From Methylophilaceae bacterium (GTDB lineage Bacteria; Pseudomonadota; Gammaproteobacteria; Burkholderiales; Methylophilaceae): a DNA stretch of 64,000 nucleotides. Shown here piece by piece: positions 1-64,000 of this stretch. The stretch's first letter is position 1, and every line of letters starts with the position of its first letter. The notes beneath the pieces are model-generated. The model searched no databases. It was not told the DNA's origin and worked only from the letters and a program-made list of their open reading frames with translations. Location: positions 32,385 through 96,384 of the forward strand of contig JANNOS010000106.1 of assembly GCA_031399315.1 (NCBI GenBank). Reading direction: 5' to 3'. Position numbers and translations under genes: made by a program.

Positions 1-426
1 TTTTTATATTTTATAGGTAAGCCAGCAAATGCTGAACAGATTGCGGATACGCTACAAGTAGCACGTAGCAATGTGAGCAATAGTTTAAAAGAGTTGCAAA
101 ACTGGAACCTCATCCGCATTACGCACATGATGGGTGATAGGCGCGATTATTTTGAAACTTCATTAGATATATGGGCGCTTTTCAATACCGTGATTAACGA
201 ACGGAAAAAACGTGAATTTGATCCGACGGTTACATTTTTAAAAGAGTTTTTAGCTAAAAACACTTTTAGCAACAATGAATTAGATGCAAAAAAACGTGTG
301 GGGGAAATGTTAGAGTTAATGCAAACTCTATCAATTTGGGGCGATGAAATGCTAAAACTTAAACCAGAAACCCTCACCAAAATTATGAAATATGGCGCAA
401 AAATTCAAAGTTTATTAAGAAGCTAA
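1..426 (+). CDS. GbsR/MarR-family transcriptional regulator (5'-truncated by window edge)
   Basis: Frame 1 is open from base 1 (FLYFIGKPANAEQIADTLQVARSNVSNSLKELQNW...GDRRDYFET), a typical GbsR wHTH. Confidence 0.85.
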   Translation, partial: FLYFIGKPANAEQIADTLQVARSNVSNSLKELQNWNLIRITHMMGDRRDYFETSLDIWALFNTVINERKKREFDPTVTFLKEFLAKNTFSNNELDAKKRVGEMLELMQTLSIWGDEMLKLKPETLTKIMKYGAKIQSLLRS

Positions 427-428
427 AA

Positions 429-836
429 ATGAATATCACTTATCCACTCACCATTTATTACGATGCCAGTTGCCCCTTATGTGCAAGTGAAATGCACACC
501 ATTAAAGAAACAGATTTCGACAACAAATTGATTTTGGTAGATTGCTCTAATGAGGCATTTAACGAACCTGCATTTTGTCCCACTACAAAAGAATTAATGA
601 TGGCGCGTATACATGCAGTAGATGCTGCAGGCCAATGGATTAAAGGCATTGATGTATTTGAAGCAGCTTATAAAGCCGCAGGCTTTACCAAACTTAGCCA
701 AATTTGGGGCAGCACGCTTTTAAAACCGTTATTAACTCGTGCCTACCCTTTTATTGCGGATAATCGTTACTGGCTAAGCAAAACGGCGTTACCTTACTTA
801 TTAAATTGGGTCTTAAGAAAGTATGCTCCTAGCTAA
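429..836 (+). CDS. DCC/DUF393 thiol-disulfide oxidoreductase family protein
   Basis: N-terminal IYYDASCPLC (DxxCxxC) motif. Confidence 0.85.
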   Translation: MNITYPLTIYYDASCPLCASEMHTIKETDFDNKLILVDCSNEAFNEPAFCPTTKELMMARIHAVDAAGQWIKGIDVFEAAYKAAGFTKLSQIWGSTLLKPLLTRAYPFIADNRYWLSKTALPYLLNWVLRKYAPS

Positions 837-935
837 TTAAATAGCAAATGAGCTCAGTTGTAAAAAAGCAGCTCTGTAAAAATGATACAATTTCGTTTTT
901 AATTTTCAATCATTTCTTTTGAAAAAAATCTTGTT

Positions 936-1823
936 TTGAATAAATTAGTCATCTTTGGTGTAGGCTTAATTGGCGGGTCGGTTGCATTGGCTTTGAAAAA
1001 GGCTGGAAGCGCGCCGCACATCGTCGGTGTCGGGCGCACAGAAAAAAGTTTGCAAAATGCTTTAGATTTAGGCGTAATTGATTCGGCGCAAACCAATATC
1101 AGCGATGCACTTGAAGGTGCAGATTTAATCTTGATTGCCGCACCTGTGGCACAAACTGCTAGTATTTTGCAAAGTATTAAGCCGCATTTAAATCAGCACA
1201 CAGTTATTACTGACGCAGGCAGCACCAAGGGCGACGTGCTGGCCTGTGCGAAAGAAATTTTAGGCGAGCAATTTAACCAATTTGTTGGCGGCCACCCCAT
1301 TGCAGGCGCAGAGAAATCTGGCGTTGCGGCAGCAAAAAGTGACTTATTTTTAGGCAAAAATGTTGTCTTAACACCTGCAACTTTGAATAATGATGCTCTG
1401 CAGACCAACATCCATGCGGTTCACAGAGCATCTGAATTATGGGTCGCATGCGGTGCGAATGTCAGTGAAATGCCTGCTGAAACGCACGATAGTATCTTCG
1501 CCGCTGTGAGCCACTTACCGCATTTATTAGCGTTTGCCTTGGTCGATGATATTGCCTCACGCCCTAACGCGGAACAATTATTTAGCTTCGCCGCCAGCGG
1601 CTTTAGAGACTTTACCCGTATTGCAGGTAGCCACCCTGAGATGTGGCGCGACATTAGCCTTGCTAACAAACCTGCATTACTAGCAGAAATAACTGCCTTT
1701 GAAAACGAACTAGCTCAATTAAAACAACACCTTAAAAACGATGATGCGAATGGCTTACAAGCACTTTTTGAGCGCGCCAGTGTTGCGCGCAATAATTGGG
1801 CGAAAGAAAGAGAAAAACAGTAG
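936..1823 (+). CDS. tyrA: Prephenate dehydrogenase
   Basis: GVGLIGGS Rossmann motif, DAGSTK, GGHPIAGAE, SHLPH, GFRDFTRIA; TTG start; upstream of aroA. Confidence 0.93.
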   Translation: MNKLVIFGVGLIGGSVALALKKAGSAPHIVGVGRTEKSLQNALDLGVIDSAQTNISDALEGADLILIAAPVAQTASILQSIKPHLNQHTVITDAGSTKGDVLACAKEILGEQFNQFVGGHPIAGAEKSGVAAAKSDLFLGKNVVLTPATLNNDALQTNIHAVHRASELWVACGANVSEMPAETHDSIFAAVSHLPHLLAFALVDDIASRPNAEQLFSFAASGFRDFTRIAGSHPEMWRDISLANKPALLAEITAFENELAQLKQHLKNDDANGLQALFERASVARNNWAKEREKQ

Positions 1824-1826
1824 TTT

Positions 1827-3119
1827 ATGGAACCAAAAAACTTACCTGCCGCGAGTCGCGCCGATGGTGATATTACGCTACCTGGCTCAAAAAGTATTTC
1901 AAATCGTACACTACTATTAGCTGCCCTAGCGGATGGAGTGTCACCTGTGGAAGGCTTACTAAAGTCCGACGACACTGGACGCATGCTAGAAGCACTTGAG
2001 ATGCTTGGTATAGAAATTGATAAGAATGAGCAAAGTGACAGCATCATTCTTTTCGGTTGCAATGGGGAATTTCCTAACAAACAGGCAGATCTGTTTTTAG
2101 GCAATGCAGGCACCGCATTTCGTCCACTCACTGCTGCACTCGCCTTGTCTGGCGGGTACTACTCACTATCAGGTGTTCCACGTATGCACGAGCGCCCAAT
2201 TGGCGATTTGGTGGATGCACTACGTCAAATCGGCGCGAATATTGAATACACAGGTAACGAAGGTTTTCCGCCACTTAAAATCTCCCCTGCTAACATAGAT
2301 GTGAGCAAACCGATTCAAATTCGTGGTGATGTTTCCAGCCAGTTTTTAACCGCTCTTTTAATGGCACTGCCGCTGACCAAGCAAAAAGCCACCATACAAG
2401 TGGTGGGCGAACTCATATCCAAACCTTACATTGAAATTACACTTAATTTGATGAAAAAATTTGGCATAAGTGTAGAACGCGAAGGCTGGCAAAAATTCAT
2501 CATCCCGAGTAACTCGAACTACCTTTCTCCTGAGCATATTCTTGTTGAAGGTGATGCTTCTAGCGCTTCTTATTTCTTTGCGGCTGGTGCAATCGCAGGT
2601 GGAGTATTTGTCGAAGGAATTACAAAAGATAGCATTCAAGGTGATATTTTATTTGCTGAAGAAATCAAGAAAATGGGAGCTCAAGTCACCTATTTAGCAG
2701 ACCGCGTTTTGGTACAAATGCCAGAAAATGGTCAGAAACTCAAAGCTATCGACCTTGACTGCAACCATATTCCAGACGCCGCCATGACGCTAGCTATCAT
2801 GGCCTTATTTGCTGACGGCACAACAACATTACGCAATATTGCCAGTTGGCGTGTAAAAGAAACCGACCGCATCGCCGCAATGGCAAAAGAGTTAGACAAA
2901 GTAGGGGCAAAAGTTGTAACAGGTGCTGATTTCATCCAAATCACACCACCCGCCCAACTTACGCCTAATGCGGTGATTGATACTTACGACGACCACCGCA
3001 TGGCGATGTGCTTTTCACTTGTTTCACTAGGCGGCGTGCCAATTACGATTAACGACCCAAAATGCGTAGCCAAAACATTCCCCAATTATTTTGAAGAGTT
3101 TGCAAAAATTGTCAGCTAA
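1827..3119 (+). CDS. aroA: 3-phosphoshikimate 1-carboxyvinyltransferase
   Basis: [42 protein letters not shown] motifs. Confidence 0.97.
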
Positions 3120-3786
3120 TCCTATTCCAGTTATCGCGATTGATGGTCCTTCTGCCAGCGGTAAAGGCACCGTCTCACAATTGGTAGCTGAAAAGCTTGG
3201 CTTTCATTACCTAGACTCTGGCGCACTCTATAGAATCGTCGCGCTGGCGGCGGCGCAGCAACATATGGCTTGGAGCGACGCCGAAGCGCTCGGCAAACTA
3301 GCTGCAACGCTCAATATTCAATTTAAAAACGGTGAAATTTACTTAAACCAAACTATTGTCTCTGAGGCAGTACGCAGCGAAGAGATGAGTCGCGGCGCCT
3401 CAGAAGTCGCTATTCACAGCCAAGTGCGTAACGCGCTATTTGATTTGCAACAAAGTTTTCGCAAGGCACCTGGCCTTGTGGCCGACGGTCGCGACATGGC
3501 TTCAGTCGTATTTAAGGATGCTGCGCTTAAGATTTTTCTTACTGCCCATGTTGAAATACGCGCCGAGCGCCGCTATAAACAACCTATTGGCAAGAACATA
3601 TCTGCTAATTACGCAAAAATTCTGCAAGACTTACAAGAGCGTGACACACGCGATAGCCAGCGCAGGGCTTCACCCCTTGTACAAACCCCAGATGCGGTGC
3701 TTTTAGACACTAGCTATCGGTCAATTAACGATGCCGTAGAATTTGTTCTCGCCGCATATAAAAATATTTTGCAAAATATTGCATAA
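3109..3786 (+). CDS. cmk: Cytidylate kinase
   Basis: [14 protein letters not shown]-loop, [14 protein letters not shown]; probable TTG start at 3109 (ORF track starts at 3091). Confidence 0.95.
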
Positions 3787-3947
3787 AATCACTTTAAGTC
3801 ATTGAACACAAGCTATTTTTTGTGTACCATGCTCGGTTCGTGCTGCGCTTTTAAACAATAAAATTGATAATCAACAAAATTATTTAGTTTGCAGCTTTAT
3901 ATTAACTACCCCACTGCTAGGTGGGAAACTTTAGGTAACTTTTTTTA

Positions 3948-5462
3948 ATGGCTTCTACTTCCAACTCAACTCCATCTTCAATGGAATCCTTCGCCGCGCT
4001 TTTTGAAGAAAGCTTAGCGCGCCAAGAAATGCGCTCTGGCGAAGTAATTACCGCCGAAGTAATCTCAATCGATAGTGACCACGTCATTGTGAACGCTGGT
4101 CTTAAATCTGAAAGCGTGATTGACGCTAACGAATTCAAAAATGCTCAAGGTGAGCTTGAAGTGGCCATTGGCGACTTTGTAAAAGTATGTATCGAAAAAC
4201 TCGAAGATGGTTTTGGCTCAACCCAACTTTCTCGCGAAAAAGCGAAGAAAATGGAAGCTTGGCTTGATTTAGAAGATGCAATGAACGAAGGCCGCGTGGT
4301 TAAAGGTTATGTAAGCGGCAAAGTAAAAGGCGGTTTACGCGTTTCTGTTAATGGCATTATGGCGTTCTTGCCTGGCTCATTGGTTGATGTTCGCCCAGTA
4401 AAAGACACCACACCATTCGAAAACAAAGAGTGGGATTTCAAAGTAATTAAATTAGACCGCAAGCGTAACAATATTGTGGTTTCTCGCCGTGCTGTGATGG
4501 AAGTTTCAGCTGGTGCAGACCGTGAAGCATTGATGGGCTCATTGGTTGAAGGCGCAACGGTTAAAGGGATTGTTAAAAACATCACTGATTACGGCGCATT
4601 CGTTGACTTAGGTGGCATCGACGGCTTACTACACATTACTGACTTAGCATGGCGTCGTGTAAAACACCCATCTGAAGTATTAACAGTAGGCGAAGAAGTT
4701 GAAGCAAAAATCTTGAAATTCGATCAAGAGAAAAACCGTGTTTCACTTGGTATCAAACAATTAGGCGATGACCCATGGGTGGCTTTAACCCGCCGTTATC
4801 CAGTAAGCACACGCTTATTTGGCAAAGTATCAAATATCACTGACTATGGCGCATTCGTTGAGGTTGAGCCAGGTATCGAAGGTTTAGTTCACGTTTCAGA
4901 GATGGATTGGACCAACAAAAATATTCATCCAGGCAAAATCGCACAATTAGGTGACGAAGTTGAAGTGATGATTCTTGAGATTGATGAAGATCGTCGTCGT
5001 TTATCACTTGGGATGAAACAATGTAAAGCAAACCCTTGGGATGATTTCTCAGCGACACATGCTAAAGGTGACAAAGTCTCTGGTCAGATTAAATCCATTA
5101 CAGACTTTGGCGTGTTTATTGGCTTGCCAGGCGGTATTGATGGTTTAGTGCACTTGTCTGATCTTTCATGGACACAAGCTGGTGAAGAAGCGATTCGTAA
5201 CTTCAAAAAAGGTGATGAGCTAAACGCTGTAATTATCGCCATTGATGTAGAAAAAGAGCGCATTTCATTAGGCGTAAAACAATTGACTGAAGATCCATCA
5301 GGCGCATCATCAAGCTCTTCAACTGAAGAAAAAGCAGCTAAGCCAAAAGCTAAACCTGCAAAAACTAAAGCTGAAGAGATGAAGCCAGAAGAGAATGCAG
5401 CTGCAGCGGGAACAACAAATCTTGGCGCTTTATTAAAAGCCAAAATGGACAGTAAGAAGTAA
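3948..5462 (+). CDS. rpsA: 30S ribosomal protein S1 (only five S1 domains)
   Basis: [10 protein letters not shown]-terminus, repeated DYGAFV..G..GL.H.S motifs, [12 protein letters not shown] tail; cmk-rpsA-ihfB synteny. Confidence 0.97.
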
Positions 5463-5518
5463 GATTGTTAGTTAAAGCAATCACCTTAATTAAGTTAAAC
5501 TAAAGGCAACTATAAGCC

Positions 5519-5803
5519 ATGACAAAATCTGAATTAATTAATTTACTCGCTGAACGTTTTCCACAGCTTGTAGTGAAAGACGCAGAGCTATCTGTTAAAG
5601 CGATTTTAGATGCGATGACAGATAACTTATCTACTGGTGAGCGTATCGAAATTAGGGGGTTTGGAAGCTTTAGCTTAAATTACAGACCCCCGCGTTTAGG
5701 TCGCAACCCTAAAACTGGCAGCAAAGTACAGGTACCTGCAAAACATGTACCTCACTTTAAAGCGGGTAAAGAGTTGCGTGATAGAGTTGATTCTGCAGAA
5801 TAA
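5519..5803 (+). CDS. ihfB: Integration host factor subunit beta
   Basis: MTKSELI...[26 protein letters not shown]...HFKAGKELR. Confidence 0.97.
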
Positions 5804-5849
5804 GTAATGGCTTAACTAATAAACAGCAATCAAGTAAATAGCAATCAAG

Positions 5850-5880
5850 AAAAACGGCGCTTAATCCAAGCGCCGTTTTT
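5850..5880 (+). terminator. Intrinsic terminator after ihfB
   Basis: aaaaacggcgctt-aatcc-aagcgccgttttt inverted repeat followed by a T-run. Confidence 0.8.
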
Positions 5881-6014
5881 TATTGAGTACCTTTTTTTAT
5901 TGGGCGCCGTTTTTATGTTGCAATTTTTATTTTGTTTTATGGCTACTTTTTATAATCATTAGCCAGTCACCCCAAGCTTAGGTAAAATAACATTCTCTAT
6001 CACAAAGTAAAATT

Positions 6015-7229
6015 ATGACTGTTGAATTCGAATATTGGTGGTTACTAGTTCTACCGCTGTTTTTTACACTGGGCTGGATAGCCGCTCGCGTGGATATTAA
6101 GCAACTATTATCTGAATCAACCACCCTGCCTGCTGCTTATTTTAAGGGCTTAAACTTTCTGATCAGCGATCAGCACGATAAAGCGGTAGAAGCTTTTTCT
6201 GAGGCCATGCAAGCCAATACTGATTCACTCGAGTTGCACTTTGCGCTGGGCAGCCTATTTAGACGTACTGGCGAAACTGATCGCGCCATCAATATGCACC
6301 TTAATTTGCTGGATAAAAAAGAACTTACTCCAAACCAAAGAAGCGCGGTAAAAGCCGAGCTCGCGCAAGATTATTTAAAAGCAGGCCTGTATGACCGCGC
6401 TGAAGAACTATTTAAGGGGCTGGACGACACACGCTACCGTCAACCCGCGTTACACGCGCTGCTGGAAATTTATGTGCGCGAACGCGAGTGGACACAAGCC
6501 ATTGAAACCGCAACTGAGCTAGAGCGCTTGTCTGGCGTGCCTTTTAGAAAAGAGATTGCACAATATTATTGTGAGCTTGCGATGAACGACATTATTGCGC
6601 AAAGACCAGATGGCGCGCGCAATATACTCCACATGGCATTAGATGCAAACAAAAACTGCGTGCGCGCCAACGTGTTATTAGGTGACCTAGAAGTGAGCGA
6701 AGGTGCACATCAAGCCGCAATTTCACACTGGAAGCGTATTGAATTTCAAAAGCCTCAATATTTAGGCTTAATTGCTGGCAAGATGCTAAAAAGCTACAGT
6801 GCTAGCGAACAGCTCAAAGAAGGTTTAGCGCAACTAAATACCTATTTAGATACTTACAAACTACCCTCACTTATGTCTGTGCTTTATGAGGCAACATTAG
6901 CTGAAGAAGGCCCTGACAAAGCCGCGAAGCTCGCTAGAAATGAACTGATTCGCAAGCCGAATCTCACGACCTTAGATCAACTTTTGCAAGCACGTGCGAT
7001 GGCGGACGAGACTAAAAAACCTGTCAAAAATCTAGGCAACAATCAAGACATTCAGCTTATGCAGCAAACCGTTCGCAATGCAATTGGCGATCGTGCTGCT
7101 TACCATTGCGATCAATGTGGTTTTCGCGCTAAACAATACCACTGGCAGTGCCCCGCTTGCAACGCTTGGGAATCATTGCCTGCTGAACCTTCTGAAGCAA
7201 TCAGCCGTGAAATGACCATTAAAAAATAA
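6015..7229 (+). CDS. lapB: LPS assembly protein LapB (YciM)
   Basis: N-terminal TM helix, YFKGLNFL, TPR array, C-terminal rubredoxin CDQCGF...CPACNAW; upstream of pyrF. Confidence 0.93.
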   Translation: MTVEFEYWWLLVLPLFFTLGWIAARVDIKQLLSESTTLPAAYFKGLNFLISDQHDKAVEAFSEAMQANTDSLELHFALGSLFRRTGETDRAINMHLNLLDKKELTPNQRSAVKAELAQDYLKAGLYDRAEELFKGLDDTRYRQPALHALLEIYVREREWTQAIETATELERLSGVPFRKEIAQYYCELAMNDIIAQRPDGARNILHMALDANKNCVRANVLLGDLEVSEGAHQAAISHWKRIEFQKPQYLGLIAGKMLKSYSASEQLKEGLAQLNTYLDTYKLPSLMSVLYEATLAEEGPDKAAKLARNELIRKPNLTTLDQLLQARAMADETKKPVKNLGNNQDIQLMQQTVRNAIGDRAAYHCDQCGFRAKQYHWQCPACNAWESLPAEPSEAISREMTIKK

Positions 7230-7241
7230 TGCCCAAGAATC

Positions 7242-7976
7242 ATGCAAAAGAATAATAGTAGAATACCTGATTCAAAAGTAATCGTCGCGCTAGATTATGC
7301 AGATGCAGCAAGCGCCATTAAGCTAGTGAATCAGCTAGATCCTAGTCTATGTAAACTTAAGGTGGGGAAAGAGCTGTTTACTGCTGCTGGCCCACAATTG
7401 GTTGAAAAGCTCGTTAATCAAGATTTTGATGTCTTTTTAGATTTAAAATTTCACGACATACCTAATACCGTGGCAAAAGCATGTGAAGCAGCCAGCAATC
7501 TAGGCGTGTGGATGCTAAACGTTCATGCCTCTGGCGGCAGTGCCATGATGCAAGCGGCGCTAGAGGGTGTAAATAAGAGCAAGCAGACACCTTATTTGAT
7601 TGCGGTCACCATACTCACCAGCATGAATCAAGCAAGCTTAAGTGAGATTGGCATTGAAAATACAGTCGAAAATCAGGTACTCAAGCTTGCAAAGTTAACA
7701 CAACAAGCTGGTTTACACGGTGTGGTGTGTTCTGCACTCGAAGCAAAATTACTACGCCAACAACTAGGCGACAACTTTTGCTTAGTAACGCCAGGTATAC
7801 GCCCAAATCCAGCGAATACCAGCAGTGTCAACCAAGACGATCAATCTCGCGTTGTTACGCCACAGGATGCACTAAACAGCGGCGCTAGCTATCTTGTAAT
7901 TGGCCGACCAATTACGCAAGCACCCAACCCACTCAAAGCGTTAGAACATATTTTGCAAGAAATGACGATTAATTAG
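7242..7976 (+). CDS. pyrF: Orotidine-5'-phosphate decarboxylase
   Basis: IVALD, KVGKELF, FLDLKFHDIPNT, VTPGIRP, VIGRPIT. Confidence 0.97.
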   Translation: MQKNNSRIPDSKVIVALDYADAASAIKLVNQLDPSLCKLKVGKELFTAAGPQLVEKLVNQDFDVFLDLKFHDIPNTVAKACEAASNLGVWMLNVHASGGSAMMQAALEGVNKSKQTPYLIAVTILTSMNQASLSEIGIENTVENQVLKLAKLTQQAGLHGVVCSALEAKLLRQQLGDNFCLVTPGIRPNPANTSSVNQDDQSRVVTPQDALNSGASYLVIGRPITQAPNPLKALEHILQEMTIN

Positions 7977-8097
7977 GTGATGTATCTGTAAGCTAGACGT
8001 AAGGCTTTGAATTTACAATCAAAGCTAGTATTATTTGCAAGCGCCATACGCACGCATATGATTAATAAAAATTTAAAACACATAACGGAGAAACTTC

Positions 8098-8847
8098 ATG
8101 AAAAAAATACTCATCGCCTTATTGGCCTCGCTTGCTTTTAGCTTTAGTGCCTTTGCAGCAGTTAACTTAAATACTGCAACTCAAGCAGAGCTAGAAAGCC
8201 TAGATGGCATTGGCCCAGTAAGAGCAGCCGCGATTATTGATTACCGCAAAAAAAATGGTGGCTTTAAATCAATTGATGAGCTAGAAAAAGTTGATGGCGT
8301 TGGTGCAATTACATTAAAAAATGTGCGTAAAGATGTTGCCGTAAGTGGCCGAACAACTGTTATTGCGCCTGCTGCGGAAAGCAAGCCAGTGAAAGAAACA
8401 AAACCTACAAAAGATACTAAGCCAGCTAAAGAATCAAAGCCTACCAAAGAGGTAAAAGCGGACGAACCAGCTAAAGAGACTAACGTTAAGGAAACCAAGG
8501 CAGTTGGCACTGAAAAAGCGGCCACTAGCGGAAAAATTGCGGATAGCAAAGAAGTAAAAGAAGAAAAGCCTGCCAAAGAATCTAAAGCCAAAAAAGATAC
8601 TAAAGACAAAGAAGTGAAAAAAGAAAAAGAGGCTAAATCTGAAAAAACTGATAAAAAAGATGTAAAAACAGAAAAGTCTAAAAAAGCTGATACTGCTGAC
8701 AAAGACAAAAAAGCAGACGCAGATAAGAAGAAAGCCGCTGCTGATAAGAAGAAAGCCGCTGCTGATAAGAAAAAAGCGGATGCAAAAAAGAAAGCCGATA
8801 AAAAAGCGGCGGCTGATACTAAAAAAGCTGAAGCAAAAGCCAAGTAA
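8098..8847 (+). CDS. comEA: ComEA-family helix-hairpin-helix DNA-binding protein with long Lys/Ala-rich tail
   Basis: Signal peptide, VNLNTATQAELESLDGIGPVRAAAIIDYR..NGGFKSIDEL..V.GVG, then ~165 aa low-complexity tail. Confidence 0.85.
   Translation: MKKILIALLASLAFSFSAFAAVNLNTATQAELESLDGIGPVRAAAIIDYRKKNGGFKSIDELEKVDGVGAITLKNVRKDVAVSGRTTVIAPAAESKPVKETKPTKDTKPAKESKPTKEVKADEPAKETNVKETKAVGTEKAATSGKIADSKEVKEEKPAKESKAKKDTKDKEVKKEKEAKSEKTDKKDVKTEKSKKADTADKDKKADADKKKAAADKKKAAADKKKADAKKKADKKAAADTKKAEAKAK
8722..8784 (+). repeat. 21-bp coding tandem repeat (DKKKAAA)
   Basis: gataagaagaaagccgctgct twice exactly, plus one degenerate copy. Confidence 0.85.
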
Positions 8848-8889
8848 AAAATCACAACAGCAATTAAGTTACATCCGTTTTTACCAAAT

Positions 8890-8915
8890 AAAAAGCCCGC
8901 ACAAGCGGGCTTTTT
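8890..8915. terminator. Bidirectional intrinsic terminator
   Basis: aaaaagcccgc-acaa-gcgggcttttt between convergent genes. Confidence 0.85.
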
Positions 8916-8936
8916 AACGTACTAATACCATTTCAA

Positions 8937-9401
8937 TTAATCATCATGGCCTTGGTGGTTATGTTTATAGTGCCCTTTTCCGTGTTTATGTTTTTTATGG
9001 TGTTTTTTGTTATATTTTTTATTGCTACTAGTTTTAGCAGGTTCATCGATAATCTTACCCACGACTGCACCACCAGCACCACCCACACCAGCGCCAACAA
9101 CCGCACCTGTACCACTACCGCTAACTTTTCGACCCACATAAGCACCACCTGCGCCGCCTGCCGCACCACCAATCACAGCACCTGCTTGGCCGTCACCTTT
9201 GGTAGTTACAGCGCCACCCAAACCACCGCCTACTGCGCCGCCTACTACTTCACCAGTGCTTCCTCCAACCACGCCACCAAGTGCGGTACCCGCTGCAGCT
9301 CCTAAGCCACCGCCTACTGCAGTTTTAGCGTTGCTATCCGCAGCCATCGCTTGGTTAGAAAATAATAGAATTGCTAATAATGAGCTGTTAATTAACTTCA
9401 T
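8937..9401 (-). CDS. Secreted glycine-zipper protein with His/Lys-rich C-terminus
   Basis: Signal peptide, repeated GGAxGG motifs, tail KKHHKKHKHGKGHYKHNHQGHDD. Confidence 0.75.
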   Translation of the reverse strand: MKLINSSLLAILLFSNQAMAADSNAKTAVGGGLGAAAGTALGGVVGGSTGEVVGGAVGGGLGGAVTTKGDGQAGAVIGGAAGGAGGAYVGRKVSGSGTGAVVGAGVGGAGGAVVGKIIDEPAKTSSNKKYNKKHHKKHKHGKGHYKHNHQGHDD

Positions 9402-9550
9402 TGAGTCTTCCCTCTTTTGTAGAAAATATATGTTTGAATAGCTGTATGTACAAGATGTTAAAAAAACATAACATCAGCTAATGCTGATATTAATGTAAGA
9501 AAATTTTTACATTAATCATGATGTCTATTTAGCATATCAAGTATGCCAGC

Positions 9551-11752
9551 TTACTTGACGCGCATTCCTGCCTGCGCGCCAACATCTGGTGAGAGTATAA
9601 AAGGGCCACCAAGTTCATCACTTGCTGCTAAAACCATGCCTTCAGACATGCCAAACTTCATTTTACGCGGTGCTAAGTTTGCCACCATCACTGTCATACG
9701 CCCCACCAAAGTAGCAGGGTCGTAGGCCGATTTAATGCCCGAAAATACTTGGCGAGTAGTTGCTTCACCAATATCTAGCGTGAGTTTGAGTAGTTTCTCG
9801 GCACCTTCTACATGTTCTGCATTGACGATTTTAGCGATACGTAAATCGACTTTGGCAAAGTCATCAATCGTTATATATTCGACCTCAGGGGCATCGCTGG
9901 AACCCAATACCGGTGCGGTTGCTGGCGATGTCGTTTTAATGAGTGCAGGTGTTGGTGCTAAATTCTCTTTATTGGCTTCTGTCATGGCTTCAATCGCTTT
10001 AGGGTCAATGCGGGTAATTAAATGGCTATATTCGTTAATTCTTTCAATAGCTACGCTCTTGGCTGAATCCCAGTTAAATTCTTGAGTTAATCCAAACAAT
10101 TCTTTTTCAACAGTTTCAGCCAATTTGGGCAAAACAGGTTTTAAATAAGCTGTGAGAATTGCAAACATTCTCAAACTTGCGCTGCACACCATATGCAAGC
10201 GCTTCTCTTGAGACGCGTCCTTAGCTATTTCCCAAGGCTTTTGGTTTGCCACAAACTCATTGACTAAGTCTGTTAATCGCATTATTTCTCTAATCGCTTT
10301 GCTGTAATCGCGACTCTCATAGCAGTTCGCAATTTCACCAGCTTGGCTCGTCAAAGCTTGTTCCAATTGCCAAACCTCTGGAGAATACTCATTTCCTGCT
10401 AAAGGCAGTAAATTCCCATCGAACCGCTTGTTGATAAACCCAGCCGTACGACTTGCAATATTGATATATTTACCCACCAAATCGCTATTCACCCGCGCAA
10501 CAAAGTCTTCTAAATTCAAATCGATGTCTTCCATCGTGCTGTTCAATTTAGCGGCGTAGTAATAGCGCAAATACTCAGGATTTTTAATGTGATCTAAATA
10601 GCTACGCGCAGTGATAAACGTACCGCGCGATTTACTCATTTTTTCGCCATTTACAGTTAAAAAACCGTGTGCAAAAATTTGTGTAGGTGTGCGATAACCA
10701 CTGTATTCAAGGGTTGCAGGCCAAAATAGCGCATGAAAATACAGAATATCTTTGCCAATAAAATGGTAAAGCTCAGTTTTAGGGTTTGTACCTTCATTTC
10801 CTTCGCGTTGCCAATATTCGTCGAAATTAAGTTCTTCACCCTCTCCCTGCCCCTCTCCCCTCAAGGGAGAGGGAATTAAATTTGTGTCATGCCCAGCATT
10901 TACTCCCTCGCCCCTTGTGGGAGAGGGCTGGGGAGAGGGGTTGTCACACAAGTGCTTGAAGCTCGCCATATAACCAATTGGCGCATCTAGCCACACATAA
11001 AAATACTTGCCTGGCGCATCGGGGATTTCAAAGCCAAAATACGGCGCATCGCGTGAAATATCCCAATCGTTCAGGCCATTTTCGAACCACTCGCCCATTT
11101 TGTTGGCGGCTTCGCCCTGCAAAGTGCCTGAACGGGTCCAAGCTTTTAAAAAGTCTTCGCATTCCGAAAGTTTAAAGAAATAATGCTCTGTTTCTTTGCG
11201 GATTGGCGCTGCGCCAGAAACGGCTGAATACGCATTAATTAGCTCAGTTGGATTGTAGGTTGCACCGCATACTTCGCAGTTATCACCATATTGATCTTTG
11301 GCGTGGCATTTCGGGCATTCGCCTTTAATAAAGCGGTCTGGCAAAAACATGTTTTTAACAGGGTCGTAAAACTGTTCGATAGTTTTAGTGGCAATTTTGC
11401 CGTTAGCTTTGAGTTTTCTGTAAATTGTTTGCGAAAGTACTTTATTCTCTTCCGAATTGGTCGAGTAGTAATTATCAAACTCAACCAAAAACTCTGCAAA
11501 GTCTGCGCTGTGTTCCTTGTGCACCGCTTCAATCAAGGCTTCTGGCTTAATGCCTTCTTTTTCTGCACGCAGCATAATTGGCGTGCCATGCGTATCATCC
11601 GCACACACATAATGTACGGTATGCCCCTGCATTTTTTGAAAACGCACCCAAATATCGGTTTGAATATACTCGACCAAATGCCCTAAATGGATGCTGCCGT
11701 TGGCGTATGGGAGTGCGGAAGTAACGAGGATTTTGCGAGCTGGAGATGACAT
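9551..11752 (-). CDS. metG: Methionine--tRNA ligase with C-terminal tRNA-binding domain and an in-frame palindromic insert
   Basis: [12 protein letters not shown] (HIGH), KMSKS, zinc knuckles, [11 protein letters not shown]-terminal [12 protein letters not shown]...MSEGMVL. Confidence 0.97.
10838..10940. repeat. Palindromic repeat element (CCCTCTCCC...GGGAGAGGG family) inside metG
   Basis: Inner hairpins at 10851-10873 and 10905-10927 plus outer arms 10839-10847/10931-10939; encodes [12 protein letters not shown]...[12 protein letters not shown]. Confidence 0.85.
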
Positions 11753-11810
11753 GCGGTAAATGAACCTGTATTGAGCTAAAACGCTATTTTAGCAAATTAA
11801 GCAAGCTTTC

Positions 11811-11840
11811 GCTTTAAGCATTCGCGCTTTAAGCATTCGC
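11811..11840. repeat. 15-bp tandem duplication in the metG/apbC divergent promoter region
   Basis: gctttaagcattcgc x2. Confidence 0.8.
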
Positions 11841-11881
11841 ATCAGTTAAAATAAGCTTTTCTCATTAAAGCATTCATTATC

Positions 11882-12970
11882 ATGGCAATCAGCGAATTAC
11901 TCATCCAAAGTGCTTTAAAACTTTGCGTAGACCCGAATACGGGTAAAGATTTTATCACCAGCAAATCGGCCAAGAATATCCAAATTAACGGCAGTAATGT
12001 GAGTCTAGATATTGCGTTGGGCTATCCTGCCAATAGCGTGATGAATGACGTGAAAAACTTGGTTGCGCAGCATCTTAAAACGGTTGATGGCGTGGGTGAT
12101 GTCACGGTGAACATTGGTAGCCGCATCGTCGCACACAAAGCACAGCAAGGCGTTAACCTGCTACCCAACGTTAAAAATGTAATTGCGGTTGCTTCTGGCA
12201 AAGGCGGCGTAGGTAAATCAACCACTTCGGTCAATTTAGCGCTCGCACTAGCGGCAGAAGGCGCAACTGTGGGCTTGCTAGATGCCGATATTTACGGCCC
12301 CAGCCAACCACAAATGCTCGGCATTAGCGGTCGCCCAGAAAGCATGGATGGCAAAAGTATGGAGCCAATGGTTGCGCATGGCATTCAAACCATGAGCATA
12401 GGCTTTTTGGTGGACATGAACACGCCCATGGTATGGCGCGGCCCAATGGTAACAGGTGCGCTAGAACAGTTATTGCGTGATACCAAATGGAAAGATTTAG
12501 ATTATTTAGTGATTGATTTGCCACCAGGCACGGGTGACATTCAACTGACGTTGGCGCAAAAAATCCCAGTTACTGGTGCAATTATTGTCACTACACCGCA
12601 AGATATTGCCTTGCTGGATGCGCGCAAAGGCTTGAAAATGTTTGAGAAAGTCGGCATCCCGATTTTGGGCATTGTCGAAAACATGAGCACGCACATATGC
12701 AGCAATTGCGGATATGAGGAACATATATTTGGCGCGGGCGGTGGCCAAAAAATGTGTGATGATTACAGCGTAGATTTACTTGGCAGCTTGCCGCTAGACA
12801 TGAGCATTCGCGTGCTGACTGACGGCGGTAAGCCATCAGTCATTGCTGAACCTGATTCTAAAATTTCGGCTATTTATAAAGAAATTGCACGTAAGGCAGC
12901 GATTAAAATCGCCAATGCCAGCTTAGACCACAGCAGTAAATTTCCAAATATTGTGATTCAAAATACTTAA
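11882..12970 (+). CDS. apbC: Fe-S cluster carrier ApbC/Mrp
   Basis: VASGKGGVGKST, DADIYGPS, WRGPM, DLPPGTGD, CSNCG. Confidence 0.95.
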   Translation: MAISELLIQSALKLCVDPNTGKDFITSKSAKNIQINGSNVSLDIALGYPANSVMNDVKNLVAQHLKTVDGVGDVTVNIGSRIVAHKAQQGVNLLPNVKNVIAVASGKGGVGKSTTSVNLALALAAEGATVGLLDADIYGPSQPQMLGISGRPESMDGKSMEPMVAHGIQTMSIGFLVDMNTPMVWRGPMVTGALEQLLRDTKWKDLDYLVIDLPPGTGDIQLTLAQKIPVTGAIIVTTPQDIALLDARKGLKMFEKVGIPILGIVENMSTHICSNCGYEEHIFGAGGGQKMCDDYSVDLLGSLPLDMSIRVLTDGGKPSVIAEPDSKISAIYKEIARKAAIKIANASLDHSSKFPNIVIQNT

Positions 12971-12972
12971 AA

Positions 12973-13305
12973 ATGGCATCTGATGCAAGTTTTGTTGAAT
13001 TTGTCGTTGACCAAATTATTGGTGTGGGCAACATTGAAGCTAAAAAAATGTTTGGCGAATATGCAGTTTATTGCAACGGAAAAGTAGTCGCCTTAATATG
13101 CGACAACCAACTGTTTATTAAGCCCACCGCCACTGGCAGAGCATCTATTGGTAACGTGGTTGAAGCGCCTGCTTACCATGGCGCAAAACCAGCCTTTTTG
13201 ATTGAAGAAGGCTTGGATGATGGCGCTTGGCTAAGCAAGCTCATCAAAATAACGGCGAATGAACTGCCAATGCCCAAACCTAAAAAACCTAAGAAATCTA
13301 AATGA
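12973..13305 (+). CDS. TfoX/Sxy N-terminal-domain family protein
   Basis: KKMFGEYAVYCNGKVVALICDNQLFIKPT signature. Confidence 0.85.
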   Translation: MASDASFVEFVVDQIIGVGNIEAKKMFGEYAVYCNGKVVALICDNQLFIKPTATGRASIGNVVEAPAYHGAKPAFLIEEGLDDGAWLSKLIKITANELPMPKPKKPKKSK

Positions 13306-13859
13306 CTCAGAAAAAACACCACGCCGCTGAAAAGCTCATGGATACTGCCTATGAAGCCATGGATGAGCGCACGCAGAAAGTCGCGCGGCACATTACCGAA
13401 CGCAGGCATATCTCCAAAAACACCAGTTTAGCGCAAGACGATACCAAAACTTTTGGTCAGCAGGCGGCCGATGCAGTGGCGAAATTTGGTGGCTCTTGGG
13501 CATTTATTATTTTATTTGGCGTAGTGCTGGTGTGCTGGGTGGTTTTGAATTCGTACATTTTGGTCAATTACAACAAAGCATTTGACCCTTATCCGTATAT
13601 TTTGCTTAATTTATTTTTATCAATGTTGGCATCGATCCAAGCGCCGATTATTTTAATGTCGCAGAACCGCCAAGCCGAGGTTGACCGTATTAATGCCGAG
13701 CACGATTACGAAGTGAATTTAAAAGCCGAGCTGGAAATTATGCTGCTACACGAAAAAGTGGATTTGCTGCGCGAAGTGCAATGGACGGAACTATTAGAAA
13801 TTCAAAAACAACAATTGCAATTATTAAGTGATTTAATCAATAAAAAGCAAGCCCAATAA
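13302..13859 (+). CDS. DUF1003 membrane protein
   Basis: ADAVAKFGGSW, FDPYPYILLNLFLS..A..QAPIILMSQNRQ. Confidence 0.9.
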   Translation: MTQKKHHAAEKLMDTAYEAMDERTQKVARHITERRHISKNTSLAQDDTKTFGQQAADAVAKFGGSWAFIILFGVVLVCWVVLNSYILVNYNKAFDPYPYILLNLFLSMLASIQAPIILMSQNRQAEVDRINAEHDYEVNLKAELEIMLLHEKVDLLREVQWTELLEIQKQQLQLLSDLINKKQAQ

Positions 13860-14192
13860 AAAAACCGCTATTTCTACAAGCCGCTCAGTAAAGGTGTTGA
13901 TAAATAGAATGGATAAGCTTAATCGCCTTTGATTAAGAGCAGTCCTAGATAACACCTAAAAGATTATCCAAGCCAGAATGTTGTGTGCCAATAAAGTCTA
14001 TATCTTAGTCCGCTTTTTTAAGCAAAATTGATAGTGACAAACGGCACGAACACTCTCTGGGATGACCGCCTCCTTGCGTAAGGCTGTCGCCAATTTCAAC
14101 GATTTATATTTGCTTACCTAAACACACATTTTTTGCAAATGCATTGCCATAAAAAAGCTACAAACTTAATAACAGAAATAACGTAACTTTAC

Positions 14193-14372
14193 TCACCCCA
14201 GCAAACTCCCACCTATCGCCCAATCTTCCATTTTAACCTCTTCAAACACAATATAGGTATAGCTAGGTGGTTTATGTGTATGCTTTTGCAAGGTTTCGGT
14301 GATTTCTTTAGCGATTAGTTTTTTTTGTTCTTTGGTAACACTTCCTGCAAGTTTAACGTTTACAAATGGCAT
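14193..14372 (-). CDS. 4-oxalocrotonate tautomerase family protein (59 aa, not in ORF track)
   Basis: Manual translation MPFVNVKLAGSVTKEQKKLIAKEITETLQKHTHKPPSYTYIVFEEVKMEDWAIGGSLLG; Pro-1; RBS AGGAG upstream. Confidence 0.9.
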   Translation of the reverse strand: MPFVNVKLAGSVTKEQKKLIAKEITETLQKHTHKPPSYTYIVFEEVKMEDWAIGGSLLG

Positions 14373-14643
14373 TTTAGTTCTCCTTTGTGATTAAAACTAG
14401 ACCATGAAATTTAGGCCATTAAATCCAGACCAATAAATATAGTACAGCTTGTTTTGTGTTGCCAATAGCAGTATTTTTCGCAAATAGTAAAATGCGCTGC
14501 GGATTGTTATATTAAGGCATTGTGGCACTTAAAAACAATGCTTTGGAAGCCAATATCCATGCGGGTTTCGCGCATGAATAACCAGCTTAAGCTGGTATAT
14601 TCTGCGGTGACGACCCTTGCGGTTGAAGGCTTGCTTAAATTAG

Positions 14644-15330
14644 TCATTTTAGCGTATTCCAAATGTCTTTTATTAGTTTTAACGTAACCACAAGAATGAG
14701 TAGCGAAATAAAAATGGAAAGTATCGAATCGATTGGCAACCAGCCTGTGAAATAAATGATCGCGCCCGCTGCCAGCGCAGCAACTGAACCTAACAAATCG
14801 CTCATGACATGTAAAAAAGCTGCGCGTTTATTATGATTGTTGGTGCCATGATCGTCATCATGCAATTGTTTTGCCACGATAATATTCACAATTAAGCCAA
14901 GGAACGCTATCAACATCACATAGCCACCAGTCACAATTTGGGGCGTTTTAAGGCGCACAATCGCCTCCACAACAATATAAATCACCACGACAAGCATCAA
15001 CACAGCGTTGATGATAGATGCCACAATTTCAATATGGCTTTGCCCACTGGCGTGTTTTTTACTTTTGGTTGAGTAATGCGATGCAAACCAAGCCAAACCA
15101 AGCGCGAACACATCTGAGAACATGTGCCAAGCGTCACCTAGCAAAGCTAAAGAGTTCGTCCAAACACCGCCGATGAGCTCAACTACTGCAAAAATAAGTA
15201 TCAGAAAAAAAGGGATTGCAAATGCATTAGTCTGGTGTGATTTATGGCTATGTGGCTGGTGACTATGTGCCTCGTGATGATGAGAATCATGGTCTTGACG
15301 CTGCTTTTGATGGCTATCGCTCATAACCAT
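14644..15330 (-). CDS. Cation diffusion facilitator (ZitB/CzcD-like) with His-rich N-terminus and no C-terminal domain
   Basis: SLALLGDAWHMFSD and AFLHVMSDLLGS metal-site motifs; six TM helices; alternative start at 15324. Confidence 0.88.
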   Translation of the reverse strand: MVMSDSHQKQRQDHDSHHHEAHSHQPHSHKSHQTNAFAIPFFLILIFAVVELIGGVWTNSLALLGDAWHMFSDVFALGLAWFASHYSTKSKKHASGQSHIEIVASIINAVLMLVVVIYIVVEAIVRLKTPQIVTGGYVMLIAFLGLIVNIIVAKQLHDDDHGTNNHNKRAAFLHVMSDLLGSVAALAAGAIIYFTGWLPIDSILSIFISLLILVVTLKLIKDIWNTLK

Positions 15331-15361
15331 GATGCTAGCGGCTATGCATCATAAAGACAAT

Positions 15362-15389
15362 AAAAAAGCACTCAAATGAGTGCTTTTTT
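15362..15389 (-). terminator. Intrinsic terminator after the EF-hand gene
   Basis: aaaaaagcactc-aaat-gagtgctttttt. Confidence 0.75.
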
Positions 15390-15411
15390 CAACGCAAAGT
15401 TTATAGCGCTA

Positions 15412-15678
15412 TTATTGCACTTTTTGTTTACGTTTTTCACGCATGTTACGCATTTTATCTTTCTGTGCTAGCTTTTCAGATGCATCAATAAAGCCGTCAC
15501 CATTGCTATCCATTTTTTTAAATTGGCGCTCATGTGCTTTTTCTTTAGATGCGCGATACTCCTCATAACTCACTTTACTATCACCATCGGTATCCAGCTT
15601 CATCTTGTTTTCTGCAAAAACCAAAGGCGTGCTTATTAACAAGCCTGCTGCAAGTAACATTCTGATTTTATTTAACAT
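15412..15678 (-). CDS. Secreted protein with two EF-hands
   Basis: Signal peptide; loops DTDGDSKVSYEE and DSNGDGFIDASE. Confidence 0.8.
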   Translation of the reverse strand: MLNKIRMLLAAGLLISTPLVFAENKMKLDTDGDSKVSYEEYRASKEKAHERQFKKMDSNGDGFIDASEKLAQKDKMRNMREKRKQKVQ

Positions 15679-15802
15679 TTTATTTTCCTTTTTATTAAGT
15701 TAATTGAACATCTACAACATAAGCCGCAATGATTTATAGGCATCGCGACTAAGGCTATAATACACCCATGCCTATTTATTGCTATGTTGCCAACTTTTTA
15801 CA

Positions 15803-16666
15803 ATGTTAAGTTACCGTCACGCCTTTCATGCAGGCAACCATGCTGATGTTTTGAAACACACTATTTTTAGCCTTGTGCTGGATTATTTCAACCAAAAAGA
15901 CAAGCCATATTGGGTGACTGATACGCATGCGGGTGCAGGCATGTATGCATTAAAAAGTGAGTTTTCACAAAAAAATGCTGAGTTTGAATCAGGCATTGCG
16001 CGCTTAGTACAAGCGCAAAATTTGCCTGAATCACTCACCAAATTTGTGTCTGTTATACAATCTTTTAACGCAAGCAAACAACTAGACATTTATCCTGGCT
16101 CACCTAAAATTGCCGAGCATTTTCTACGCGCGGATGACAAGTTGCGTTTATTTGAACTACACCCAAGTGATTGCAAAATTCTATTAGAAAATTTTTCTGG
16201 CCAACATTCACAAAACAATAAGCTCCGTCAAACCAAAATTGAAATGCAAGATGGCTTTAATGGCATTAAAGCTTGCTTGCCGCCGCCCACCAAACGTGCG
16301 GTAATATTAATTGACCCGCCTTACGAACTTAAAGATGATTACTTACGCGTGGTAGATTGCATTGAAGACAGCTTAAAACGCTTTGCCACAGGCACTTATT
16401 TAATTTGGTACCCACTACTACAACGCCCAGAACCATTACAAATGGTTGAGGCACTCAAAAAATGTCAGCCCAATAATTGGCTAGATGTCACATTAAGTAT
16501 TCAAACACCAAGTACCGAGGGTTATGGCATGCATGGAAGTGGCATTTTTGTGATTAACCCGCCTTGGACTTTAGCGAAATTACTAACTGAAACCATGCCG
16601 ATTCTGCGTGATTTATTGGCGCATGATGATGCGGCCAACTTTACGCTCACGCACAATATCAGTTAA
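15803..16666 (+). CDS. rlmJ: 23S rRNA m6A2030 methyltransferase
   Basis: MLSYRHAFHAGNHADVLKH, DTHAGAG, YPGSP, LIDPPYE; start placed at ATG 15803. Confidence 0.95.
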   Translation: MLSYRHAFHAGNHADVLKHTIFSLVLDYFNQKDKPYWVTDTHAGAGMYALKSEFSQKNAEFESGIARLVQAQNLPESLTKFVSVIQSFNASKQLDIYPGSPKIAEHFLRADDKLRLFELHPSDCKILLENFSGQHSQNNKLRQTKIEMQDGFNGIKACLPPPTKRAVILIDPPYELKDDYLRVVDCIEDSLKRFATGTYLIWYPLLQRPEPLQMVEALKKCQPNNWLDVTLSIQTPSTEGYGMHGSGIFVINPPWTLAKLLTETMPILRDLLAHDDAANFTLTHNIS

Positions 16667-16695
16667 TATACGGCTTCCAAACTATTGAGAACATT

Positions 16696-17229
16696 ATGCA
16701 AATACCCACCAAGTCAGAATATAAACAAACCAATATTATGAGTAATGTTTTATTTGGTAGCCGCTGGCTACAATTACCGCTTTATTTGGGTTTAATTGTT
16801 GCGCAGGCCGTATATGTTTACTTTTTTGGCGTGGAACTTGTTCACTTAGTTGGCAAGACTGCTGTGCTAAAAGAGGCAGATATCATGTTGATTGTATTGG
16901 GTTTAATTGATGTGGTGATGATTTCAAACTTGCTGATAATGGTGATTGTAGGTGGTTACGAAACCTTTGTTTCTCGCCTTAACTTAGAAGGCCACCCCGA
17001 TGAACCTGATTGGTTGTCGCATGTGAATGCCAACTTACTGAAAGTTAAATTGGCTACTGCCATTATCGGCATTTCATCGATTCATCTACTAAAAACTTTT
17101 ATTAATGCCGAAAATTTGACTGATAAAGTGATGATGTGGCAAACCATCATTCACATGACATTTGTATTCTCAGCAATTTCTATTGCTTATATCGATAAGC
17201 TGATGTCACACAATGATGCTAAACATTAA
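16696..17229 (+). CDS. TIGR00645/YqhA (UPF0114) membrane protein
   Basis: SRWLQLPLYLGLI, GGYETFVSRL, KVKLATAIIGISSIHLL. Confidence 0.88.
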   Translation: MQIPTKSEYKQTNIMSNVLFGSRWLQLPLYLGLIVAQAVYVYFFGVELVHLVGKTAVLKEADIMLIVLGLIDVVMISNLLIMVIVGGYETFVSRLNLEGHPDEPDWLSHVNANLLKVKLATAIIGISSIHLLKTFINAENLTDKVMMWQTIIHMTFVFSAISIAYIDKLMSHNDAKH

Positions 17230-18320
17230 TAACTCTGCATAATTTGGTGAGGGGCGGCTAGCCCCTCTTTAGAGTTGAAATTACTCACCGTAAATTTATG
17301 CACCGCGATGGTTTTTTCATTTTCAGTTTTAACTACCACGCGCCAATCACCAATTACTGGATTGCTTCTGTAGGTATAGCCTCTAAAGCCGTTAAAACGG
17401 CCGCCACTCACGGTAAAACTTGCACGAGATTGTAAAACCCAGCCTTGTTTAGTATGCAGTTGCCAGTCGTGAAACAGCTTGGTTTTTAAGCCTGCTGGCG
17501 CAAAAATAGTCGAAAAGCAATAAATACGCTGCCCACTTTGCACCTCTAAATCATCGCTGGTTTTGCGCCAAAACACCCACCAAGCAGATTTTTGCTGGCT
17601 TAACTGGTACTTTCCATTCACTTTTTCTATCGCATAAGCCATGGCAATATCGCGTTTGACTAGGGGCACCGGCGGAATCATATCCACTGCGTAAGCCAGC
17701 ATGAGCAAACCCGCAATCACCGAAACTGGCCAGATGCTGCCTAAGTGATTGGGTGTTTTTGTGTACAACCAATAAGCAAGCATGGCCCCTAATAGCGTGC
17801 TTAAGTAAAACCAAATGCTGAGTACGCTACCCAGCAAAAACGGCAGGGCAAAGTTAAATAGAAGCATGGCGCATAAACCAAACAATGCCCAGCTAATGGT
17901 AAATCGCCTGTATTGATCTTCTAAAAACTCGTTAGCGACCAGTAGGCTAGCTAAAAACAAGGACATTAGCCATGCCAGCCAGTGGCTAGAACTTTTAAAG
18001 TACAAAATAAAAAGTGCGCTTAACAGACTGCCAAATAAAAATTGCAGCAAAAAATATGGCCAACGGGAAGTGACGATTGCATACAAGCGGGAAGGTAGTT
18101 TGGCTTCATCAGCTAAAATAAAGCTTGGGCGACTTGTGACAAAAAGAATCAAGCCAGCACCCAATAAATAGCCTGCAAAAATGATTAAGTCAGATGCCGC
18201 TACGTCTCGACCGATAGTCAGCGCGTCCCAAATGAAGCCAGCAAAAAAGAAAACCGCTGGCAGATAGCTGGCCACACTTTTTAATGTGCTTTTTGATACT
18301 TGTTTAACGCTTTCTAACAA
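17226..18320 (-). CDS. Membrane protein with C-terminal DUF2914 domain
   Basis: Multiple TM helices, then FSTIFAPAGL...GGRFNGFRGYTY...GDWRVVVKTE. Confidence 0.75.
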   Translation of the reverse strand: MLESVKQVSKSTLKSVASYLPAVFFFAGFIWDALTIGRDVAASDLIIFAGYLLGAGLILFVTSRPSFILADEAKLPSRLYAIVTSRWPYFLLQFLFGSLLSALFILYFKSSSHWLAWLMSLFLASLLVANEFLEDQYRRFTISWALFGLCAMLLFNFALPFLLGSVLSIWFYLSTLLGAMLAYWLYTKTPNHLGSIWPVSVIAGLLMLAYAVDMIPPVPLVKRDIAMAYAIEKVNGKYQLSQQKSAWWVFWRKTSDDLEVQSGQRIYCFSTIFAPAGLKTKLFHDWQLHTKQGWVLQSRASFTVSGGRFNGFRGYTYRSNPVIGDWRVVVKTENEKTIAVHKFTVSNFNSKEGLAAPHQIMQSY

Positions 18321-18344
18321 GTGAACAGCAACTTAAATAGTGAC

Positions 18345-20927
18345 TTAAGCTGCAACTTCAGCAATTGGAATCACTTTTTTGCCACTACTCAACGTATCAA
18401 GCGCCGCTTTGTATTCCGTCATTTGATTAAAATTAAGGTATTTGTAAATCTCTGCTGTATTCGCCAACTTATTACCCACGGTTTCTAAGTATTCTACATG
18501 CGTTGGCATGCGTCCAAGCTTGGCGCACACCGCCGCCAACTCGGCAGAACCCAAGTAAACACGTGCGTCCTTACCCATGCGGTTATCAAAGTTGCGGGTG
18601 CTGGTGCTAAACACTGTTGCTTTATCGGCCACACGCGCTTGATTGCCCATGCACAATGAGCAACCTGGCACCTCGGTACGCGCGCCTGCCACGCCAAACA
18701 CAGAATACACACCTTCATCGCGCAATTGCGCTTCATCCATGCGGGTTGGTGGGGCAATCCATAAACGGGTTGGAATATTGCCCATGCCATCCAACACTTT
18801 AGCCGCAGCACGATAATGGCCGATATTGGTCATGCAACTACCAATAAACACCTCGTCAATTTTGTCGCCCACTACGGCTGATAGGGTTTTGATATCGTCT
18901 GGGTCATTCGGGCAAGCCACAAGCGGCTCTTTGATAGTGCTTAAATCAATTTCAATCACATGTGCGTACTCAGCATCTGCATCAGGCTTGAGCAATTCTG
19001 GCTTTTTGAGCCACGCCTGCATGCTTTCTATACGGCGTTGTAAGGTGCGTGCATCTTCGTAGCCGTTTTCTATCATGCTTTGCATCAGCACAATATTAGA
19101 GTTTAAAAACTCAATCACGGGCGCTTCATTCAACAACACAGTACAACCATTAGCAGAGCGTTCAGCCGACGCATCAGCAAACTCAAAAGCTTGCTCGACT
19201 TTCAAATCTGGCAAGCCTTCAATTTCTAAAATACGGCCGTTAAACACGTTTTTCTTACCTGTTTTTCCAACCGTTAATGTACCTTCTTGAATCGCTGCGT
19301 ATGGAATCGCATTCACCAAATCACGCAAGGTAATACCGGGCTGCATTTCACCTTTAAAACGCACCAACACTGATTCTGGCATATCCAAAGGCATCGCGCC
19401 TGTAGCGGCGGCAAATGCCACCAACCCTGAACCTGCTGGGAAAGAAATACCAATCGGAAAGCGCGTATGAGAATCGCCGCCCGTACCAACAGTATCAGGC
19501 AAAATCAAACGGTTTAACCATGAATGGATCACACCATCACCTGGGCGCAAACTCACGCCACCGCGACTAGACATAAACTCTGGCAGTGTATGTTGCAATT
19601 TAATATCCACAGGTTTTGGATAAGCGGCTGTGTGGCAGAAGCTTTGCATGACTAAATCACTGCTAAAACCTAAGCAAGCCAATTCTTTTAACTCATCGCG
19701 CGTCATGCCGCCCGTGGTGTCTTGTGAGCCTACTGTGGTCGCTTTAGGCTCACAATAGGTTCCTGGACGTACGCCCTTCACGCCACAAGCTTTACCCACC
19801 ATTTTTTGCGCTAAGGTAAACCCTTTATTCGAAACTGTTGCAGGTGTCGCCGTAATGAATGCTGTCGTTTCAGGTAGTTCCAAAGCTTTACGCGCATTAG
19901 TAGTCAGGCCACGGCCAATAATAAGTGGAATACGCCCACCAGCACGCACCTCATCTGGCATGGTAATTGGGCTTAAATCAAAGGTAGAAATCACTTCTCC
20001 TGCTTCAGACAGCACTTTACCCGCAAACGGTTGAATGATAATCACATCACCAGTTTGCATTTTTGATACATCACATTGAATCGGCAAGGCGCCAGAGTCT
20101 TCTGCAGTATTAAAGAAAATTGGTGCGATTTTACTGCCTAACACCACACCACCAGTGCGTTTATTAGGAATGTTTGAAATATCATTACCCATAAACCATT
20201 GCACAGAGTTAATCGCCGATTTGCGTGATGAACCTGTACCGACCACATCACCTACATAGGCCAATGGCAAGCCTTTTTGTTTTAAGGTATCAATTAACTT
20301 GAGGCCATCGGGCATTTTATTCACCAACATGGCCTTGGCATGCAAGGGAATGTCCGGACGACTCCATGCTTCTTGCGCAGGACTTAGGTCATCGGTATTC
20401 GTTTCGCCATCTACCTTAAACACGACCATTTTAATTTCTTTAGCCAACACTGGTTTGCTAGTAAACCATTCCGCATTGGCCCAAGACTCCATCAATTTCT
20501 TAGCGTGCGTATTACCCGCTTTCATTTTTGCTTCTACATCATGAAAGCTATCAAACATGAGGATAGTGCTACTTAATGCGGTCACTGCATGCGCAGCCAT
20601 CGGCGTGTCTAGTAAGTCAACCAGCGCCAGTACGTTGTATCCACCCAGCATGGTCCCTAGCAATTGCACTGCTTTCTCAGCTGAAACGAGGGGCGATTTG
20701 GTTGCGCCTTTAGCAATATCAGCAAGAAAAGCCGCTTTCACATAAGCAGCTTGATCAACGCCTGCAGGGGTGCGATTTTCTAGCAAATCTAACAACAATG
20801 TTTCTTGTCCTGCTGGCGGTGCTTTTAATAGCTCAACCAGTGAGGCCACTTGCTCCGCGCTTAATGGCAATGGTGGGAGTTCTTGTGCAGCACGTTCTGC
20901 TACGTGTGTTTGATACGCTTTTAACAT
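18345..20927 (-). CDS. acnB: Aconitate hydratase B / 2-methylisocitrate dehydratase
   Basis: [55 protein letters not shown]. Confidence 0.97.
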
Positions 20928-21055
20928 AGTGATTTAAGGCTCAATTAATAAATAACAAAGTTACAAAAAAATTACAGAGAAATACAGACTAGCCGAAAAT
21001 GTCGCGTCAGTTCACATACTTAAAACGCTCACAATTTAAACTAGTTCTTGCTATC

Positions 21056-21367
21056 CTAGTTTTTACTATCTGAATAAAACTCTTTTGCAAACGGAACAGG
21101 GCAGCCAGCGCCTAAAGACCTCACTTCCCATCTATCCAGCACGGCTTTTTGGTAATCTTTACCATGCTTCAGCGCTAAAAAAGCACGAACTTCCGTCACA
21201 TCTGCAAAGCCGTTTTTATCTGCATCCATAGCCAGCACGTTGTCTTCAACTGTTGGGCCTGCATACCTACCATCTTTATCGGTGAGATAGCCCAAAATAT
21301 CTTCTGCACTAGCCGCTGTGGCTACAAGTAGCAAACAAACCAAAGCGATAGCTTTCACATTTTTCAT
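21056..21367 (-). CDS. Secreted protein with one EF-hand
   Basis: Signal peptide; loop DADKNGFADVTE; C-terminal GCPVPF. Confidence 0.7.
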   Translation of the reverse strand: MKNVKAIALVCLLLVATAASAEDILGYLTDKDGRYAGPTVEDNVLAMDADKNGFADVTEVRAFLALKHGKDYQKAVLDRWEVRSLGAGCPVPFAKEFYSDSKN

Positions 21368-21417
21368 TCAACAATTATGACTGAAATTAGAACAGAAAGT
21401 GCAATCTACTCTACAAA

Positions 21418-22974
21418 TCAAGACACAGCATGAATTTCAATGATTTGATGTTGTGCTAGCTTTGCTTCCCCTATTTTTTCTTTCCAAAGCGCAGGCCCAG
21501 TTTTATGTACCGATTCACCTGTCGCACTTACGGCGACAGTTACGGGCATGTCTACCACCTCAAACTCATAAATCGCTTCCATGCCTAAATCTTTAAACGC
21601 AATGACGCGAGATTTTTTAATGGCTTTACTCACCAAATACGCCGCACCACCCACTGCCATCAAATAGACCGATTTGTGTTTTGCAATCACTGCTAGTGCT
21701 TCATCACCACGCTCAGCTTTACCGATCGAACCTAACAAACCAGTGTTCAACATCATCTCCGTGTAATCATCCATCCGCGTTGCCGTGGTGGGGCCTGCAG
21801 GCCCTACCGCCTCATCGCGCACCGCATCCACAGGGCCAACGTAATAAATAAACTTATTACTAAAGTCTACGGGCAACTCCTCGCCTTTTGCTAACATGTT
21901 AGCGATGCGCTTATGTGCTGCATCGCGCCCAGTTAACATTTTACCGCTCAATAATAATGTTTCGCCCGCTTGCCAAGTGCTCGTTTCTGCCTTGGTCACT
22001 GTGTCTAAATTCACCCGTTTAGCCTGTCCACTTGGCGCCCAATGCACATCTGGGTAGCTACTTAAATCTGGCGGCGTGAGCTCTGCTACGCCTGTGCCAT
22101 CCAACTCAAAATGCACATGTCGCGTTGCGGCACAATTGGGAATAATCGCTACTGGCAAGCTTGCTGCATGCGTTGGATAATCCAAAATTTTCACATCCAA
22201 AACTGTCGCAAGACCGCCTAACCCTTGCGCACCAATACCCAAATTATTTACTTTTTCAAAAATTTCTAAACGCAATTCTTCTAACCTATTTTGTGCGCCT
22301 CTTAATTTAAGTTCATGCATATCAATGGGCGCCATCAGTGATTCTTTCGCCAGCAAGACAGCCTTTTCTGCACTGCCGCCTATACCAATGCCTAACATGC
22401 CTGGAGGGCACCAGCCTGCACCCATTTGGGGCACAACGTCCAATATCCAATCCACAATGCTGTCATTTGGATTCAACATCGCAAGCATGGCCTTATTCTC
22501 TGAGCCACCGCCTTTTGCTGCAATGCTGACCTCAACTTTATCGCCTGCAACTAGTGAAACATGCACCACAGCGGGCGTGTTATCTCTAGTATTGGTACGC
22601 TTTCCAGCTGGGTCGGTCACTATAGAAGGGCGTAACTTATTCTCTGGTAGCAAGTACGCGCGGCGTACGCCTTCATTCACCATTTGCTCAACATCTAAAG
22701 CCGCATCTTCTGGTGCACTGAGCCAATTAACTTCCATGCCTACTTTTACAAAAGCAACAACAATGCCAGTATCCTGACAAATCGGGCGCTTGCCTTCTGC
22801 ACACATTCTAGAGTTAGTTAGAATCTGTGCGATTGCGTCTTTAGCGGCAGGTGATTGCTCTAGCTTGTATGCCTCGCCCAAGGCCTGAATATAATCCGCA
22901 GGGTGGTAATAAGAGATATATTGCAATGCATCTGCAATACTTTGAATGAAATCTGATTTTTTTATCGTGACCAT
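21418..22974 (-). CDS. fumA: Class I (Fe-S) fumarate hydratase
   Basis: IADALQYISYYHP, RPICQDTG, KGGGSENK, GWCPPG, TGRDAAHKR, GPTTATRM; start placed at ATG 22974. Confidence 0.95.
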   Translation of the reverse strand: MVTIKKSDFIQSIADALQYISYYHPADYIQALGEAYKLEQSPAAKDAIAQILTNSRMCAEGKRPICQDTGIVVAFVKVGMEVNWLSAPEDAALDVEQMVNEGVRRAYLLPENKLRPSIVTDPAGKRTNTRDNTPAVVHVSLVAGDKVEVSIAAKGGGSENKAMLAMLNPNDSIVDWILDVVPQMGAGWCPPGMLGIGIGGSAEKAVLLAKESLMAPIDMHELKLRGAQNRLEELRLEIFEKVNNLGIGAQGLGGLATVLDVKILDYPTHAASLPVAIIPNCAATRHVHFELDGTGVAELTPPDLSSYPDVHWAPSGQAKRVNLDTVTKAETSTWQAGETLLLSGKMLTGRDAAHKRIANMLAKGEELPVDFSNKFIYYVGPVDAVRDEAVGPAGPTTATRMDDYTEMMLNTGLLGSIGKAERGDEALAVIAKHKSVYLMAVGGAAYLVSKAIKKSRVIAFKDLGMEAIYEFEVVDMPVTVAVSATGESVHKTGPALWKEKIGEAKLAQHQIIEIHAVS

Positions 22975-22987
22975 CTTAAAATAGCGC

Positions 22988-24631
22988 TCATCTTGAGGAT
23001 TTTGCAGTCGCAATGCTCGGATTAATGTCTTTACGCAAGATTTTACCATTTTTGGTGCGCGGAAAGTCCTTGGCTAAATAAACCGTTTTGGGGCTTTTGT
23101 AAGCCGCCAAATGTTGTTTTCCATACGCTAATAAATCATCTGGGCTTGTGTTTGCATCTGGTTTTAAAATCACATAAATGACCACCAGCAATTTATCTTT
23201 TTCAATTTCCTCACCGACAGCTGCACAATCGGCGACATCAGGGTGGCCTTTATACACACGTTCGATTTCGTAAGGCGATACACGATAACCAAAGCTTTTG
23301 ATAATGTCATCTTTACGGCCTAAAAACCAAATATAGCCATCTGCATCGTATTTAGCGTAATCTCCCGTGAAAAAGTAGTTATCATGCTTGTATTTTGCAG
23401 TTTCTTCATCCAAGTTCCAGTAACGCAAAAATACGCCTGGGTCATCTAGTGGCACACTAATCATGCCCTCTTCACCTGTTACAACTTCTTCAAGTGTTTC
23501 CGGGTTAAGTAGTTTGATATGGTGGCCAGGTTGCGGAAAACCAGCTGAGCCAGGACGTATAGAGCGGAATTGACTTTGGCTTAAATAATAAGAAAACTCA
23601 CTCATACCCACTGCTTCATAAATATCTAGACCGAACCGCGCCTTCCACTGACTCAATACTTCATCTGACAAATGTTCACCCGCGCTCATGTAATGACGCA
23701 GGCTCGAAATATCAGTTTGAGTCGCTTCTGTTTTTTGCAAAATTTGGCGATAAATGGTTGGCACGCCAATAAAAATAGTGGCCTGATGTTTTTGAATAAG
23801 GCTTAACCACACCTGCGCGTCATTTTTACCTTCGTGCACAATCACTGTTTTGCCTAAATACAGCGGATCCATCAAACCAGAACCCAACACGTAGGTCCAA
23901 TTAAATTTGCCAGAATGCATGATACGGTCATTCAAACTATCGTCATAATTAAACCAATACTGGGCAGCAGGCTGGCGACCAAGCAGGGCACGGTGCGCGT
24001 GCAATACACCCTTTGGGTAACCTGTTGTACCACTGGTATAAACTAAGTAAGCAGGATCATCTGCCTTTGTTTTATATGACGCATCACATTTTTGGGTGAC
24101 GCTTAAAGCGCTGTCTAAACCCAATACATTTAAGCAACCATGTGGTTGTGTATGCGCGGCTTGCGTTAGCAGTATGTGTGACAAGTTAGGCATGTCTGGC
24201 ATGCCTGCAACCAATTGCTCTTCCATATTGACCCATGCTTTTTGATCAGTCACTAAGACTGTAGCGCCTGAGTCTTTTGCTAAATAAGCAACTTCTTCTG
24301 CAGTGAGTAAAGTAGAAGTCGGTACAGAAATCGCCCCCATTTTCATCGCGCCTAAAAATGCAATTGGGTAGTCTAAGCTATTGGGTAAGCGAATCAGAAC
24401 ACGGTCGCCGACTTTTACTCTTAAATTGCGTAATAATTGTGCAAACTGGTCCGTTTTGCGTGCCAACTCGGTAAAGGTAATTTGTGCTGTACCTAGTACG
24501 TCATCCTCAACAATCATGGCGATATTATTGGCTAGCGGCGTGTTCAAATGTTGGTCGCTACAGGCCACGCCAATATTAAAATGTGATGGAATATTCCATT
24601 GCCATTCTGGGAAATTTTCAAATTTACTCAT
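22988..24631 (-). CDS. Acyl-CoA synthetase (AMP-forming; benzoate-CoA ligase/ACSM-like)
   Basis: YTSGTTGYPKG, YEAVGMSE, TGD, GRKDDIIKSFGYR, P.T.NGK. Confidence 0.9.
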   Translation of the reverse strand: MSKFENFPEWQWNIPSHFNIGVACSDQHLNTPLANNIAMIVEDDVLGTAQITFTELARKTDQFAQLLRNLRVKVGDRVLIRLPNSLDYPIAFLGAMKMGAISVPTSTLLTAEEVAYLAKDSGATVLVTDQKAWVNMEEQLVAGMPDMPNLSHILLTQAAHTQPHGCLNVLGLDSALSVTQKCDASYKTKADDPAYLVYTSGTTGYPKGVLHAHRALLGRQPAAQYWFNYDDSLNDRIMHSGKFNWTYVLGSGLMDPLYLGKTVIVHEGKNDAQVWLSLIQKHQATIFIGVPTIYRQILQKTEATQTDISSLRHYMSAGEHLSDEVLSQWKARFGLDIYEAVGMSEFSYYLSQSQFRSIRPGSAGFPQPGHHIKLLNPETLEEVVTGEEGMISVPLDDPGVFLRYWNLDEETAKYKHDNYFFTGDYAKYDADGYIWFLGRKDDIIKSFGYRVSPYEIERVYKGHPDVADCAAVGEEIEKDKLLVVIYVILKPDANTSPDDLLAYGKQHLAAYKSPKTVYLAKDFPRTKNGKILRKDINPSIATAKSSR

Positions 24632-24637
24632 AAATCA

Positions 24638-24772
24638 CTTCCAAAAATTCAGAATTCCGGGATGAAGCGCAAGGCGTACAGCGCGCAGAAAGCGGAATGT
24701 ACACAAAGTACATGAGCATTTTGAGCACTGCACAACATAGCGATTCGCCTGAAAAATGGATTTTCATAGAAG
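24638..24772. repeat. RPE1-like palindromic element (~135 bp)
   Basis: Imperfect terminal inverted repeats (cttccaaaaattcag.../...ctgaaaaatggattttcatagaag), central atgtac-acaaa-gtacat hairpin followed by gagcattttgagcactg, matching my recollection of the RPE1 core. Confidence 0.7.
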
Positions 24773-25879
24773 CACCCCGTATGGCCAGTTTTGGCGTACC
24801 ACCTGCTCTGGCAACTGCTCCAACACATGTATCGCAAAATCAATATCGCTTGATTTAAGTGCGCGCAGGGCATGCGCACGTAGCAATGTTTGCAGCGCTT
24901 TACCAAACATGGGTGGGTCTAGCATCTCGCCTTCAAACTTAATCGCACCGCCATGCAATGCGTCAGCCTCTATGGCAGCTTTTAAAATCGCCACTTTTTG
25001 CGCGACATCGGTGGGCGAAGGCGTATAAGCCGTTTTGCACAAATGAATATGGCTAGGGTGTATCACTTGCTTGCCAGTCAAGCCCATGGCCGCTTCTTGG
25101 CAAGCATGTTTATAAACTGTGCGTGACTCATTATCACCATGTAAATCCAACCAGCGACGTACATCGTGCGGCTCTAAAAACTTCTCTGGCATGATATTTT
25201 CACCGATGAGCGTTTCAACACCACCAATCACGCCTTTACCCGCAATACGCGCCTCGAACATGAGTTGATTCATGTAAAACTGCAATTCTTCTATCCAGCC
25301 CTCGGGCGTAATGTGAATACCCATTGCTTTTGAAAAATCATGAATACCAAATACAACGTGCTTAACCGTGTTGTATTGCATAATTTCTGGCGCGATTTTA
25401 AGCGATTTTGGATGCTCTATAATCGGTTGAATGGTGATGTGCGGGTTTACGCTCAATAACAAGCTAGATAAATCTCTCACTTCTGGCGCGCCGTAGACTT
25501 CACCTGCCTTAGCCAGCATGACGACGTCGATATAGTCACCCATTTCTCGCACCAACTGCATATCAAGCTCGTATTCATCGGTACGAAAAGAATTACAGCG
25601 AATCGCGACTGTCACGCGCTCATTCACTTTGCGTAACAACGGAAGTTCTTGACGCAGCAAATCGCGGCTCATGACCTTTTGACGGCAACCATCTTCCAAG
25701 TCAAAAATAAGCGTATGCGCAATGGTGTTATGCGCATGTTTTTTCATGCGCGCACTGGCCTGTGTCATGTCTTCGTAAATACCCAAACTAGGGGCATACT
25801 TTACTGGCGGATAATATAACTGTATACCTGGCCAGTAATCGCCTAAGTTAGTTTTTTTAATTATTTCATCACTCATCAT
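24764..25879 (-). CDS. CitE/HpcH-HpaI family CoA-ester lyase (divergent paralogue 1)
   Basis: LIFDLEDG, AIRCN, PIIEHP, VFGIHDF, GLTGKQVIHPSHI, GEMLD. Confidence 0.85.
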   Translation of the reverse strand: MMSDEIIKKTNLGDYWPGIQLYYPPVKYAPSLGIYEDMTQASARMKKHAHNTIAHTLIFDLEDGCRQKVMSRDLLRQELPLLRKVNERVTVAIRCNSFRTDEYELDMQLVREMGDYIDVVMLAKAGEVYGAPEVRDLSSLLLSVNPHITIQPIIEHPKSLKIAPEIMQYNTVKHVVFGIHDFSKAMGIHITPEGWIEELQFYMNQLMFEARIAGKGVIGGVETLIGENIMPEKFLEPHDVRRWLDLHGDNESRTVYKHACQEAAMGLTGKQVIHPSHIHLCKTAYTPSPTDVAQKVAILKAAIEADALHGGAIKFEGEMLDPPMFGKALQTLLRAHALRALKSSDIDFAIHVLEQLPEQVVRQNWPYGVLL

Positions 25880-25911
25880 TTAGCCTTTTTATGTGCCCTG
25901 CAGCCCAACAT

Positions 25912-26181
25912 CTATGCGGCTGACAGAGCATGCAATTTATCCATTACAGATTGTTGTGCACCATCTTTTAAGTGTAAATTTTTGAACTGCAAAGTGTTCC
26001 AAAGCTCGTTATCTTGCATCGCTAACAAAGCATCGAAAGCGTGCAATTCATCTAAAGTGAGCGCGTAAAAGTATTGCGCAACAAAGCGCTGCAGCACAAT
26101 GTCGAGCTCCAGCATACCTCGCCTACAGCGCCACGCAAGTCGCCGCTGTTCTGCATCTTTCATGTTTTCCGCATTAAGCAT
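25912..26181 (-). CDS. sdhE: FAD assembly factor SdhE
   Basis: RLAWRCRRGMLELD motif; downstream of sdhB. Confidence 0.92.
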   Translation of the reverse strand: MLNAENMKDAEQRRLAWRCRRGMLELDIVLQRFVAQYFYALTLDELHAFDALLAMQDNELWNTLQFKNLHLKDGAQQSVMDKLHALSAA

Positions 26182-26186
26182 CAGTA

Positions 26187-26969
26187 TTAACCAACTGTAA
26201 TACCAAATATTTTTTTAGGTGGTTTACCATTTTTATCAACACCACTATCTTGGTTGTTGCTTTCTTTCGCGCGCTCAATTTTTAAATCTTTAATATTGGC
26301 AATGGCTGCGTTGGGGTTCAATTTTTTCGGGCACACTTCAACGCAGTTCATAATATTATGGCATCGATATAAACGGTAAGGGTCTTCTAAGTTTTCCAAA
26401 CGCTCTTCAGTCGCTTGATCGCGCGAATCCATAATAAAGCGGTTGGCTTGCATCAAGCCTGCAGGGCCAACAAACTTATCAGGGTTCCACCAAAAACTCG
26501 GGCATGAAGTCGTGCAAGCACCGCACAAAATACATTCATACATGCCATCTAATTTCGCCCTATCTTCTGGGCTTTGCAAACGCTCAGTTTCGGGTAGCGG
26601 GTCGTTGTTAATTAAATACGGTTTTACCGAGTTGTAATGTTCAAAAAACTGCGTCATATCCACCACTAAATCACGTATCACTGGCAAGCCAGGCATGGGG
26701 CGCAGCGTAATAGGCTGCTCTAAATCTGCCAGCTTGGTAATGCAAGCCAAGCCATTTTTACCATTAATGTTCATGGCATCGCTACCACATACGCCTTCAC
26801 GACAAGATTTACGTAAACTCAAAGTATCGTCATGTTCTTTAATGCGAATCAGCGCATCTAACAACATGTGGTCTTCATCTTGTAATTTAATGTCGTAATC
26901 CTGCATGTACGGCTTTTTATCCGTGTCTGGGTTGTAACGATAAATAGAAAACTTCATTTGCTTTGCCAT
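26187..26969 (-). CDS. sdhB: Succinate dehydrogenase Fe-S subunit
   Basis: SCREGVCGSD, CILCGACTTSCP, CHNIMNCVEVCPK; start placed at ATG 26969. Confidence 0.97.
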   Translation of the reverse strand: MAKQMKFSIYRYNPDTDKKPYMQDYDIKLQDEDHMLLDALIRIKEHDDTLSLRKSCREGVCGSDAMNINGKNGLACITKLADLEQPITLRPMPGLPVIRDLVVDMTQFFEHYNSVKPYLINNDPLPETERLQSPEDRAKLDGMYECILCGACTTSCPSFWWNPDKFVGPAGLMQANRFIMDSRDQATEERLENLEDPYRLYRCHNIMNCVEVCPKKLNPNAAIANIKDLKIERAKESNNQDSGVDKNGKPPKKIFGITVG

Positions 26970-26970
26970 G

Positions 26971-28719
26971 TTAATACACCCGTTTTTTCGGTTCAAACGA
27001 TTCTACTGTCAAAGGTTTTAAACGCACTGGTTTATAAGTTAACGTATTGTTTTGTTTATAAAAAAGTGAATGTTTTAGCCAAGCTACATCATCGCGCTCA
27101 CCAAAATCTTCACGTGCATGTGCGCCACGGCTTTCAGTACGGTTATTAGCTGCATGCATGGTCGCAACCGCCGATTCAATCAAGTTATCTAGCTCCAACG
27201 CCTCTACGCGCGCGGTATTAAACACTTGGCTTTTATCTTTAATTGTGAGGTGTTGTACACGTTTGGCAACAGCATCAATTTCGCCAACACCTTTAGCTAG
27301 CAAATCCGGGAAACGAAACACGCCACAATGCGTTTGCATGGTTTTGCGCATGGCGTCACCTACTTCCGCAACGTTCTCGCCTTGCGCACTCTCTAGGCGT
27401 GCAATACGCGCGAGCGTTGCATCGGCCACATTGCTTGGCAATGGCTTATGTGCTTTATTTTGGGCAATCTCTAACACCATTTTGTCACCCGCCGCTTTGC
27501 CAAACACCACCAAATCTAACAGTGAATTTGACCCCAAACGATTAGCGCCGTGCACAGAAACGCAAGCGCACTCGCCAACCGCATACAGACCATTCACCGG
27601 CTTTTCGCCCTCAAGCACCACCTGCCCGTCCAAGTTGGTTGGAATGCCGCCCATCATATAGTGTGCGGTTGGCACCACGGGAATCGGGTCGTGAATTGGG
27701 TCGACATTGGCAAAAGTTTTAGCAATCTCACGAATGCCTGGCAAGCGTTTATTAATAATCTCTTCACCCAAATGGTCTAATTTTAAATAAACCGCATCTT
27801 TATTTTTACCCACGCCGCGGCCTTCTTTAATCTCGGTAGCAGATGCGCGCGCAATCACATCACGACTGGCTAAATCTTTTGCATGCGGTGCGTAGCGCTC
27901 CATAAAACGCTCGCCTTCACTATTGACCAAATAACCACCTTCACCACGCACGCCTTCGGTAATCAGCACACCTGCGTTGAGTACGCCTGTGGGGTGAAAT
28001 TGCCAAAACTCCATATCTTGTAGCGGCAAACCAGTACGCGCCGCCATCCCTAGGCCATCACCCGTACAAATAAACGCATTGGTACTGGCTTTAAAAATAC
28101 GCCCAGCACCGCCAGTCGCCAGCAGAGTCGATTTGGCTTGCATAATATGAATCTCGCCTGTTTCAATTTCCAACGCAATCACACCCAGCACGTCGCCATC
28201 TACATTTCGAATTAAATCGAGCGCAAACCACTCCACAAAAAACTGCGTATTGGCTTGGATATTGCGCTGATAAAGCGTGTGTAGCATGGCGTGACCAGTT
28301 CTATCTGCCACTGCGCAAGTGCGCGAAATGGGCGTTTCACCAAAATTTTGTGTCATGCCGCCAAAAGGACGTTGAAAGATTTTGCCATTTTCTAAACGGT
28401 CAAACGGCATGCCAAAATGCTCCAGCTCAATAATGGCTTTTGCGGCGTTTTTGCACATAAACTCAATCGCATCTTGGTCGCCCAAAAAGTCCGAACCCTT
28501 GATGGTATCGTACATGTGCCACAGCCATTTATCCTCAGCCACATTGCCCAGCGCTGCGGCAATACCGCCCTGTGCTGCAACCGTATGTGAGCGTGTTGGA
28601 AATACTTTTGAGAGCACTGCCACCTTAACGCCCGCTTGCGCCAACTGCAAAGAAGCGCGCAAACCTGCGCCACCTCCACCTACAATGACTGCATCAAATT
28701 GATGTATTTGTAATGCCAT
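26971..28719 (-). CDS. sdhA: Succinate dehydrogenase flavoprotein
   Basis: [35 protein letters not shown]. Confidence 0.97.
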
Positions 28720-28735
28720 GTTTTATAAATTCCAC

Positions 28736-29083
28736 TTAAATATTCAACAAGATAAAACTAATCCAAACCAAATACATCACTAACAAAATATCCACAATAA
28801 ATTGCAGATTAGCCCGCAGCTTTTTATTAAAAATATAATCTTTAAACACATCACTTACGCCTAACCACGCATGCATAAAAAGACTCATAAAAAAAACAAA
28901 AGTCAGCAACTTAAACCAAGCAGGAGCAACAAACGCATGCCAAGCCTCAAAGCCAAATGGTTGCTGAATAGTCACTAAAATAATCAACAGAACAATATAA
29001 CCCGCCATGATGACCGCGGTTAGGCGTTGCGATAACCATAAGCGCATGCCTGGGTATTTATTAGTCAGTAATTGAATTAGCAT
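28736..29083 (-). CDS. sdhD: Succinate dehydrogenase membrane anchor
   Basis: WLSQRLTA, HAWLGV.DV.KDY; synteny. Confidence 0.9.
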   Translation of the reverse strand: MLIQLLTNKYPGMRLWLSQRLTAVIMAGYIVLLIILVTIQQPFGFEAWHAFVAPAWFKLLTFVFFMSLFMHAWLGVSDVFKDYIFNKKLRANLQFIVDILLVMYLVWISFILLNI

Positions 29084-29102
29084 ATTGTTTTTATTAAAAA
29101 CC

Positions 29103-29489
29103 TTACCAAATTACAAAAGCAAAAATTACAACAGAAAAACCGACCAACCACAGCACAACTCGTCCAGAAAAGCGGGCTTTTTGCAAACTTGTCATCCAAT
29201 GTATGTCTTGCAACAAATGCCGAATACCAGCAACAAAGTGATGAAAAAAAGCCCATGCAAACCCAATAAGCATGAGTTTTATAAACCATGTGTCAAATAA
29301 ACTTACCAGTTGCGCATAAGTATCTTGCGACTTAAGAGAGTATTGGAAGGTAAGCAAAATAAGCGGCAACATTAAAAAAAGTGCCATGCCAGAAGCTCGA
29401 TGCAGGATTGATACCACCGCATTAATGGGCAGGCGAATCGTGAATAGATTCAAATTTTTTGGCCGGTTAGCTACTCTTTTTTGTTCCAT
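29103..29489 (-). CDS. sdhC: Succinate dehydrogenase cytochrome b556 subunit
   Basis: RPKNLNL, SILHRASG, HHFVAGIRHLL.D. Confidence 0.92.
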   Translation of the reverse strand: MEQKRVANRPKNLNLFTIRLPINAVVSILHRASGMALFLMLPLILLTFQYSLKSQDTYAQLVSLFDTWFIKLMLIGFAWAFFHHFVAGIRHLLQDIHWMTSLQKARFSGRVVLWLVGFSVVIFAFVIW

Positions 29490-29506
29490 ATAATTCTTTG
29501 ACTGAA

Positions 29507-30703
29507 TTAATCTTTTGCAGCTTTTGCAACCGCCTCTGAAACCCGCGTTAATAAACGCTTATCAAATGGTTTCGGGATGATATATTCGCGTCCAAACTCA
29601 AGCTCGGTCAAATTGTAAGCTTCTAGCACATCCGCAGGCACTGGCTCACGCGCCAACTCGCTTAAAGCATGTGCTGCAGCAATTTTCATTTTCTCAGTAA
29701 TTTTTGTCGCTTTTGCATCTAGCGCGCCGCGGAACAAATACGGAAAACATAAGGCATTATTCACTTGATTTGGAAAGTCGCTGCGGCCAGTCGCCATTAA
29801 AATGTCATCGCGAATCGCATGCGCAACACTTGGTAATACCTCAGGGTCTGGGTTTGCCAATGCAAAAATGATCGGATTTTTTGCCATGCCTTTAATGAGC
29901 GTTGCATCCAAGGCATTTTTAGCTGAAACACCAATAAATACATCCGCTTGCGGCATGACATCTGCTAGCGTTTTAGCACTGCTAGGTTTTACGGCCAACT
30001 CGCGATTGTTGTCATGCAAATCAGCGCGATTGGTATCTAGCACGCCTGTTCTATCTACCATGGTAATATTAGTTACACCCATTAATTTCAATAACTTAGC
30101 ACACGAACAGCCAGCTGCACCTGCGCCTAAAAACACAATTTTTGCTGTCGCTATTGTTTTACCTTGTATCTCTAAAGCGTTTAACAAAGCCGCAGCTACA
30201 ATCACTGCTGTGCCATGCTGATCATCATGAAACACGGGGATATCTAAGCGTCTTTTAAGTTCATTTTCAATATAAAAACAATGCGGTGCGGCAATATCCT
30301 CTAAGTTAATGCCGCCAAATGTTGGGGCAATATTCACCACTGTTTGAATAAATTCATCTGGCGTTGCTGCATTCACTTCAATATCAAACACGTCAATCCC
30401 AGCAAAGCGTTTAAACAATACCGCTTTGCCTTCCATCACTGGCTTGCTAGCAAGCGCGCCCATATTACCCAAACCTAGCACCGCAGTACCATCAGTAATC
30501 ACTGCAACCAAGTTACCTTTATTGGTGTATTTATACGCATTTGCAGGGTCAGCATTAATTTCGCGCACAGGCTCAGCGACGCCTGGCGTGTAGGCAAGCG
30601 ACAAATCATCTTGCGTTGCACAAGGCTTGGATGATTCCACCGACAACTTTCCAGGAATAGGGAATTGGTGATAATCGAGTGCGCGTTTTTTCAAGTCATC
30701 CAT
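29507..30703 (-). CDS. maeB: Malic enzyme (MaeB N-terminal type, no phosphotransacetylase domain)
   Basis: [52 protein letters not shown]; 398 aa. Confidence 0.9.
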
Positions 30704-30717
30704 TTTTGATTATCCTG

Positions 30718-31485
30718 TTATTCCAATTCACTCATGTAGTGATGATCGTCTGTTAAGCAGAGCCCTAGCCGCCATTCCATAGGTTTATCACCATAGGTAT
30801 AAGATACGCGCTCTATACTTAATAATGGCGCGCCAACTTTTAGCCCTAATGCTTCAGCAACATCACCGCTTGCCGCAACGGCAGTCAAACGTTCTTCCGC
30901 ACGTATCATACGAATGCCATATTCCGTTTCATACATGCTGTACATCGAACCTTGATTTTCTTCGACTCTAGTCGCATTCAAGCCTTTAAACGGTGCTGCT
31001 GGGATAATAATGTGGTCGTAAATCAATGGTCTACCAGAAAACGTCAGCAGGCGTTTTACATCAATCAGCGCCGCGCTAGCTTTCAATTCTAAAATTTTAG
31101 CAAAATGCGCATCTGCTTTGGTTTTGCCACAAGAGATGAGCTCATTCTGCAGCGTTTCCTTTTGCCCGTTTGCCGCTGTGAGCCTTAAAAAACGCAACTT
31201 GATGCCTTCTTCATTATGCGTTGCTACAAAAGTGCCTTTGCCTTGCCTTCGAATGAGAATGTTCTCGCCCGCTAAGCTATCAATTGCCTTTCTAACTGTA
31301 CCTTGACTTACTTTATAGCGCCCAGCCAATTCAATTTCACTGGGAATCATATCGCCAGGACGCCACTCACCACCAATTAAGCTTTGCGTAAGCAAGACTT
31401 TAATTTGGTCGTATAGCGGCCTATAGCTAGGTGAGTTAAATGCTTTATCCATCATTATGTTTAACAAAGTAGAAATTTCTAACAT
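30718..31485 (-). CDS. GntR/HutC-family regulator (betaproteobacterial 'SdhR' type)
   Basis: PLYDQIK, PSEIELA, VSQGTVRKA, RRQGKGTFV plus UTRA domain; immediately upstream of the sdh genes. Confidence 0.9.
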   Translation of the reverse strand: MLEISTLLNIMMDKAFNSPSYRPLYDQIKVLLTQSLIGGEWRPGDMIPSEIELAGRYKVSQGTVRKAIDSLAGENILIRRQGKGTFVATHNEEGIKLRFLRLTAANGQKETLQNELISCGKTKADAHFAKILELKASAALIDVKRLLTFSGRPLIYDHIIIPAAPFKGLNATRVEENQGSMYSMYETEYGIRMIRAEERLTAVAASGDVAEALGLKVGAPLLSIERVSYTYGDKPMEWRLGLCLTDDHHYMSELE

Positions 31486-31529
31486 TAAGATAATTTAATT
31501 AAAACATATCAATAAAAAATAGTCCAGTA

Positions 31530-31555
31530 TTTTATATCTTATATAAGACATAAGA
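31530..31555. promoter_or_regulatory. Palindromic GntR (SdhR-type) operator
   Basis: ttttatatcttatataagacataaga; 24/26 match to the SdhR motif as I recall it (TCTTATGTCTTATATAAGACATAAGA). Confidence 0.7.
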
Positions 31556-31561
31556 TATTTG

Positions 31562-31591
31562 TTGACATTGTAAGAAACCGCTCTATATAAT
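31562..31591 (+). promoter_or_regulatory. Consensus sigma70 promoter for the citE-mch-citE-prpBCD arm
   Basis: TTGACA (31562-31567) - 18 nt - TATAAT (31586-31591). Confidence 0.8.
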
Positions 31592-31645
31592 CGTCAAATT
31601 ACGTTAAATGACTAAACACAGGTCGCCACTATTTAGGTTTAATTT

Positions 31646-32527
31646 ATGGAACTTCACTTTCGCCCACGTCGATCGATGCTATATGTGCCAGGTTGCAACC
31701 TGCACTATTTGGATCGTGCACGCACCTTAGCTGCCGACTCTGTTATTCTTGATTTGGGCGACCCTATATTAGTAGCAGCAAAAGAAGAATCTCGCCAAAA
31801 CGTTGTGGCTGCTGTTAAACAAGGTGGTTATGGGGCGCGTGAAGTGATTGTGCGCGTGAATAATTTAGATTCTATTTGGGGTCATGATGATATTAAAGCC
31901 GTCGCTAATATTGGTGCCGATGCCATTTTGTTTCCAAATATCGAATCTGCTGAGCATGTGCATGCTGCGCTTAAACTATTAGACGAAGCTGGTGGTGGGC
32001 ATATGCCTATCATGGTGCTGATTGAAAGCCCGATCGCCGTTTTAAATGCCAAAGAAATTGCGGCAGCATCTGAGCGCATTATCTGCATGATGATTGCGAC
32101 CTCAGATTTAACCTCGCAATTGCACGCACGCGTGACACATGAGCAAAGCGCCATATTAACTGCACTATCTTTGGTGATATTAGCAGCCAGAGCTTATGGA
32201 CGCTGTGTGGTAGATGGTATTACTAGTGACTTTAAAAATGTACATGCATTTGAATACGCTTGCAGGCTGGGGCGCGACATGGGCTTTGACGGAAAAACAT
32301 TAGTGCACCCTGGCCAAATCGCTTATAGCAATGATGCTTATACCCCTAAGGCGTCTGAGGTGGCCGATGCGCGGTGCATTATTGCAGCATTAAAAGAGGC
32401 TAATAAATCAGGGCTTGGCACGGTGGTAGTGAAAGATAAATTGGTCGAACACCACCATGTAAAAGCCGCACAGCGGTTGTTAAAACTAAGCGAAATGATT
32501 GCAGAACTTGAAGAAGAGTTTATATAA
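31646..32527 (+). CDS. CitE-family enzyme, (S)-malyl-CoA thioesterase (Mcl2)-like (paralogue 2)
   Basis: RPRRSMLYVPG, IVRVN, LIESP, GFDGKTLVHPGQ, C-terminal KLVEHHHV similar to Mcl2-type LVENLH. Confidence 0.8.
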   Translation: MELHFRPRRSMLYVPGCNLHYLDRARTLAADSVILDLGDPILVAAKEESRQNVVAAVKQGGYGAREVIVRVNNLDSIWGHDDIKAVANIGADAILFPNIESAEHVHAALKLLDEAGGGHMPIMVLIESPIAVLNAKEIAAASERIICMMIATSDLTSQLHARVTHEQSAILTALSLVILAARAYGRCVVDGITSDFKNVHAFEYACRLGRDMGFDGKTLVHPGQIAYSNDAYTPKASEVADARCIIAALKEANKSGLGTVVVKDKLVEHHHVKAAQRLLKLSEMIAELEEEFI

Positions 32528-33613
32528 ATGACAACAACATCCAAAATTATCCCTCAAAAAATTAATAGGGACCGCTTTTTTGAAGACTTCACCTTAAATG
32601 AAGTGATTCAACACGCCACACCACGCACCATTACCGCGGGCGATTGTGCCTTATATATTGGGCTTTACGGCAGTCGCGATCCATTGCATTGCAGCGAGCC
32701 TTTTGCGCAATCATTGGGTTACAAAACGACGCCTGTCGATGACTTATTAGCGTTTCATATTGCGTTTGGTAAAACCGTCCCCGACATTTCCGTGAATGCA
32801 GTGGCTAACTTAGGCTATGCCGATGTGCGTTTTTTACAACCTGTTTTTGTGGGCGACACGCTAAGCACCTCTAGTCAAGTGATTGGTTTAAAACAAAACT
32901 CTAATGGAAAAAACGGTGTGGTTTGGGTGCAATCAACTTCCGTTAACCAAAATCAAGAGCCTGTATTGCGCTGGGTGCGTTGGGTCATGGTACATAAAAG
33001 CAATATAAATGCACCTGCGCCAGAAACTGTGATTCCAAGTTTACCTAGCCATGTTAGCCCAGAGCAGCTACATGTGCCGCAAAGTCTTGTGGTACACAAT
33101 GAAATCAAAACAGCAACAGGCGGACAATATTGCTGGGAGGATTATCAAGCAGGTGAGCGTATCAACCATGCAGCAGGCATGACCATTAACGATAGTGATC
33201 ACAGCTTAGCTACTAGGCTTTATCAAAATAATGCACGCCTACACTTTGATGCACACATGATGCAATCATCAGCCATGGGGGAAAGGTTGGTATACGGCGG
33301 CGTGATTATTTCAGCTTGCCGCGCACTCAGTTTTGAGGGTTTAGAAAACGCGCTTAGCATTCTTGCCATTAATGGCGGCACACACGCTAACCCTAGCTTT
33401 GCAGGTGATACGATTTATACGATGACGGAAGTGATTGATACGTGGTTACTGCCTAACCGCACGGATATTGGCGCATTGCGCTTGCGTATGGTGGGCTTGA
33501 AAAATATTTCATCGGATGAAGTTAACACAATCAAATCAGAACAAGGTTATCACCAAAATGTCGTATTAGATTTAGATTACACCGTGGCAATTCCACGAAG
33601 GAAAATTAAATAA
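32528..33613 (+). CDS. mch: Mesaconyl-C1-CoA hydratase / beta-methylmalyl-CoA dehydratase (tandem MaoC)
   Basis: FFEDF...HATPRTIT.GD.ALY..LYGSR, FGKTVPDISVNAVANLGYA, ATRLYQNNARLHF, NPSFAGDTIY, LDLDYTV: colinear with Mch of Chloroflexus/Rhodobacter. Confidence 0.82.
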   Translation: MTTTSKIIPQKINRDRFFEDFTLNEVIQHATPRTITAGDCALYIGLYGSRDPLHCSEPFAQSLGYKTTPVDDLLAFHIAFGKTVPDISVNAVANLGYADVRFLQPVFVGDTLSTSSQVIGLKQNSNGKNGVVWVQSTSVNQNQEPVLRWVRWVMVHKSNINAPAPETVIPSLPSHVSPEQLHVPQSLVVHNEIKTATGGQYCWEDYQAGERINHAAGMTINDSDHSLATRLYQNNARLHFDAHMMQSSAMGERLVYGGVIISACRALSFEGLENALSILAINGGTHANPSFAGDTIYTMTEVIDTWLLPNRTDIGALRLRMVGLKNISSDEVNTIKSEQGYHQNVVLDLDYTVAIPRRKIK

Positions 33614-34623
33614 TGAACTTACAAAAACCACATCCAAAAGATGCCTTATTCGGTGGCGAAAAACCGTTTCCACTGATCCCCGCTTGTGAACACTTTGCAG
33701 GCAGTGAAAAGCTTATTTTAAAAGCACTTTCACTGCAAGACAGCAATAATCCAAACGCTGTTGGTGCGGTGTTTGATATTACTTGCGATTGCGAAGATGG
33801 CGCAGCAAGCGGTCAAGAGCGTGACCATGCTGAAATGATTGTGCGAGCACTTAACTCTGATGTCAACCAACATAAAATGGCTGGTGCACGCATTCACGAT
33901 TACACACACCCCGCTTGGAAACAGGATATCGATATTTTGGTAGGCGGTGCTGGCAATCTATTAAGTTACATCACTATTCCAAAATGTACCGATTTTGTAC
34001 AAGCGTCTGAAATGATTACTTACATTCAAAATACGACCAAGAGGAATAAAATTAGTCGCAAAATTCCAGTGCATATTTTGATAGAAACGCACGGCGCATT
34101 GAAACAAGTGCACGATATTGCTAGATTACCCTGGTTGCAAGTGCTGGATTTTGGCTTGATGGATTTTGTAAGTGCACATCATGGTGCGATTCCAGCATCG
34201 GCCATGCGCAGCCCTGGCCAATTTGAACACCGTTTATTAGCACGCGCCAAAGCCGAGGTGGTAGCTGCCGCCTTAGCCAATGGCGTGGTGCCAGCGCATA
34301 ACGTCACGCTAGATTTAAAAAATGTGGAAACCACATTTAGCGACGCTAGCCGCGCGCGCAACGAATTTGGCTTTATGCGTATGTGGAGCATTTACCCGAC
34401 GCAAATCCAAGCGATTGTTGACGCGATGAAACCAAATTTTGACGAGGTATCTGATGCTGCAAACATCCTCCTTGCCGCTCAACAAGCGGACTGGGGACCA
34501 ATTCAATATGCTGGCGAATTGCACGACCGCGCTACCTACCGTTATTTTTGGGAGATTTTGCAAAAAGCCAAACTCACAGGCGTAGCAATTTCTGATGAAT
34601 CTAATAAAGCTTTTTTTAGCTAG
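33613..34623 (+). CDS. CitE/HpcH-HpaI family CoA-ester lyase (betaproteobacterial mdh-linked type; paralogue 3)
   Basis: HPKDALF...PACEHFAGSEK, DCEDGA, RIHD, LIETHGA, DFGLMDF, FMRMWSIYPTQI. Confidence 0.85.
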   Translation: MNLQKPHPKDALFGGEKPFPLIPACEHFAGSEKLILKALSLQDSNNPNAVGAVFDITCDCEDGAASGQERDHAEMIVRALNSDVNQHKMAGARIHDYTHPAWKQDIDILVGGAGNLLSYITIPKCTDFVQASEMITYIQNTTKRNKISRKIPVHILIETHGALKQVHDIARLPWLQVLDFGLMDFVSAHHGAIPASAMRSPGQFEHRLLARAKAEVVAAALANGVVPAHNVTLDLKNVETTFSDASRARNEFGFMRMWSIYPTQIQAIVDAMKPNFDEVSDAANILLAAQQADWGPIQYAGELHDRATYRYFWEILQKAKLTGVAISDESNKAFFS

Positions 34624-34643
34624 ATGCCTAAAGAGTAAATAAT

Positions 34644-35543
34644 ATGACGAATCCCATGACTGCAGGTGCACGTTTTCGTGCCGCACTAGCTGCCGAAAAG
34701 CCACTACAAATTATCGGCGCGATCAACGCTTACCACGCCATGTTAGCCACACAATCTGGCTTCAAAGCCATTTACCTTTCTGGCGGTGGCGTAGCAGCTG
34801 GCTCGCTGGGCTTACCCGATTTAGGTATATCTACATTAGAAGATGTATTGATTGATGTGCGCCGCATTACCGACGCCGTCGATACTCCACTCTTAGTCGA
34901 TATCGACACTGGTTGGGGAGGTGCATTTAATATAGCACGCTCAGTAAAAAGTGTGGCAAAAGCAGGTGCGGCGGCAATACATATCGAAGACCAAGTTTCC
35001 GCAAAACGTTGTGGACACCGCCCCAATAAAGCCATTGTCAGCCTAGACGAAATGGTAGACCGCATAAAAGCAGCTGTCGATGCAAAACCCTACGACGACT
35101 TTGTAGTCATGGCGCGTACTGATGCTTTAGCTGTTGAAGGCTTGCAATCGGCGATTGACAGGGCATGCGCTTGTGTTGAGGCAGGCGCAGATATGATTTT
35201 CCCCGAAGCGATGACTGAACTCAGCATGTACAAACAATTTGTAGATGCGGTAAAAGTGCCCGTATTAGCCAACATTACCGAATTTGGTGCGACACCGTTA
35301 TTTACCGTGGATGAGTTGGCAAGCGCTGACGTAAGCATGGTGCTATACCCGCTTTCAGCATTCCGCGCCATGAATCAAGCTGCACTTAACGTGTATCAAG
35401 CAGTAAAAAAAAATGGCTCACAAAAAAATGTACTTAACTTAATGCAAACACGCATGGAATTGTATGAGCACTTGGGTTACCACACATTCGAGCAAAGGCT
35501 AGACAAATTATTCTCAGACGAATTATTCAAGGGAGAAAAGTAG
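34644..35543 (+). CDS. prpB: 2-methylisocitrate lyase
   Basis: [40 protein letters not shown]. Confidence 0.96.
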
Positions 35544-35545
35544 CC

Positions 35546-36709
35546 ATGAGTAAAAGTAACAATCAAACGACTACTCAAGAACCAAAAAAGAAAAAAGGCG
35601 TTGCCTTAGCTGGTGTTAATGCGGGTTCGACTGCCATTTGTACGGTTGGTCATACAGGTAACGATTTGCATTATCGTGGTTACGATATTATCGAGCTAGC
35701 AAAATATGCAACGTTTGAAGAAGTCGCTTATTTACTGATTCATGGTGAATTGCCAAATAAAACACAATTGAGTACGTATCACGCAAAACTTAAAACCTTA
35801 CGCGCCTTGCCAGCGGCATTAAAATTAGTGCTCGAACAAATCCCAAAAAACGCACACCCAATGGATGTGATGCGCACTGGCTGTTCTATGCTGGGGACTT
35901 TGGAACCTGAAGCGGCAGACCGCAATATAGATGCTGCCAAAGACTTGGGTGACAAATTAATCGCTTGTTTCGGGTCAATTTTATTGTACTGGCATCACTA
36001 TAGCCATAATGGCAAACGAGTAGAAATTGAAACCGATGATGACAGCGTTGCGGCACATTTTTTACATGTACTGCATGGTAAAAAACCTAGCCAATTGCAC
36101 ATCGATGCGATGAACACCTCACTAGTACTTTATGCGGAGCATGAGTTTAATGCCAGCACATTTACCGCACGCGTGATTGCGGGTACTTTATCTGATATGT
36201 ATAGCTGCATCACTGGTGCGATTGGTGCATTGCGCGGCCCCAAACATGGTGGCGCAAATGAAGCAGCAATGGGAATCATTGAGCGTTATAGGTCGCCAGA
36301 AGCTGCTGAGGCTGACATATTAGCGCGCATGGCGAAAAAAGAAATCATTATTGGCTTTGGTCATCCCGTTTACACGATTGCTGACCCAAGAAATGAATCA
36401 ATTAAAGCAGTTTCACGTAAATTAAGCGAAGGTAACGGCAATATGACGTTATTTAACGTTTCTTCACGTATAGAAGAAGTGATGTGGCGCGAGAAAAAAA
36501 TGTTCCCAAATTTAGATTGGTACAGCGCCTCTAGCTACCACATGATGGGTATACCTACAGGCATGTTCACACCGATTTTTGTGATTTCTCGCACTACGGG
36601 CTGGGTTGCGCACGTGATTGAACAACGTATAGACAACAAAATTATTCGACCAAATGCAGAATATATTGGGCCAAATAATAGGCCTTTTGTGGAGCTAAAC
36701 GAACGCTAA
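35546..36709 (+). CDS. prpC: 2-methylcitrate synthase
   Basis: [52 protein letters not shown]; between prpB and prpD. Confidence 0.95.
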
Positions 36710-36713
36710 CTAC

Positions 36714-36741
36714 CGTCATTCCCGTGAAAACGGGAATGACG
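36714..36741. repeat. dRS3/RPE-type palindrome (ATTCCC-N8-GGGAAT)
   Basis: cgtcattcccg-tgaaaa-cgggaatgacg, perfect 11-bp stem. Confidence 0.75.
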
Positions 36742-36785
36742 ACCAAAGAAAATTTCGCATCAAATAAAAATTTAGGGATCTTTAA

Positions 36786-38249
36786 ATGTCAGCTCATATT
36801 TCAAACGTACGCCCAGCTCCAGACCAAGTGATTGTCGATATTGCCAACTACGTTGCCGATTACGAAATCAAATCTGATGAAGCATTTGACACTGCGCGTA
36901 ACTGTTTAATGGATACACTTGGTTGCGGCTTTGAAGCGCTAGATTACCCAGCTTGCACTAAACTGCTCGGGCCTGTGATTACTGGCACAGTAGTTCCTAA
37001 TGGCGCAAAAGTGCCAGGTACAAGTTATCAGTTAGACCCGATTTTAGCTGCTTTTAACATCGGGGCGATGATACGCTGGTTAGACTTTAACGACACTTGG
37101 TTAGCGGCAGAATGGGGTCACCCTTCAGATAACTTAGGTGGTATCTTAGCAACAGCAGATTACATTTCACGCAAAAATGTAACCGAAGGCAAAGCAGCGC
37201 TTACGATTAAAGACGTGCTCACCGCCATGATTAAAGCACACGAAATTCAAGGTGTATTAGCCCTTGAAAACAGCTTTAACCGCGTAGGTTTAGACCATGT
37301 AATATTAGTCAAAATCGCCTCTACCGCCGTTGTAACCAAGCTATTAGGCGGCAATAAAGAAGACATTATTAACGCCGTTTCTAATGCATTTGTAGATGGT
37401 CAAAGTTTACGTACGTACCGCCACTCGCCAAATACTGGCTCACGTAAATCTTGGGCAGCTGGCGATGCAACAAGCCGTGCTGTAAGACTTGCTTGGATGA
37501 CCATGCAAGGTGAAATGGGCTACCCAAGCGCACTCACCGCAAAAACATGGGGGTTTTACGATGTGTTATTTAAAGGCAACCAATTCAGATTTCAACGCGA
37601 CTACGGCAGTTATGTGATGGAACAAGTGCTGTTCAAAATCTCATTCCCTGCCGAATTCCATGCGCAAACCGCAGTGGAATGTGCCATTCAATTACATGCA
37701 CAAGTGGGTCGAGAACTACAAACCCTAGAGCAAATCGCACAAATTGAAAAAATCGTCATCACCACGCACGAATCCGCTATTCGTATTATTGATAAAACTG
37801 GCCCACTCGACAACCCTGCTGACCGTGACCACTGCATTCAATACATGGCCGCCATTGGTTTACTCAAAGGCAACTTAACCGCGCAAGATTATGAAGATGC
37901 AGCCGCAGCAGACCCACGCATTGATGCGATTCGCAGCAAAATGGTCTGTATTGAAAAAGAAGAATACACAACGGATTATCACGACCCAGAAAAACGCTCC
38001 ATTGCTAACGCCATTCAAGTATTTTTCAAAGACGGCACCAGCTCAGACAATATCGCCGTGGAATACCCCATCGGCCATCGCCGCCGCCGCCGTGGTGAAG
38101 GCATCCCAGAATTGGTTAAAAAATTCAAAGTGAATTTAAATAGACGGTTTGATGCAAAAAAACAAGCAGATATTTTGGCGTTATGTTTAGATCAAACAAA
38201 ACTGGAAACTACACCAGTAAATGTGTTTATAGATATGCTGGTGGTTTAA
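36786..38249 (+). CDS. prpD: 2-methylcitrate dehydratase
   Basis: [48 protein letters not shown]. Confidence 0.96.
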
Positions 38250-38257
38250 TTGGTAGT

Positions 38258-38905
38258 TTAATCAGCTGAGCGAGTGGGGAATGATGCTTTTCCTGATTTA
38301 ACAAATTGAGTAACTTTAGTTAGCCTGCGATGATGTGCCATTAGCAGGCGTGCCGTCTCCTCTTCGTTTTTTGTATGCTTATTCAAATCGTCGAGGCTAT
38401 TAAAACCTATTCCTTTAGCCAGTTGCTTAGTAAGGGCTTCAGCTGCTTTGGCTTCAGCGAGAGTAAGTTTTAAAGACTGTAATTTAGCTTCTGCTCTTCT
38501 TTTGTCTAATTCTATATAAATTTTATGTAACCGTTTATATGCTTCTGCAGCTGCAATTGGGGCACTAAGATAGACAGCTAAAGATTTTGCCAATTGAATT
38601 GCAACATCAACGTTTAATATAAGGTCAAGCCAACCTGGAGAAGCGTACTTAATGGAATCAATTTGTGGCAGGTCAGTCTTTTGCACACTTGAGCGAAATA
38701 TGTCGTAAATACTGACATAACTTAAGCCACTTCTGAGCTCATATTCATCTAATACTTGCTCAATTCTGTACTTAGCAACGTCAACGACATCCGTCTCTAG
38801 GCAATAAACAAAAGAGTAATTTTGAAAATATACCCTTGAAAAAATCATTAAATCTTCAAGAGACCATTTACCATCCAGTAAAATTCTATAAGTTTTATTT
38901 GACAT
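38258..38905 (-). CDS. Hypothetical protein (IKYASPGWLDL motif)
   Basis: 215-aa ORF with RBS-like spacing, opposite strand, visibly AT-rich; no recognised family. Confidence 0.65.
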   Translation of the reverse strand: MSNKTYRILLDGKWSLEDLMIFSRVYFQNYSFVYCLETDVVDVAKYRIEQVLDEYELRSGLSYVSIYDIFRSSVQKTDLPQIDSIKYASPGWLDLILNVDVAIQLAKSLAVYLSAPIAAAEAYKRLHKIYIELDKRRAEAKLQSLKLTLAEAKAAEALTKQLAKGIGFNSLDDLNKHTKNEEETARLLMAHHRRLTKVTQFVKSGKASFPTRSAD

Positions 38906-38996
38906 TAATGCGACCCATATTTTTGTTAAGTGCTTATCTTCAATGTTAATTACTTATATTAAATTAATCATTTTGCACACCCTACGACTAGGGTAA

Positions 38997-40409
<1,413 letters not shown>

Positions 40410-40461
40410 CAGCATCCCACAATAGAATCCACCAAAATATGATGAACCTACATTTTGTCAC

Positions 40462-40538
40462 GTCATTGCGAGGAATAAAATGACGAAGCAATCCATCATT
40501 TTTCTAGATTGCCGCGGTGCGATGCACCTCGCAATGAC
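40462..40538. repeat. RPE5-like palindromic element (GTCATTGCGAG...CTCGCAATGAC)
   Basis: Perfect 11-bp terminal inverted repeats; inner gcaatc/gattgc stem. Confidence 0.8.
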
Positions 40539-40560
40539 AAAATAAACTTTTGCAAAGTAA

Positions 40561-41854
<1,294 letters not shown>

Positions 41855-41867
<13 letters not shown>

Positions 41868-42262
41868 GTAAAGACGTGTCTAGCATGAATAAAGATAAGG
41901 CATCGCACCAACTTCAGCTTGGTGCCATCATCAGCTTAATTGCACTCATTTTTTTATGCTTATTGTGGGAAAGTCTACTTGCTCCACTTAAGTCTGGCGG
42001 TTCACTGTTAATTTTAAAAGCGCTGCCGCTGTTATTGCCACTATTTGGCATCCTTAAAGGCAAACGCTACACATACCAATGGGCGAGCATGTTTATCTTG
42101 CTCTATTTTACCGAAGGCGTCGTGCGCGCATGGTCTGAACACGGCATACCAGCCTATTTAGCGATAATTGAAGTGGTGCTTTCGCTGATATTTTTCTTCT
42201 GTGCAATTTTTTACGCAAAACTTACACGTTTTTACGCAAAACCAAGCCGAAACCCATCGTAA
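41855..42262 (+). CDS. DUF2069 membrane protein
   Basis: WESLLAPL, KALPLL.PL.G, YTYQWASM..LLYF.EG. Confidence 0.85.
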
Positions 42263-42342
42263 TAAGCGGGGCTTCATTTATAATTAGCTGATGAAGACTT
42301 TGACTTTTAATCACGTATGAAAATACTTTTAACCAACCACGT

Positions 42343-43086
42343 ATGAAAATACTATTGTCTAATGACGACGGTTACTTTGCGCCCGGCTTAAATGTTTTAG
42401 CCAGCCATTTAGCTAAGATTGCCGAAATCACTGTGGTGGCGCCAGAGCGCAATCGCAGCGGCGCGAGTAACTCGCTCACTTTAGATAGACCTTTGAGCGT
42501 GCGTAAAGCTGGTAATGGCTTTTTTTATGTCAATGGCACACCGACAGATTGTGTACATTTAGCACTAACTGGCTTAATGACTAGCCCGCCAGATATGGTG
42601 ATTAGCGGCATTAATGACGGTGCGAACATGGGTGACGATACGATTTATTCTGGTACCGTCGCAGCAGCAATGGAGGGTTATTTGCTAGATATTCCCTCAA
42701 TTGCGGTTTCTATGTCACAACATGAAGCAACACATTTTGATACGGCAGCACGCATCACAGTAGAGCTAGTTCAGCACTACCTAAAAACTGGCTTTGCAAA
42801 ACCAACATTACTTAATGTGAATGTGCCTGATCTGCCTTATGACGCATTAAAAGGCAAAGTGATTACTCGCTTAGGTAAGCGCCATAAGGCAGAGCCAGCG
42901 ATACAACTTAAAACGCCACGCAATGAAACTGTTTACTGGGTTGGCGCTGCAGGCCAACCTAATGATGGCGGAGAAGGCACCGATTTTTACGCAGTGGCGC
43001 ATCAACAAGTATCCATTTCTCCTATTCAAGTCGACTTAACTAAACACAGTCAGATGGATGAGCTAAAAAATTGGCTAAATAAATAA
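42343..43086 (+). CDS. surE: 5'/3'-nucleotidase SurE
   Basis: [32 protein letters not shown]. Confidence 0.97.
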
Positions 43087-43102
43087 TGATAGAGTTAGAT
43101 TT

Positions 43103-43783
43103 ATGGCATTAGCAAAACCCACCCAGGCTGGCATAGGCATGACATCCCTACGCACAAGAGATCGCATGTTAACGCGGTTGCGCGAGCAAGGTATAAAAGA
43201 TGAAGTAGTGTTGCATGCCATGGGTGAGATTCCGCGGCATATATTTGTGGACGAAGCTTTATCGACCCGTGCTTACGAAGATGTGGCTCTGCCGATTGGT
43301 TTTGCGCAAACCATTTCGCAACCCTATATTGTGGCGCGCATGACTGAAGTTTTACGTAACGGCAATCAACTTGGCAAAGTGCTAGAAATCGGCACTGGTT
43401 GTGGCTACCAAACCGCTATATTATCGCGCGTAGCAAAAGAGGTACTATCGCTAGAACGCATCCGCCCATTGGTCATGAAAGCGCGCGGCCATTTACGCAC
43501 ACTTAAATGCAACAACGTAAAATTAGATCACGCTGACGGTAGCATAGGACTGAGTGAGTTTGCACCGTTCGATGGCATTATCGTCACCGCCGCCGCAAGC
43601 CATGTTCCACAAGAGCTGCTTGCGCAACTTGCTGTTGGCGGACGTATGGTTATTCCCATTGGAACCAGCACACAAACTCTGTACTTAATTGAGCGTACTA
43701 ACCTACCATCTGGAAACGAATACAAACAAACCAAGCTTGAGCCTGTTAAATTTGTGCCTTTGCTGGGGGGCACTAGCGCGTGA
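43103..43783 (+). CDS. pcm: Protein-L-isoaspartate O-methyltransferase
   Basis: [33 protein letters not shown]. Confidence 0.96.
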
Positions 43784-44772
43784 AGTTTGCACATAAGATG
43801 CGTTTTGTAGTTGGTTTTATAATTTTTTTTCTAGGGGCCTGCGAAAGCAACCCACCTGCACCTGTCATTGTTCGTGCGCCACAAGCCACAAAACCAAAAC
43901 CACCTATAGCAAACAAACCAAACAGCGTTTCTACAAACAAAGATTGGCGGCCTGATACTCACACCGTTAAAAAAGGTGAAACATTATTTGCGATAGGTTT
44001 GGAGTATGGCATCGATTATAAAGAAATCGCCGCCGCAAATAATATCGCGGCACCCTACCCGATACAAATTGGCCAGAAAATCGACTTAACAAGCTTTAAA
44101 ACCAAATTGCCTGCTGCTGCTAATCCAAACACCAGCCAGCCAGAGGACGACAGTGTTGTTGTAACAGCGATGAAAACTGAGCCTCCAGTCACTGATGCAA
44201 AGTCTACGCAAGATGCCAATAAACCCATCATATCAGCTGTTACGCCTATACTCTCTGAACCAAAAGCTACGCGTGAGCCTTATAGCCTAGAAGCCCTGAA
44301 CAGAACACCAATTAAGCCAGTAGCTTCTAACACAACAGAGATAAAGCCCAACGAAACCAAACCAATCGATACAAAAGCTAGCGATGCTAACCTGCCTGAT
44401 GATGAGGCTATCACTTGGGCTTGGCCTACACAAGGAAAAGTAACTGCAAGGTTTAATGAAGCCAGCAACAAGGGTATTGATATTGCAGGTACTACAGGCC
44501 AAGCGATTAATGCAGCAAGTACGGGTAAAGTAATTTATAGCGGCTCTGATTTGCGGGGCTACGGCAAATTAGTCATTGTTAAACACAATAAAACCTATTT
44601 ATCAGTTTATGCACACAATAGTAAAATAGTTGTAAAAGAGGGTCAAGTCGTTAGTGCAGGTCAAAAAATTGCAGAAATGGGCAATACTGACAGTAACACT
44701 GTTAAACTGCACTTCGAAATTCGGCGTCTGGGTAAATCAGTTGACCCGGCCAAATATTTAAACCAAAATTAG
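43780..44772 (+). CDS. nlpD: LysM/M23 lipoprotein NlpD
   Basis: Lipobox LGAC, LysM (HTVKKGETL), M23 domain ([20 protein letters not shown]). Confidence 0.93.
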
Positions 44773-44799
44773 CGCAAATTAAGTCTCAAGGAGATTGTT

Positions 44800-45165
44800 A
44801 TGGCTACGCCACAGAAAAAAGATCCTAACAAATATGCTAAGAATGCAGATATTCAAGCAGATACTCCTTTAAAAACCGCACTCTCTGTCGCGGGGATGGG
44901 TTTAATGGTAGTGGGTATACTAGGTATTGCATTGGAATTTTTTAAAGATGATGGGTTTATTGGTCGTATTTGGGATTGGCTATGGAAAGACACTTCACAC
45001 TTGATTGCGATTCCAGTCGTATTTTTTGTACTTTGGCTATTTAACCGCTGGATGACATCTTCTGCTAAAGGTGAAATCAAAAAAGCTGGCAATACCCCCA
45101 TGTATATCATGATGGCTATTGGCGCTTTTTATCTATTCCGCTTTATTACAACTGGTGGATTTTAA
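44800..45165 (+). CDS. Hypothetical three-TM membrane protein
   Basis: 121-aa ORF with RBS GGAG and hydrophobic segments. Confidence 0.65.
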   Translation: MATPQKKDPNKYAKNADIQADTPLKTALSVAGMGLMVVGILGIALEFFKDDGFIGRIWDWLWKDTSHLIAIPVVFFVLWLFNRWMTSSAKGEIKKAGNTPMYIMMAIGAFYLFRFITTGGF

Positions 45166-45180
45166 AGCATTAATACCAAT

Positions 45181-45208
45181 AAAAAAGCCGCTTTAGAAGC
45201 GGCTTTTT
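45181..45208. terminator. Bidirectional intrinsic terminator
   Basis: aaaaaagccgct-ttaga-agcggcttttt. Confidence 0.8.
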
Positions 45209-45229
45209 GTTTTAACTAAAATTGGCTGA

Positions 45230-45601
45230 TTAATTCTTTTTTGCCGCTTCTGTCGCGTAATGTTCATGCACCGCTGTCATATCACGCTCACGTGCCCATT
45301 TAATAATCGCCTCTAACGCTGGCGCGCCTATTTCGCCAACTTGCGTATGTATGCCTGCTTGGTCACGAATCACTAAAATACCAGGGATTTGCGTCACTTC
45401 AAAATAATCACTAATTTCGGGGTCGGCTTCGGTATCCACCATGCCGAACACAATATCAGAATTTGCAACGGCAGCCGCTTCAAATGTCGGCGTAAAGGCC
45501 ACGCAAGGCTCACACCAAGGTGCCCAAAAATCCACAATTACGAAATTATTATTCTCGATAGTTTGTTTAAAATTTGCTTTAGTAAGCTTAACAACTGCCA
45601 T
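45230..45601 (-). CDS. Thioredoxin family protein
   Basis: VDFWAPWCEPC, QIP cis-Pro loop. Confidence 0.9.
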   Translation of the reverse strand: MAVVKLTKANFKQTIENNNFVIVDFWAPWCEPCVAFTPTFEAAAVANSDIVFGMVDTEADPEISDYFEVTQIPGILVIRDQAGIHTQVGEIGAPALEAIIKWARERDMTAVHEHYATEAAKKN

Positions 45602-45750
45602 GATTTGCCTTAATTTACCATTAATTTTGTGAACGCGTGATTCTAACAGAGCTTGGCCGTTAAGTTAAGCGCTAAAAACACTAAAATAACATGCGCTGCA
45701 AGCCAATATTTATGCGGATCTCAGGGCAATGAATTATAAACGAAACCACC

Positions 45751-47364
45751 TTAAGAATAACGTGAACTCACTATCCGCCATATTTTTTCTTGCTCTGCCG
45801 CAAGCGCTTGATCAGTCCAAATTGTCACCGCTGGCTGATTTTTAACATCTCCAGTGAGCGCGTACAGAATCTCAAATTTTTTACGCACCTCTTCACACAT
45901 ATTTAGGCGTTCATAAGCGAACATCGCAAAAAAATGGCATGGAATAAAGTTAGGGACCATGTTGCAGCCTTGTTCGTAGGCGGCAATAGCTTTTTTGTAA
46001 TCACCCAGCACATAATAACAACTCCCATGTGTCATCTCGTAAAAAACATTGGTAATTGGCGTAAATCGTTTGGCTTTTTCTATATAGTAAAGTGCTTCTT
46101 CACCCAATCCAGCAGAAGATAATGCCAGAGAAAGAAATAAGAGCACTTCACTATTATTAGGGTCTAACGATGCGGCTCGACGAGATTGCGCAATGGATTC
46201 TTCACGGTTTTTACGCCAAAGCTGCACCCAACCTAAAATTGAAATAGCATAAGATGACTTCGTATCTAGCTCAACGGCGATTTGGGCATGCGAAAGCGCA
46301 GCATCTAAAATAGCAGCGTCTAAATTCCAGCGTTGCGACCATGTTAAAGCCAACGACCTTGCCAACCAAGCATGTGCCGCCGCATAGTTAGAGTCTAACA
46401 CTAATGTTTTTTTGAATAGTACAATTGCTTCATTAACAAATTTTTCCGCATATTTTCTATGCTGCGCAATGCCTTGTAACAAAGCATCGTGCGCTTCAAT
46501 ATTATCAGTGGCTTGAACACCAAAAAACGCGACCTCTGCCCCATCTAGCTTAATTTGTAATACCCTGACGATATTTTGGGTCAGCTCATCTTGCAAGGCA
46601 AAAATATCATTCAGCTCGCGATCATAACGGTCAGACCATACTTGACCACCATTGTGCGCATCCACCAATTGCGCAGTAACACGTACATGATTACCCGCAT
46701 GCTGCACGCTGCCTTCCAACAGATAACGCACGCCTAATTCGACCGCAATTTCTTTAGATGTTTTTGTGGAGCTTTTATATGAAAAAGAAGATTGCCTAGA
46801 AATAACAAACAACCCTGACAACCTTGAAAACATAGCAATTAAGCTATCCACCACGCCATCGGCAAAATACTCTTTTGCATTATCCACACCAATATTAACA
46901 AACGGTAATATTGCGAGCGAAGGTTTATCCAATATCATGCGCGGCGCATTGTGGGCTTGTGCGCTATTGGCATGTCGCTCTATGGCTGACGGGTTTTGTA
47001 GACTGGTTTTCTGAATACTAATTTCTAAGACATAACTGCCTTTAGGGAAATCGATCCGCACATTGTCGCTTTTTCCTAATGTATCGTAATACTCACGCAG
47101 TTTGTTGCGCAGCCTAGTTGCTTCCACCCGCACAATGGCGTCTAAACTTGGGTCAAAATCTTCTTTTCGGTCAAATACTTCTACCGCGATGGTGTAGCCT
47201 TTTAGCCTGTCAGCATCGCCAGCCAACGTATTGGTGACGAGATAATCCAAAAAGCGCTGTTGGCGCGGCGAGCCTGCAAACAATGGGCTTACCAGCATAC
47301 TAGTTAAGCTAGCGCGTACTTGGTCTTTTTCAGATTCAGTCCATTGTTTTGCAGCAGACTCCAT
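45751..47364 (-). CDS. TolB-N/TPR regulatory protein (adenylate-cyclase-associated architecture without a cyclase domain)
   Basis: N-terminal FAGSPRQQRFLDYLV...IVRVEATRLR.KL.EYY, PSLAILPF, LEGSVQ....VRVTAQL, TPR repeats. Confidence 0.8.
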   Translation of the reverse strand: MESAAKQWTESEKDQVRASLTSMLVSPLFAGSPRQQRFLDYLVTNTLAGDADRLKGYTIAVEVFDRKEDFDPSLDAIVRVEATRLRNKLREYYDTLGKSDNVRIDFPKGSYVLEISIQKTSLQNPSAIERHANSAQAHNAPRMILDKPSLAILPFVNIGVDNAKEYFADGVVDSLIAMFSRLSGLFVISRQSSFSYKSSTKTSKEIAVELGVRYLLEGSVQHAGNHVRVTAQLVDAHNGGQVWSDRYDRELNDIFALQDELTQNIVRVLQIKLDGAEVAFFGVQATDNIEAHDALLQGIAQHRKYAEKFVNEAIVLFKKTLVLDSNYAAAHAWLARSLALTWSQRWNLDAAILDAALSHAQIAVELDTKSSYAISILGWVQLWRKNREESIAQSRRAASLDPNNSEVLLFLSLALSSAGLGEEALYYIEKAKRFTPITNVFYEMTHGSCYYVLGDYKKAIAAYEQGCNMVPNFIPCHFFAMFAYERLNMCEEVRKKFEILYALTGDVKNQPAVTIWTDQALAAEQEKIWRIVSSRYS

Positions 47365-47549
47365 AACAGCACCCGTCCCCAGCCTTTTTATTTTTATAGA
47401 TGCAACATTTTAAGAAACACGTTACTAACTGTATCTAACTTCTAGCCATCATAACAAAAAATTACAGTGCTCACACACCACAGCAAACATTAACCAAATG
47501 CTTAAGGTGCTTACTTTTTAATTGAACTTTACTATATGGGAGATTTAAA

Positions 47550-48035
47550 ATGTTTACAATTAATCAACGTGTTATTGCTACAACAATTTTTGCTGTATTT
47601 TCTTTTGCTGCAATCAGCGCCAATGCGGAATCAATCGCTGGTCAAGGTAAATGCAGCTATAAACCAACTGCTGCCAACGTTGCCAACACTGATGGCTACG
47701 CCGTGATGTTAAGTGAAACCACATGTACTTCGAGTGGTGGCTTAATCGAAGGCGCAACTGTATTAAACCAAGAAGTTGCCAACCTGCATCAAGGCAATGG
47801 CGAGCATTCAGGCTATTACACTATCACTAATGGTATTGATTCGACTATCGCCAAATGGAGCGGAAAAGTAAACACTGTGTTGAAAGACGGCAACCCAATG
47901 ACTAGCTTTAAAGGCAAATGGGAATATGTGGGAGGCACAGGAAAATATTCAGCCCTTAAAGGCAAAGGAGAGTACGCTGGCTATTTTACTTCTGCTACCG
48001 AATACACAGTGGATTGGAAAGGTTATAAAAATTAA
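47550..48035 (+). CDS. Secreted beta-strand-rich protein (allene-oxide-cyclase/dirigent-like barrel)
   Basis: Signal peptide; GGTGKY..LKGKG motif; two Cys; RBS GGGAG. Confidence 0.65.
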   Translation: MFTINQRVIATTIFAVFSFAAISANAESIAGQGKCSYKPTAANVANTDGYAVMLSETTCTSSGGLIEGATVLNQEVANLHQGNGEHSGYYTITNGIDSTIAKWSGKVNTVLKDGNPMTSFKGKWEYVGGTGKYSALKGKGEYAGYFTSATEYTVDWKGYKN

Positions 48036-48060
48036 CTAAGTGATACATAGCTTTTACTTC

Positions 48061-48094
48061 AAACCACCTTGCTTATAATACTTTAAGGTGGTTT
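48061..48094 (+). terminator. Hairpin/terminator
   Basis: aaaccacctt...aaggtggttt 10-bp stem followed by T-rich sequence. Confidence 0.65.
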
Positions 48095-48146
48095 GATTTT
48101 CCTGTTAAATCATTGTATGAACTACAGAATTAATTAAGGAGTTATC

Positions 48147-49910
48147 ATGAACACTCGCCCCCAAACCGCAGACCAATTTCGCGAATTTTCTAGCTATCCA
48201 ACATCCACTAAAACCATTACTCCGCCAACGTCAAGCCAAGCCAAGCTAGATGAAACTGTGAACCATTTGCGCGAAACCGCGTGGAAATTTGCTACGCTTA
48301 GCTTAGAAAAGCGCATTGAATTAACCACCAGTATGCAGCAAGACTTGCTCAAAGTGCTGGAGCCCATGGTGGAAGCAGGCTGTAAAGCCAAAGGCATCGC
48401 GCCAAATTCAAACCTCGCGGCCGAAGAATGGGCGACTAGCCCATGGGGCGTGGTGCGCCAATTGCGCTTGGTGCGCGAAAGTTTGCAGTCTATCGCTGAA
48501 ACCGGCAATGCTCCGATTGGCAAAGTAAAGCACACCCATGCAGGCAATTTAGCGGTACAGGTTTACCCCAACAATACAATTGATGGCATATTGTTTAAAG
48601 ACATTACTGTAGACGTGCACATGCAAAACCATGTGACCGAACAAAGTTTAGCCGCCGACCGCGCAAGCTTTTATAAAAAGCCACATCAAGGCAAGGTAGC
48701 ACTGGTGCTGGGCGCGGGCAACATTGCCAGTATCGGCCTGATGGATGTGATTACTAAAATGTTTAACGAAGGTAAAGTGTGCATTCTTAAAATGAATCCT
48801 GTTAACGCTTACTTTGGCCCGTTTATTGAAGATGCCTTTAAAGCAGCGATTGAGCAAAGCTTTTTAGCCGTGGTATATGGCGGCGCCGAAGTCGGCAGGC
48901 ATTTGGTGTATCACCCGAAAATTGATGAGGTGCATTTAACTGGCTCAGACAAAACTTACGACCAAGTTGTGTGGGGAAATAATGGTGCTGAGGCCGACGA
49001 GCGCCGCGCGAAAAATCAACCACTGCTGAGAAAACCCATTACCTCTGAGTTAGGTAATGTGTCGCCAATTATCGTAGTTCCTGGGCCCTATACCGACAAA
49101 GAAATTCGCTTTCAGGCCGAACAAATTGCTACCGCATTCACCATGAACGCTTCTTTTATGTGTTGTACGGCCAAAGTGCTGTTGATGCCTAAAAATTGGG
49201 ATGGTACGGCGCGCTTTATAAAGGCCTTAGAAGAAGTATGCGCAGAAATACCGTTAAGAAGCGCTTATTACCCTGGTGCGGAAGACCGTTGGCAAGCTAT
49301 TACCAAGAACCACAACAACGTTAAATATATCGGTAAACCGCAAAGTGGCGAACTTCCTTGGACATTTATCACCGATCTAAACACTGATGATATGAATGAA
49401 AGCTTATTCACAGAAGAATCATTCTGCTCAATCATTGCTTCGGTACAAATAGGCAGCGCTGACCCTATCGATTTTTTACAAGCAGCTACTCAATTTGCTA
49501 ACAGCCGTCTGTGGGGGACGCTTAATGCCACGCTGATTGTGCACCCCAAAACGCTAAAAAACTCCAATAACAATAGCGCATTTGAGCAAGCTATTCATCA
49601 GCTTAAATATGGCGCGATTTCAACTAACACTTTTATTGGCCTACTGTTCTGCACGGGCGCGCCTTGGGGTGCATACCCAGGCTCAAATTCTCAAGATATT
49701 CAAAGTGGTAACGGTTTTGTGCATAACACCAACATGCTGGAAGGTATTGAAAAAGCTGTGTTACGCGCGCCGCTTACAGCACTCCCAAAACCCGCTTGGT
49801 TCGCGAGTCATAAAAAAGCTAAAGTGGTCACGCAAAAATTAGTGGTAATGGAAGAAAATGCTAGCTGGGCAAAAGTACTAGGCATTGTGCTTGCTGCAAT
49901 GCGAGGTTAA
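48147..49910 (+). CDS. Atypical aldehyde dehydrogenase family protein
   Basis: LGAGN, LKMNPVN, HLTGS, SELGNVSP (catalytic Glu), NASFMC (catalytic Cys), EESFC. Confidence 0.85.
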   Translation: MNTRPQTADQFREFSSYPTSTKTITPPTSSQAKLDETVNHLRETAWKFATLSLEKRIELTTSMQQDLLKVLEPMVEAGCKAKGIAPNSNLAAEEWATSPWGVVRQLRLVRESLQSIAETGNAPIGKVKHTHAGNLAVQVYPNNTIDGILFKDITVDVHMQNHVTEQSLAADRASFYKKPHQGKVALVLGAGNIASIGLMDVITKMFNEGKVCILKMNPVNAYFGPFIEDAFKAAIEQSFLAVVYGGAEVGRHLVYHPKIDEVHLTGSDKTYDQVVWGNNGAEADERRAKNQPLLRKPITSELGNVSPIIVVPGPYTDKEIRFQAEQIATAFTMNASFMCCTAKVLLMPKNWDGTARFIKALEEVCAEIPLRSAYYPGAEDRWQAITKNHNNVKYIGKPQSGELPWTFITDLNTDDMNESLFTEESFCSIIASVQIGSADPIDFLQAATQFANSRLWGTLNATLIVHPKTLKNSNNNSAFEQAIHQLKYGAISTNTFIGLLFCTGAPWGAYPGSNSQDIQSGNGFVHNTNMLEGIEKAVLRAPLTALPKPAWFASHKKAKVVTQKLVVMEENASWAKVLGIVLAAMRG

Positions 49911-49924
49911 ATTAAAATAATAGT

Positions 49925-49961
49925 TGCTCTGCAATCCTTATAGATATTGGATTGCAGAGCA
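49925..49961. terminator. Hairpin between convergent genes
   Basis: tgctctgcaatcc...ggattgcagagca 13-bp perfect stem. Confidence 0.7.
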
Positions 49962-49967
49962 CGTGTT

Positions 49968-50570
49968 TTAAGCCTTAATAGGTTTGCCCCAACCATTGGA
50001 GAAAAACAACTCACCCAGCGGTTTGCGTTTACGTTCTGCTAATTCACGCTCTTTCAGGTCATCTGGTAATTGATTCGCATCGCCAGCATAGCCTAATGCT
50101 AGCATAGCCATCAGTTCATATTGCGCGGGGATTGCAAATGTTTCACGGGTTTTTGCACTATCAAAACCACCCATTTGATGTGCCACTAAGCCTAAACTAG
50201 TGGCTTGTAAGCATAAATTCTCAGCTGCAGCACCTGTATCATAAGCCGCCCAACGGTTAGGTTTCTCGTTATGGCCAAATAAAGTATCGTGGCAGGTTAA
50301 CATTAGCACTGGTGCATCTTTCGCCCATGCTTGATTGCCAGGCACTAAACATTCTAGGGCTTGTTGCCAAGTAGCGGCATCCCTGTTTTTATCCCACACA
50401 ATAAAGCGCCAAGGTTGGTCGCCAAAGCATGAAGGCGCCCAGCGCGCGGCTTCCAGCAAAGCGATGACTTGCTCATGGCTGACAGGTTTACTGGCGTCAA
50501 AAGCGCGCGGGCTCCAACGTTTAGAAATCAGTTCGTTAATAGGCTGTTGGGTGATAGCAGTTTTTTGCAT
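49968..50570 (-). CDS. Nitroreductase family protein
   Basis: RWSPRAF, EAARWAPS..G.QPWRF, DTGAA, HQMGGF. Confidence 0.92.
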   Translation of the reverse strand: MQKTAITQQPINELISKRWSPRAFDASKPVSHEQVIALLEAARWAPSCFGDQPWRFIVWDKNRDAATWQQALECLVPGNQAWAKDAPVLMLTCHDTLFGHNEKPNRWAAYDTGAAAENLCLQATSLGLVAHQMGGFDSAKTRETFAIPAQYELMAMLALGYAGDANQLPDDLKERELAERKRKPLGELFFSNGWGKPIKA

Positions 50571-50582
50571 GGCATTAGCCTT

Positions 50583-51656
50583 TCAAGCGTTCAAAAATGG
50601 ATAATCAGTGTAACCTTTTTCAGCGCCACCATAAAACGAATTTGAATCCGCTTCGTTTAATGGCGCATTGGTTTTGTAACGCTCAACCAAATCTGGGTTA
50701 GCGATAAACGGCACGCCGTAAGCAATCACATCGGCGTGCCCACTGGCAATGGCGGCATTGCCCCGGGCCTTGTCGTAGCCAAAATTAGCCATATAACTGC
50801 CTTGAAACTGCTTACGCATTTGCACAAAATCAAAACTCCCCATATCTCCGTCCATGCCACCTTCCACCACATGCAAATAAGCAAGATTAAATTGGTTCAA
50901 TGCACCTGCAACATAGTTAAATAGCTCTTGTGGGTTACTGTCTTGCATGTCGTTAAAAGGATTTACCGGCGATAAACGCAAGCCAGTTTTATCTGCGCCC
51001 GCAACATCTACTACCGCTTTAGTGACTTCCATCAGCAAACGTGCGCGATTTTCAACGCTGCCACCATAGTTGTCGGTTCGTTTATTGCTACCATCCCGCA
51101 AAAATTGGTCTAGTAAATAGCCGTTAGCGGCGTGAATCTCTACGCCATCAAAACCTGCTTCTAGCGCATATTTAGCCGCATGCACATATTCTTGCACAAT
51201 GGCCGGTATCTCGCTGGCCTCTAAGGCACGCGGCTCGACAAAATCAACCAAACCTTCGTAAGTAAAGGCTTGTCCAGCTGGTTTAATGGCTGACGGCGCA
51301 ACAGGCAATGCCCCATTGATTAGACTGGGATGGGAAATGCGGCCAACATGCCACAATTGCAGCACAATCTTGCCACCTGCTGCGTGTACCGCATCTGTTA
51401 CTTTTCTCCAACCAGCCACTTGTGCTTCGGTGTAGATACCAGGTAATAAAATATAACCATGTCCCATTGCAGATACTGGCGTGGCTTCTGTCACGATTAA
51501 ACCAGCACTAGCACGCTGTTGGTAATAAGTAACATTTAAATCTTGTGGCACACCCGTTTCTTTTGGTGCTCTGCTCCTTGTGAGTGGCGCCATCACGATG
51601 CGGTTTTTTAGGCTAATTGCGCCTAATTTTACTGGACTAAATAAATCTAATGCCAT
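50583..51656 (-). CDS. nemA: Alkene reductase (old yellow enzyme, NemA)
   Basis: NRIVMAPLTR, QLWHVGR, EIHAANGYLLDQF, N.RTD.YGGS.ENR. Confidence 0.93.
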   Translation of the reverse strand: MALDLFSPVKLGAISLKNRIVMAPLTRSRAPKETGVPQDLNVTYYQQRASAGLIVTEATPVSAMGHGYILLPGIYTEAQVAGWRKVTDAVHAAGGKIVLQLWHVGRISHPSLINGALPVAPSAIKPAGQAFTYEGLVDFVEPRALEASEIPAIVQEYVHAAKYALEAGFDGVEIHAANGYLLDQFLRDGSNKRTDNYGGSVENRARLLMEVTKAVVDVAGADKTGLRLSPVNPFNDMQDSNPQELFNYVAGALNQFNLAYLHVVEGGMDGDMGSFDFVQMRKQFQGSYMANFGYDKARGNAAIASGHADVIAYGVPFIANPDLVERYKTNAPLNEADSNSFYGGAEKGYTDYPFLNA

Positions 51657-51722
51657 GTGCTACTCCTGGTTAATTTTAAAAATATTAAAGTGAATTTAGT
51701 TTGTGGGCTGGTTTAGGCGGGA

Positions 51723-52328
51723 CTACTTGATAGGACTAGCAGATGGCAATCTCACACCCTCAATCAGCAGCGTAATCTCTATGTCATCGCCCACCGAGGC
51801 GTTGGGTTTAACGCCCCAGCCAAAGCCAAAATCGCTGGCTTTTAAGCTGGTTTTAGCCTCAAAACCTGTGCGATACCCACCGAACGGGTCGCTACCAAAA
51901 CCTAGCACCTTAAACGGGAATGTCATTTCTTTGGCCACGCCGTGCATGGTGAGCACACCCGTCATCAAACCTTCAGTATTGGAGTTTGCTACAATTTTTT
52001 TGCTCACAAAGGTCAATTCGGCAAATTTTTCTACGTCTAAATAATCAGCCTTTTTAATGTGATCATCACGTTTGGCGTGGCTACTATTCACGCTCAGCAT
52101 ATTGATTTTTGCTTCCACGCTCGAATTGGCTAGATTATCGGCATCTATCATTATTTTGCCTTTAATATCGCTAAACGTACCTGAAGTTTTACTCACCACA
52201 TGGCGCAAACTCCAGTTAGCAAAACTATGTGAATCGTCAATTCTATAAGCAATAGGCTCTGCAAGTGCATGGCTGCAAGCCAATACCAGAGCGGCTCCCA
52301 GAGCATAATTTTTAAAGCTTAATTTCAT
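51723..52328 (-). CDS. yceI: YceI family periplasmic protein
   Basis: Signal peptide, IDDSHS, RDDHIK..DYLD, LTMHGV.KE. Confidence 0.88.
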   Translation of the reverse strand: MKLSFKNYALGAALVLACSHALAEPIAYRIDDSHSFANWSLRHVVSKTSGTFSDIKGKIMIDADNLANSSVEAKINMLSVNSSHAKRDDHIKKADYLDVEKFAELTFVSKKIVANSNTEGLMTGVLTMHGVAKEMTFPFKVLGFGSDPFGGYRTGFEAKTSLKASDFGFGWGVKPNASVGDDIEITLLIEGVRLPSASPIK

Positions 52329-52341
52329 GCATTTCTCCTAT

Positions 52342-53043
52342 TTAAACTGCTGGTAAATCAAACAAAAGTATTTCCGCATTATCCATCGCGGTTATTTTAA
52401 TCGTCTGTGCGGCATCGAACATGGCGGCATCGCCAGCAGCCAACATTTGCTGATTAATTTCTACGCTGCCGCTGGCGACTTGAAAGTACGCGCTACGGCT
52501 GTCTTTAAGAACATAATCCAGCGTTTTTCGTTCACTTAATTTTGCAGAAAATAATGACATGTCTTGATGAACGATTAATGAATTATTTTCACCTTTTTCA
52601 GAAGCCAACAAACACCATTGGTTTTGTTTTTGCGCATCTTCAAAAAATTTATCTTCATAGCTTGGCACTAAGCCTTGCTGATTAGGCAATATCCAAATTT
52701 GCAACAAATGTACTGGCTCAGTATCAGACGCATTAAACTCACTATGCGTAATGCCTGTGCCCGCTGTCATGCGCTGCACATGGCCTTGGCGAATCACTTC
52801 TACGTTGCCAAGACTATCTTTATGCGCTAAATTGCCTTGCAAAATATAGGTAACAATTTCCATATCACGATGCGAGTGCATACCAAAACCTTGACTAGGT
52901 GCAATCACGTCTTCATTAATCACGCGCAACACCGAAAAACCCATCCAATTAGGATCATGATAGTTAGCGAACGAAAAAGAATGGTAGCTATCTAGCCAGC
53001 CATGGTTGGCGTGTCCACGGTCATGCGAGGTTCTAATTTTCAT
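52342..53043 (-). CDS. Pirin family protein (YhhW-like)
   Basis: RGHANHGWLDSYHSFSF, LRVINED, FGMHSHRDMEI, MTAGTGITHSE, QIWI. Confidence 0.92.
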   Translation of the reverse strand: MKIRTSHDRGHANHGWLDSYHSFSFANYHDPNWMGFSVLRVINEDVIAPSQGFGMHSHRDMEIVTYILQGNLAHKDSLGNVEVIRQGHVQRMTAGTGITHSEFNASDTEPVHLLQIWILPNQQGLVPSYEDKFFEDAQKQNQWCLLASEKGENNSLIVHQDMSLFSAKLSERKTLDYVLKDSRSAYFQVASGSVEINQQMLAAGDAAMFDAAQTIKITAMDNAEILLFDLPAV

Positions 53044-53078
53044 GATTTTGCCTTAAGTTAAATTGTTTCATTGTGCTA

Positions 53079-53102
53079 ATATTAGGGCATTAACCCTAAT
53101 AT
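53079..53102. promoter_or_regulatory. Perfect 9-bp inverted repeat in a divergent promoter
   Basis: atattaggg-cattaa-ccctaatat. Confidence 0.55.
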
Positions 53103-53127
53103 CAATGCTACGCAATCAGGATAAAGT

Positions 53128-53586
53128 ATGTCACAAGATCAACTTCCACGTGAATTTGAACCACTTAATAAGTTCGCTATTAAAGCAATGCTTTGGCTAA
53201 ATGGCTTCGCACATATTATTATTGGCCTAGCGCTAGCTATTTCCGTGCTTATGTTTACTTGGTTATTTTTTGAAGATGTACATAAAGCAGCTAATGCACA
53301 CAACCTTGTGCATGGTTTTTTGCACGCACTTGGCACATTGATGCTGCTGTGGTCAATCTCTGCGCTGATTTCAGCTGAAATCCGCTATCTCATGGGTAGC
53401 AAACTACAAGTCGAAACCTTTATTGAAGTGGTATTAGTACTATTCTTACGTAAATTGATTGTAATGCCTGTGCAAGATGCAACACCTACACTAGAAGAAA
53501 TTAGCATGTGGGCTGGTGGTGCATTTGTATTAAGTCTGGTTTATGTGATGGTGCGTTGGTCTGACCAAAATACTCAAGAAAGATAA
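53128..53586 (+). CDS. PsiE-family membrane protein
   Basis: Four TM helices; LISAEI, FIEVVLV..LRKLI pattern. Confidence 0.7.
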   Translation: MSQDQLPREFEPLNKFAIKAMLWLNGFAHIIIGLALAISVLMFTWLFFEDVHKAANAHNLVHGFLHALGTLMLLWSISALISAEIRYLMGSKLQVETFIEVVLVLFLRKLIVMPVQDATPTLEEISMWAGGAFVLSLVYVMVRWSDQNTQER

Positions 53587-54057
<471 letters not shown>

Positions 54058-54073
54058 GCTTGGTATGCAAAAT

Positions 54074-54099
54074 AAAAGCCCCGCCTCAGCGGGGCTTTT
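54074..54099. terminator. Bidirectional intrinsic terminator
   Basis: aaaagccccgc-ctca-gcggggctttt. Confidence 0.85.
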
Positions 54100-54114
54100 A
54101 AAAGACTTTAAATC

Positions 54115-54816
54115 TTAATCACGACCACCAAAAGACATCAATATATTCAACAAGCTAGTGAAAATATTATAGATGCTGATAAACAACGATAATGTTGCCA
54201 TCACATAGTTGGTTTCGCCACCACGTACAATTTGATTCACTTCGTACATAATAAAACCTGAGGAAATGAGCACAAAAATAGATGAAATAGCGATTGAGAA
54301 TGCGGGTAATTGCAAAAACATATTAGCAAGAATGGCAATAAACGCAACCATCACACCGATAGATAAAAATTTACCCATATAGCTAAAATCTTTTTTAGTG
54401 GTGGCGCCAATGGCTGCCATGGTTAAAAAGATAAGGCCCGTGCTACCCGCCGCTAAACCAACCAATTGTGCGCCATTACTCAAATTTGCCGCATGTTGTA
54501 AAAGCGGGCCCATCATTAAACCTAATAAAAATGTATAAACAAACAACAGCACAATGCCTATACTGCTATTGCGGTTAGCGCTAATGGCCATTTGCATGCC
54601 AATGGTGATTAACATAAACGCGCCAAACGCCATAAACGGGTGCATGGCAATAATGCTGAAATTAATGCCCATACCAATGACTGCGCCAATCACGGTTGGA
54701 ATCATGGTGAGGCCAAGCAACATGTAAGTGTTGCGTAACACCTTATTTTGCGTAGTAGATAAACTACCTTCGCGGCCTAATACTTGCATATTATCTGACA
54801 TTTCTAAATTCCTCAT
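54115..54816 (-). CDS. yccA: Bax inhibitor-1/YccA family protein
   Basis: NKVLRNTY.LL, T.KDFS.MG, GGETNY..ATL..F..IYN.F; alternative start at 54801. Confidence 0.9.
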   Translation of the reverse strand: MRNLEMSDNMQVLGREGSLSTTQNKVLRNTYMLLGLTMIPTVIGAVIGMGINFSIIAMHPFMAFGAFMLITIGMQMAISANRNSSIGIVLLFVYTFLLGLMMGPLLQHAANLSNGAQLVGLAAGSTGLIFLTMAAIGATTKKDFSYMGKFLSIGVMVAFIAILANMFLQLPAFSIAISSIFVLISSGFIMYEVNQIVRGGETNYVMATLSLFISIYNIFTSLLNILMSFGGRD

Positions 54817-54890
54817 TCAATAGTTACCAAATGGCAACACTACTTAAGATAGCGATTAATCGCAAAAGTTTCAAGTGAAATATTGTGAAT

Positions 54891-54940
54891 TTTTTGTATC
54901 TTTGATTCCCAATACTTTTTGTATCTTTGATTCCCAATAC
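54891..54940. repeat. 25-bp exact tandem duplication
   Basis: tttttgtatctttgattcccaatac x2. Confidence 0.9.
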
Positions 54941-54992
54941 AATGTATATTGGGAAGAGTTAAATTAGCGCAGTTTTTTTAAATAGATTGCCA

Positions 54993-55433
54993 ATGCCATA
55001 TTTAATTCGCTTAGTCTATATCAGCCGCTCTACTGCGGCGAGTAAAGATATAAACCACATACAAGAAGTTGCCAATCAGATTCTTGACAAAGCGCGCCTG
55101 TTTAATGAAGAAAAAGGCATCACTGGCATTTTATGTTTTAGCAGCGATTGTTATTTTCAATGTCTAGAAGGTGCTAAAACTGCAGTCGAGCTTCTGTACT
55201 CGAAACTCTTAAACGACCCGCGTCACACAGACCTTAAGATTGTTATAAAAGAACCTATCACTTCGCTTTCATTTGCCAAATGGCAGATGAAGTATGTAGC
55301 AGATGTGAGTATGATGATTCCCTTAATCAGATTACATGGTCACAAAACATTTAGCCCTTACGATTTTGCCGAGAATCTAATTTTAGATTTACTAGATTTT
55401 TTAAGCCAAAAATGTACAGATGGTAAATGCTAA
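54993..55433 (+). CDS. Stand-alone BLUF blue-light sensor
   Basis: RLVYIS (Tyr), N..KGITG, FQCLEG (Gln), DPRH, FAKWQM; start at ATG 54993 or TTG 54987. Confidence 0.92.
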   Translation: MPYLIRLVYISRSTAASKDINHIQEVANQILDKARLFNEEKGITGILCFSSDCYFQCLEGAKTAVELLYSKLLNDPRHTDLKIVIKEPITSLSFAKWQMKYVADVSMMIPLIRLHGHKTFSPYDFAENLILDLLDFLSQKCTDGKC

Positions 55434-57115
55434 TTAAACACGTGCTTTATTTGCAGTTGCACCGTTTGCAGCCCCTTGTATTCATTAGCCTCTAGCGCAT
55501 ATGCGGCGGTGATTTTTTCTGATAAGTTATCAATGCAATTAAAATAAATCGCATCAAACCGCTTCTGCGCTTTCTCCAGCAACAGCTTTAAATGTTTTTC
55601 GCCGACAACACGTTGATTAATCACTTTAAATTCATCGCAAAAAATTGGTTGTGGAAAGCCTTGACCCCATACGCCAGAAGCCAATACCCATGCGGTCTGC
55701 AGACTCATGTCATTTGCGTTTAAAGGGCCGTCAGTTTCAAGTACTGCTTGCAAGTCGGCTTGTGTAAGAAGGCTACGCGTCACACTTTCAAACGCGTTTT
55801 GAAACTTCACAAAATCACTTTCTTTAATGCTCAAGCCCGCGGCCATGGCGTGACCACCGAACTTCAAAATAAGTTGCGGATGTTGCTTGGTAATTAAATC
55901 AAGCGCATCGCGTAAATGCAGATTAGCAATTGAGCGACCTGAGCCCTTAAGTATTCCATCGCCTGCTTCTGCAAATACAATTGTTGGGCGGTGATAGCGC
56001 TCTTTTAAGCGTGAAGCCAAAATACCAATCACGCCTTGATGATAATCGGCGTTAAAAATGCTTAGGCTAAAATTATCAGTCACATCAATATTTTCCAATG
56101 CAATCAACGCACTATCTTGCATATCTGCCTCAATATTGCGGCGTTCCATATTCAGCTCGTGCAGTGTTTGCGCTTTTTGCATGGCATCAGATTCGGTTTC
56201 AGCCAATAAACACGCAATGCCAAGCCGCATGTCATCGAGCCTGCCAGCCGCATTCAATCGGGGCCCTACATAAAACCCTAAATCTTGTGCGGTGACTTTT
56301 TCAGGGGCTTTTCCTGCGATTTTCAATAGCGCTGTAATGCCTTGACAACAAACACCCGCGCGGATGCGACGCAAGCCTTGCTCGACCAAAATACGATTAT
56401 TTGAATCTAACTTCACTAAATCGGCCACAGTACCAAGCGCAACCAAATCAAGCAGTTCGGTTAAATTAGGTTCGGCTTTATTCGCAAAGCTACTGCGTGT
56501 GCGCAGCTCCGCACGCAAAGCCAGCAATACGTAAAACATCACGCCAACACCTGCTAAATTTTTACTTGGAAAATTACAACCGTGTTGATTTGGGTTCACA
56601 ATACAAGCCGCTTGTGGCGTGGTTTCCGCAGGCAAATGGTGATCGGTAATCAGCACCTGCAAACCCAATAAATTCGCGGCTTCCACGCCATCGACACTCG
56701 CAATGCCATTATCGACCGTAAGCAAAATATCCGGCTTCAAAGTAGCGGCGAGTTGCACGATTTCTGGCGTTAAGCCATAACCATATTCAAATCGATTGGG
56801 CACCAAAAAATCAACGACTGCCCCCATACTGCGCAAACCCTTCACTGCCACGGTCGTGGCAGTTGCACCATCGGCATCATAATCGCCAATCACTAATATT
56901 TTTTTATTTTTAGCTATGGCATCGGCCAATAATTGCGCCATTTTGCTGCTATTGGCCAGCTGCTCTGGTGGAATAATTCCGCCCAATGATGTTTCTAGTT
57001 CACTTTTACCTGTAACGCCACGCGCCGCATATAATCTTGCTAGTAAGGGGTTAACTCCCTGCTCTACCAATTGCGCCTCAACGGTTGTATCAATTGCGCG
57101 TTGTTTAATTTGCAT
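55430..57115 (-). CDS. recJ: ssDNA exonuclease RecJ
   Basis: GDYDADG, TVDNG, TDHH, ALGTVAD, RLNAAGR, GGHAMAAG. Confidence 0.97.
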   Translation of the reverse strand: MQIKQRAIDTTVEAQLVEQGVNPLLARLYAARGVTGKSELETSLGGIIPPEQLANSSKMAQLLADAIAKNKKILVIGDYDADGATATTVAVKGLRSMGAVVDFLVPNRFEYGYGLTPEIVQLAATLKPDILLTVDNGIASVDGVEAANLLGLQVLITDHHLPAETTPQAACIVNPNQHGCNFPSKNLAGVGVMFYVLLALRAELRTRSSFANKAEPNLTELLDLVALGTVADLVKLDSNNRILVEQGLRRIRAGVCCQGITALLKIAGKAPEKVTAQDLGFYVGPRLNAAGRLDDMRLGIACLLAETESDAMQKAQTLHELNMERRNIEADMQDSALIALENIDVTDNFSLSIFNADYHQGVIGILASRLKERYHRPTIVFAEAGDGILKGSGRSIANLHLRDALDLITKQHPQLILKFGGHAMAAGLSIKESDFVKFQNAFESVTRSLLTQADLQAVLETDGPLNANDMSLQTAWVLASGVWGQGFPQPIFCDEFKVINQRVVGEKHLKLLLEKAQKRFDAIYFNCIDNLSEKITAAYALEANEYKGLQTVQLQIKHVFN

Positions 57116-57641
57116 GTGAGTTTTCTTGGCTTTCTAACTGACCGCCACCGTAACACCAAATACTGTTGATAAGTGGTAGTCGCTTGGCTTCGCGCGCTTG
57201 ATTGATTGGATGCTCAAACAGCAACATTTGAATTTCGTTGGTAAACTGCGCCCATTTGATTGCGCCTTCACCTGTCGGCAAAAACGCGCCAATATCTTTA
57301 TTTATTGCTAATTCTGGGGCAAAAGTTTCAATTTTTGGATTATTTTTCAGCTTTAAAAACCAAGTATCTTCGTGCCAAAAAAATTGCATGTCATCTAGGT
57401 TAAAGTGCTTGTTTAACAAGCCTGTCAGGTCATTTATTTCGTTGTTTTCTAAAGCCAATGGTGCAGGCGCAGCCAAACTAAAACTATCGCGTTGCAACAC
57501 TAAATGCACGGGCGCGGCATATAGCCAATAAGCATTACCAGCATCTTTACCAGCATCTTTACCAGCCGCTTGCCAAGCCTGTGCCGCATTATCTTTTGGA
57601 GTCGAAAAAATTTATTTAAGAAAAACCAGCATATTCAGCAT
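57105..57641 (-). pseudogene. recJ-linked conserved protein (phosphoglycerate-mutase-like family) with an in-frame TAA after codon 9
   Basis: ATG 57641 MLNMLVFLK* (TAA 57612-57614), then the same frame continues IFSTPKDN...YWLYAAPVHLVLQRDSF...NEIQMLLFEHPINQARE...NSIWCYGGG; stop overlaps the recJ start. Confidence 0.55.
57537..57566 (-). repeat. 12-bp tandem repeat (AGKD x2.5)
   Basis: accagcatcttt x2 + accagc. Confidence 0.8.
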
Positions 57642-57683
57642 TTTAACAATGATAGTATCTTAGACTAATAAATGACCTCCAAT

Positions 57684-57713
57684 AAAAAAAGCCACCTTGT
57701 GGGTGGCTTTTTT
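57684..57713 (-). terminator. Intrinsic terminator
   Basis: aaaaaaagccacc-ttgtg-ggtggctttttt. Confidence 0.8.
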
Positions 57714-57764
57714 ACTTACTACTTACTTAAGCAATACTTTGTAAAGTAATCTTAAGTCAAAACA

Positions 57765-58385
57765 TTACCAGTAATTACGGTCATGTTTATTACGACCACG
57801 ACCATGTTTCCAATCTTTACGATCATGCCTGTCGTCATCGTTGTAACTTACATTTGTCACATAACCATTTGGCCTTACTTGTACTTGCACAGGGATAAAA
57901 CGACCTGGGTCTTGGTTGGTCACGGTTGTATATTGACGACCGTTGTACTCGTAATTCACCAAATAACCCACAGGCACTTGATTCCAGTTATCCACTGTTA
58001 CACAACGCTCTACTGGGCGAGTCTCAACACGCTCACGACCACGATTGTCACGGCCATTATTATCGTAACGGTCACCCACAATGGCACCTAAACCAGCACC
58101 AAGTGCGGCAGTAGCGATACGACCACTACCACCACCAAATCGGCTACCAATCAAACCACCTGAGATACCACCGATAATGGCACCTGTATTAGAACGTTGT
58201 GGCGCTTCGTAGTAACTTTCGCGTACATATTCTGTACGACATTCTTGACGTGGTGTGTTCACACGTTCAAATTGTGGTGTTACCGAAATAACACGTGCGC
58301 GATCTTCATAGTTATCATCATGGCTTGCTAATGCAGGCAATGAAACAGTCGCAGCAATTAAACCAAGTAATAAAGTTTGACGCAT
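57765..58385 (-). CDS. Glycine-zipper 2TM (YcfJ-like) secreted protein
   Basis: Signal peptide, ARVISVTP, GAIIGG..GG..G...GGGSG, GY.V.YEYNG. Confidence 0.85.
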   Translation of the reverse strand: MRQTLLLGLIAATVSLPALASHDDNYEDRARVISVTPQFERVNTPRQECRTEYVRESYYEAPQRSNTGAIIGGISGGLIGSRFGGGSGRIATAALGAGLGAIVGDRYDNNGRDNRGRERVETRPVERCVTVDNWNQVPVGYLVNYEYNGRQYTTVTNQDPGRFIPVQVQVRPNGYVTNVSYNDDDRHDRKDWKHGRGRNKHDRNYW

Positions 58386-58538
58386 TTTAAATCTCCTCTA
58401 GTTTCTCTGCCATTTTACTTTCCAACAAAGTGTCGAAATAATTTCGTGCAGATGAGCTAACAACGGAGCAAATTTTAATTAGCCGACAATTATTTTCAGA
58501 TTAATGATTTTCATTAGATGCGCTTTTACTCGTCATAC

Positions 58539-58636
58539 CGAAGAGACCGTAAAGGTCTTCGCCGTGGAATATATATGCTAAAGCATATTATTCACACGCG
58601 AAAAGTCGGAATCCAGCGTGGAGTAAATGCACGGCG
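58539..58636. ncRNA. Candidate structured RNA (unassigned)
   Basis: Four manually found stems forming a hairpin plus a multibranch domain. Confidence 0.35.
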
Positions 58637-58760
58637 TTAGTTGTCTTTCGCTCTGTGTGACTTATCTTTCCCACTATGTGACTTCAGTTACTGTGGCTAT
58701 TTTTTAAGCGCCTATACTTGCGTCAACTACTACACATGTAACAAGTTTTATTGGAGATAA

Positions 58761-59834
58761 ATGATGAAAAGTTTAAAAATTTTACTAGCTGCAACAACAC
58801 TCTTTTTTAACACCATGGCTTATGCAGGCGAGTTTGGTGACCACTGTACCACTGGTCTTTCAAAAGATGCTTTTATACAAACCAAATGTGATATCAAAGA
58901 AGTATTTAATGGAAAAACCTACTGTTTTGGTAGTGAAGGTGCTCGTGATTCATTTCTATTTGACCCACAAGTCACTATAGACAAAGCAGCTACATTTTAC
59001 GCAAAAAATAAACCTACAACTGCTGAGCCAGAACGTGAAAAAATTAGCCAAGCCGATGCACTTAAACAAATTAACAGTAAATCCTGCGACTTAAGTAACA
59101 AAGATGCAGGTTATTTAATTTTTAACGGCTTAGATTTAAGCCATTGCAACATGCAAAACGTCGGCTTTTTTGGCGCAGAGCTGATGGGCGCAAAATTAAA
59201 AGGAGCAAATTTAACAGGCGCTTATTTAAACTTAGCGCGCATCGAAAATGCCGACTTCACTAACGCTAATTTAACCGATGCGATTATCTTTCAAGCGATT
59301 TTTGACAAGGCCAACTTTCATGGTGCTAATCTTACCAACGCGCGCATGATAGGCACCTTGGGCAATGTGGATATGGCCAATGCAACCATTAAAAATGGTA
59401 AATTTGGCTTAGATATTGGCAATCAGCCGATGGGCGCGATGCGCTTTGATGCGATTGGCGGCAATTTTGCCAACAGCAATTTTGAAGGTGCCGATATTAA
59501 TCGCAGCAACTTTAGATTCGCCAATTTACGTGGCGCTAACTTGCGTAACACTGATTTATTCCGCACCGATTTTAGCAAAGCCGATCTAACGGGCGCCGAT
59601 ATTACTGGTGCAAAAATGGGCGAAGCGGTGTTGGATGGCACAATTATGACCGACGTGAAAGGCCTAGAAGCAATTAAAGGCTACGACGAAGCTAAAGGTA
59701 AGTGTGTGAATTGCACAGTGCTTGCCACAAAGCCAGAAACAAAGGCAACAGACATGAATAAAGTCGCGGAGGTAGATTTAATGACGGCTGAAAACCCCGC
59801 CAAAAGCTACTGCAGAATGGGCGCTAGATTCTAG
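58761..59834 (+). CDS. Secreted protein with YHS-like N-terminal domain and pentapeptide repeats
   Basis: Signal peptide; GKTYCFGSEGARDSF (YHS-like); A(D/N)LxxA(N/D)L pentapeptide array; C-terminal CVNC. Confidence 0.82.
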   Translation: MMKSLKILLAATTLFFNTMAYAGEFGDHCTTGLSKDAFIQTKCDIKEVFNGKTYCFGSEGARDSFLFDPQVTIDKAATFYAKNKPTTAEPEREKISQADALKQINSKSCDLSNKDAGYLIFNGLDLSHCNMQNVGFFGAELMGAKLKGANLTGAYLNLARIENADFTNANLTDAIIFQAIFDKANFHGANLTNARMIGTLGNVDMANATIKNGKFGLDIGNQPMGAMRFDAIGGNFANSNFEGADINRSNFRFANLRGANLRNTDLFRTDFSKADLTGADITGAKMGEAVLDGTIMTDVKGLEAIKGYDEAKGKCVNCTVLATKPETKATDMNKVAEVDLMTAENPAKSYCRMGARF

Positions 59835-59901
59835 CTAAATCTTTAGTAGCTCGTCCAAGTTGGCGCGGTTAAGTTAAATGCTTATCCGCGCTTTTTCTTT
59901 A

Positions 59902-60615
59902 TTAACCCTGCACAACTTCAGGTTCAGGCACACCACACAGGCGATTTGCAGGCACGGCAATATCAATCAATTTGGGTTTAGGCAAGTTTAAATTATTCAT
60001 TATAAGCACAAACTCATCTCGTGTTTTTCCTGCTAAACGTGCGTTAATTGCTTTTTCTTGCCCAACGCAACTTACGCGTCTGCCGTTGTAGTCATGCCCT
60101 GGATACACAAGTGTTTCATCTGTAAGGCTAAATATTCTTTTTGTAATACTGTCATACAGCACACCAGCATCGCCACCTTGAAAATCGGTTCGACCACAAC
60201 CGTTGATTAATAATGCATCTCCAGTAAAAATACGGTCTTGGCATAAGCCATGCCATAAGTACGATAAGCTACCAGCAGTATGCCCAGGTGTGGCTATCAC
60301 CTTAACTTTCTGGCTTCCAAACTCCAATTCATCTCCATCATTTAATTGCAAGTCTGCAGTGTTTGCGCCACAGAGCGTGCCCACCCCCGTTTGTACTTTC
60401 AGTCGCTCCCTAAGTAAGCCGCTTGCAGTGATGTGATCGGCATGTACATGGGTTTCTAGCGCATATTTTAAATGTAAATTATGCTGCTTAATCATAGCAA
60501 TATAATCTTCAATGTGGCTTGCTACTGGGTCGATGATAACGGCTTCACGCGCATTCTTATCCACCAAAAAATAGGTATAAGTTGAAGACTCAATATCGAA
60601 CATTTGCTTAAACAT
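59902..60615 (-). CDS. Persulfide dioxygenase (ETHE1/Blh-like MBL-fold)
   Basis: STYTY, ETHVHADHITA, TPGHT, TGDAL...GCGRTDFQ, PGHDY, AVPAN..CG. Confidence 0.9.
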   Translation of the reverse strand: MFKQMFDIESSTYTYFLVDKNAREAVIIDPVASHIEDYIAMIKQHNLHLKYALETHVHADHITASGLLRERLKVQTGVGTLCGANTADLQLNDGDELEFGSQKVKVIATPGHTAGSLSYLWHGLCQDRIFTGDALLINGCGRTDFQGGDAGVLYDSITKRIFSLTDETLVYPGHDYNGRRVSCVGQEKAINARLAGKTRDEFVLIMNNLNLPKPKLIDIAVPANRLCGVPEPEVVQG

Positions 60616-60642
60616 GCTAATACTCCTAGGTACTTTTAAAAT

Positions 60643-60673
60643 TATATTGCAATATATTATATATTTAAATATA
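60643..60673. promoter_or_regulatory. Two TATATT-nn-AATATA palindromes (candidate ArsR/BigR operators)
   Basis: tatattgcaatata (60643-60656) and tatatttaaatata (60660-60673). Confidence 0.55.
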
Positions 60674-60706
60674 ATATAAAGATATTAATTAATTTACGCT
60701 TAAATC

Positions 60707-61021
60707 ATGTTAGAAATTAAAGAAATAAATTTTGATGAACTGCGCGCCAAGGCAGATATCGCAACAAGTTTAATGAAAGTAATGGCGAATGCAGACCGTT
60801 TAATGCTGCTATGCCAGCTATCACAAGGCGAAAAGTCTGTGGGTGAATTGGAAACTATTTTAGATATTCGCCAACCCACGCTTTCGCAACAACTCACAGT
60901 TCTGCGTGAGGCTGAATTGGTCGCAACACGCCGCGAAGGTAAAAGTATTTTCTATCGCGTCTCAAGTAAATCGGCACTCGCTTTAATGCAGGTGTTAAGC
61001 CAAGAAATCTGTAATGCTTAA
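60707..61021 (+). CDS. ArsR-family persulfide sensor (BigR/SqrR-like)
   Basis: RLMLLCQL, QPTLSQQL.VLR, TRREGK.I.Y; two Cys (helix 2 and C-terminus). Confidence 0.88.
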   Translation: MLEIKEINFDELRAKADIATSLMKVMANADRLMLLCQLSQGEKSVGELETILDIRQPTLSQQLTVLREAELVATRREGKSIFYRVSSKSALALMQVLSQEICNA

Positions 61022-61034
61022 AGGATAAATAAAT

Positions 61035-61526
61035 ATGACCATACAAATTACCAAAATCACGGACGACTTTAGCACTGCTCCGCAAATTAGTATTGAGGAT
61101 GTCGCAGAAATTGCGCAGTTGGGTTTTAAAACCATTATTAACAATCGGCCTGACAATGAAGGTGGCACTCAAGATAATATGACACAACCAACGAGCACAC
61201 AACTCAAAATGGCGGCCGAACAAAGAGGCTTAACTTACATTCATATACCAGTTATTCCTAACAATATAGAACCCAGTCAAATTGATGCGTTTAGCACAGC
61301 TTATAACTCAGCTGCAAAACCAGTGTTAGGTTTTTGCCGAACTGGTAACCGCGCAGGCAATATGTTTAAGCTTGCTCAAACAGGCAACTCAAAGCAAGAA
61401 ACTTCACCAAAAGGATTGGTCGCTTGGTTAAAAAACAAATGTTTAATCACGCGTTTATGGCGTTGGTATAAAGCAAAATGTCCGTTAATTTCTGCCAATA
61501 GGGCTTATTGCTGCAAAAAAAATTAA
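61035..61526 (+). CDS. TIGR01244/DUF442 sulfurtransferase
   Basis: GFKTIINNRPDNE, FCRTGNR active loop. Confidence 0.85.
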   Translation: MTIQITKITDDFSTAPQISIEDVAEIAQLGFKTIINNRPDNEGGTQDNMTQPTSTQLKMAAEQRGLTYIHIPVIPNNIEPSQIDAFSTAYNSAAKPVLGFCRTGNRAGNMFKLAQTGNSKQETSPKGLVAWLKNKCLITRLWRWYKAKCPLISANRAYCCKKN

Positions 61527-61527
61527 G

Positions 61528-62340
61528 ATGGCTGACTTTCAACTCGTCAGCATTCTGCTTGGCATGTTTGTAGGCGCTGTATCAGCGCTGACTGGCGCTG
61601 GTGGCTCAATACTAGCAATTCCGTTATTAATGCTTGGCCTTAATATAAGTCTTACGCAGGCCGCACCTATTGCATTATTGTCGGCGTTCTCTGCGGCAAG
61701 CTTGGGTGCAATACAAGGGTTACGAGCTGGCCTAGTACGCTACAAAACTGCGCTATTAATCGCAACATTTGGTATTGCGCTAGCACCATTTGGTGTTTGG
61801 CTTGCCAAGCGAGCACCAACCGAAACACTCAACCTACTTTTCTCGGCAATTTTAATTTATGTCGCTCTACGCATGTGGCAGCAAAGCGCGCGAACACCAG
61901 AAACAAATGAGAATAACCCTGCACTAGCCTGTGTAACAAACCCAGTCACTTCTAAATTATTTTGGACAGCCTTATGCACAAAAAAGCTAATACTTACAGG
62001 TGGCGTAGTTGGTTTACTTTCTGGCCTGCTAGGGGTGGGTGGCGGTTTTGTGATTGTGCCAAGCTTACGCAAAGTAAGTAACTTTGATATACAGACCATC
62101 ATCGCCACTTCACTCACGGTTATTGCACTAGTCTCTGCCGCAAGCGCTTTTACTTATTTGCTTCATGGTGATATTAACTGGAGGATAGCGCCGCCATTTG
62201 TTGTTAGTACAATTATTAGCATGTTTGGTTTTAGGCTACTCAGCAACAAAATGCCTGAAAAATTTAGTCAGCGCGGTTTTGCCTTGTTGGCAGTAACTGC
62301 GGCCTTTATGATAGCTGCTAAAAGTTTAGCTTTATTTTAA
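61528..62340 (+). CDS. TauE/SafE sulfite exporter
   Basis: LTGAGGSILAIP, SGLLGVGGGFVIVP, IATSL..I. Confidence 0.88.
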   Translation: MADFQLVSILLGMFVGAVSALTGAGGSILAIPLLMLGLNISLTQAAPIALLSAFSAASLGAIQGLRAGLVRYKTALLIATFGIALAPFGVWLAKRAPTETLNLLFSAILIYVALRMWQQSARTPETNENNPALACVTNPVTSKLFWTALCTKKLILTGGVVGLLSGLLGVGGGFVIVPSLRKVSNFDIQTIIATSLTVIALVSAASAFTYLLHGDINWRIAPPFVVSTIISMFGFRLLSNKMPEKFSQRGFALLAVTAAFMIAAKSLALF

Positions 62341-62349
62341 CTATTAGCC

Positions 62350-63021
62350 CTAGCTGTTAGCCAATGTTTCCAATTTGGATCGGTTGCTAATTTCCACATG
62401 ACCGCGCCCCAGTTGCACCCAGCCCTTTTGTTCAAAACGCTTTAATTGGCGACTGACCACCTCACGCGCTGTGCCGAGCTCATCTGCCATTAGCTGATGC
62501 GTGCGGCTGATGGTTTCACTATTTGCATCTAGCAATAATTTAGCTAAACGTGCATCTAAACTGTGAAATGCCACTTCATCCAACAGCACGATTAAATCGC
62601 TAATCAACGCACCATAATTCGTCATCACAAAGCGGCGGAAGACCGCTGAATCGATCATCAACTGATTAAATGCGGGCGAAGGAATAATGACATCTTTAAT
62701 GGGTTCTTCTACGATGGTAGAGGCTGGATAATTGCTATTACCTAATAAACAGGTAGTGGTAATAACGCAGGTTTCACCCGCGGCAACGCGATAAAGCAAA
62801 ATTTCTCGCCCACTTGAGGACATTTTGTACACACGAGACTGTCCTGCAAGCCGCATCACATATGCTCCGCAAGCACCACCTTCGCGGTAACCAATGGTAC
62901 CAATCGGCGCTTCTACAATACGTGCAGATTTAGTGAGAATGTCGCGCGCTTGCGATTCTAACGCCAACAACGGCGGAAAACTCTCTAACCAGCTTAAATT
63001 ATCCAACTTAAACTCCTCCAT
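62350..63021 (-). CDS. Crp/Fnr-family regulator
   Basis: GREILLYRV..GETC, RLAKLLL, THQLMADELGTAREVVSR. Confidence 0.9.
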   Translation of the reverse strand: MEEFKLDNLSWLESFPPLLALESQARDILTKSARIVEAPIGTIGYREGGACGAYVMRLAGQSRVYKMSSSGREILLYRVAAGETCVITTTCLLGNSNYPASTIVEEPIKDVIIPSPAFNQLMIDSAVFRRFVMTNYGALISDLIVLLDEVAFHSLDARLAKLLLDANSETISRTHQLMADELGTAREVVSRQLKRFEQKGWVQLGRGHVEISNRSKLETLANS

Positions 63022-63096
63022 TTAATGCGTAATTTTAGTTATTAATGCAGAAGGCTACCAGTAGCGGCGGGCGCTTGCAACACTCAATATTGCAGC

Positions 63097-64000
63097 TTAA
63101 TGTTCAATTAAACTTTTAATCATCTCCAAACCAAAACCCACGCCAAAGCCATTCACGTCAGATTGCACCGCGCCCAAGCCGCCTTTGCGGTTGGTGCTGG
63201 ATAAGTCCGCATGACACCAAGCTACGTCATTCTCGATAAATTTTCCCATAAAGCGCGCTGCGTGCATGTGGTCGCCTCCGCCTTCCAAGGTACATTGCTT
63301 AATATCGGCAATGTCGCTGTCCAAATCGCTGTCCATGTCTTCTTCATACGGAAAAGCCACAATGCGTTCCCCCGCTATAGCGCCTGCCATTATTGCCTTG
63401 CAGGCTAGCTCTTGACGATTCGCAATCACACCACTCATGCGATCTGTCACCGCCACCGCCATGCTACCAGTTAAAGTTGCGTAATCTAAAATCACATCTG
63501 GCTTTTGACGACTTGCCAGCGTAAGCGTATCCGCAAGCACCATACGACCTTCGGCATCGGTGTGCACAATCTCAATCGTCATGCCATTTAGCGCGGTCAC
63601 TACATCGTTTTGTTTATAGGCAAGTGGCCCAATATGGTTCTGCGCAATCGCCAACCAGCAGTCTATTTTTACATCCAATTTTACCTGCGTAGCAGCCAGT
63701 AAAATCCCCAGCGCAACCGCGCTACCGTTCATGTCTTCGTGCATACCTTGCATATATTTTGCGGGCTTCAGGTTATGTCCGCCCGTATCAAAACAAATAC
63801 CTTTGCCGACTAGTGCGATGTTTTTCTTGGCAGAATTTTTTTTGTTATTTGATGGCGCATAGGTTAAATGCACAATCGCGGCATCCTGCGGCTCGCTGCC
63901 CTGACCCACCGCATAAAAAGTCCCTGCACCCATTTTTTTGAGTTTTGGCATATCAAACTCTTCCCATACCCAACTATGTTCCTTAGCTAGTTTTTTTACT
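63097..64000 (-). CDS. M17 leucyl aminopeptidase family protein (5' end beyond window)
   Basis: VGKGICFDTGG, DMNGSA, NTDAEGR-like HTDAEGRMVLAD, ATLTG; frame is open to the window end. Confidence 0.92.
   Translation of the reverse strand, partial: VKKLAKEHSWVWEEFDMPKLKKMGAGTFYAVGQGSEPQDAAIVHLTYAPSNNKKNSAKKNIALVGKGICFDTGGHNLKPAKYMQGMHEDMNGSAVALGILLAATQVKLDVKIDCWLAIAQNHIGPLAYKQNDVVTALNGMTIEIVHTDAEGRMVLADTLTLASRQKPDVILDYATLTGSMAVAVTDRMSGVIANRQELACKAIMAGAIAGERIVAFPYEEDMDSDLDSDIADIKQCTLEGGGDHMHAARFMGKFIENDVAWCHADLSSTNRKGGLGAVQSDVNGFGVGFGLEMIKSLIEH

Follow-up and report, generated by a model that had tools for sequence, protein, structure and literature searches.

A methylcitrate-cycle gene cluster of Methylophilaceae encodes six accessory enzymes: CitE-371, an acyl-CoA ligase, a class I fumarase, CitE-293, Mch and CitE-336. 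Synteny and a gene fusion show that these six belong to a single pathway. As the best explanation of their chemistry, tentative and falling just short of an even chance, we infer that this module would convert acetyl-CoA and pyruvate to propionyl-CoA and glyoxylate and would be coupled to the methylcitrate cycle.

Gene content and conservation of the cluster

The analysed stretch of 64 kb (the window) harbours the cluster at positions 18345-38249 (Table 1). [quoted passage not shown] In the Methylotenera papers the malic enzyme is named "mdh", cyl and maoC are given no role, and the metabolite that the cluster handles is said to be unknown. The GntR regulator gene ranks among the strongest in-situ-induced genes of Methylotenera (PMC3728764). 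Growth on acetate is not known for the family.

Table 1. Genes and regulatory elements of the cluster (positions within the window).
Feature	Position	Strand	Remarks
acnB	18345..20927	-	TIGR00117, 1481.7 bits (cut-off 1287)
103-aa ORF	21056..21367	-	between fumarase and acnB
Fused class I (Fe-S) fumarate hydratase	ORF 21418-23049, likely 21418..22974	-	PF05681 + PF05683
AMP-forming acyl-CoA ligase	22988..24631	-	literature "prpE"
CitE-371 (literature "cyl3"), divergent CitE/HpcH-family CoA-ester lyase	24764..25879	-	PF03328 + PF15617
sdhE (flavinylation factor)	25912..26181	-	PF03937, 75 bits
sdhB, sdhA, sdhD, sdhC (succinate dehydrogenase)	26187..29489	-	NCBIfam equivalogs
Malic enzyme, 398 aa, without PTA domain	29507..30703	-	NF009501, 542 bits, residues 4-397
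GntR/HutC(UTRA)-type regulator	30718..31485	-	
Palindrome ATATCTTAT-N7-ATAAGATAT	31534-31558	+	conserved; element as a whole 31534..31591
Predicted sigma-70 promoter TTGACA-18-TATAAT	31562-31591	+	perfect match, 3' of palindrome
CitE-293 (literature "cyl2", Mmol_0753 type)	31646..32527	+	Glu268 in place of catalytic Asp
Mch, mesaconyl-C1-CoA hydratase / beta-methylmalyl-CoA dehydratase	32528..33613	+	PF19315
CitE-336 (literature "cyl1", Mmol_0751 type), 3QQW/3R4I-family lyase	33613..34623	+	512 bits to 3QQW
prpB, prpC, prpD (methylisocitrate lyase, 2-methylcitrate synthase, 2-methylcitrate dehydratase)	34644..38249	+	all three exceed equivalog cut-offs

Every gene named in the original prediction was found in this region. 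The 18 genes form two divergent strand blocks, from acnB to the GntR gene and from CitE-293 to prpD. One and the same gene order was seen in all 80 fetched Methylophilaceae loci, as far as each contig extends, and the arrangement is therefore not due to chance. As predicted, the cluster is devoid of aceA, aceB, mdh, gltA, ccr and ecm; none of them was found within the 64-kb window, where the remaining genes are housekeeping genes. The literature reports this absence for Methylophilaceae genomes as a whole: the family has neither the ethylmalonyl-CoA pathway nor a glyoxylate shunt (PMC6794327), which speaks for the best explanation. The three expected CitE-family proteins (293, 336 and 371 aa) are present; rather than being unrelated, as had been claimed, they are homologous, deeply divergent paralogues with pairwise identities of 21-28% over partial alignments. 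The 103-aa ORF had no NCBIfam or Pfam match and no similarity to a small ORF in the equivalent place of another locus (L009).

Two functional layers make up the cluster, a complete methylcitrate cycle and the six-enzyme accessory module. By homology, the first layer proceeds through PrpC, PrpD, AcnB and PrpB, then Sdh and the fumarase, with the malic enzyme leading from malate to pyruvate. The promoter-like sequence upstream of CitE-293 is the sole 12/12 match in 20 kb. In an alignment of 70 intergenic regions, at least 80% keep the element that it forms with the palindrome. The palindrome is likely the GntR operator, and the TTGACA-18-TATAAT element is likely the promoter of the CitE-293-to-prpD operon.

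The accessory genes form one unit

In unrelated taxa the accessory genes constitute an operon of their own that lacks prp genes, and in L152 they occur without prp genes in between. A single co-directional array of CitE-371, a ligase~CitE fusion, Mch and CitE-336 is present in 31 metagenomic loci, with a class I fumarase next in line in 11 of them and a malic enzyme 5' of the array in one, L093. Fusion of the ligase to a CitE domain was seen in more than 40 loci. Since unrelated bacteria have all six accessory genes together in one operon, where ligase and CitE are fused, these genes act in one pathway, as the original prediction had assumed. By alignment, the fused CitE domain apparently lacks one or both metal ligands and carries Asp, not Glu; its role may therefore differ, which counts against the best explanation. 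The acs and actP genes adjoin the module in L009, and acs does so in L092, which counts in its favour.

Within Methylophilaceae the order CitE-293, mch, CitE-336, prpBCD is kept in 80 of 80 loci wherever the contig reaches. With the roles proposed below, this constant order would place the producer of propionyl-CoA directly upstream of its consumer.

Predicted functions of the accessory enzymes

The MaoC gene of the cluster encodes, by orthology, a genuine mesaconyl-C1-CoA hydratase (Mch), as had been predicted. Full-length alignments gave 417 bits to 4E3E of C. aurantiacus and 359 bits to MeaC of M. extorquens (8HGN), with identities that inspection puts at roughly 60% and roughly half, respectively; the catalytic N234 and H239 are kept.

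CitE-336 is roughly three-quarters identical to 3QQW by inspection, and its residues E61, D62, R93, E158, D184 and D305 are invariant. Its gene lies directly 3' of the Mch gene in Cupriavidus, Bordetella, Bradyrhizobium, Variovorax and Paraburkholderia; being the constant neighbour of Mch in these five genera, it is likely a beta-methylmalyl-CoA lyase. The pair follows an acyl-CoA dehydrogenase gene in all five genera and a CoA transferase gene in four, so the order of reactions there appears to be hydration and then cleavage. CitE-336 is thus probably a beta-methylmalyl-CoA/malyl-CoA lyase.

In CitE-293 the Glu268 substitution is invariant in 79 sequences. Glu in place of the catalytic Asp characterises the Mcl2 clade of R. 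sphaeroides (PMC3832036). A Ruegeria protein with the same Glu, whose gene is three genes from mch and adjoins sdh/mdh, shares 42% identity with CitE-293. CitE-293 is thus of the Mcl2 type and probably a thioesterase for malyl-CoA (and/or citramalyl-CoA). A Gly at the position of a Glu that is reportedly invariant in the superfamily counts against the best explanation.

CitE-371 belongs to a very small family, since 1.84 billion representatives included about 6 relatives of full length, and its lyase residues E62, D63, R94, E155, D181 and D321 are all invariant (n = 56 sequences). Its homologue is paired with the ligase, adjoining or one gene apart, in 7 of 7 contexts outside Methylophilaceae. 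CitE-371 is a candidate (S)-citramalyl-CoA lyase or synthase; that it has no characterised relative counts against the best explanation.

All NCBIfam matches of the ligase, which is labelled "prpE" in the Methylophilaceae literature, lie under their cut-offs, those of the PrpE and Acs equivalogs included. In the PDB it comes closest to anthranilate/benzoate-CoA ligases and to an AMP-binding protein of Methanosarcina. Mesaconate is a candidate substrate; the resemblance to monocarboxylate/aromatic-acid ligases, and not to any known dicarboxylate ligase, counts against this view.

The fumarase is 69% identical to that of L009. The alignment of the two begins at residue 26, and translation probably starts at M26 (22974). 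The two-subunit type (PRK06246) gives the better score, 264 bits, as against 184 bits for E. coli FumA, whose cut-off is 1105; the enzyme is a candidate mesaconase.

A possible citramalate-type route

In the route that we favour, CitE-371 would condense acetyl-CoA and pyruvate to (S)-citramalyl-CoA, which the Mcl2-type CitE-293 would hydrolyse to citramalate. The fumarase would dehydrate citramalate to mesaconate, the ligase would re-activate it at C1, and Mch would hydrate the resulting mesaconyl-C1-CoA to beta-methylmalyl-CoA for cleavage by CitE-336 into glyoxylate and propionyl-CoA. Propionyl-CoA would be taken by PrpC, encoded in the same operon, while glyoxylate and acetyl-CoA would give malate via CitE-336 and CitE-293, like Rhodobacter Mcl1 and Mcl2, and the malic enzyme would regenerate pyruvate. 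Thioesterase, fumarase and ligase would jointly shift CoA from C4 to C1 at the price of one ATP converted to AMP, and so stand in for the two enzymes that Chloroflexus uses, a CoA transferase and a C4 hydratase.

The net reaction, acetyl-CoA + oxaloacetate + ATP to succinate + glyoxylate, would amount to an isocitrate-lyase-independent bypass; the original prediction had it right except that it omitted one ATP -> AMP + PPi. Its pathway interpretation is partly supported, by the identities of Mch, CitE-293 and CitE-336 and by the unity of the pathway. Several points count against the route: the condensation of acetyl-CoA and pyruvate is unfavourable unless pulled by hydrolysis, each turn costs two ATP equivalents, and Methylophilaceae are described as non-growers on multicarbon compounds.

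Comparison with known systems

The predicted scheme is essentially the citramalate cycle of 1997 and, having been proposed earlier on paper, is not a new idea. For R. rubrum (Ivanovsky, Krasilnikova and Berg 1997; PMC8307300) identical intermediates in identical order (citramalate, mesaconate, mesaconyl-CoA, methylmalyl-CoA) were proposed to lead from acetyl-CoA and pyruvate to glyoxylate plus propionyl-CoA, pyruvate being regenerated by decarboxylation of malate or oxaloacetate. There, however, propionyl-CoA returns via methylmalonyl-CoA and succinyl-CoA, whereas here the methylcitrate cycle would serve. The R. rubrum cycle is disputed and is not known to have been given a gene set.

The operon ab1917-ab1921 of A. 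butzleri (Miller et al. 2007, PMC2147049) is homologous to the accessory module, as gene families and look-alike loci indicate. It comprises the same five families (CitE, acyl-CoA synthetase, Mch-like hydratase, second CitE, class I fumarase), with the same step assignment (mesaconyl-CoA synthetase, mesaconase, citramalate lyase), and its authors connected it with malic enzyme and with the methylcitrate cycle. In the loci of this architecture that were compared, identities to CitE-371, ligase, Mch and CitE-336 of the window are 52-69%. Unlike in the window, the ligase of this architecture is fused to a CitE-293-like domain with apparently altered metal ligands, and the A. butzleri genes form a single operon without sdh or prp.

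With the end of the ethylmalonyl-CoA pathway (Mch, Mcl1 and Mcl2 of R. sphaeroides and Methylorubrum) the cluster shares an orthologous Mch, an Mcl2-type CitE-293 and the lyase-plus-thioesterase logic from glyoxylate to malate. CitE-336, however, scores 58 bits to MCLR and falls into the 3QQW clade, and so is no orthologue of Mcl1; ccr, ecm and mcd are absent from the window, and mesaconyl-CoA would derive from free mesaconate via the ligase. The haloarchaeal methylaspartate cycle relies on class III CoA transferases (Mct) and Meh, as does the 3-hydroxypropionate bi-cycle in its second cycle; here the AMP-forming ligase, CitE-type thioesterase and class I fumarase would fill this role. The window showed neither a glutamate mutase nor a methylaspartase. 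Mesaconate utilisation by B. xenovorans (Kronen, Sasikaran and Berg 2015) shares a class I fumarase as mesaconase, CoA activation and a CitE-type citramalyl-CoA lyase, but is catabolic, depends on a succinyl-CoA-dependent transferase, and has neither Mch nor a link to the methylcitrate cycle.

Alternative explanations

The same enzymes may run in reverse and assimilate or detoxify glyoxylate and propionyl-CoA, which we regard as quite unlikely. The two compounds would pass via beta-methylmalyl-CoA and mesaconyl-C1-CoA to mesaconate, released by hydrolysis, and the fumarase, ligase and CitE-371 would then form citramalate, citramalyl-CoA and finally acetyl-CoA and pyruvate. This resembles the second cycle of the 3-hydroxypropionate bi-cycle and is the direction that Miller et al. 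preferred for A. butzleri, in a purely in silico proposal, for the reason that this organism does not grow on acetate or propionate (PMC2147049); this also counts against the citramalate-type route. Ligase followed by lyase is the simplest view of the conserved CitE-371/ligase pair, the Mch of Haloarcula is about ten times faster in dehydrating beta-methylmalyl-CoA than in the opposite reaction, and an IclR/BhcR-like regulator adjoins the operon in L102. However, no source of glyoxylate or propionyl-CoA is known in Methylophilaceae, and one operon would hold two propionyl-CoA consumers (CitE-336, PrpC) and no producer. The CitE-type thioesterase would need an enoyl-CoA instead of a beta-hydroxyacyl-CoA substrate, and the Burkholderiales gene order behind acyl-CoA dehydrogenase implies cleavage.

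Catabolism of external branched C5-dicarboxylates present in sediment, such as mesaconate, citramalate or beta-methylmalate and perhaps also methylsuccinate or itaconate, is likewise unlikely. The ligase would activate the acid, Mch and CitE-336 would yield propionyl-CoA and glyoxylate, and the methylcitrate cycle, the malate-synthase-like pair and the malic enzyme would carry all to pyruvate. The 2- to 16-fold induction of the MCC cluster under in-situ conditions, in line also with the citramalate-type route, fits this, as do the combination of class I fumarase, CoA-activating enzyme and citramalyl-CoA lyase in B. xenovorans, the TctC or DctPQM transporters beside Burkholderiales modules, and the MFS transporter and MarR regulator beside the CitE-371/ligase pair of Turneriella. 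Yet no transporter gene was found among the 18 genes in any of the 80 Methylophilaceae loci, the cluster is already well transcribed in pure cultures on C1 substrates only (RPKM roughly 100-2600), and the accessory genes are retained in low-GC (35-37%) relatives, probably streamlined OM43; all three points favour the citramalate-type route. CitE-371, the best conserved accessory gene (84-93% identity), would not be needed. The current annotation, plain propionate oxidation with the ligase as PrpE, external propionate entering the methylcitrate cycle and CitE/Mch as unrelated passengers, has the literature names of gene and pathway on its side and is very improbable: the ligase stays under all PrpE/Acs cut-offs, the accessory genes form prp-free operons elsewhere and here lie inside the prp operon behind its sole consensus promoter, and the Methylotenera papers themselves leave the substrate open.

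In the best explanation, the cluster would represent, at the level of genes, a case of the proposed citramalate cycle, and a citramalate-type route would offer a plausible answer to what role the MCC cluster plays in Methylophilaceae.

Gene content and conservation of the cluster

The cluster (window positions 18345-38249) is the methylcitric acid cycle (MCC) cluster already described for Methylophilaceae. The published cyl1, cyl2 and cyl3 are CitE-336, CitE-293 and CitE-371, the three CitE-family proteins named here by their length in amino acids. Papers on this cluster report strong conservation, high transcription and 2- to 16-fold in-situ induction, and say outright that neither the function of the MCC nor the metabolite it handles is known. 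RPKM values of about 100-2600 were reported for the cluster genes on C1 substrates alone. Methylophilaceae are described as incapable of using multicarbon compounds. The family reportedly has neither a glyoxylate shunt nor a serine cycle nor an ethylmalonyl-CoA pathway (PMC6794327).

Features of the cluster and its surroundings (positions in nt of the window)
Feature	Position	Strand	Remarks
UPF0114 membrane-protein gene	16696-17229	plus	near acnB
DUF2914 membrane protein, 364 aa	17226-18320	minus	abuts acnB
acnB	18345-20927	minus	TIGR00117, 1482 bits; aconitase type expected to hydrate 2-methyl-cis-aconitate
103-aa ORF	21056-21367	minus	inside cluster; no Pfam/NCBIfam family
Fused class I fumarate hydratase	predicted start 22974	minus	
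AMP-forming acyl-CoA ligase	22988-24631	minus	below every NCBIfam equivalog cut-off
CitE-371, CitE/HpcH family, 371 aa		minus	
sdhE, sdhB, sdhA, sdhD, sdhC		minus	
Malic enzyme, 398 aa		minus	
GntR/UTRA regulator		minus	
Palindrome	31534-31558		just 5' of promoter
Sigma-70 promoter	31562-31591		TTGACA-18-TATAAT
CitE-293, 293 aa		plus	divergent arm
Mch, double hot-dog hydratase, 361 aa	32528-33613	plus	divergent arm; PF19315
CitE-336, 336 aa		plus	divergent arm
prpB, prpC, prpD	end 38249	plus	divergent arm
215-aa ORF	38258-38905	minus	at cluster edge; no Pfam/NCBIfam family
587-aa ORF	48147-49910	plus	weak partial aldehyde-dehydrogenase match only; no NCBIfam family

ORF listing and NCBIfam/Pfam scans placed all genes named in the original prediction where it had located them. 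PrpC, PrpD and PrpB exceed their equivalog cut-offs (NF009006, 673 versus 550 bits; NF006943, 887 versus 575; NF008455, 538 versus 353). The asserted absence of aceA, aceB, mdh, gltA, ccr and ecm was borne out within the 64-kb window, the remainder of which is housekeeping; mcd and cimA were likewise absent there. The three CitE proteins had been called unrelated; all three are present, but they are homologous, with 21-28% identity over partial alignments. Gene order was unchanged in 80 of 80 Methylophilaceae loci, as far as the contigs reach.

The 103-aa ORF probably matches Mmol_0765; as a conserved partner of ligase and fumarase it was rejected, having no similarity to the ORF at the same place in the high-GC contig L009. 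The cluster holds no transporter genes. The DUF2914 protein is the sole membrane protein adjoining it and a possible transporter candidate. A 67%-identical copy of the UPF0114 gene lies between ligase and fumarase in L009 (13358-13870) and in a second high-GC contig, L092 (14857-15108), a recurrent association.

Window positions 30000-36000 were recovered almost in full (up to 95% of sampled words) from metagenome runs of freshwater sediment. None of the RNA-seq runs searched holds this sequence, all matches being sediment metagenomes. In the nearest species representative, Mch is only 82% identical to that of the window.

Mch and CitE-336

Full-length alignments of Mch gave 417 bits and about 60% identity by inspection with 4E3E from Chloroflexus aurantiacus, and 359 bits and about 50% identity by inspection with 8HGN, the genetically defined MeaC/Mch of Methylorubrum extorquens. 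Pairs of characterised Mch enzymes share about 60% identity. The catalytic residues Asn226 and His231 of MeaC align with N234 and H239 of the window protein. Judged by its sequence, this hydratase is a true mesaconyl-C1-CoA hydratase/beta-methylmalyl-CoA dehydratase. This MaoC protein was rejected as a C4-type hydratase (Meh or Ich) on account of its identity of about 50-60% to three characterised C1-type Mch enzymes. The Mch of Haloarcula takes the C4 mesaconyl ester, citramalyl-CoA and malyl-CoA as well.

CitE-336 aligns at 512 bits, with about three-quarters identity by inspection, to 3QQW, a structural genomics entry from Ralstonia eutropha JMP134. It keeps the six catalytic or metal-binding residues E61, D62, R93, E158, D184 and D305, all of them invariant, and falls in the clade of 3QQW and 3R4I, a widespread family that has no characterised member. 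We rejected CitE-336 as an orthologue of Mcl1, with only 58, 46 and 30 bits to the Mcl proteins of R. sphaeroides, M. extorquens and C. aurantiacus.

An orthologue of CitE-336 lies immediately 3' of the Mch gene in five genera, represented by the loci of Cupriavidus necator H16 chromosome 2, Bordetella bronchiseptica, Bradyrhizobium, Variovorax and Paraburkholderia (L001-L005). In all five, a 388-aa acyl-CoA dehydrogenase is encoded 5' of the pair, in four a class III CoA transferase and in one an MmgE/PrpD protein. This order is beta-oxidation-like: activate, dehydrogenate, hydrate, cleave. Because of the constant adjacency to Mch and the hydrate-then-cleave gene order, CitE-336 is a probable beta-methylmalyl-CoA lyase, predicted to release propionyl-CoA and glyoxylate. 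The orphan entries 3QQW and 3R4I thereby gain a functional prediction. The five loci themselves look like a C1-route for methylsuccinate or mesaconate that is uncharacterised and ends in propionyl-CoA and glyoxylate; the main text of the paper on C5-dicarboxylates in C. necator contains no characterisation of its Mch and CitE-336 locus.

CitE-293 is of the Mcl2 type

In four of four PDB alignments, Glu268 of CitE-293 occupies the position of the catalytic Asp of lyases and malate synthases (Asp299 of the reference enzyme MCLR), and this Glu is invariant among 79 CitE-293 orthologues. The same Glu is found in TM1040_RS03035 of Ruegeria, which is 42% identical to CitE-293 and whose gene lies three genes from an Mch gene and adjoins sdhCDAB, mdh and sucCD. 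This neighbourhood matches the Rhodobacter map from mcl2 to mch, and we take TM1040_RS03035 to be the mcl2 orthologue. [quoted passage not shown] Of the other superfamily residues, CitE-293 keeps D39, R70, E127 and D154 (Asp45, Arg76, Glu141 and Asp168 of MCLR). Gly38 invariantly replaces Glu44, a position described as invariant across the superfamily, and the Ruegeria protein retains Glu there. The structures published so far give no explanation for why some members of the CitE family act as lyases and others as thioesterases (PMC3832036).

CitE-371, ligase and fumarase

All lyase residues of CitE-371 (E62, D63, R94, E155, D181, D321) are present and invariant, and it is the best conserved accessory gene within Methylophilaceae (84-93% identical). 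Its scores against characterised Mcl proteins are 40 bits or less. Among 1.84 billion representatives no characterised relative was found: about six full-length proteins have 39-51% identity, and beyond these the matches are generic CitE proteins at about 30%. CitE-371, together with CitE-293, is a candidate for the formation of citramalate or citramalyl-CoA from acetyl-CoA and pyruvate.

The ligase was rejected as PrpE: it reaches no equivalog cut-off, PrpE is absent among its best matches, and its constant partner is CitE-371. The nearest solved structures are anthranilate/benzoate-CoA ligases and a Methanosarcina AMP-binding protein. In the fumarase, the two subunits of the class I type are joined in one protein. 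Its mechanical ORF extends over window 22975-23049 and there overlaps the ligase gene by 62 nt; since the alignment with homologues begins at residue 26 (M26), the start in the table is the probable one, and it leaves a gap of 13 nt to the ligase. Kronen and Berg (PMC4682846) conclude that mesaconate hydration is a property of most and perhaps all class I fumarases. The genes of fumarase and ligase are both genetically linked to Mch, and the enzymes are candidates for a mesaconase and for the activation of mesaconate to its C1-CoA ester, respectively.

The accessory genes form one unit

Methylophilaceae matches filled both a homologue search with CitE-371 and a scan of genomes with Mch. Contexts outside the family were found with the 3QQW sequence from the PDB alignment, with a distant CitE-371 representative and by a metagenome scan with a fused ligase. 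In seven of seven such contexts, a CitE-371 homologue is followed by the orthologous ligase (42-68% identical), directly in six and with one gene between them in L092. Beyond the ligase, the high-GC contigs L009 and L092 carry a UPF0114 gene and then a class I fumarase. Both have an acetyl-CoA synthetase gene divergently upstream, and L009 additionally carries actP/DUF485.

On contig L093, from a metagenome-assembled genome, the order is malic enzyme, CitE-371 homologue (64%), an 840-aa fusion (11175-13697), Mch (56%) and CitE-336 homologue (61%). In the fusion, the ligase part is 55% identical and the CitE-293-like part 34%. Used as query against metagenomes, the fused protein returned 80 loci. 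Thirty-one encode CitE-371, the ligase-CitE fusion, Mch and CitE-336 in one co-directional array, with a class I fumarase next in line in 11; the GC content of most of these loci is 27-37%. In the alignment of the fused CitE domains (L093, L095-L140), the equivalent of D154 is K, N or T, that of E127 remains E in most domains but is Q in some, and Asp, not Glu, fills the last catalytic position, so that one or both Mg-binding residues are apparently replaced. As far as the alignment tells, the fused domain may not be a normal lyase.

In L152 (48% GC), a divergon of the Methylophilaceae type, gntR is directly followed by CitE-371 and ligase, and sdh and malic enzyme do not lie between. The accessory genes are also kept in loci of 35-37% GC, which from GC content and literature are probably of marine OM43; one of these, L150, keeps all but the fumarase, whose position is past the contig end. 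The gene fusion and the repeated co-linearity in unrelated lineages strongly support one common pathway for the three CitE proteins, Mch, ligase and fumarase, which can be separated from sdh and prp. The main new result is that the cyl, maoC and "prpE" genes, unexplained before, are one conserved pathway unit.

An Arcobacter-type locus (L102, 3789-5847) carries genes for an IclR/BhcR-like regulator and a LeuC-family dehydratase large subunit divergently 5' of the accessory operon. These neighbours hint at glyoxylate- or pyruvate-responsive control and at a link to citramalate or methylmalate chemistry.

Regulatory elements

The divergent intergenic region between gntR and CitE-293 spans 160 bp and contains a perfect sigma-70 promoter, the sole 12/12 match in 20 kb. 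Just 5' of it lies the palindrome ATATCTTAT-N7-ATAAGATAT, and an alignment of 70 intergenic regions shows the block of palindrome and promoter conserved in at least 80%. The palindrome is a likely candidate for the GntR operator. The GntR regulator was reported among the most strongly in-situ-induced genes. With only 23-24% identity, it was rejected as an orthologue of the GntR proteins encoded beside Mch and CitE-336 in Bordetella and Bradyrhizobium. Terminator-like sites showed no excess over shuffled sequence.

Relation to the Arcobacter operon and the citramalate cycle

Genes ab1917-ab1921 of Arcobacter butzleri RM4018 encode a CitE protein, an acyl-CoA synthetase whose residues 550-825 form a CitE domain, an enoyl-CoA hydratase, another CitE protein and an anaerobic fumarate hydratase (PMC2147049). 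The low-GC loci share exactly this architecture. All five families occur in the window, with 52-69% identity to proteins of the 31 loci so arranged; the window genes differ from the Arcobacter operon in lying on two divergent arms and in having an unfused ligase. An in silico proposal of 2007 for A. butzleri gives the synthetase the role of forming mesaconyl-CoA, the fumarase that of converting mesaconate and citramalate into each other, and a CitE protein that of citramalate formation or cleavage, in connection with the methylcitrate cycle and malic enzyme (PMC2147049). The same chemical scheme is the citramalate cycle, proposed in 1997 for Rhodospirillum rubrum (reviewed in PMC8307300).

As a chemical scheme, the pathway of the original prediction is therefore a rediscovery of the proposals of 1997 and 2007, now considerably better supported by synteny and gene fusion. 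Its application to the Methylophilaceae cluster appears to be new: we found no link of either proposal to this cluster in the literature searched, where the cyl statements of the early Methylotenera papers are represented through later papers. Of the parts of the citramalate cycle, Mch, the candidate lyase CitE-336, prpBCD, acnB and malic enzyme stand in one divergon.

Proposed pathway, its direction and alternatives

Besides a complete methylcitrate cycle and malic enzyme, the cluster holds the six-gene unit, with an orthologous Mch and an Mcl2-type CitE among its members. We consider it likely that Mch and CitE-336 connect beta-methylmalyl-CoA to the propionyl-CoA used in the methylcitrate cycle, CitE-336 carrying out the putative cleavage. 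In the remaining steps, CitE-371 would handle citramalyl-CoA, and ligase, CitE-type thioesterase and fumarase would shift CoA between the carboxyl groups via free citramalate and mesaconate, a trio that would stand in for Mct and Meh of Chloroflexus. The full scheme from acetyl-CoA and pyruvate to propionyl-CoA and glyoxylate is put forward tentatively, with its chances near but below even. The net equation predicted for it in combination with the methylcitrate cycle (acetyl-CoA + oxaloacetate to succinate + glyoxylate) is right if the conversion of one ATP to AMP + PPi, which had been left out, is included.

Chemically, the pathway could run either way, because the AMP-forming ligase and the thioesterase each make one step irreversible. 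That the same enzymes run in the reverse, 3-hydroxypropionate-like direction is nevertheless quite unlikely in our view. Formation of propionyl-CoA and glyoxylate is favoured by the position of CitE-336 directly 5' of prpBCD, behind the only consensus promoter (80 of 80 loci, where the contig reaches), and by the Burkholderiales modules, which imply hydration followed by cleavage. A beta-hydroxyacyl-CoA also suits a CitE-type thioesterase better than an enoyl-CoA, and acs (L009, L092) and actP (L009) flank the module in two lineages. Catabolism of external C5-dicarboxylates is unlikely; the lack of a transporter in the cluster and the transcription on C1 substrates alone argue for the favoured direction. 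Plain propionate oxidation, in which the accessory genes would be passengers, is very improbable, as these genes recur together in unrelated lineages. Propionyl-CoA and glyoxylate are not known to have another source in Methylophilaceae, which again favours formation of these products. Against the favoured scheme stand the main substrates of the ligase's family, which are monocarboxylates, the fused CitE domains with apparently altered metal ligands and Asp for Glu, the lack of growth of Arcobacter on acetate (PMC2147049) and the description of Methylophilaceae as not using multicarbon compounds. The remaining probability falls to chemistry outside all of these schemes, e.g., on non-C5 substrates.

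Taken as a whole, the accessory module could be the missing genetic basis of the citramalate cycle, a reading that we regard as doubtful in its entirety. Its parts would be CitE-371, a thioesterase-type CitE, a mesaconase fumarase, a mesaconate-C1-CoA ligase, Mch and a 3QQW-type lyase, with the trio of thioesterase, fumarase and ligase doing, driven by ATP, the work of the intramolecular CoA transferase in Chloroflexus. The module, the methylcitrate cycle, malic enzyme and pyruvate dehydrogenase would then add up to a complete cycle for the assimilation or full oxidation of acetyl-CoA. Such a cycle would replace the glyoxylate shunt and the broken TCA cycle, which lacks 2-oxoglutarate dehydrogenase, in Methylophilaceae including marine OM43, and the same cycle would operate in Arcobacter-like bacteria. 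We speculate that, with malate formed from glyoxylate, malic enzyme and pyruvate dehydrogenase would allow complete oxidation of acetyl-CoA without 2-oxoglutarate dehydrogenase.

The question of the cluster receives a concrete and testable answer, not a proof, and each gene that was unexplained now has a specific, falsifiable predicted activity. If the citramalate-cycle reading holds, the cluster would be the first gene-defined case of a pathway that was proposed in 1997 and has been doubted since, and a further isocitrate-lyase-independent route of C2 assimilation. It would also explain a possible use of carbon at the level of acetate by abundant freshwater and marine methylotrophs and by relatives of Arcobacter.
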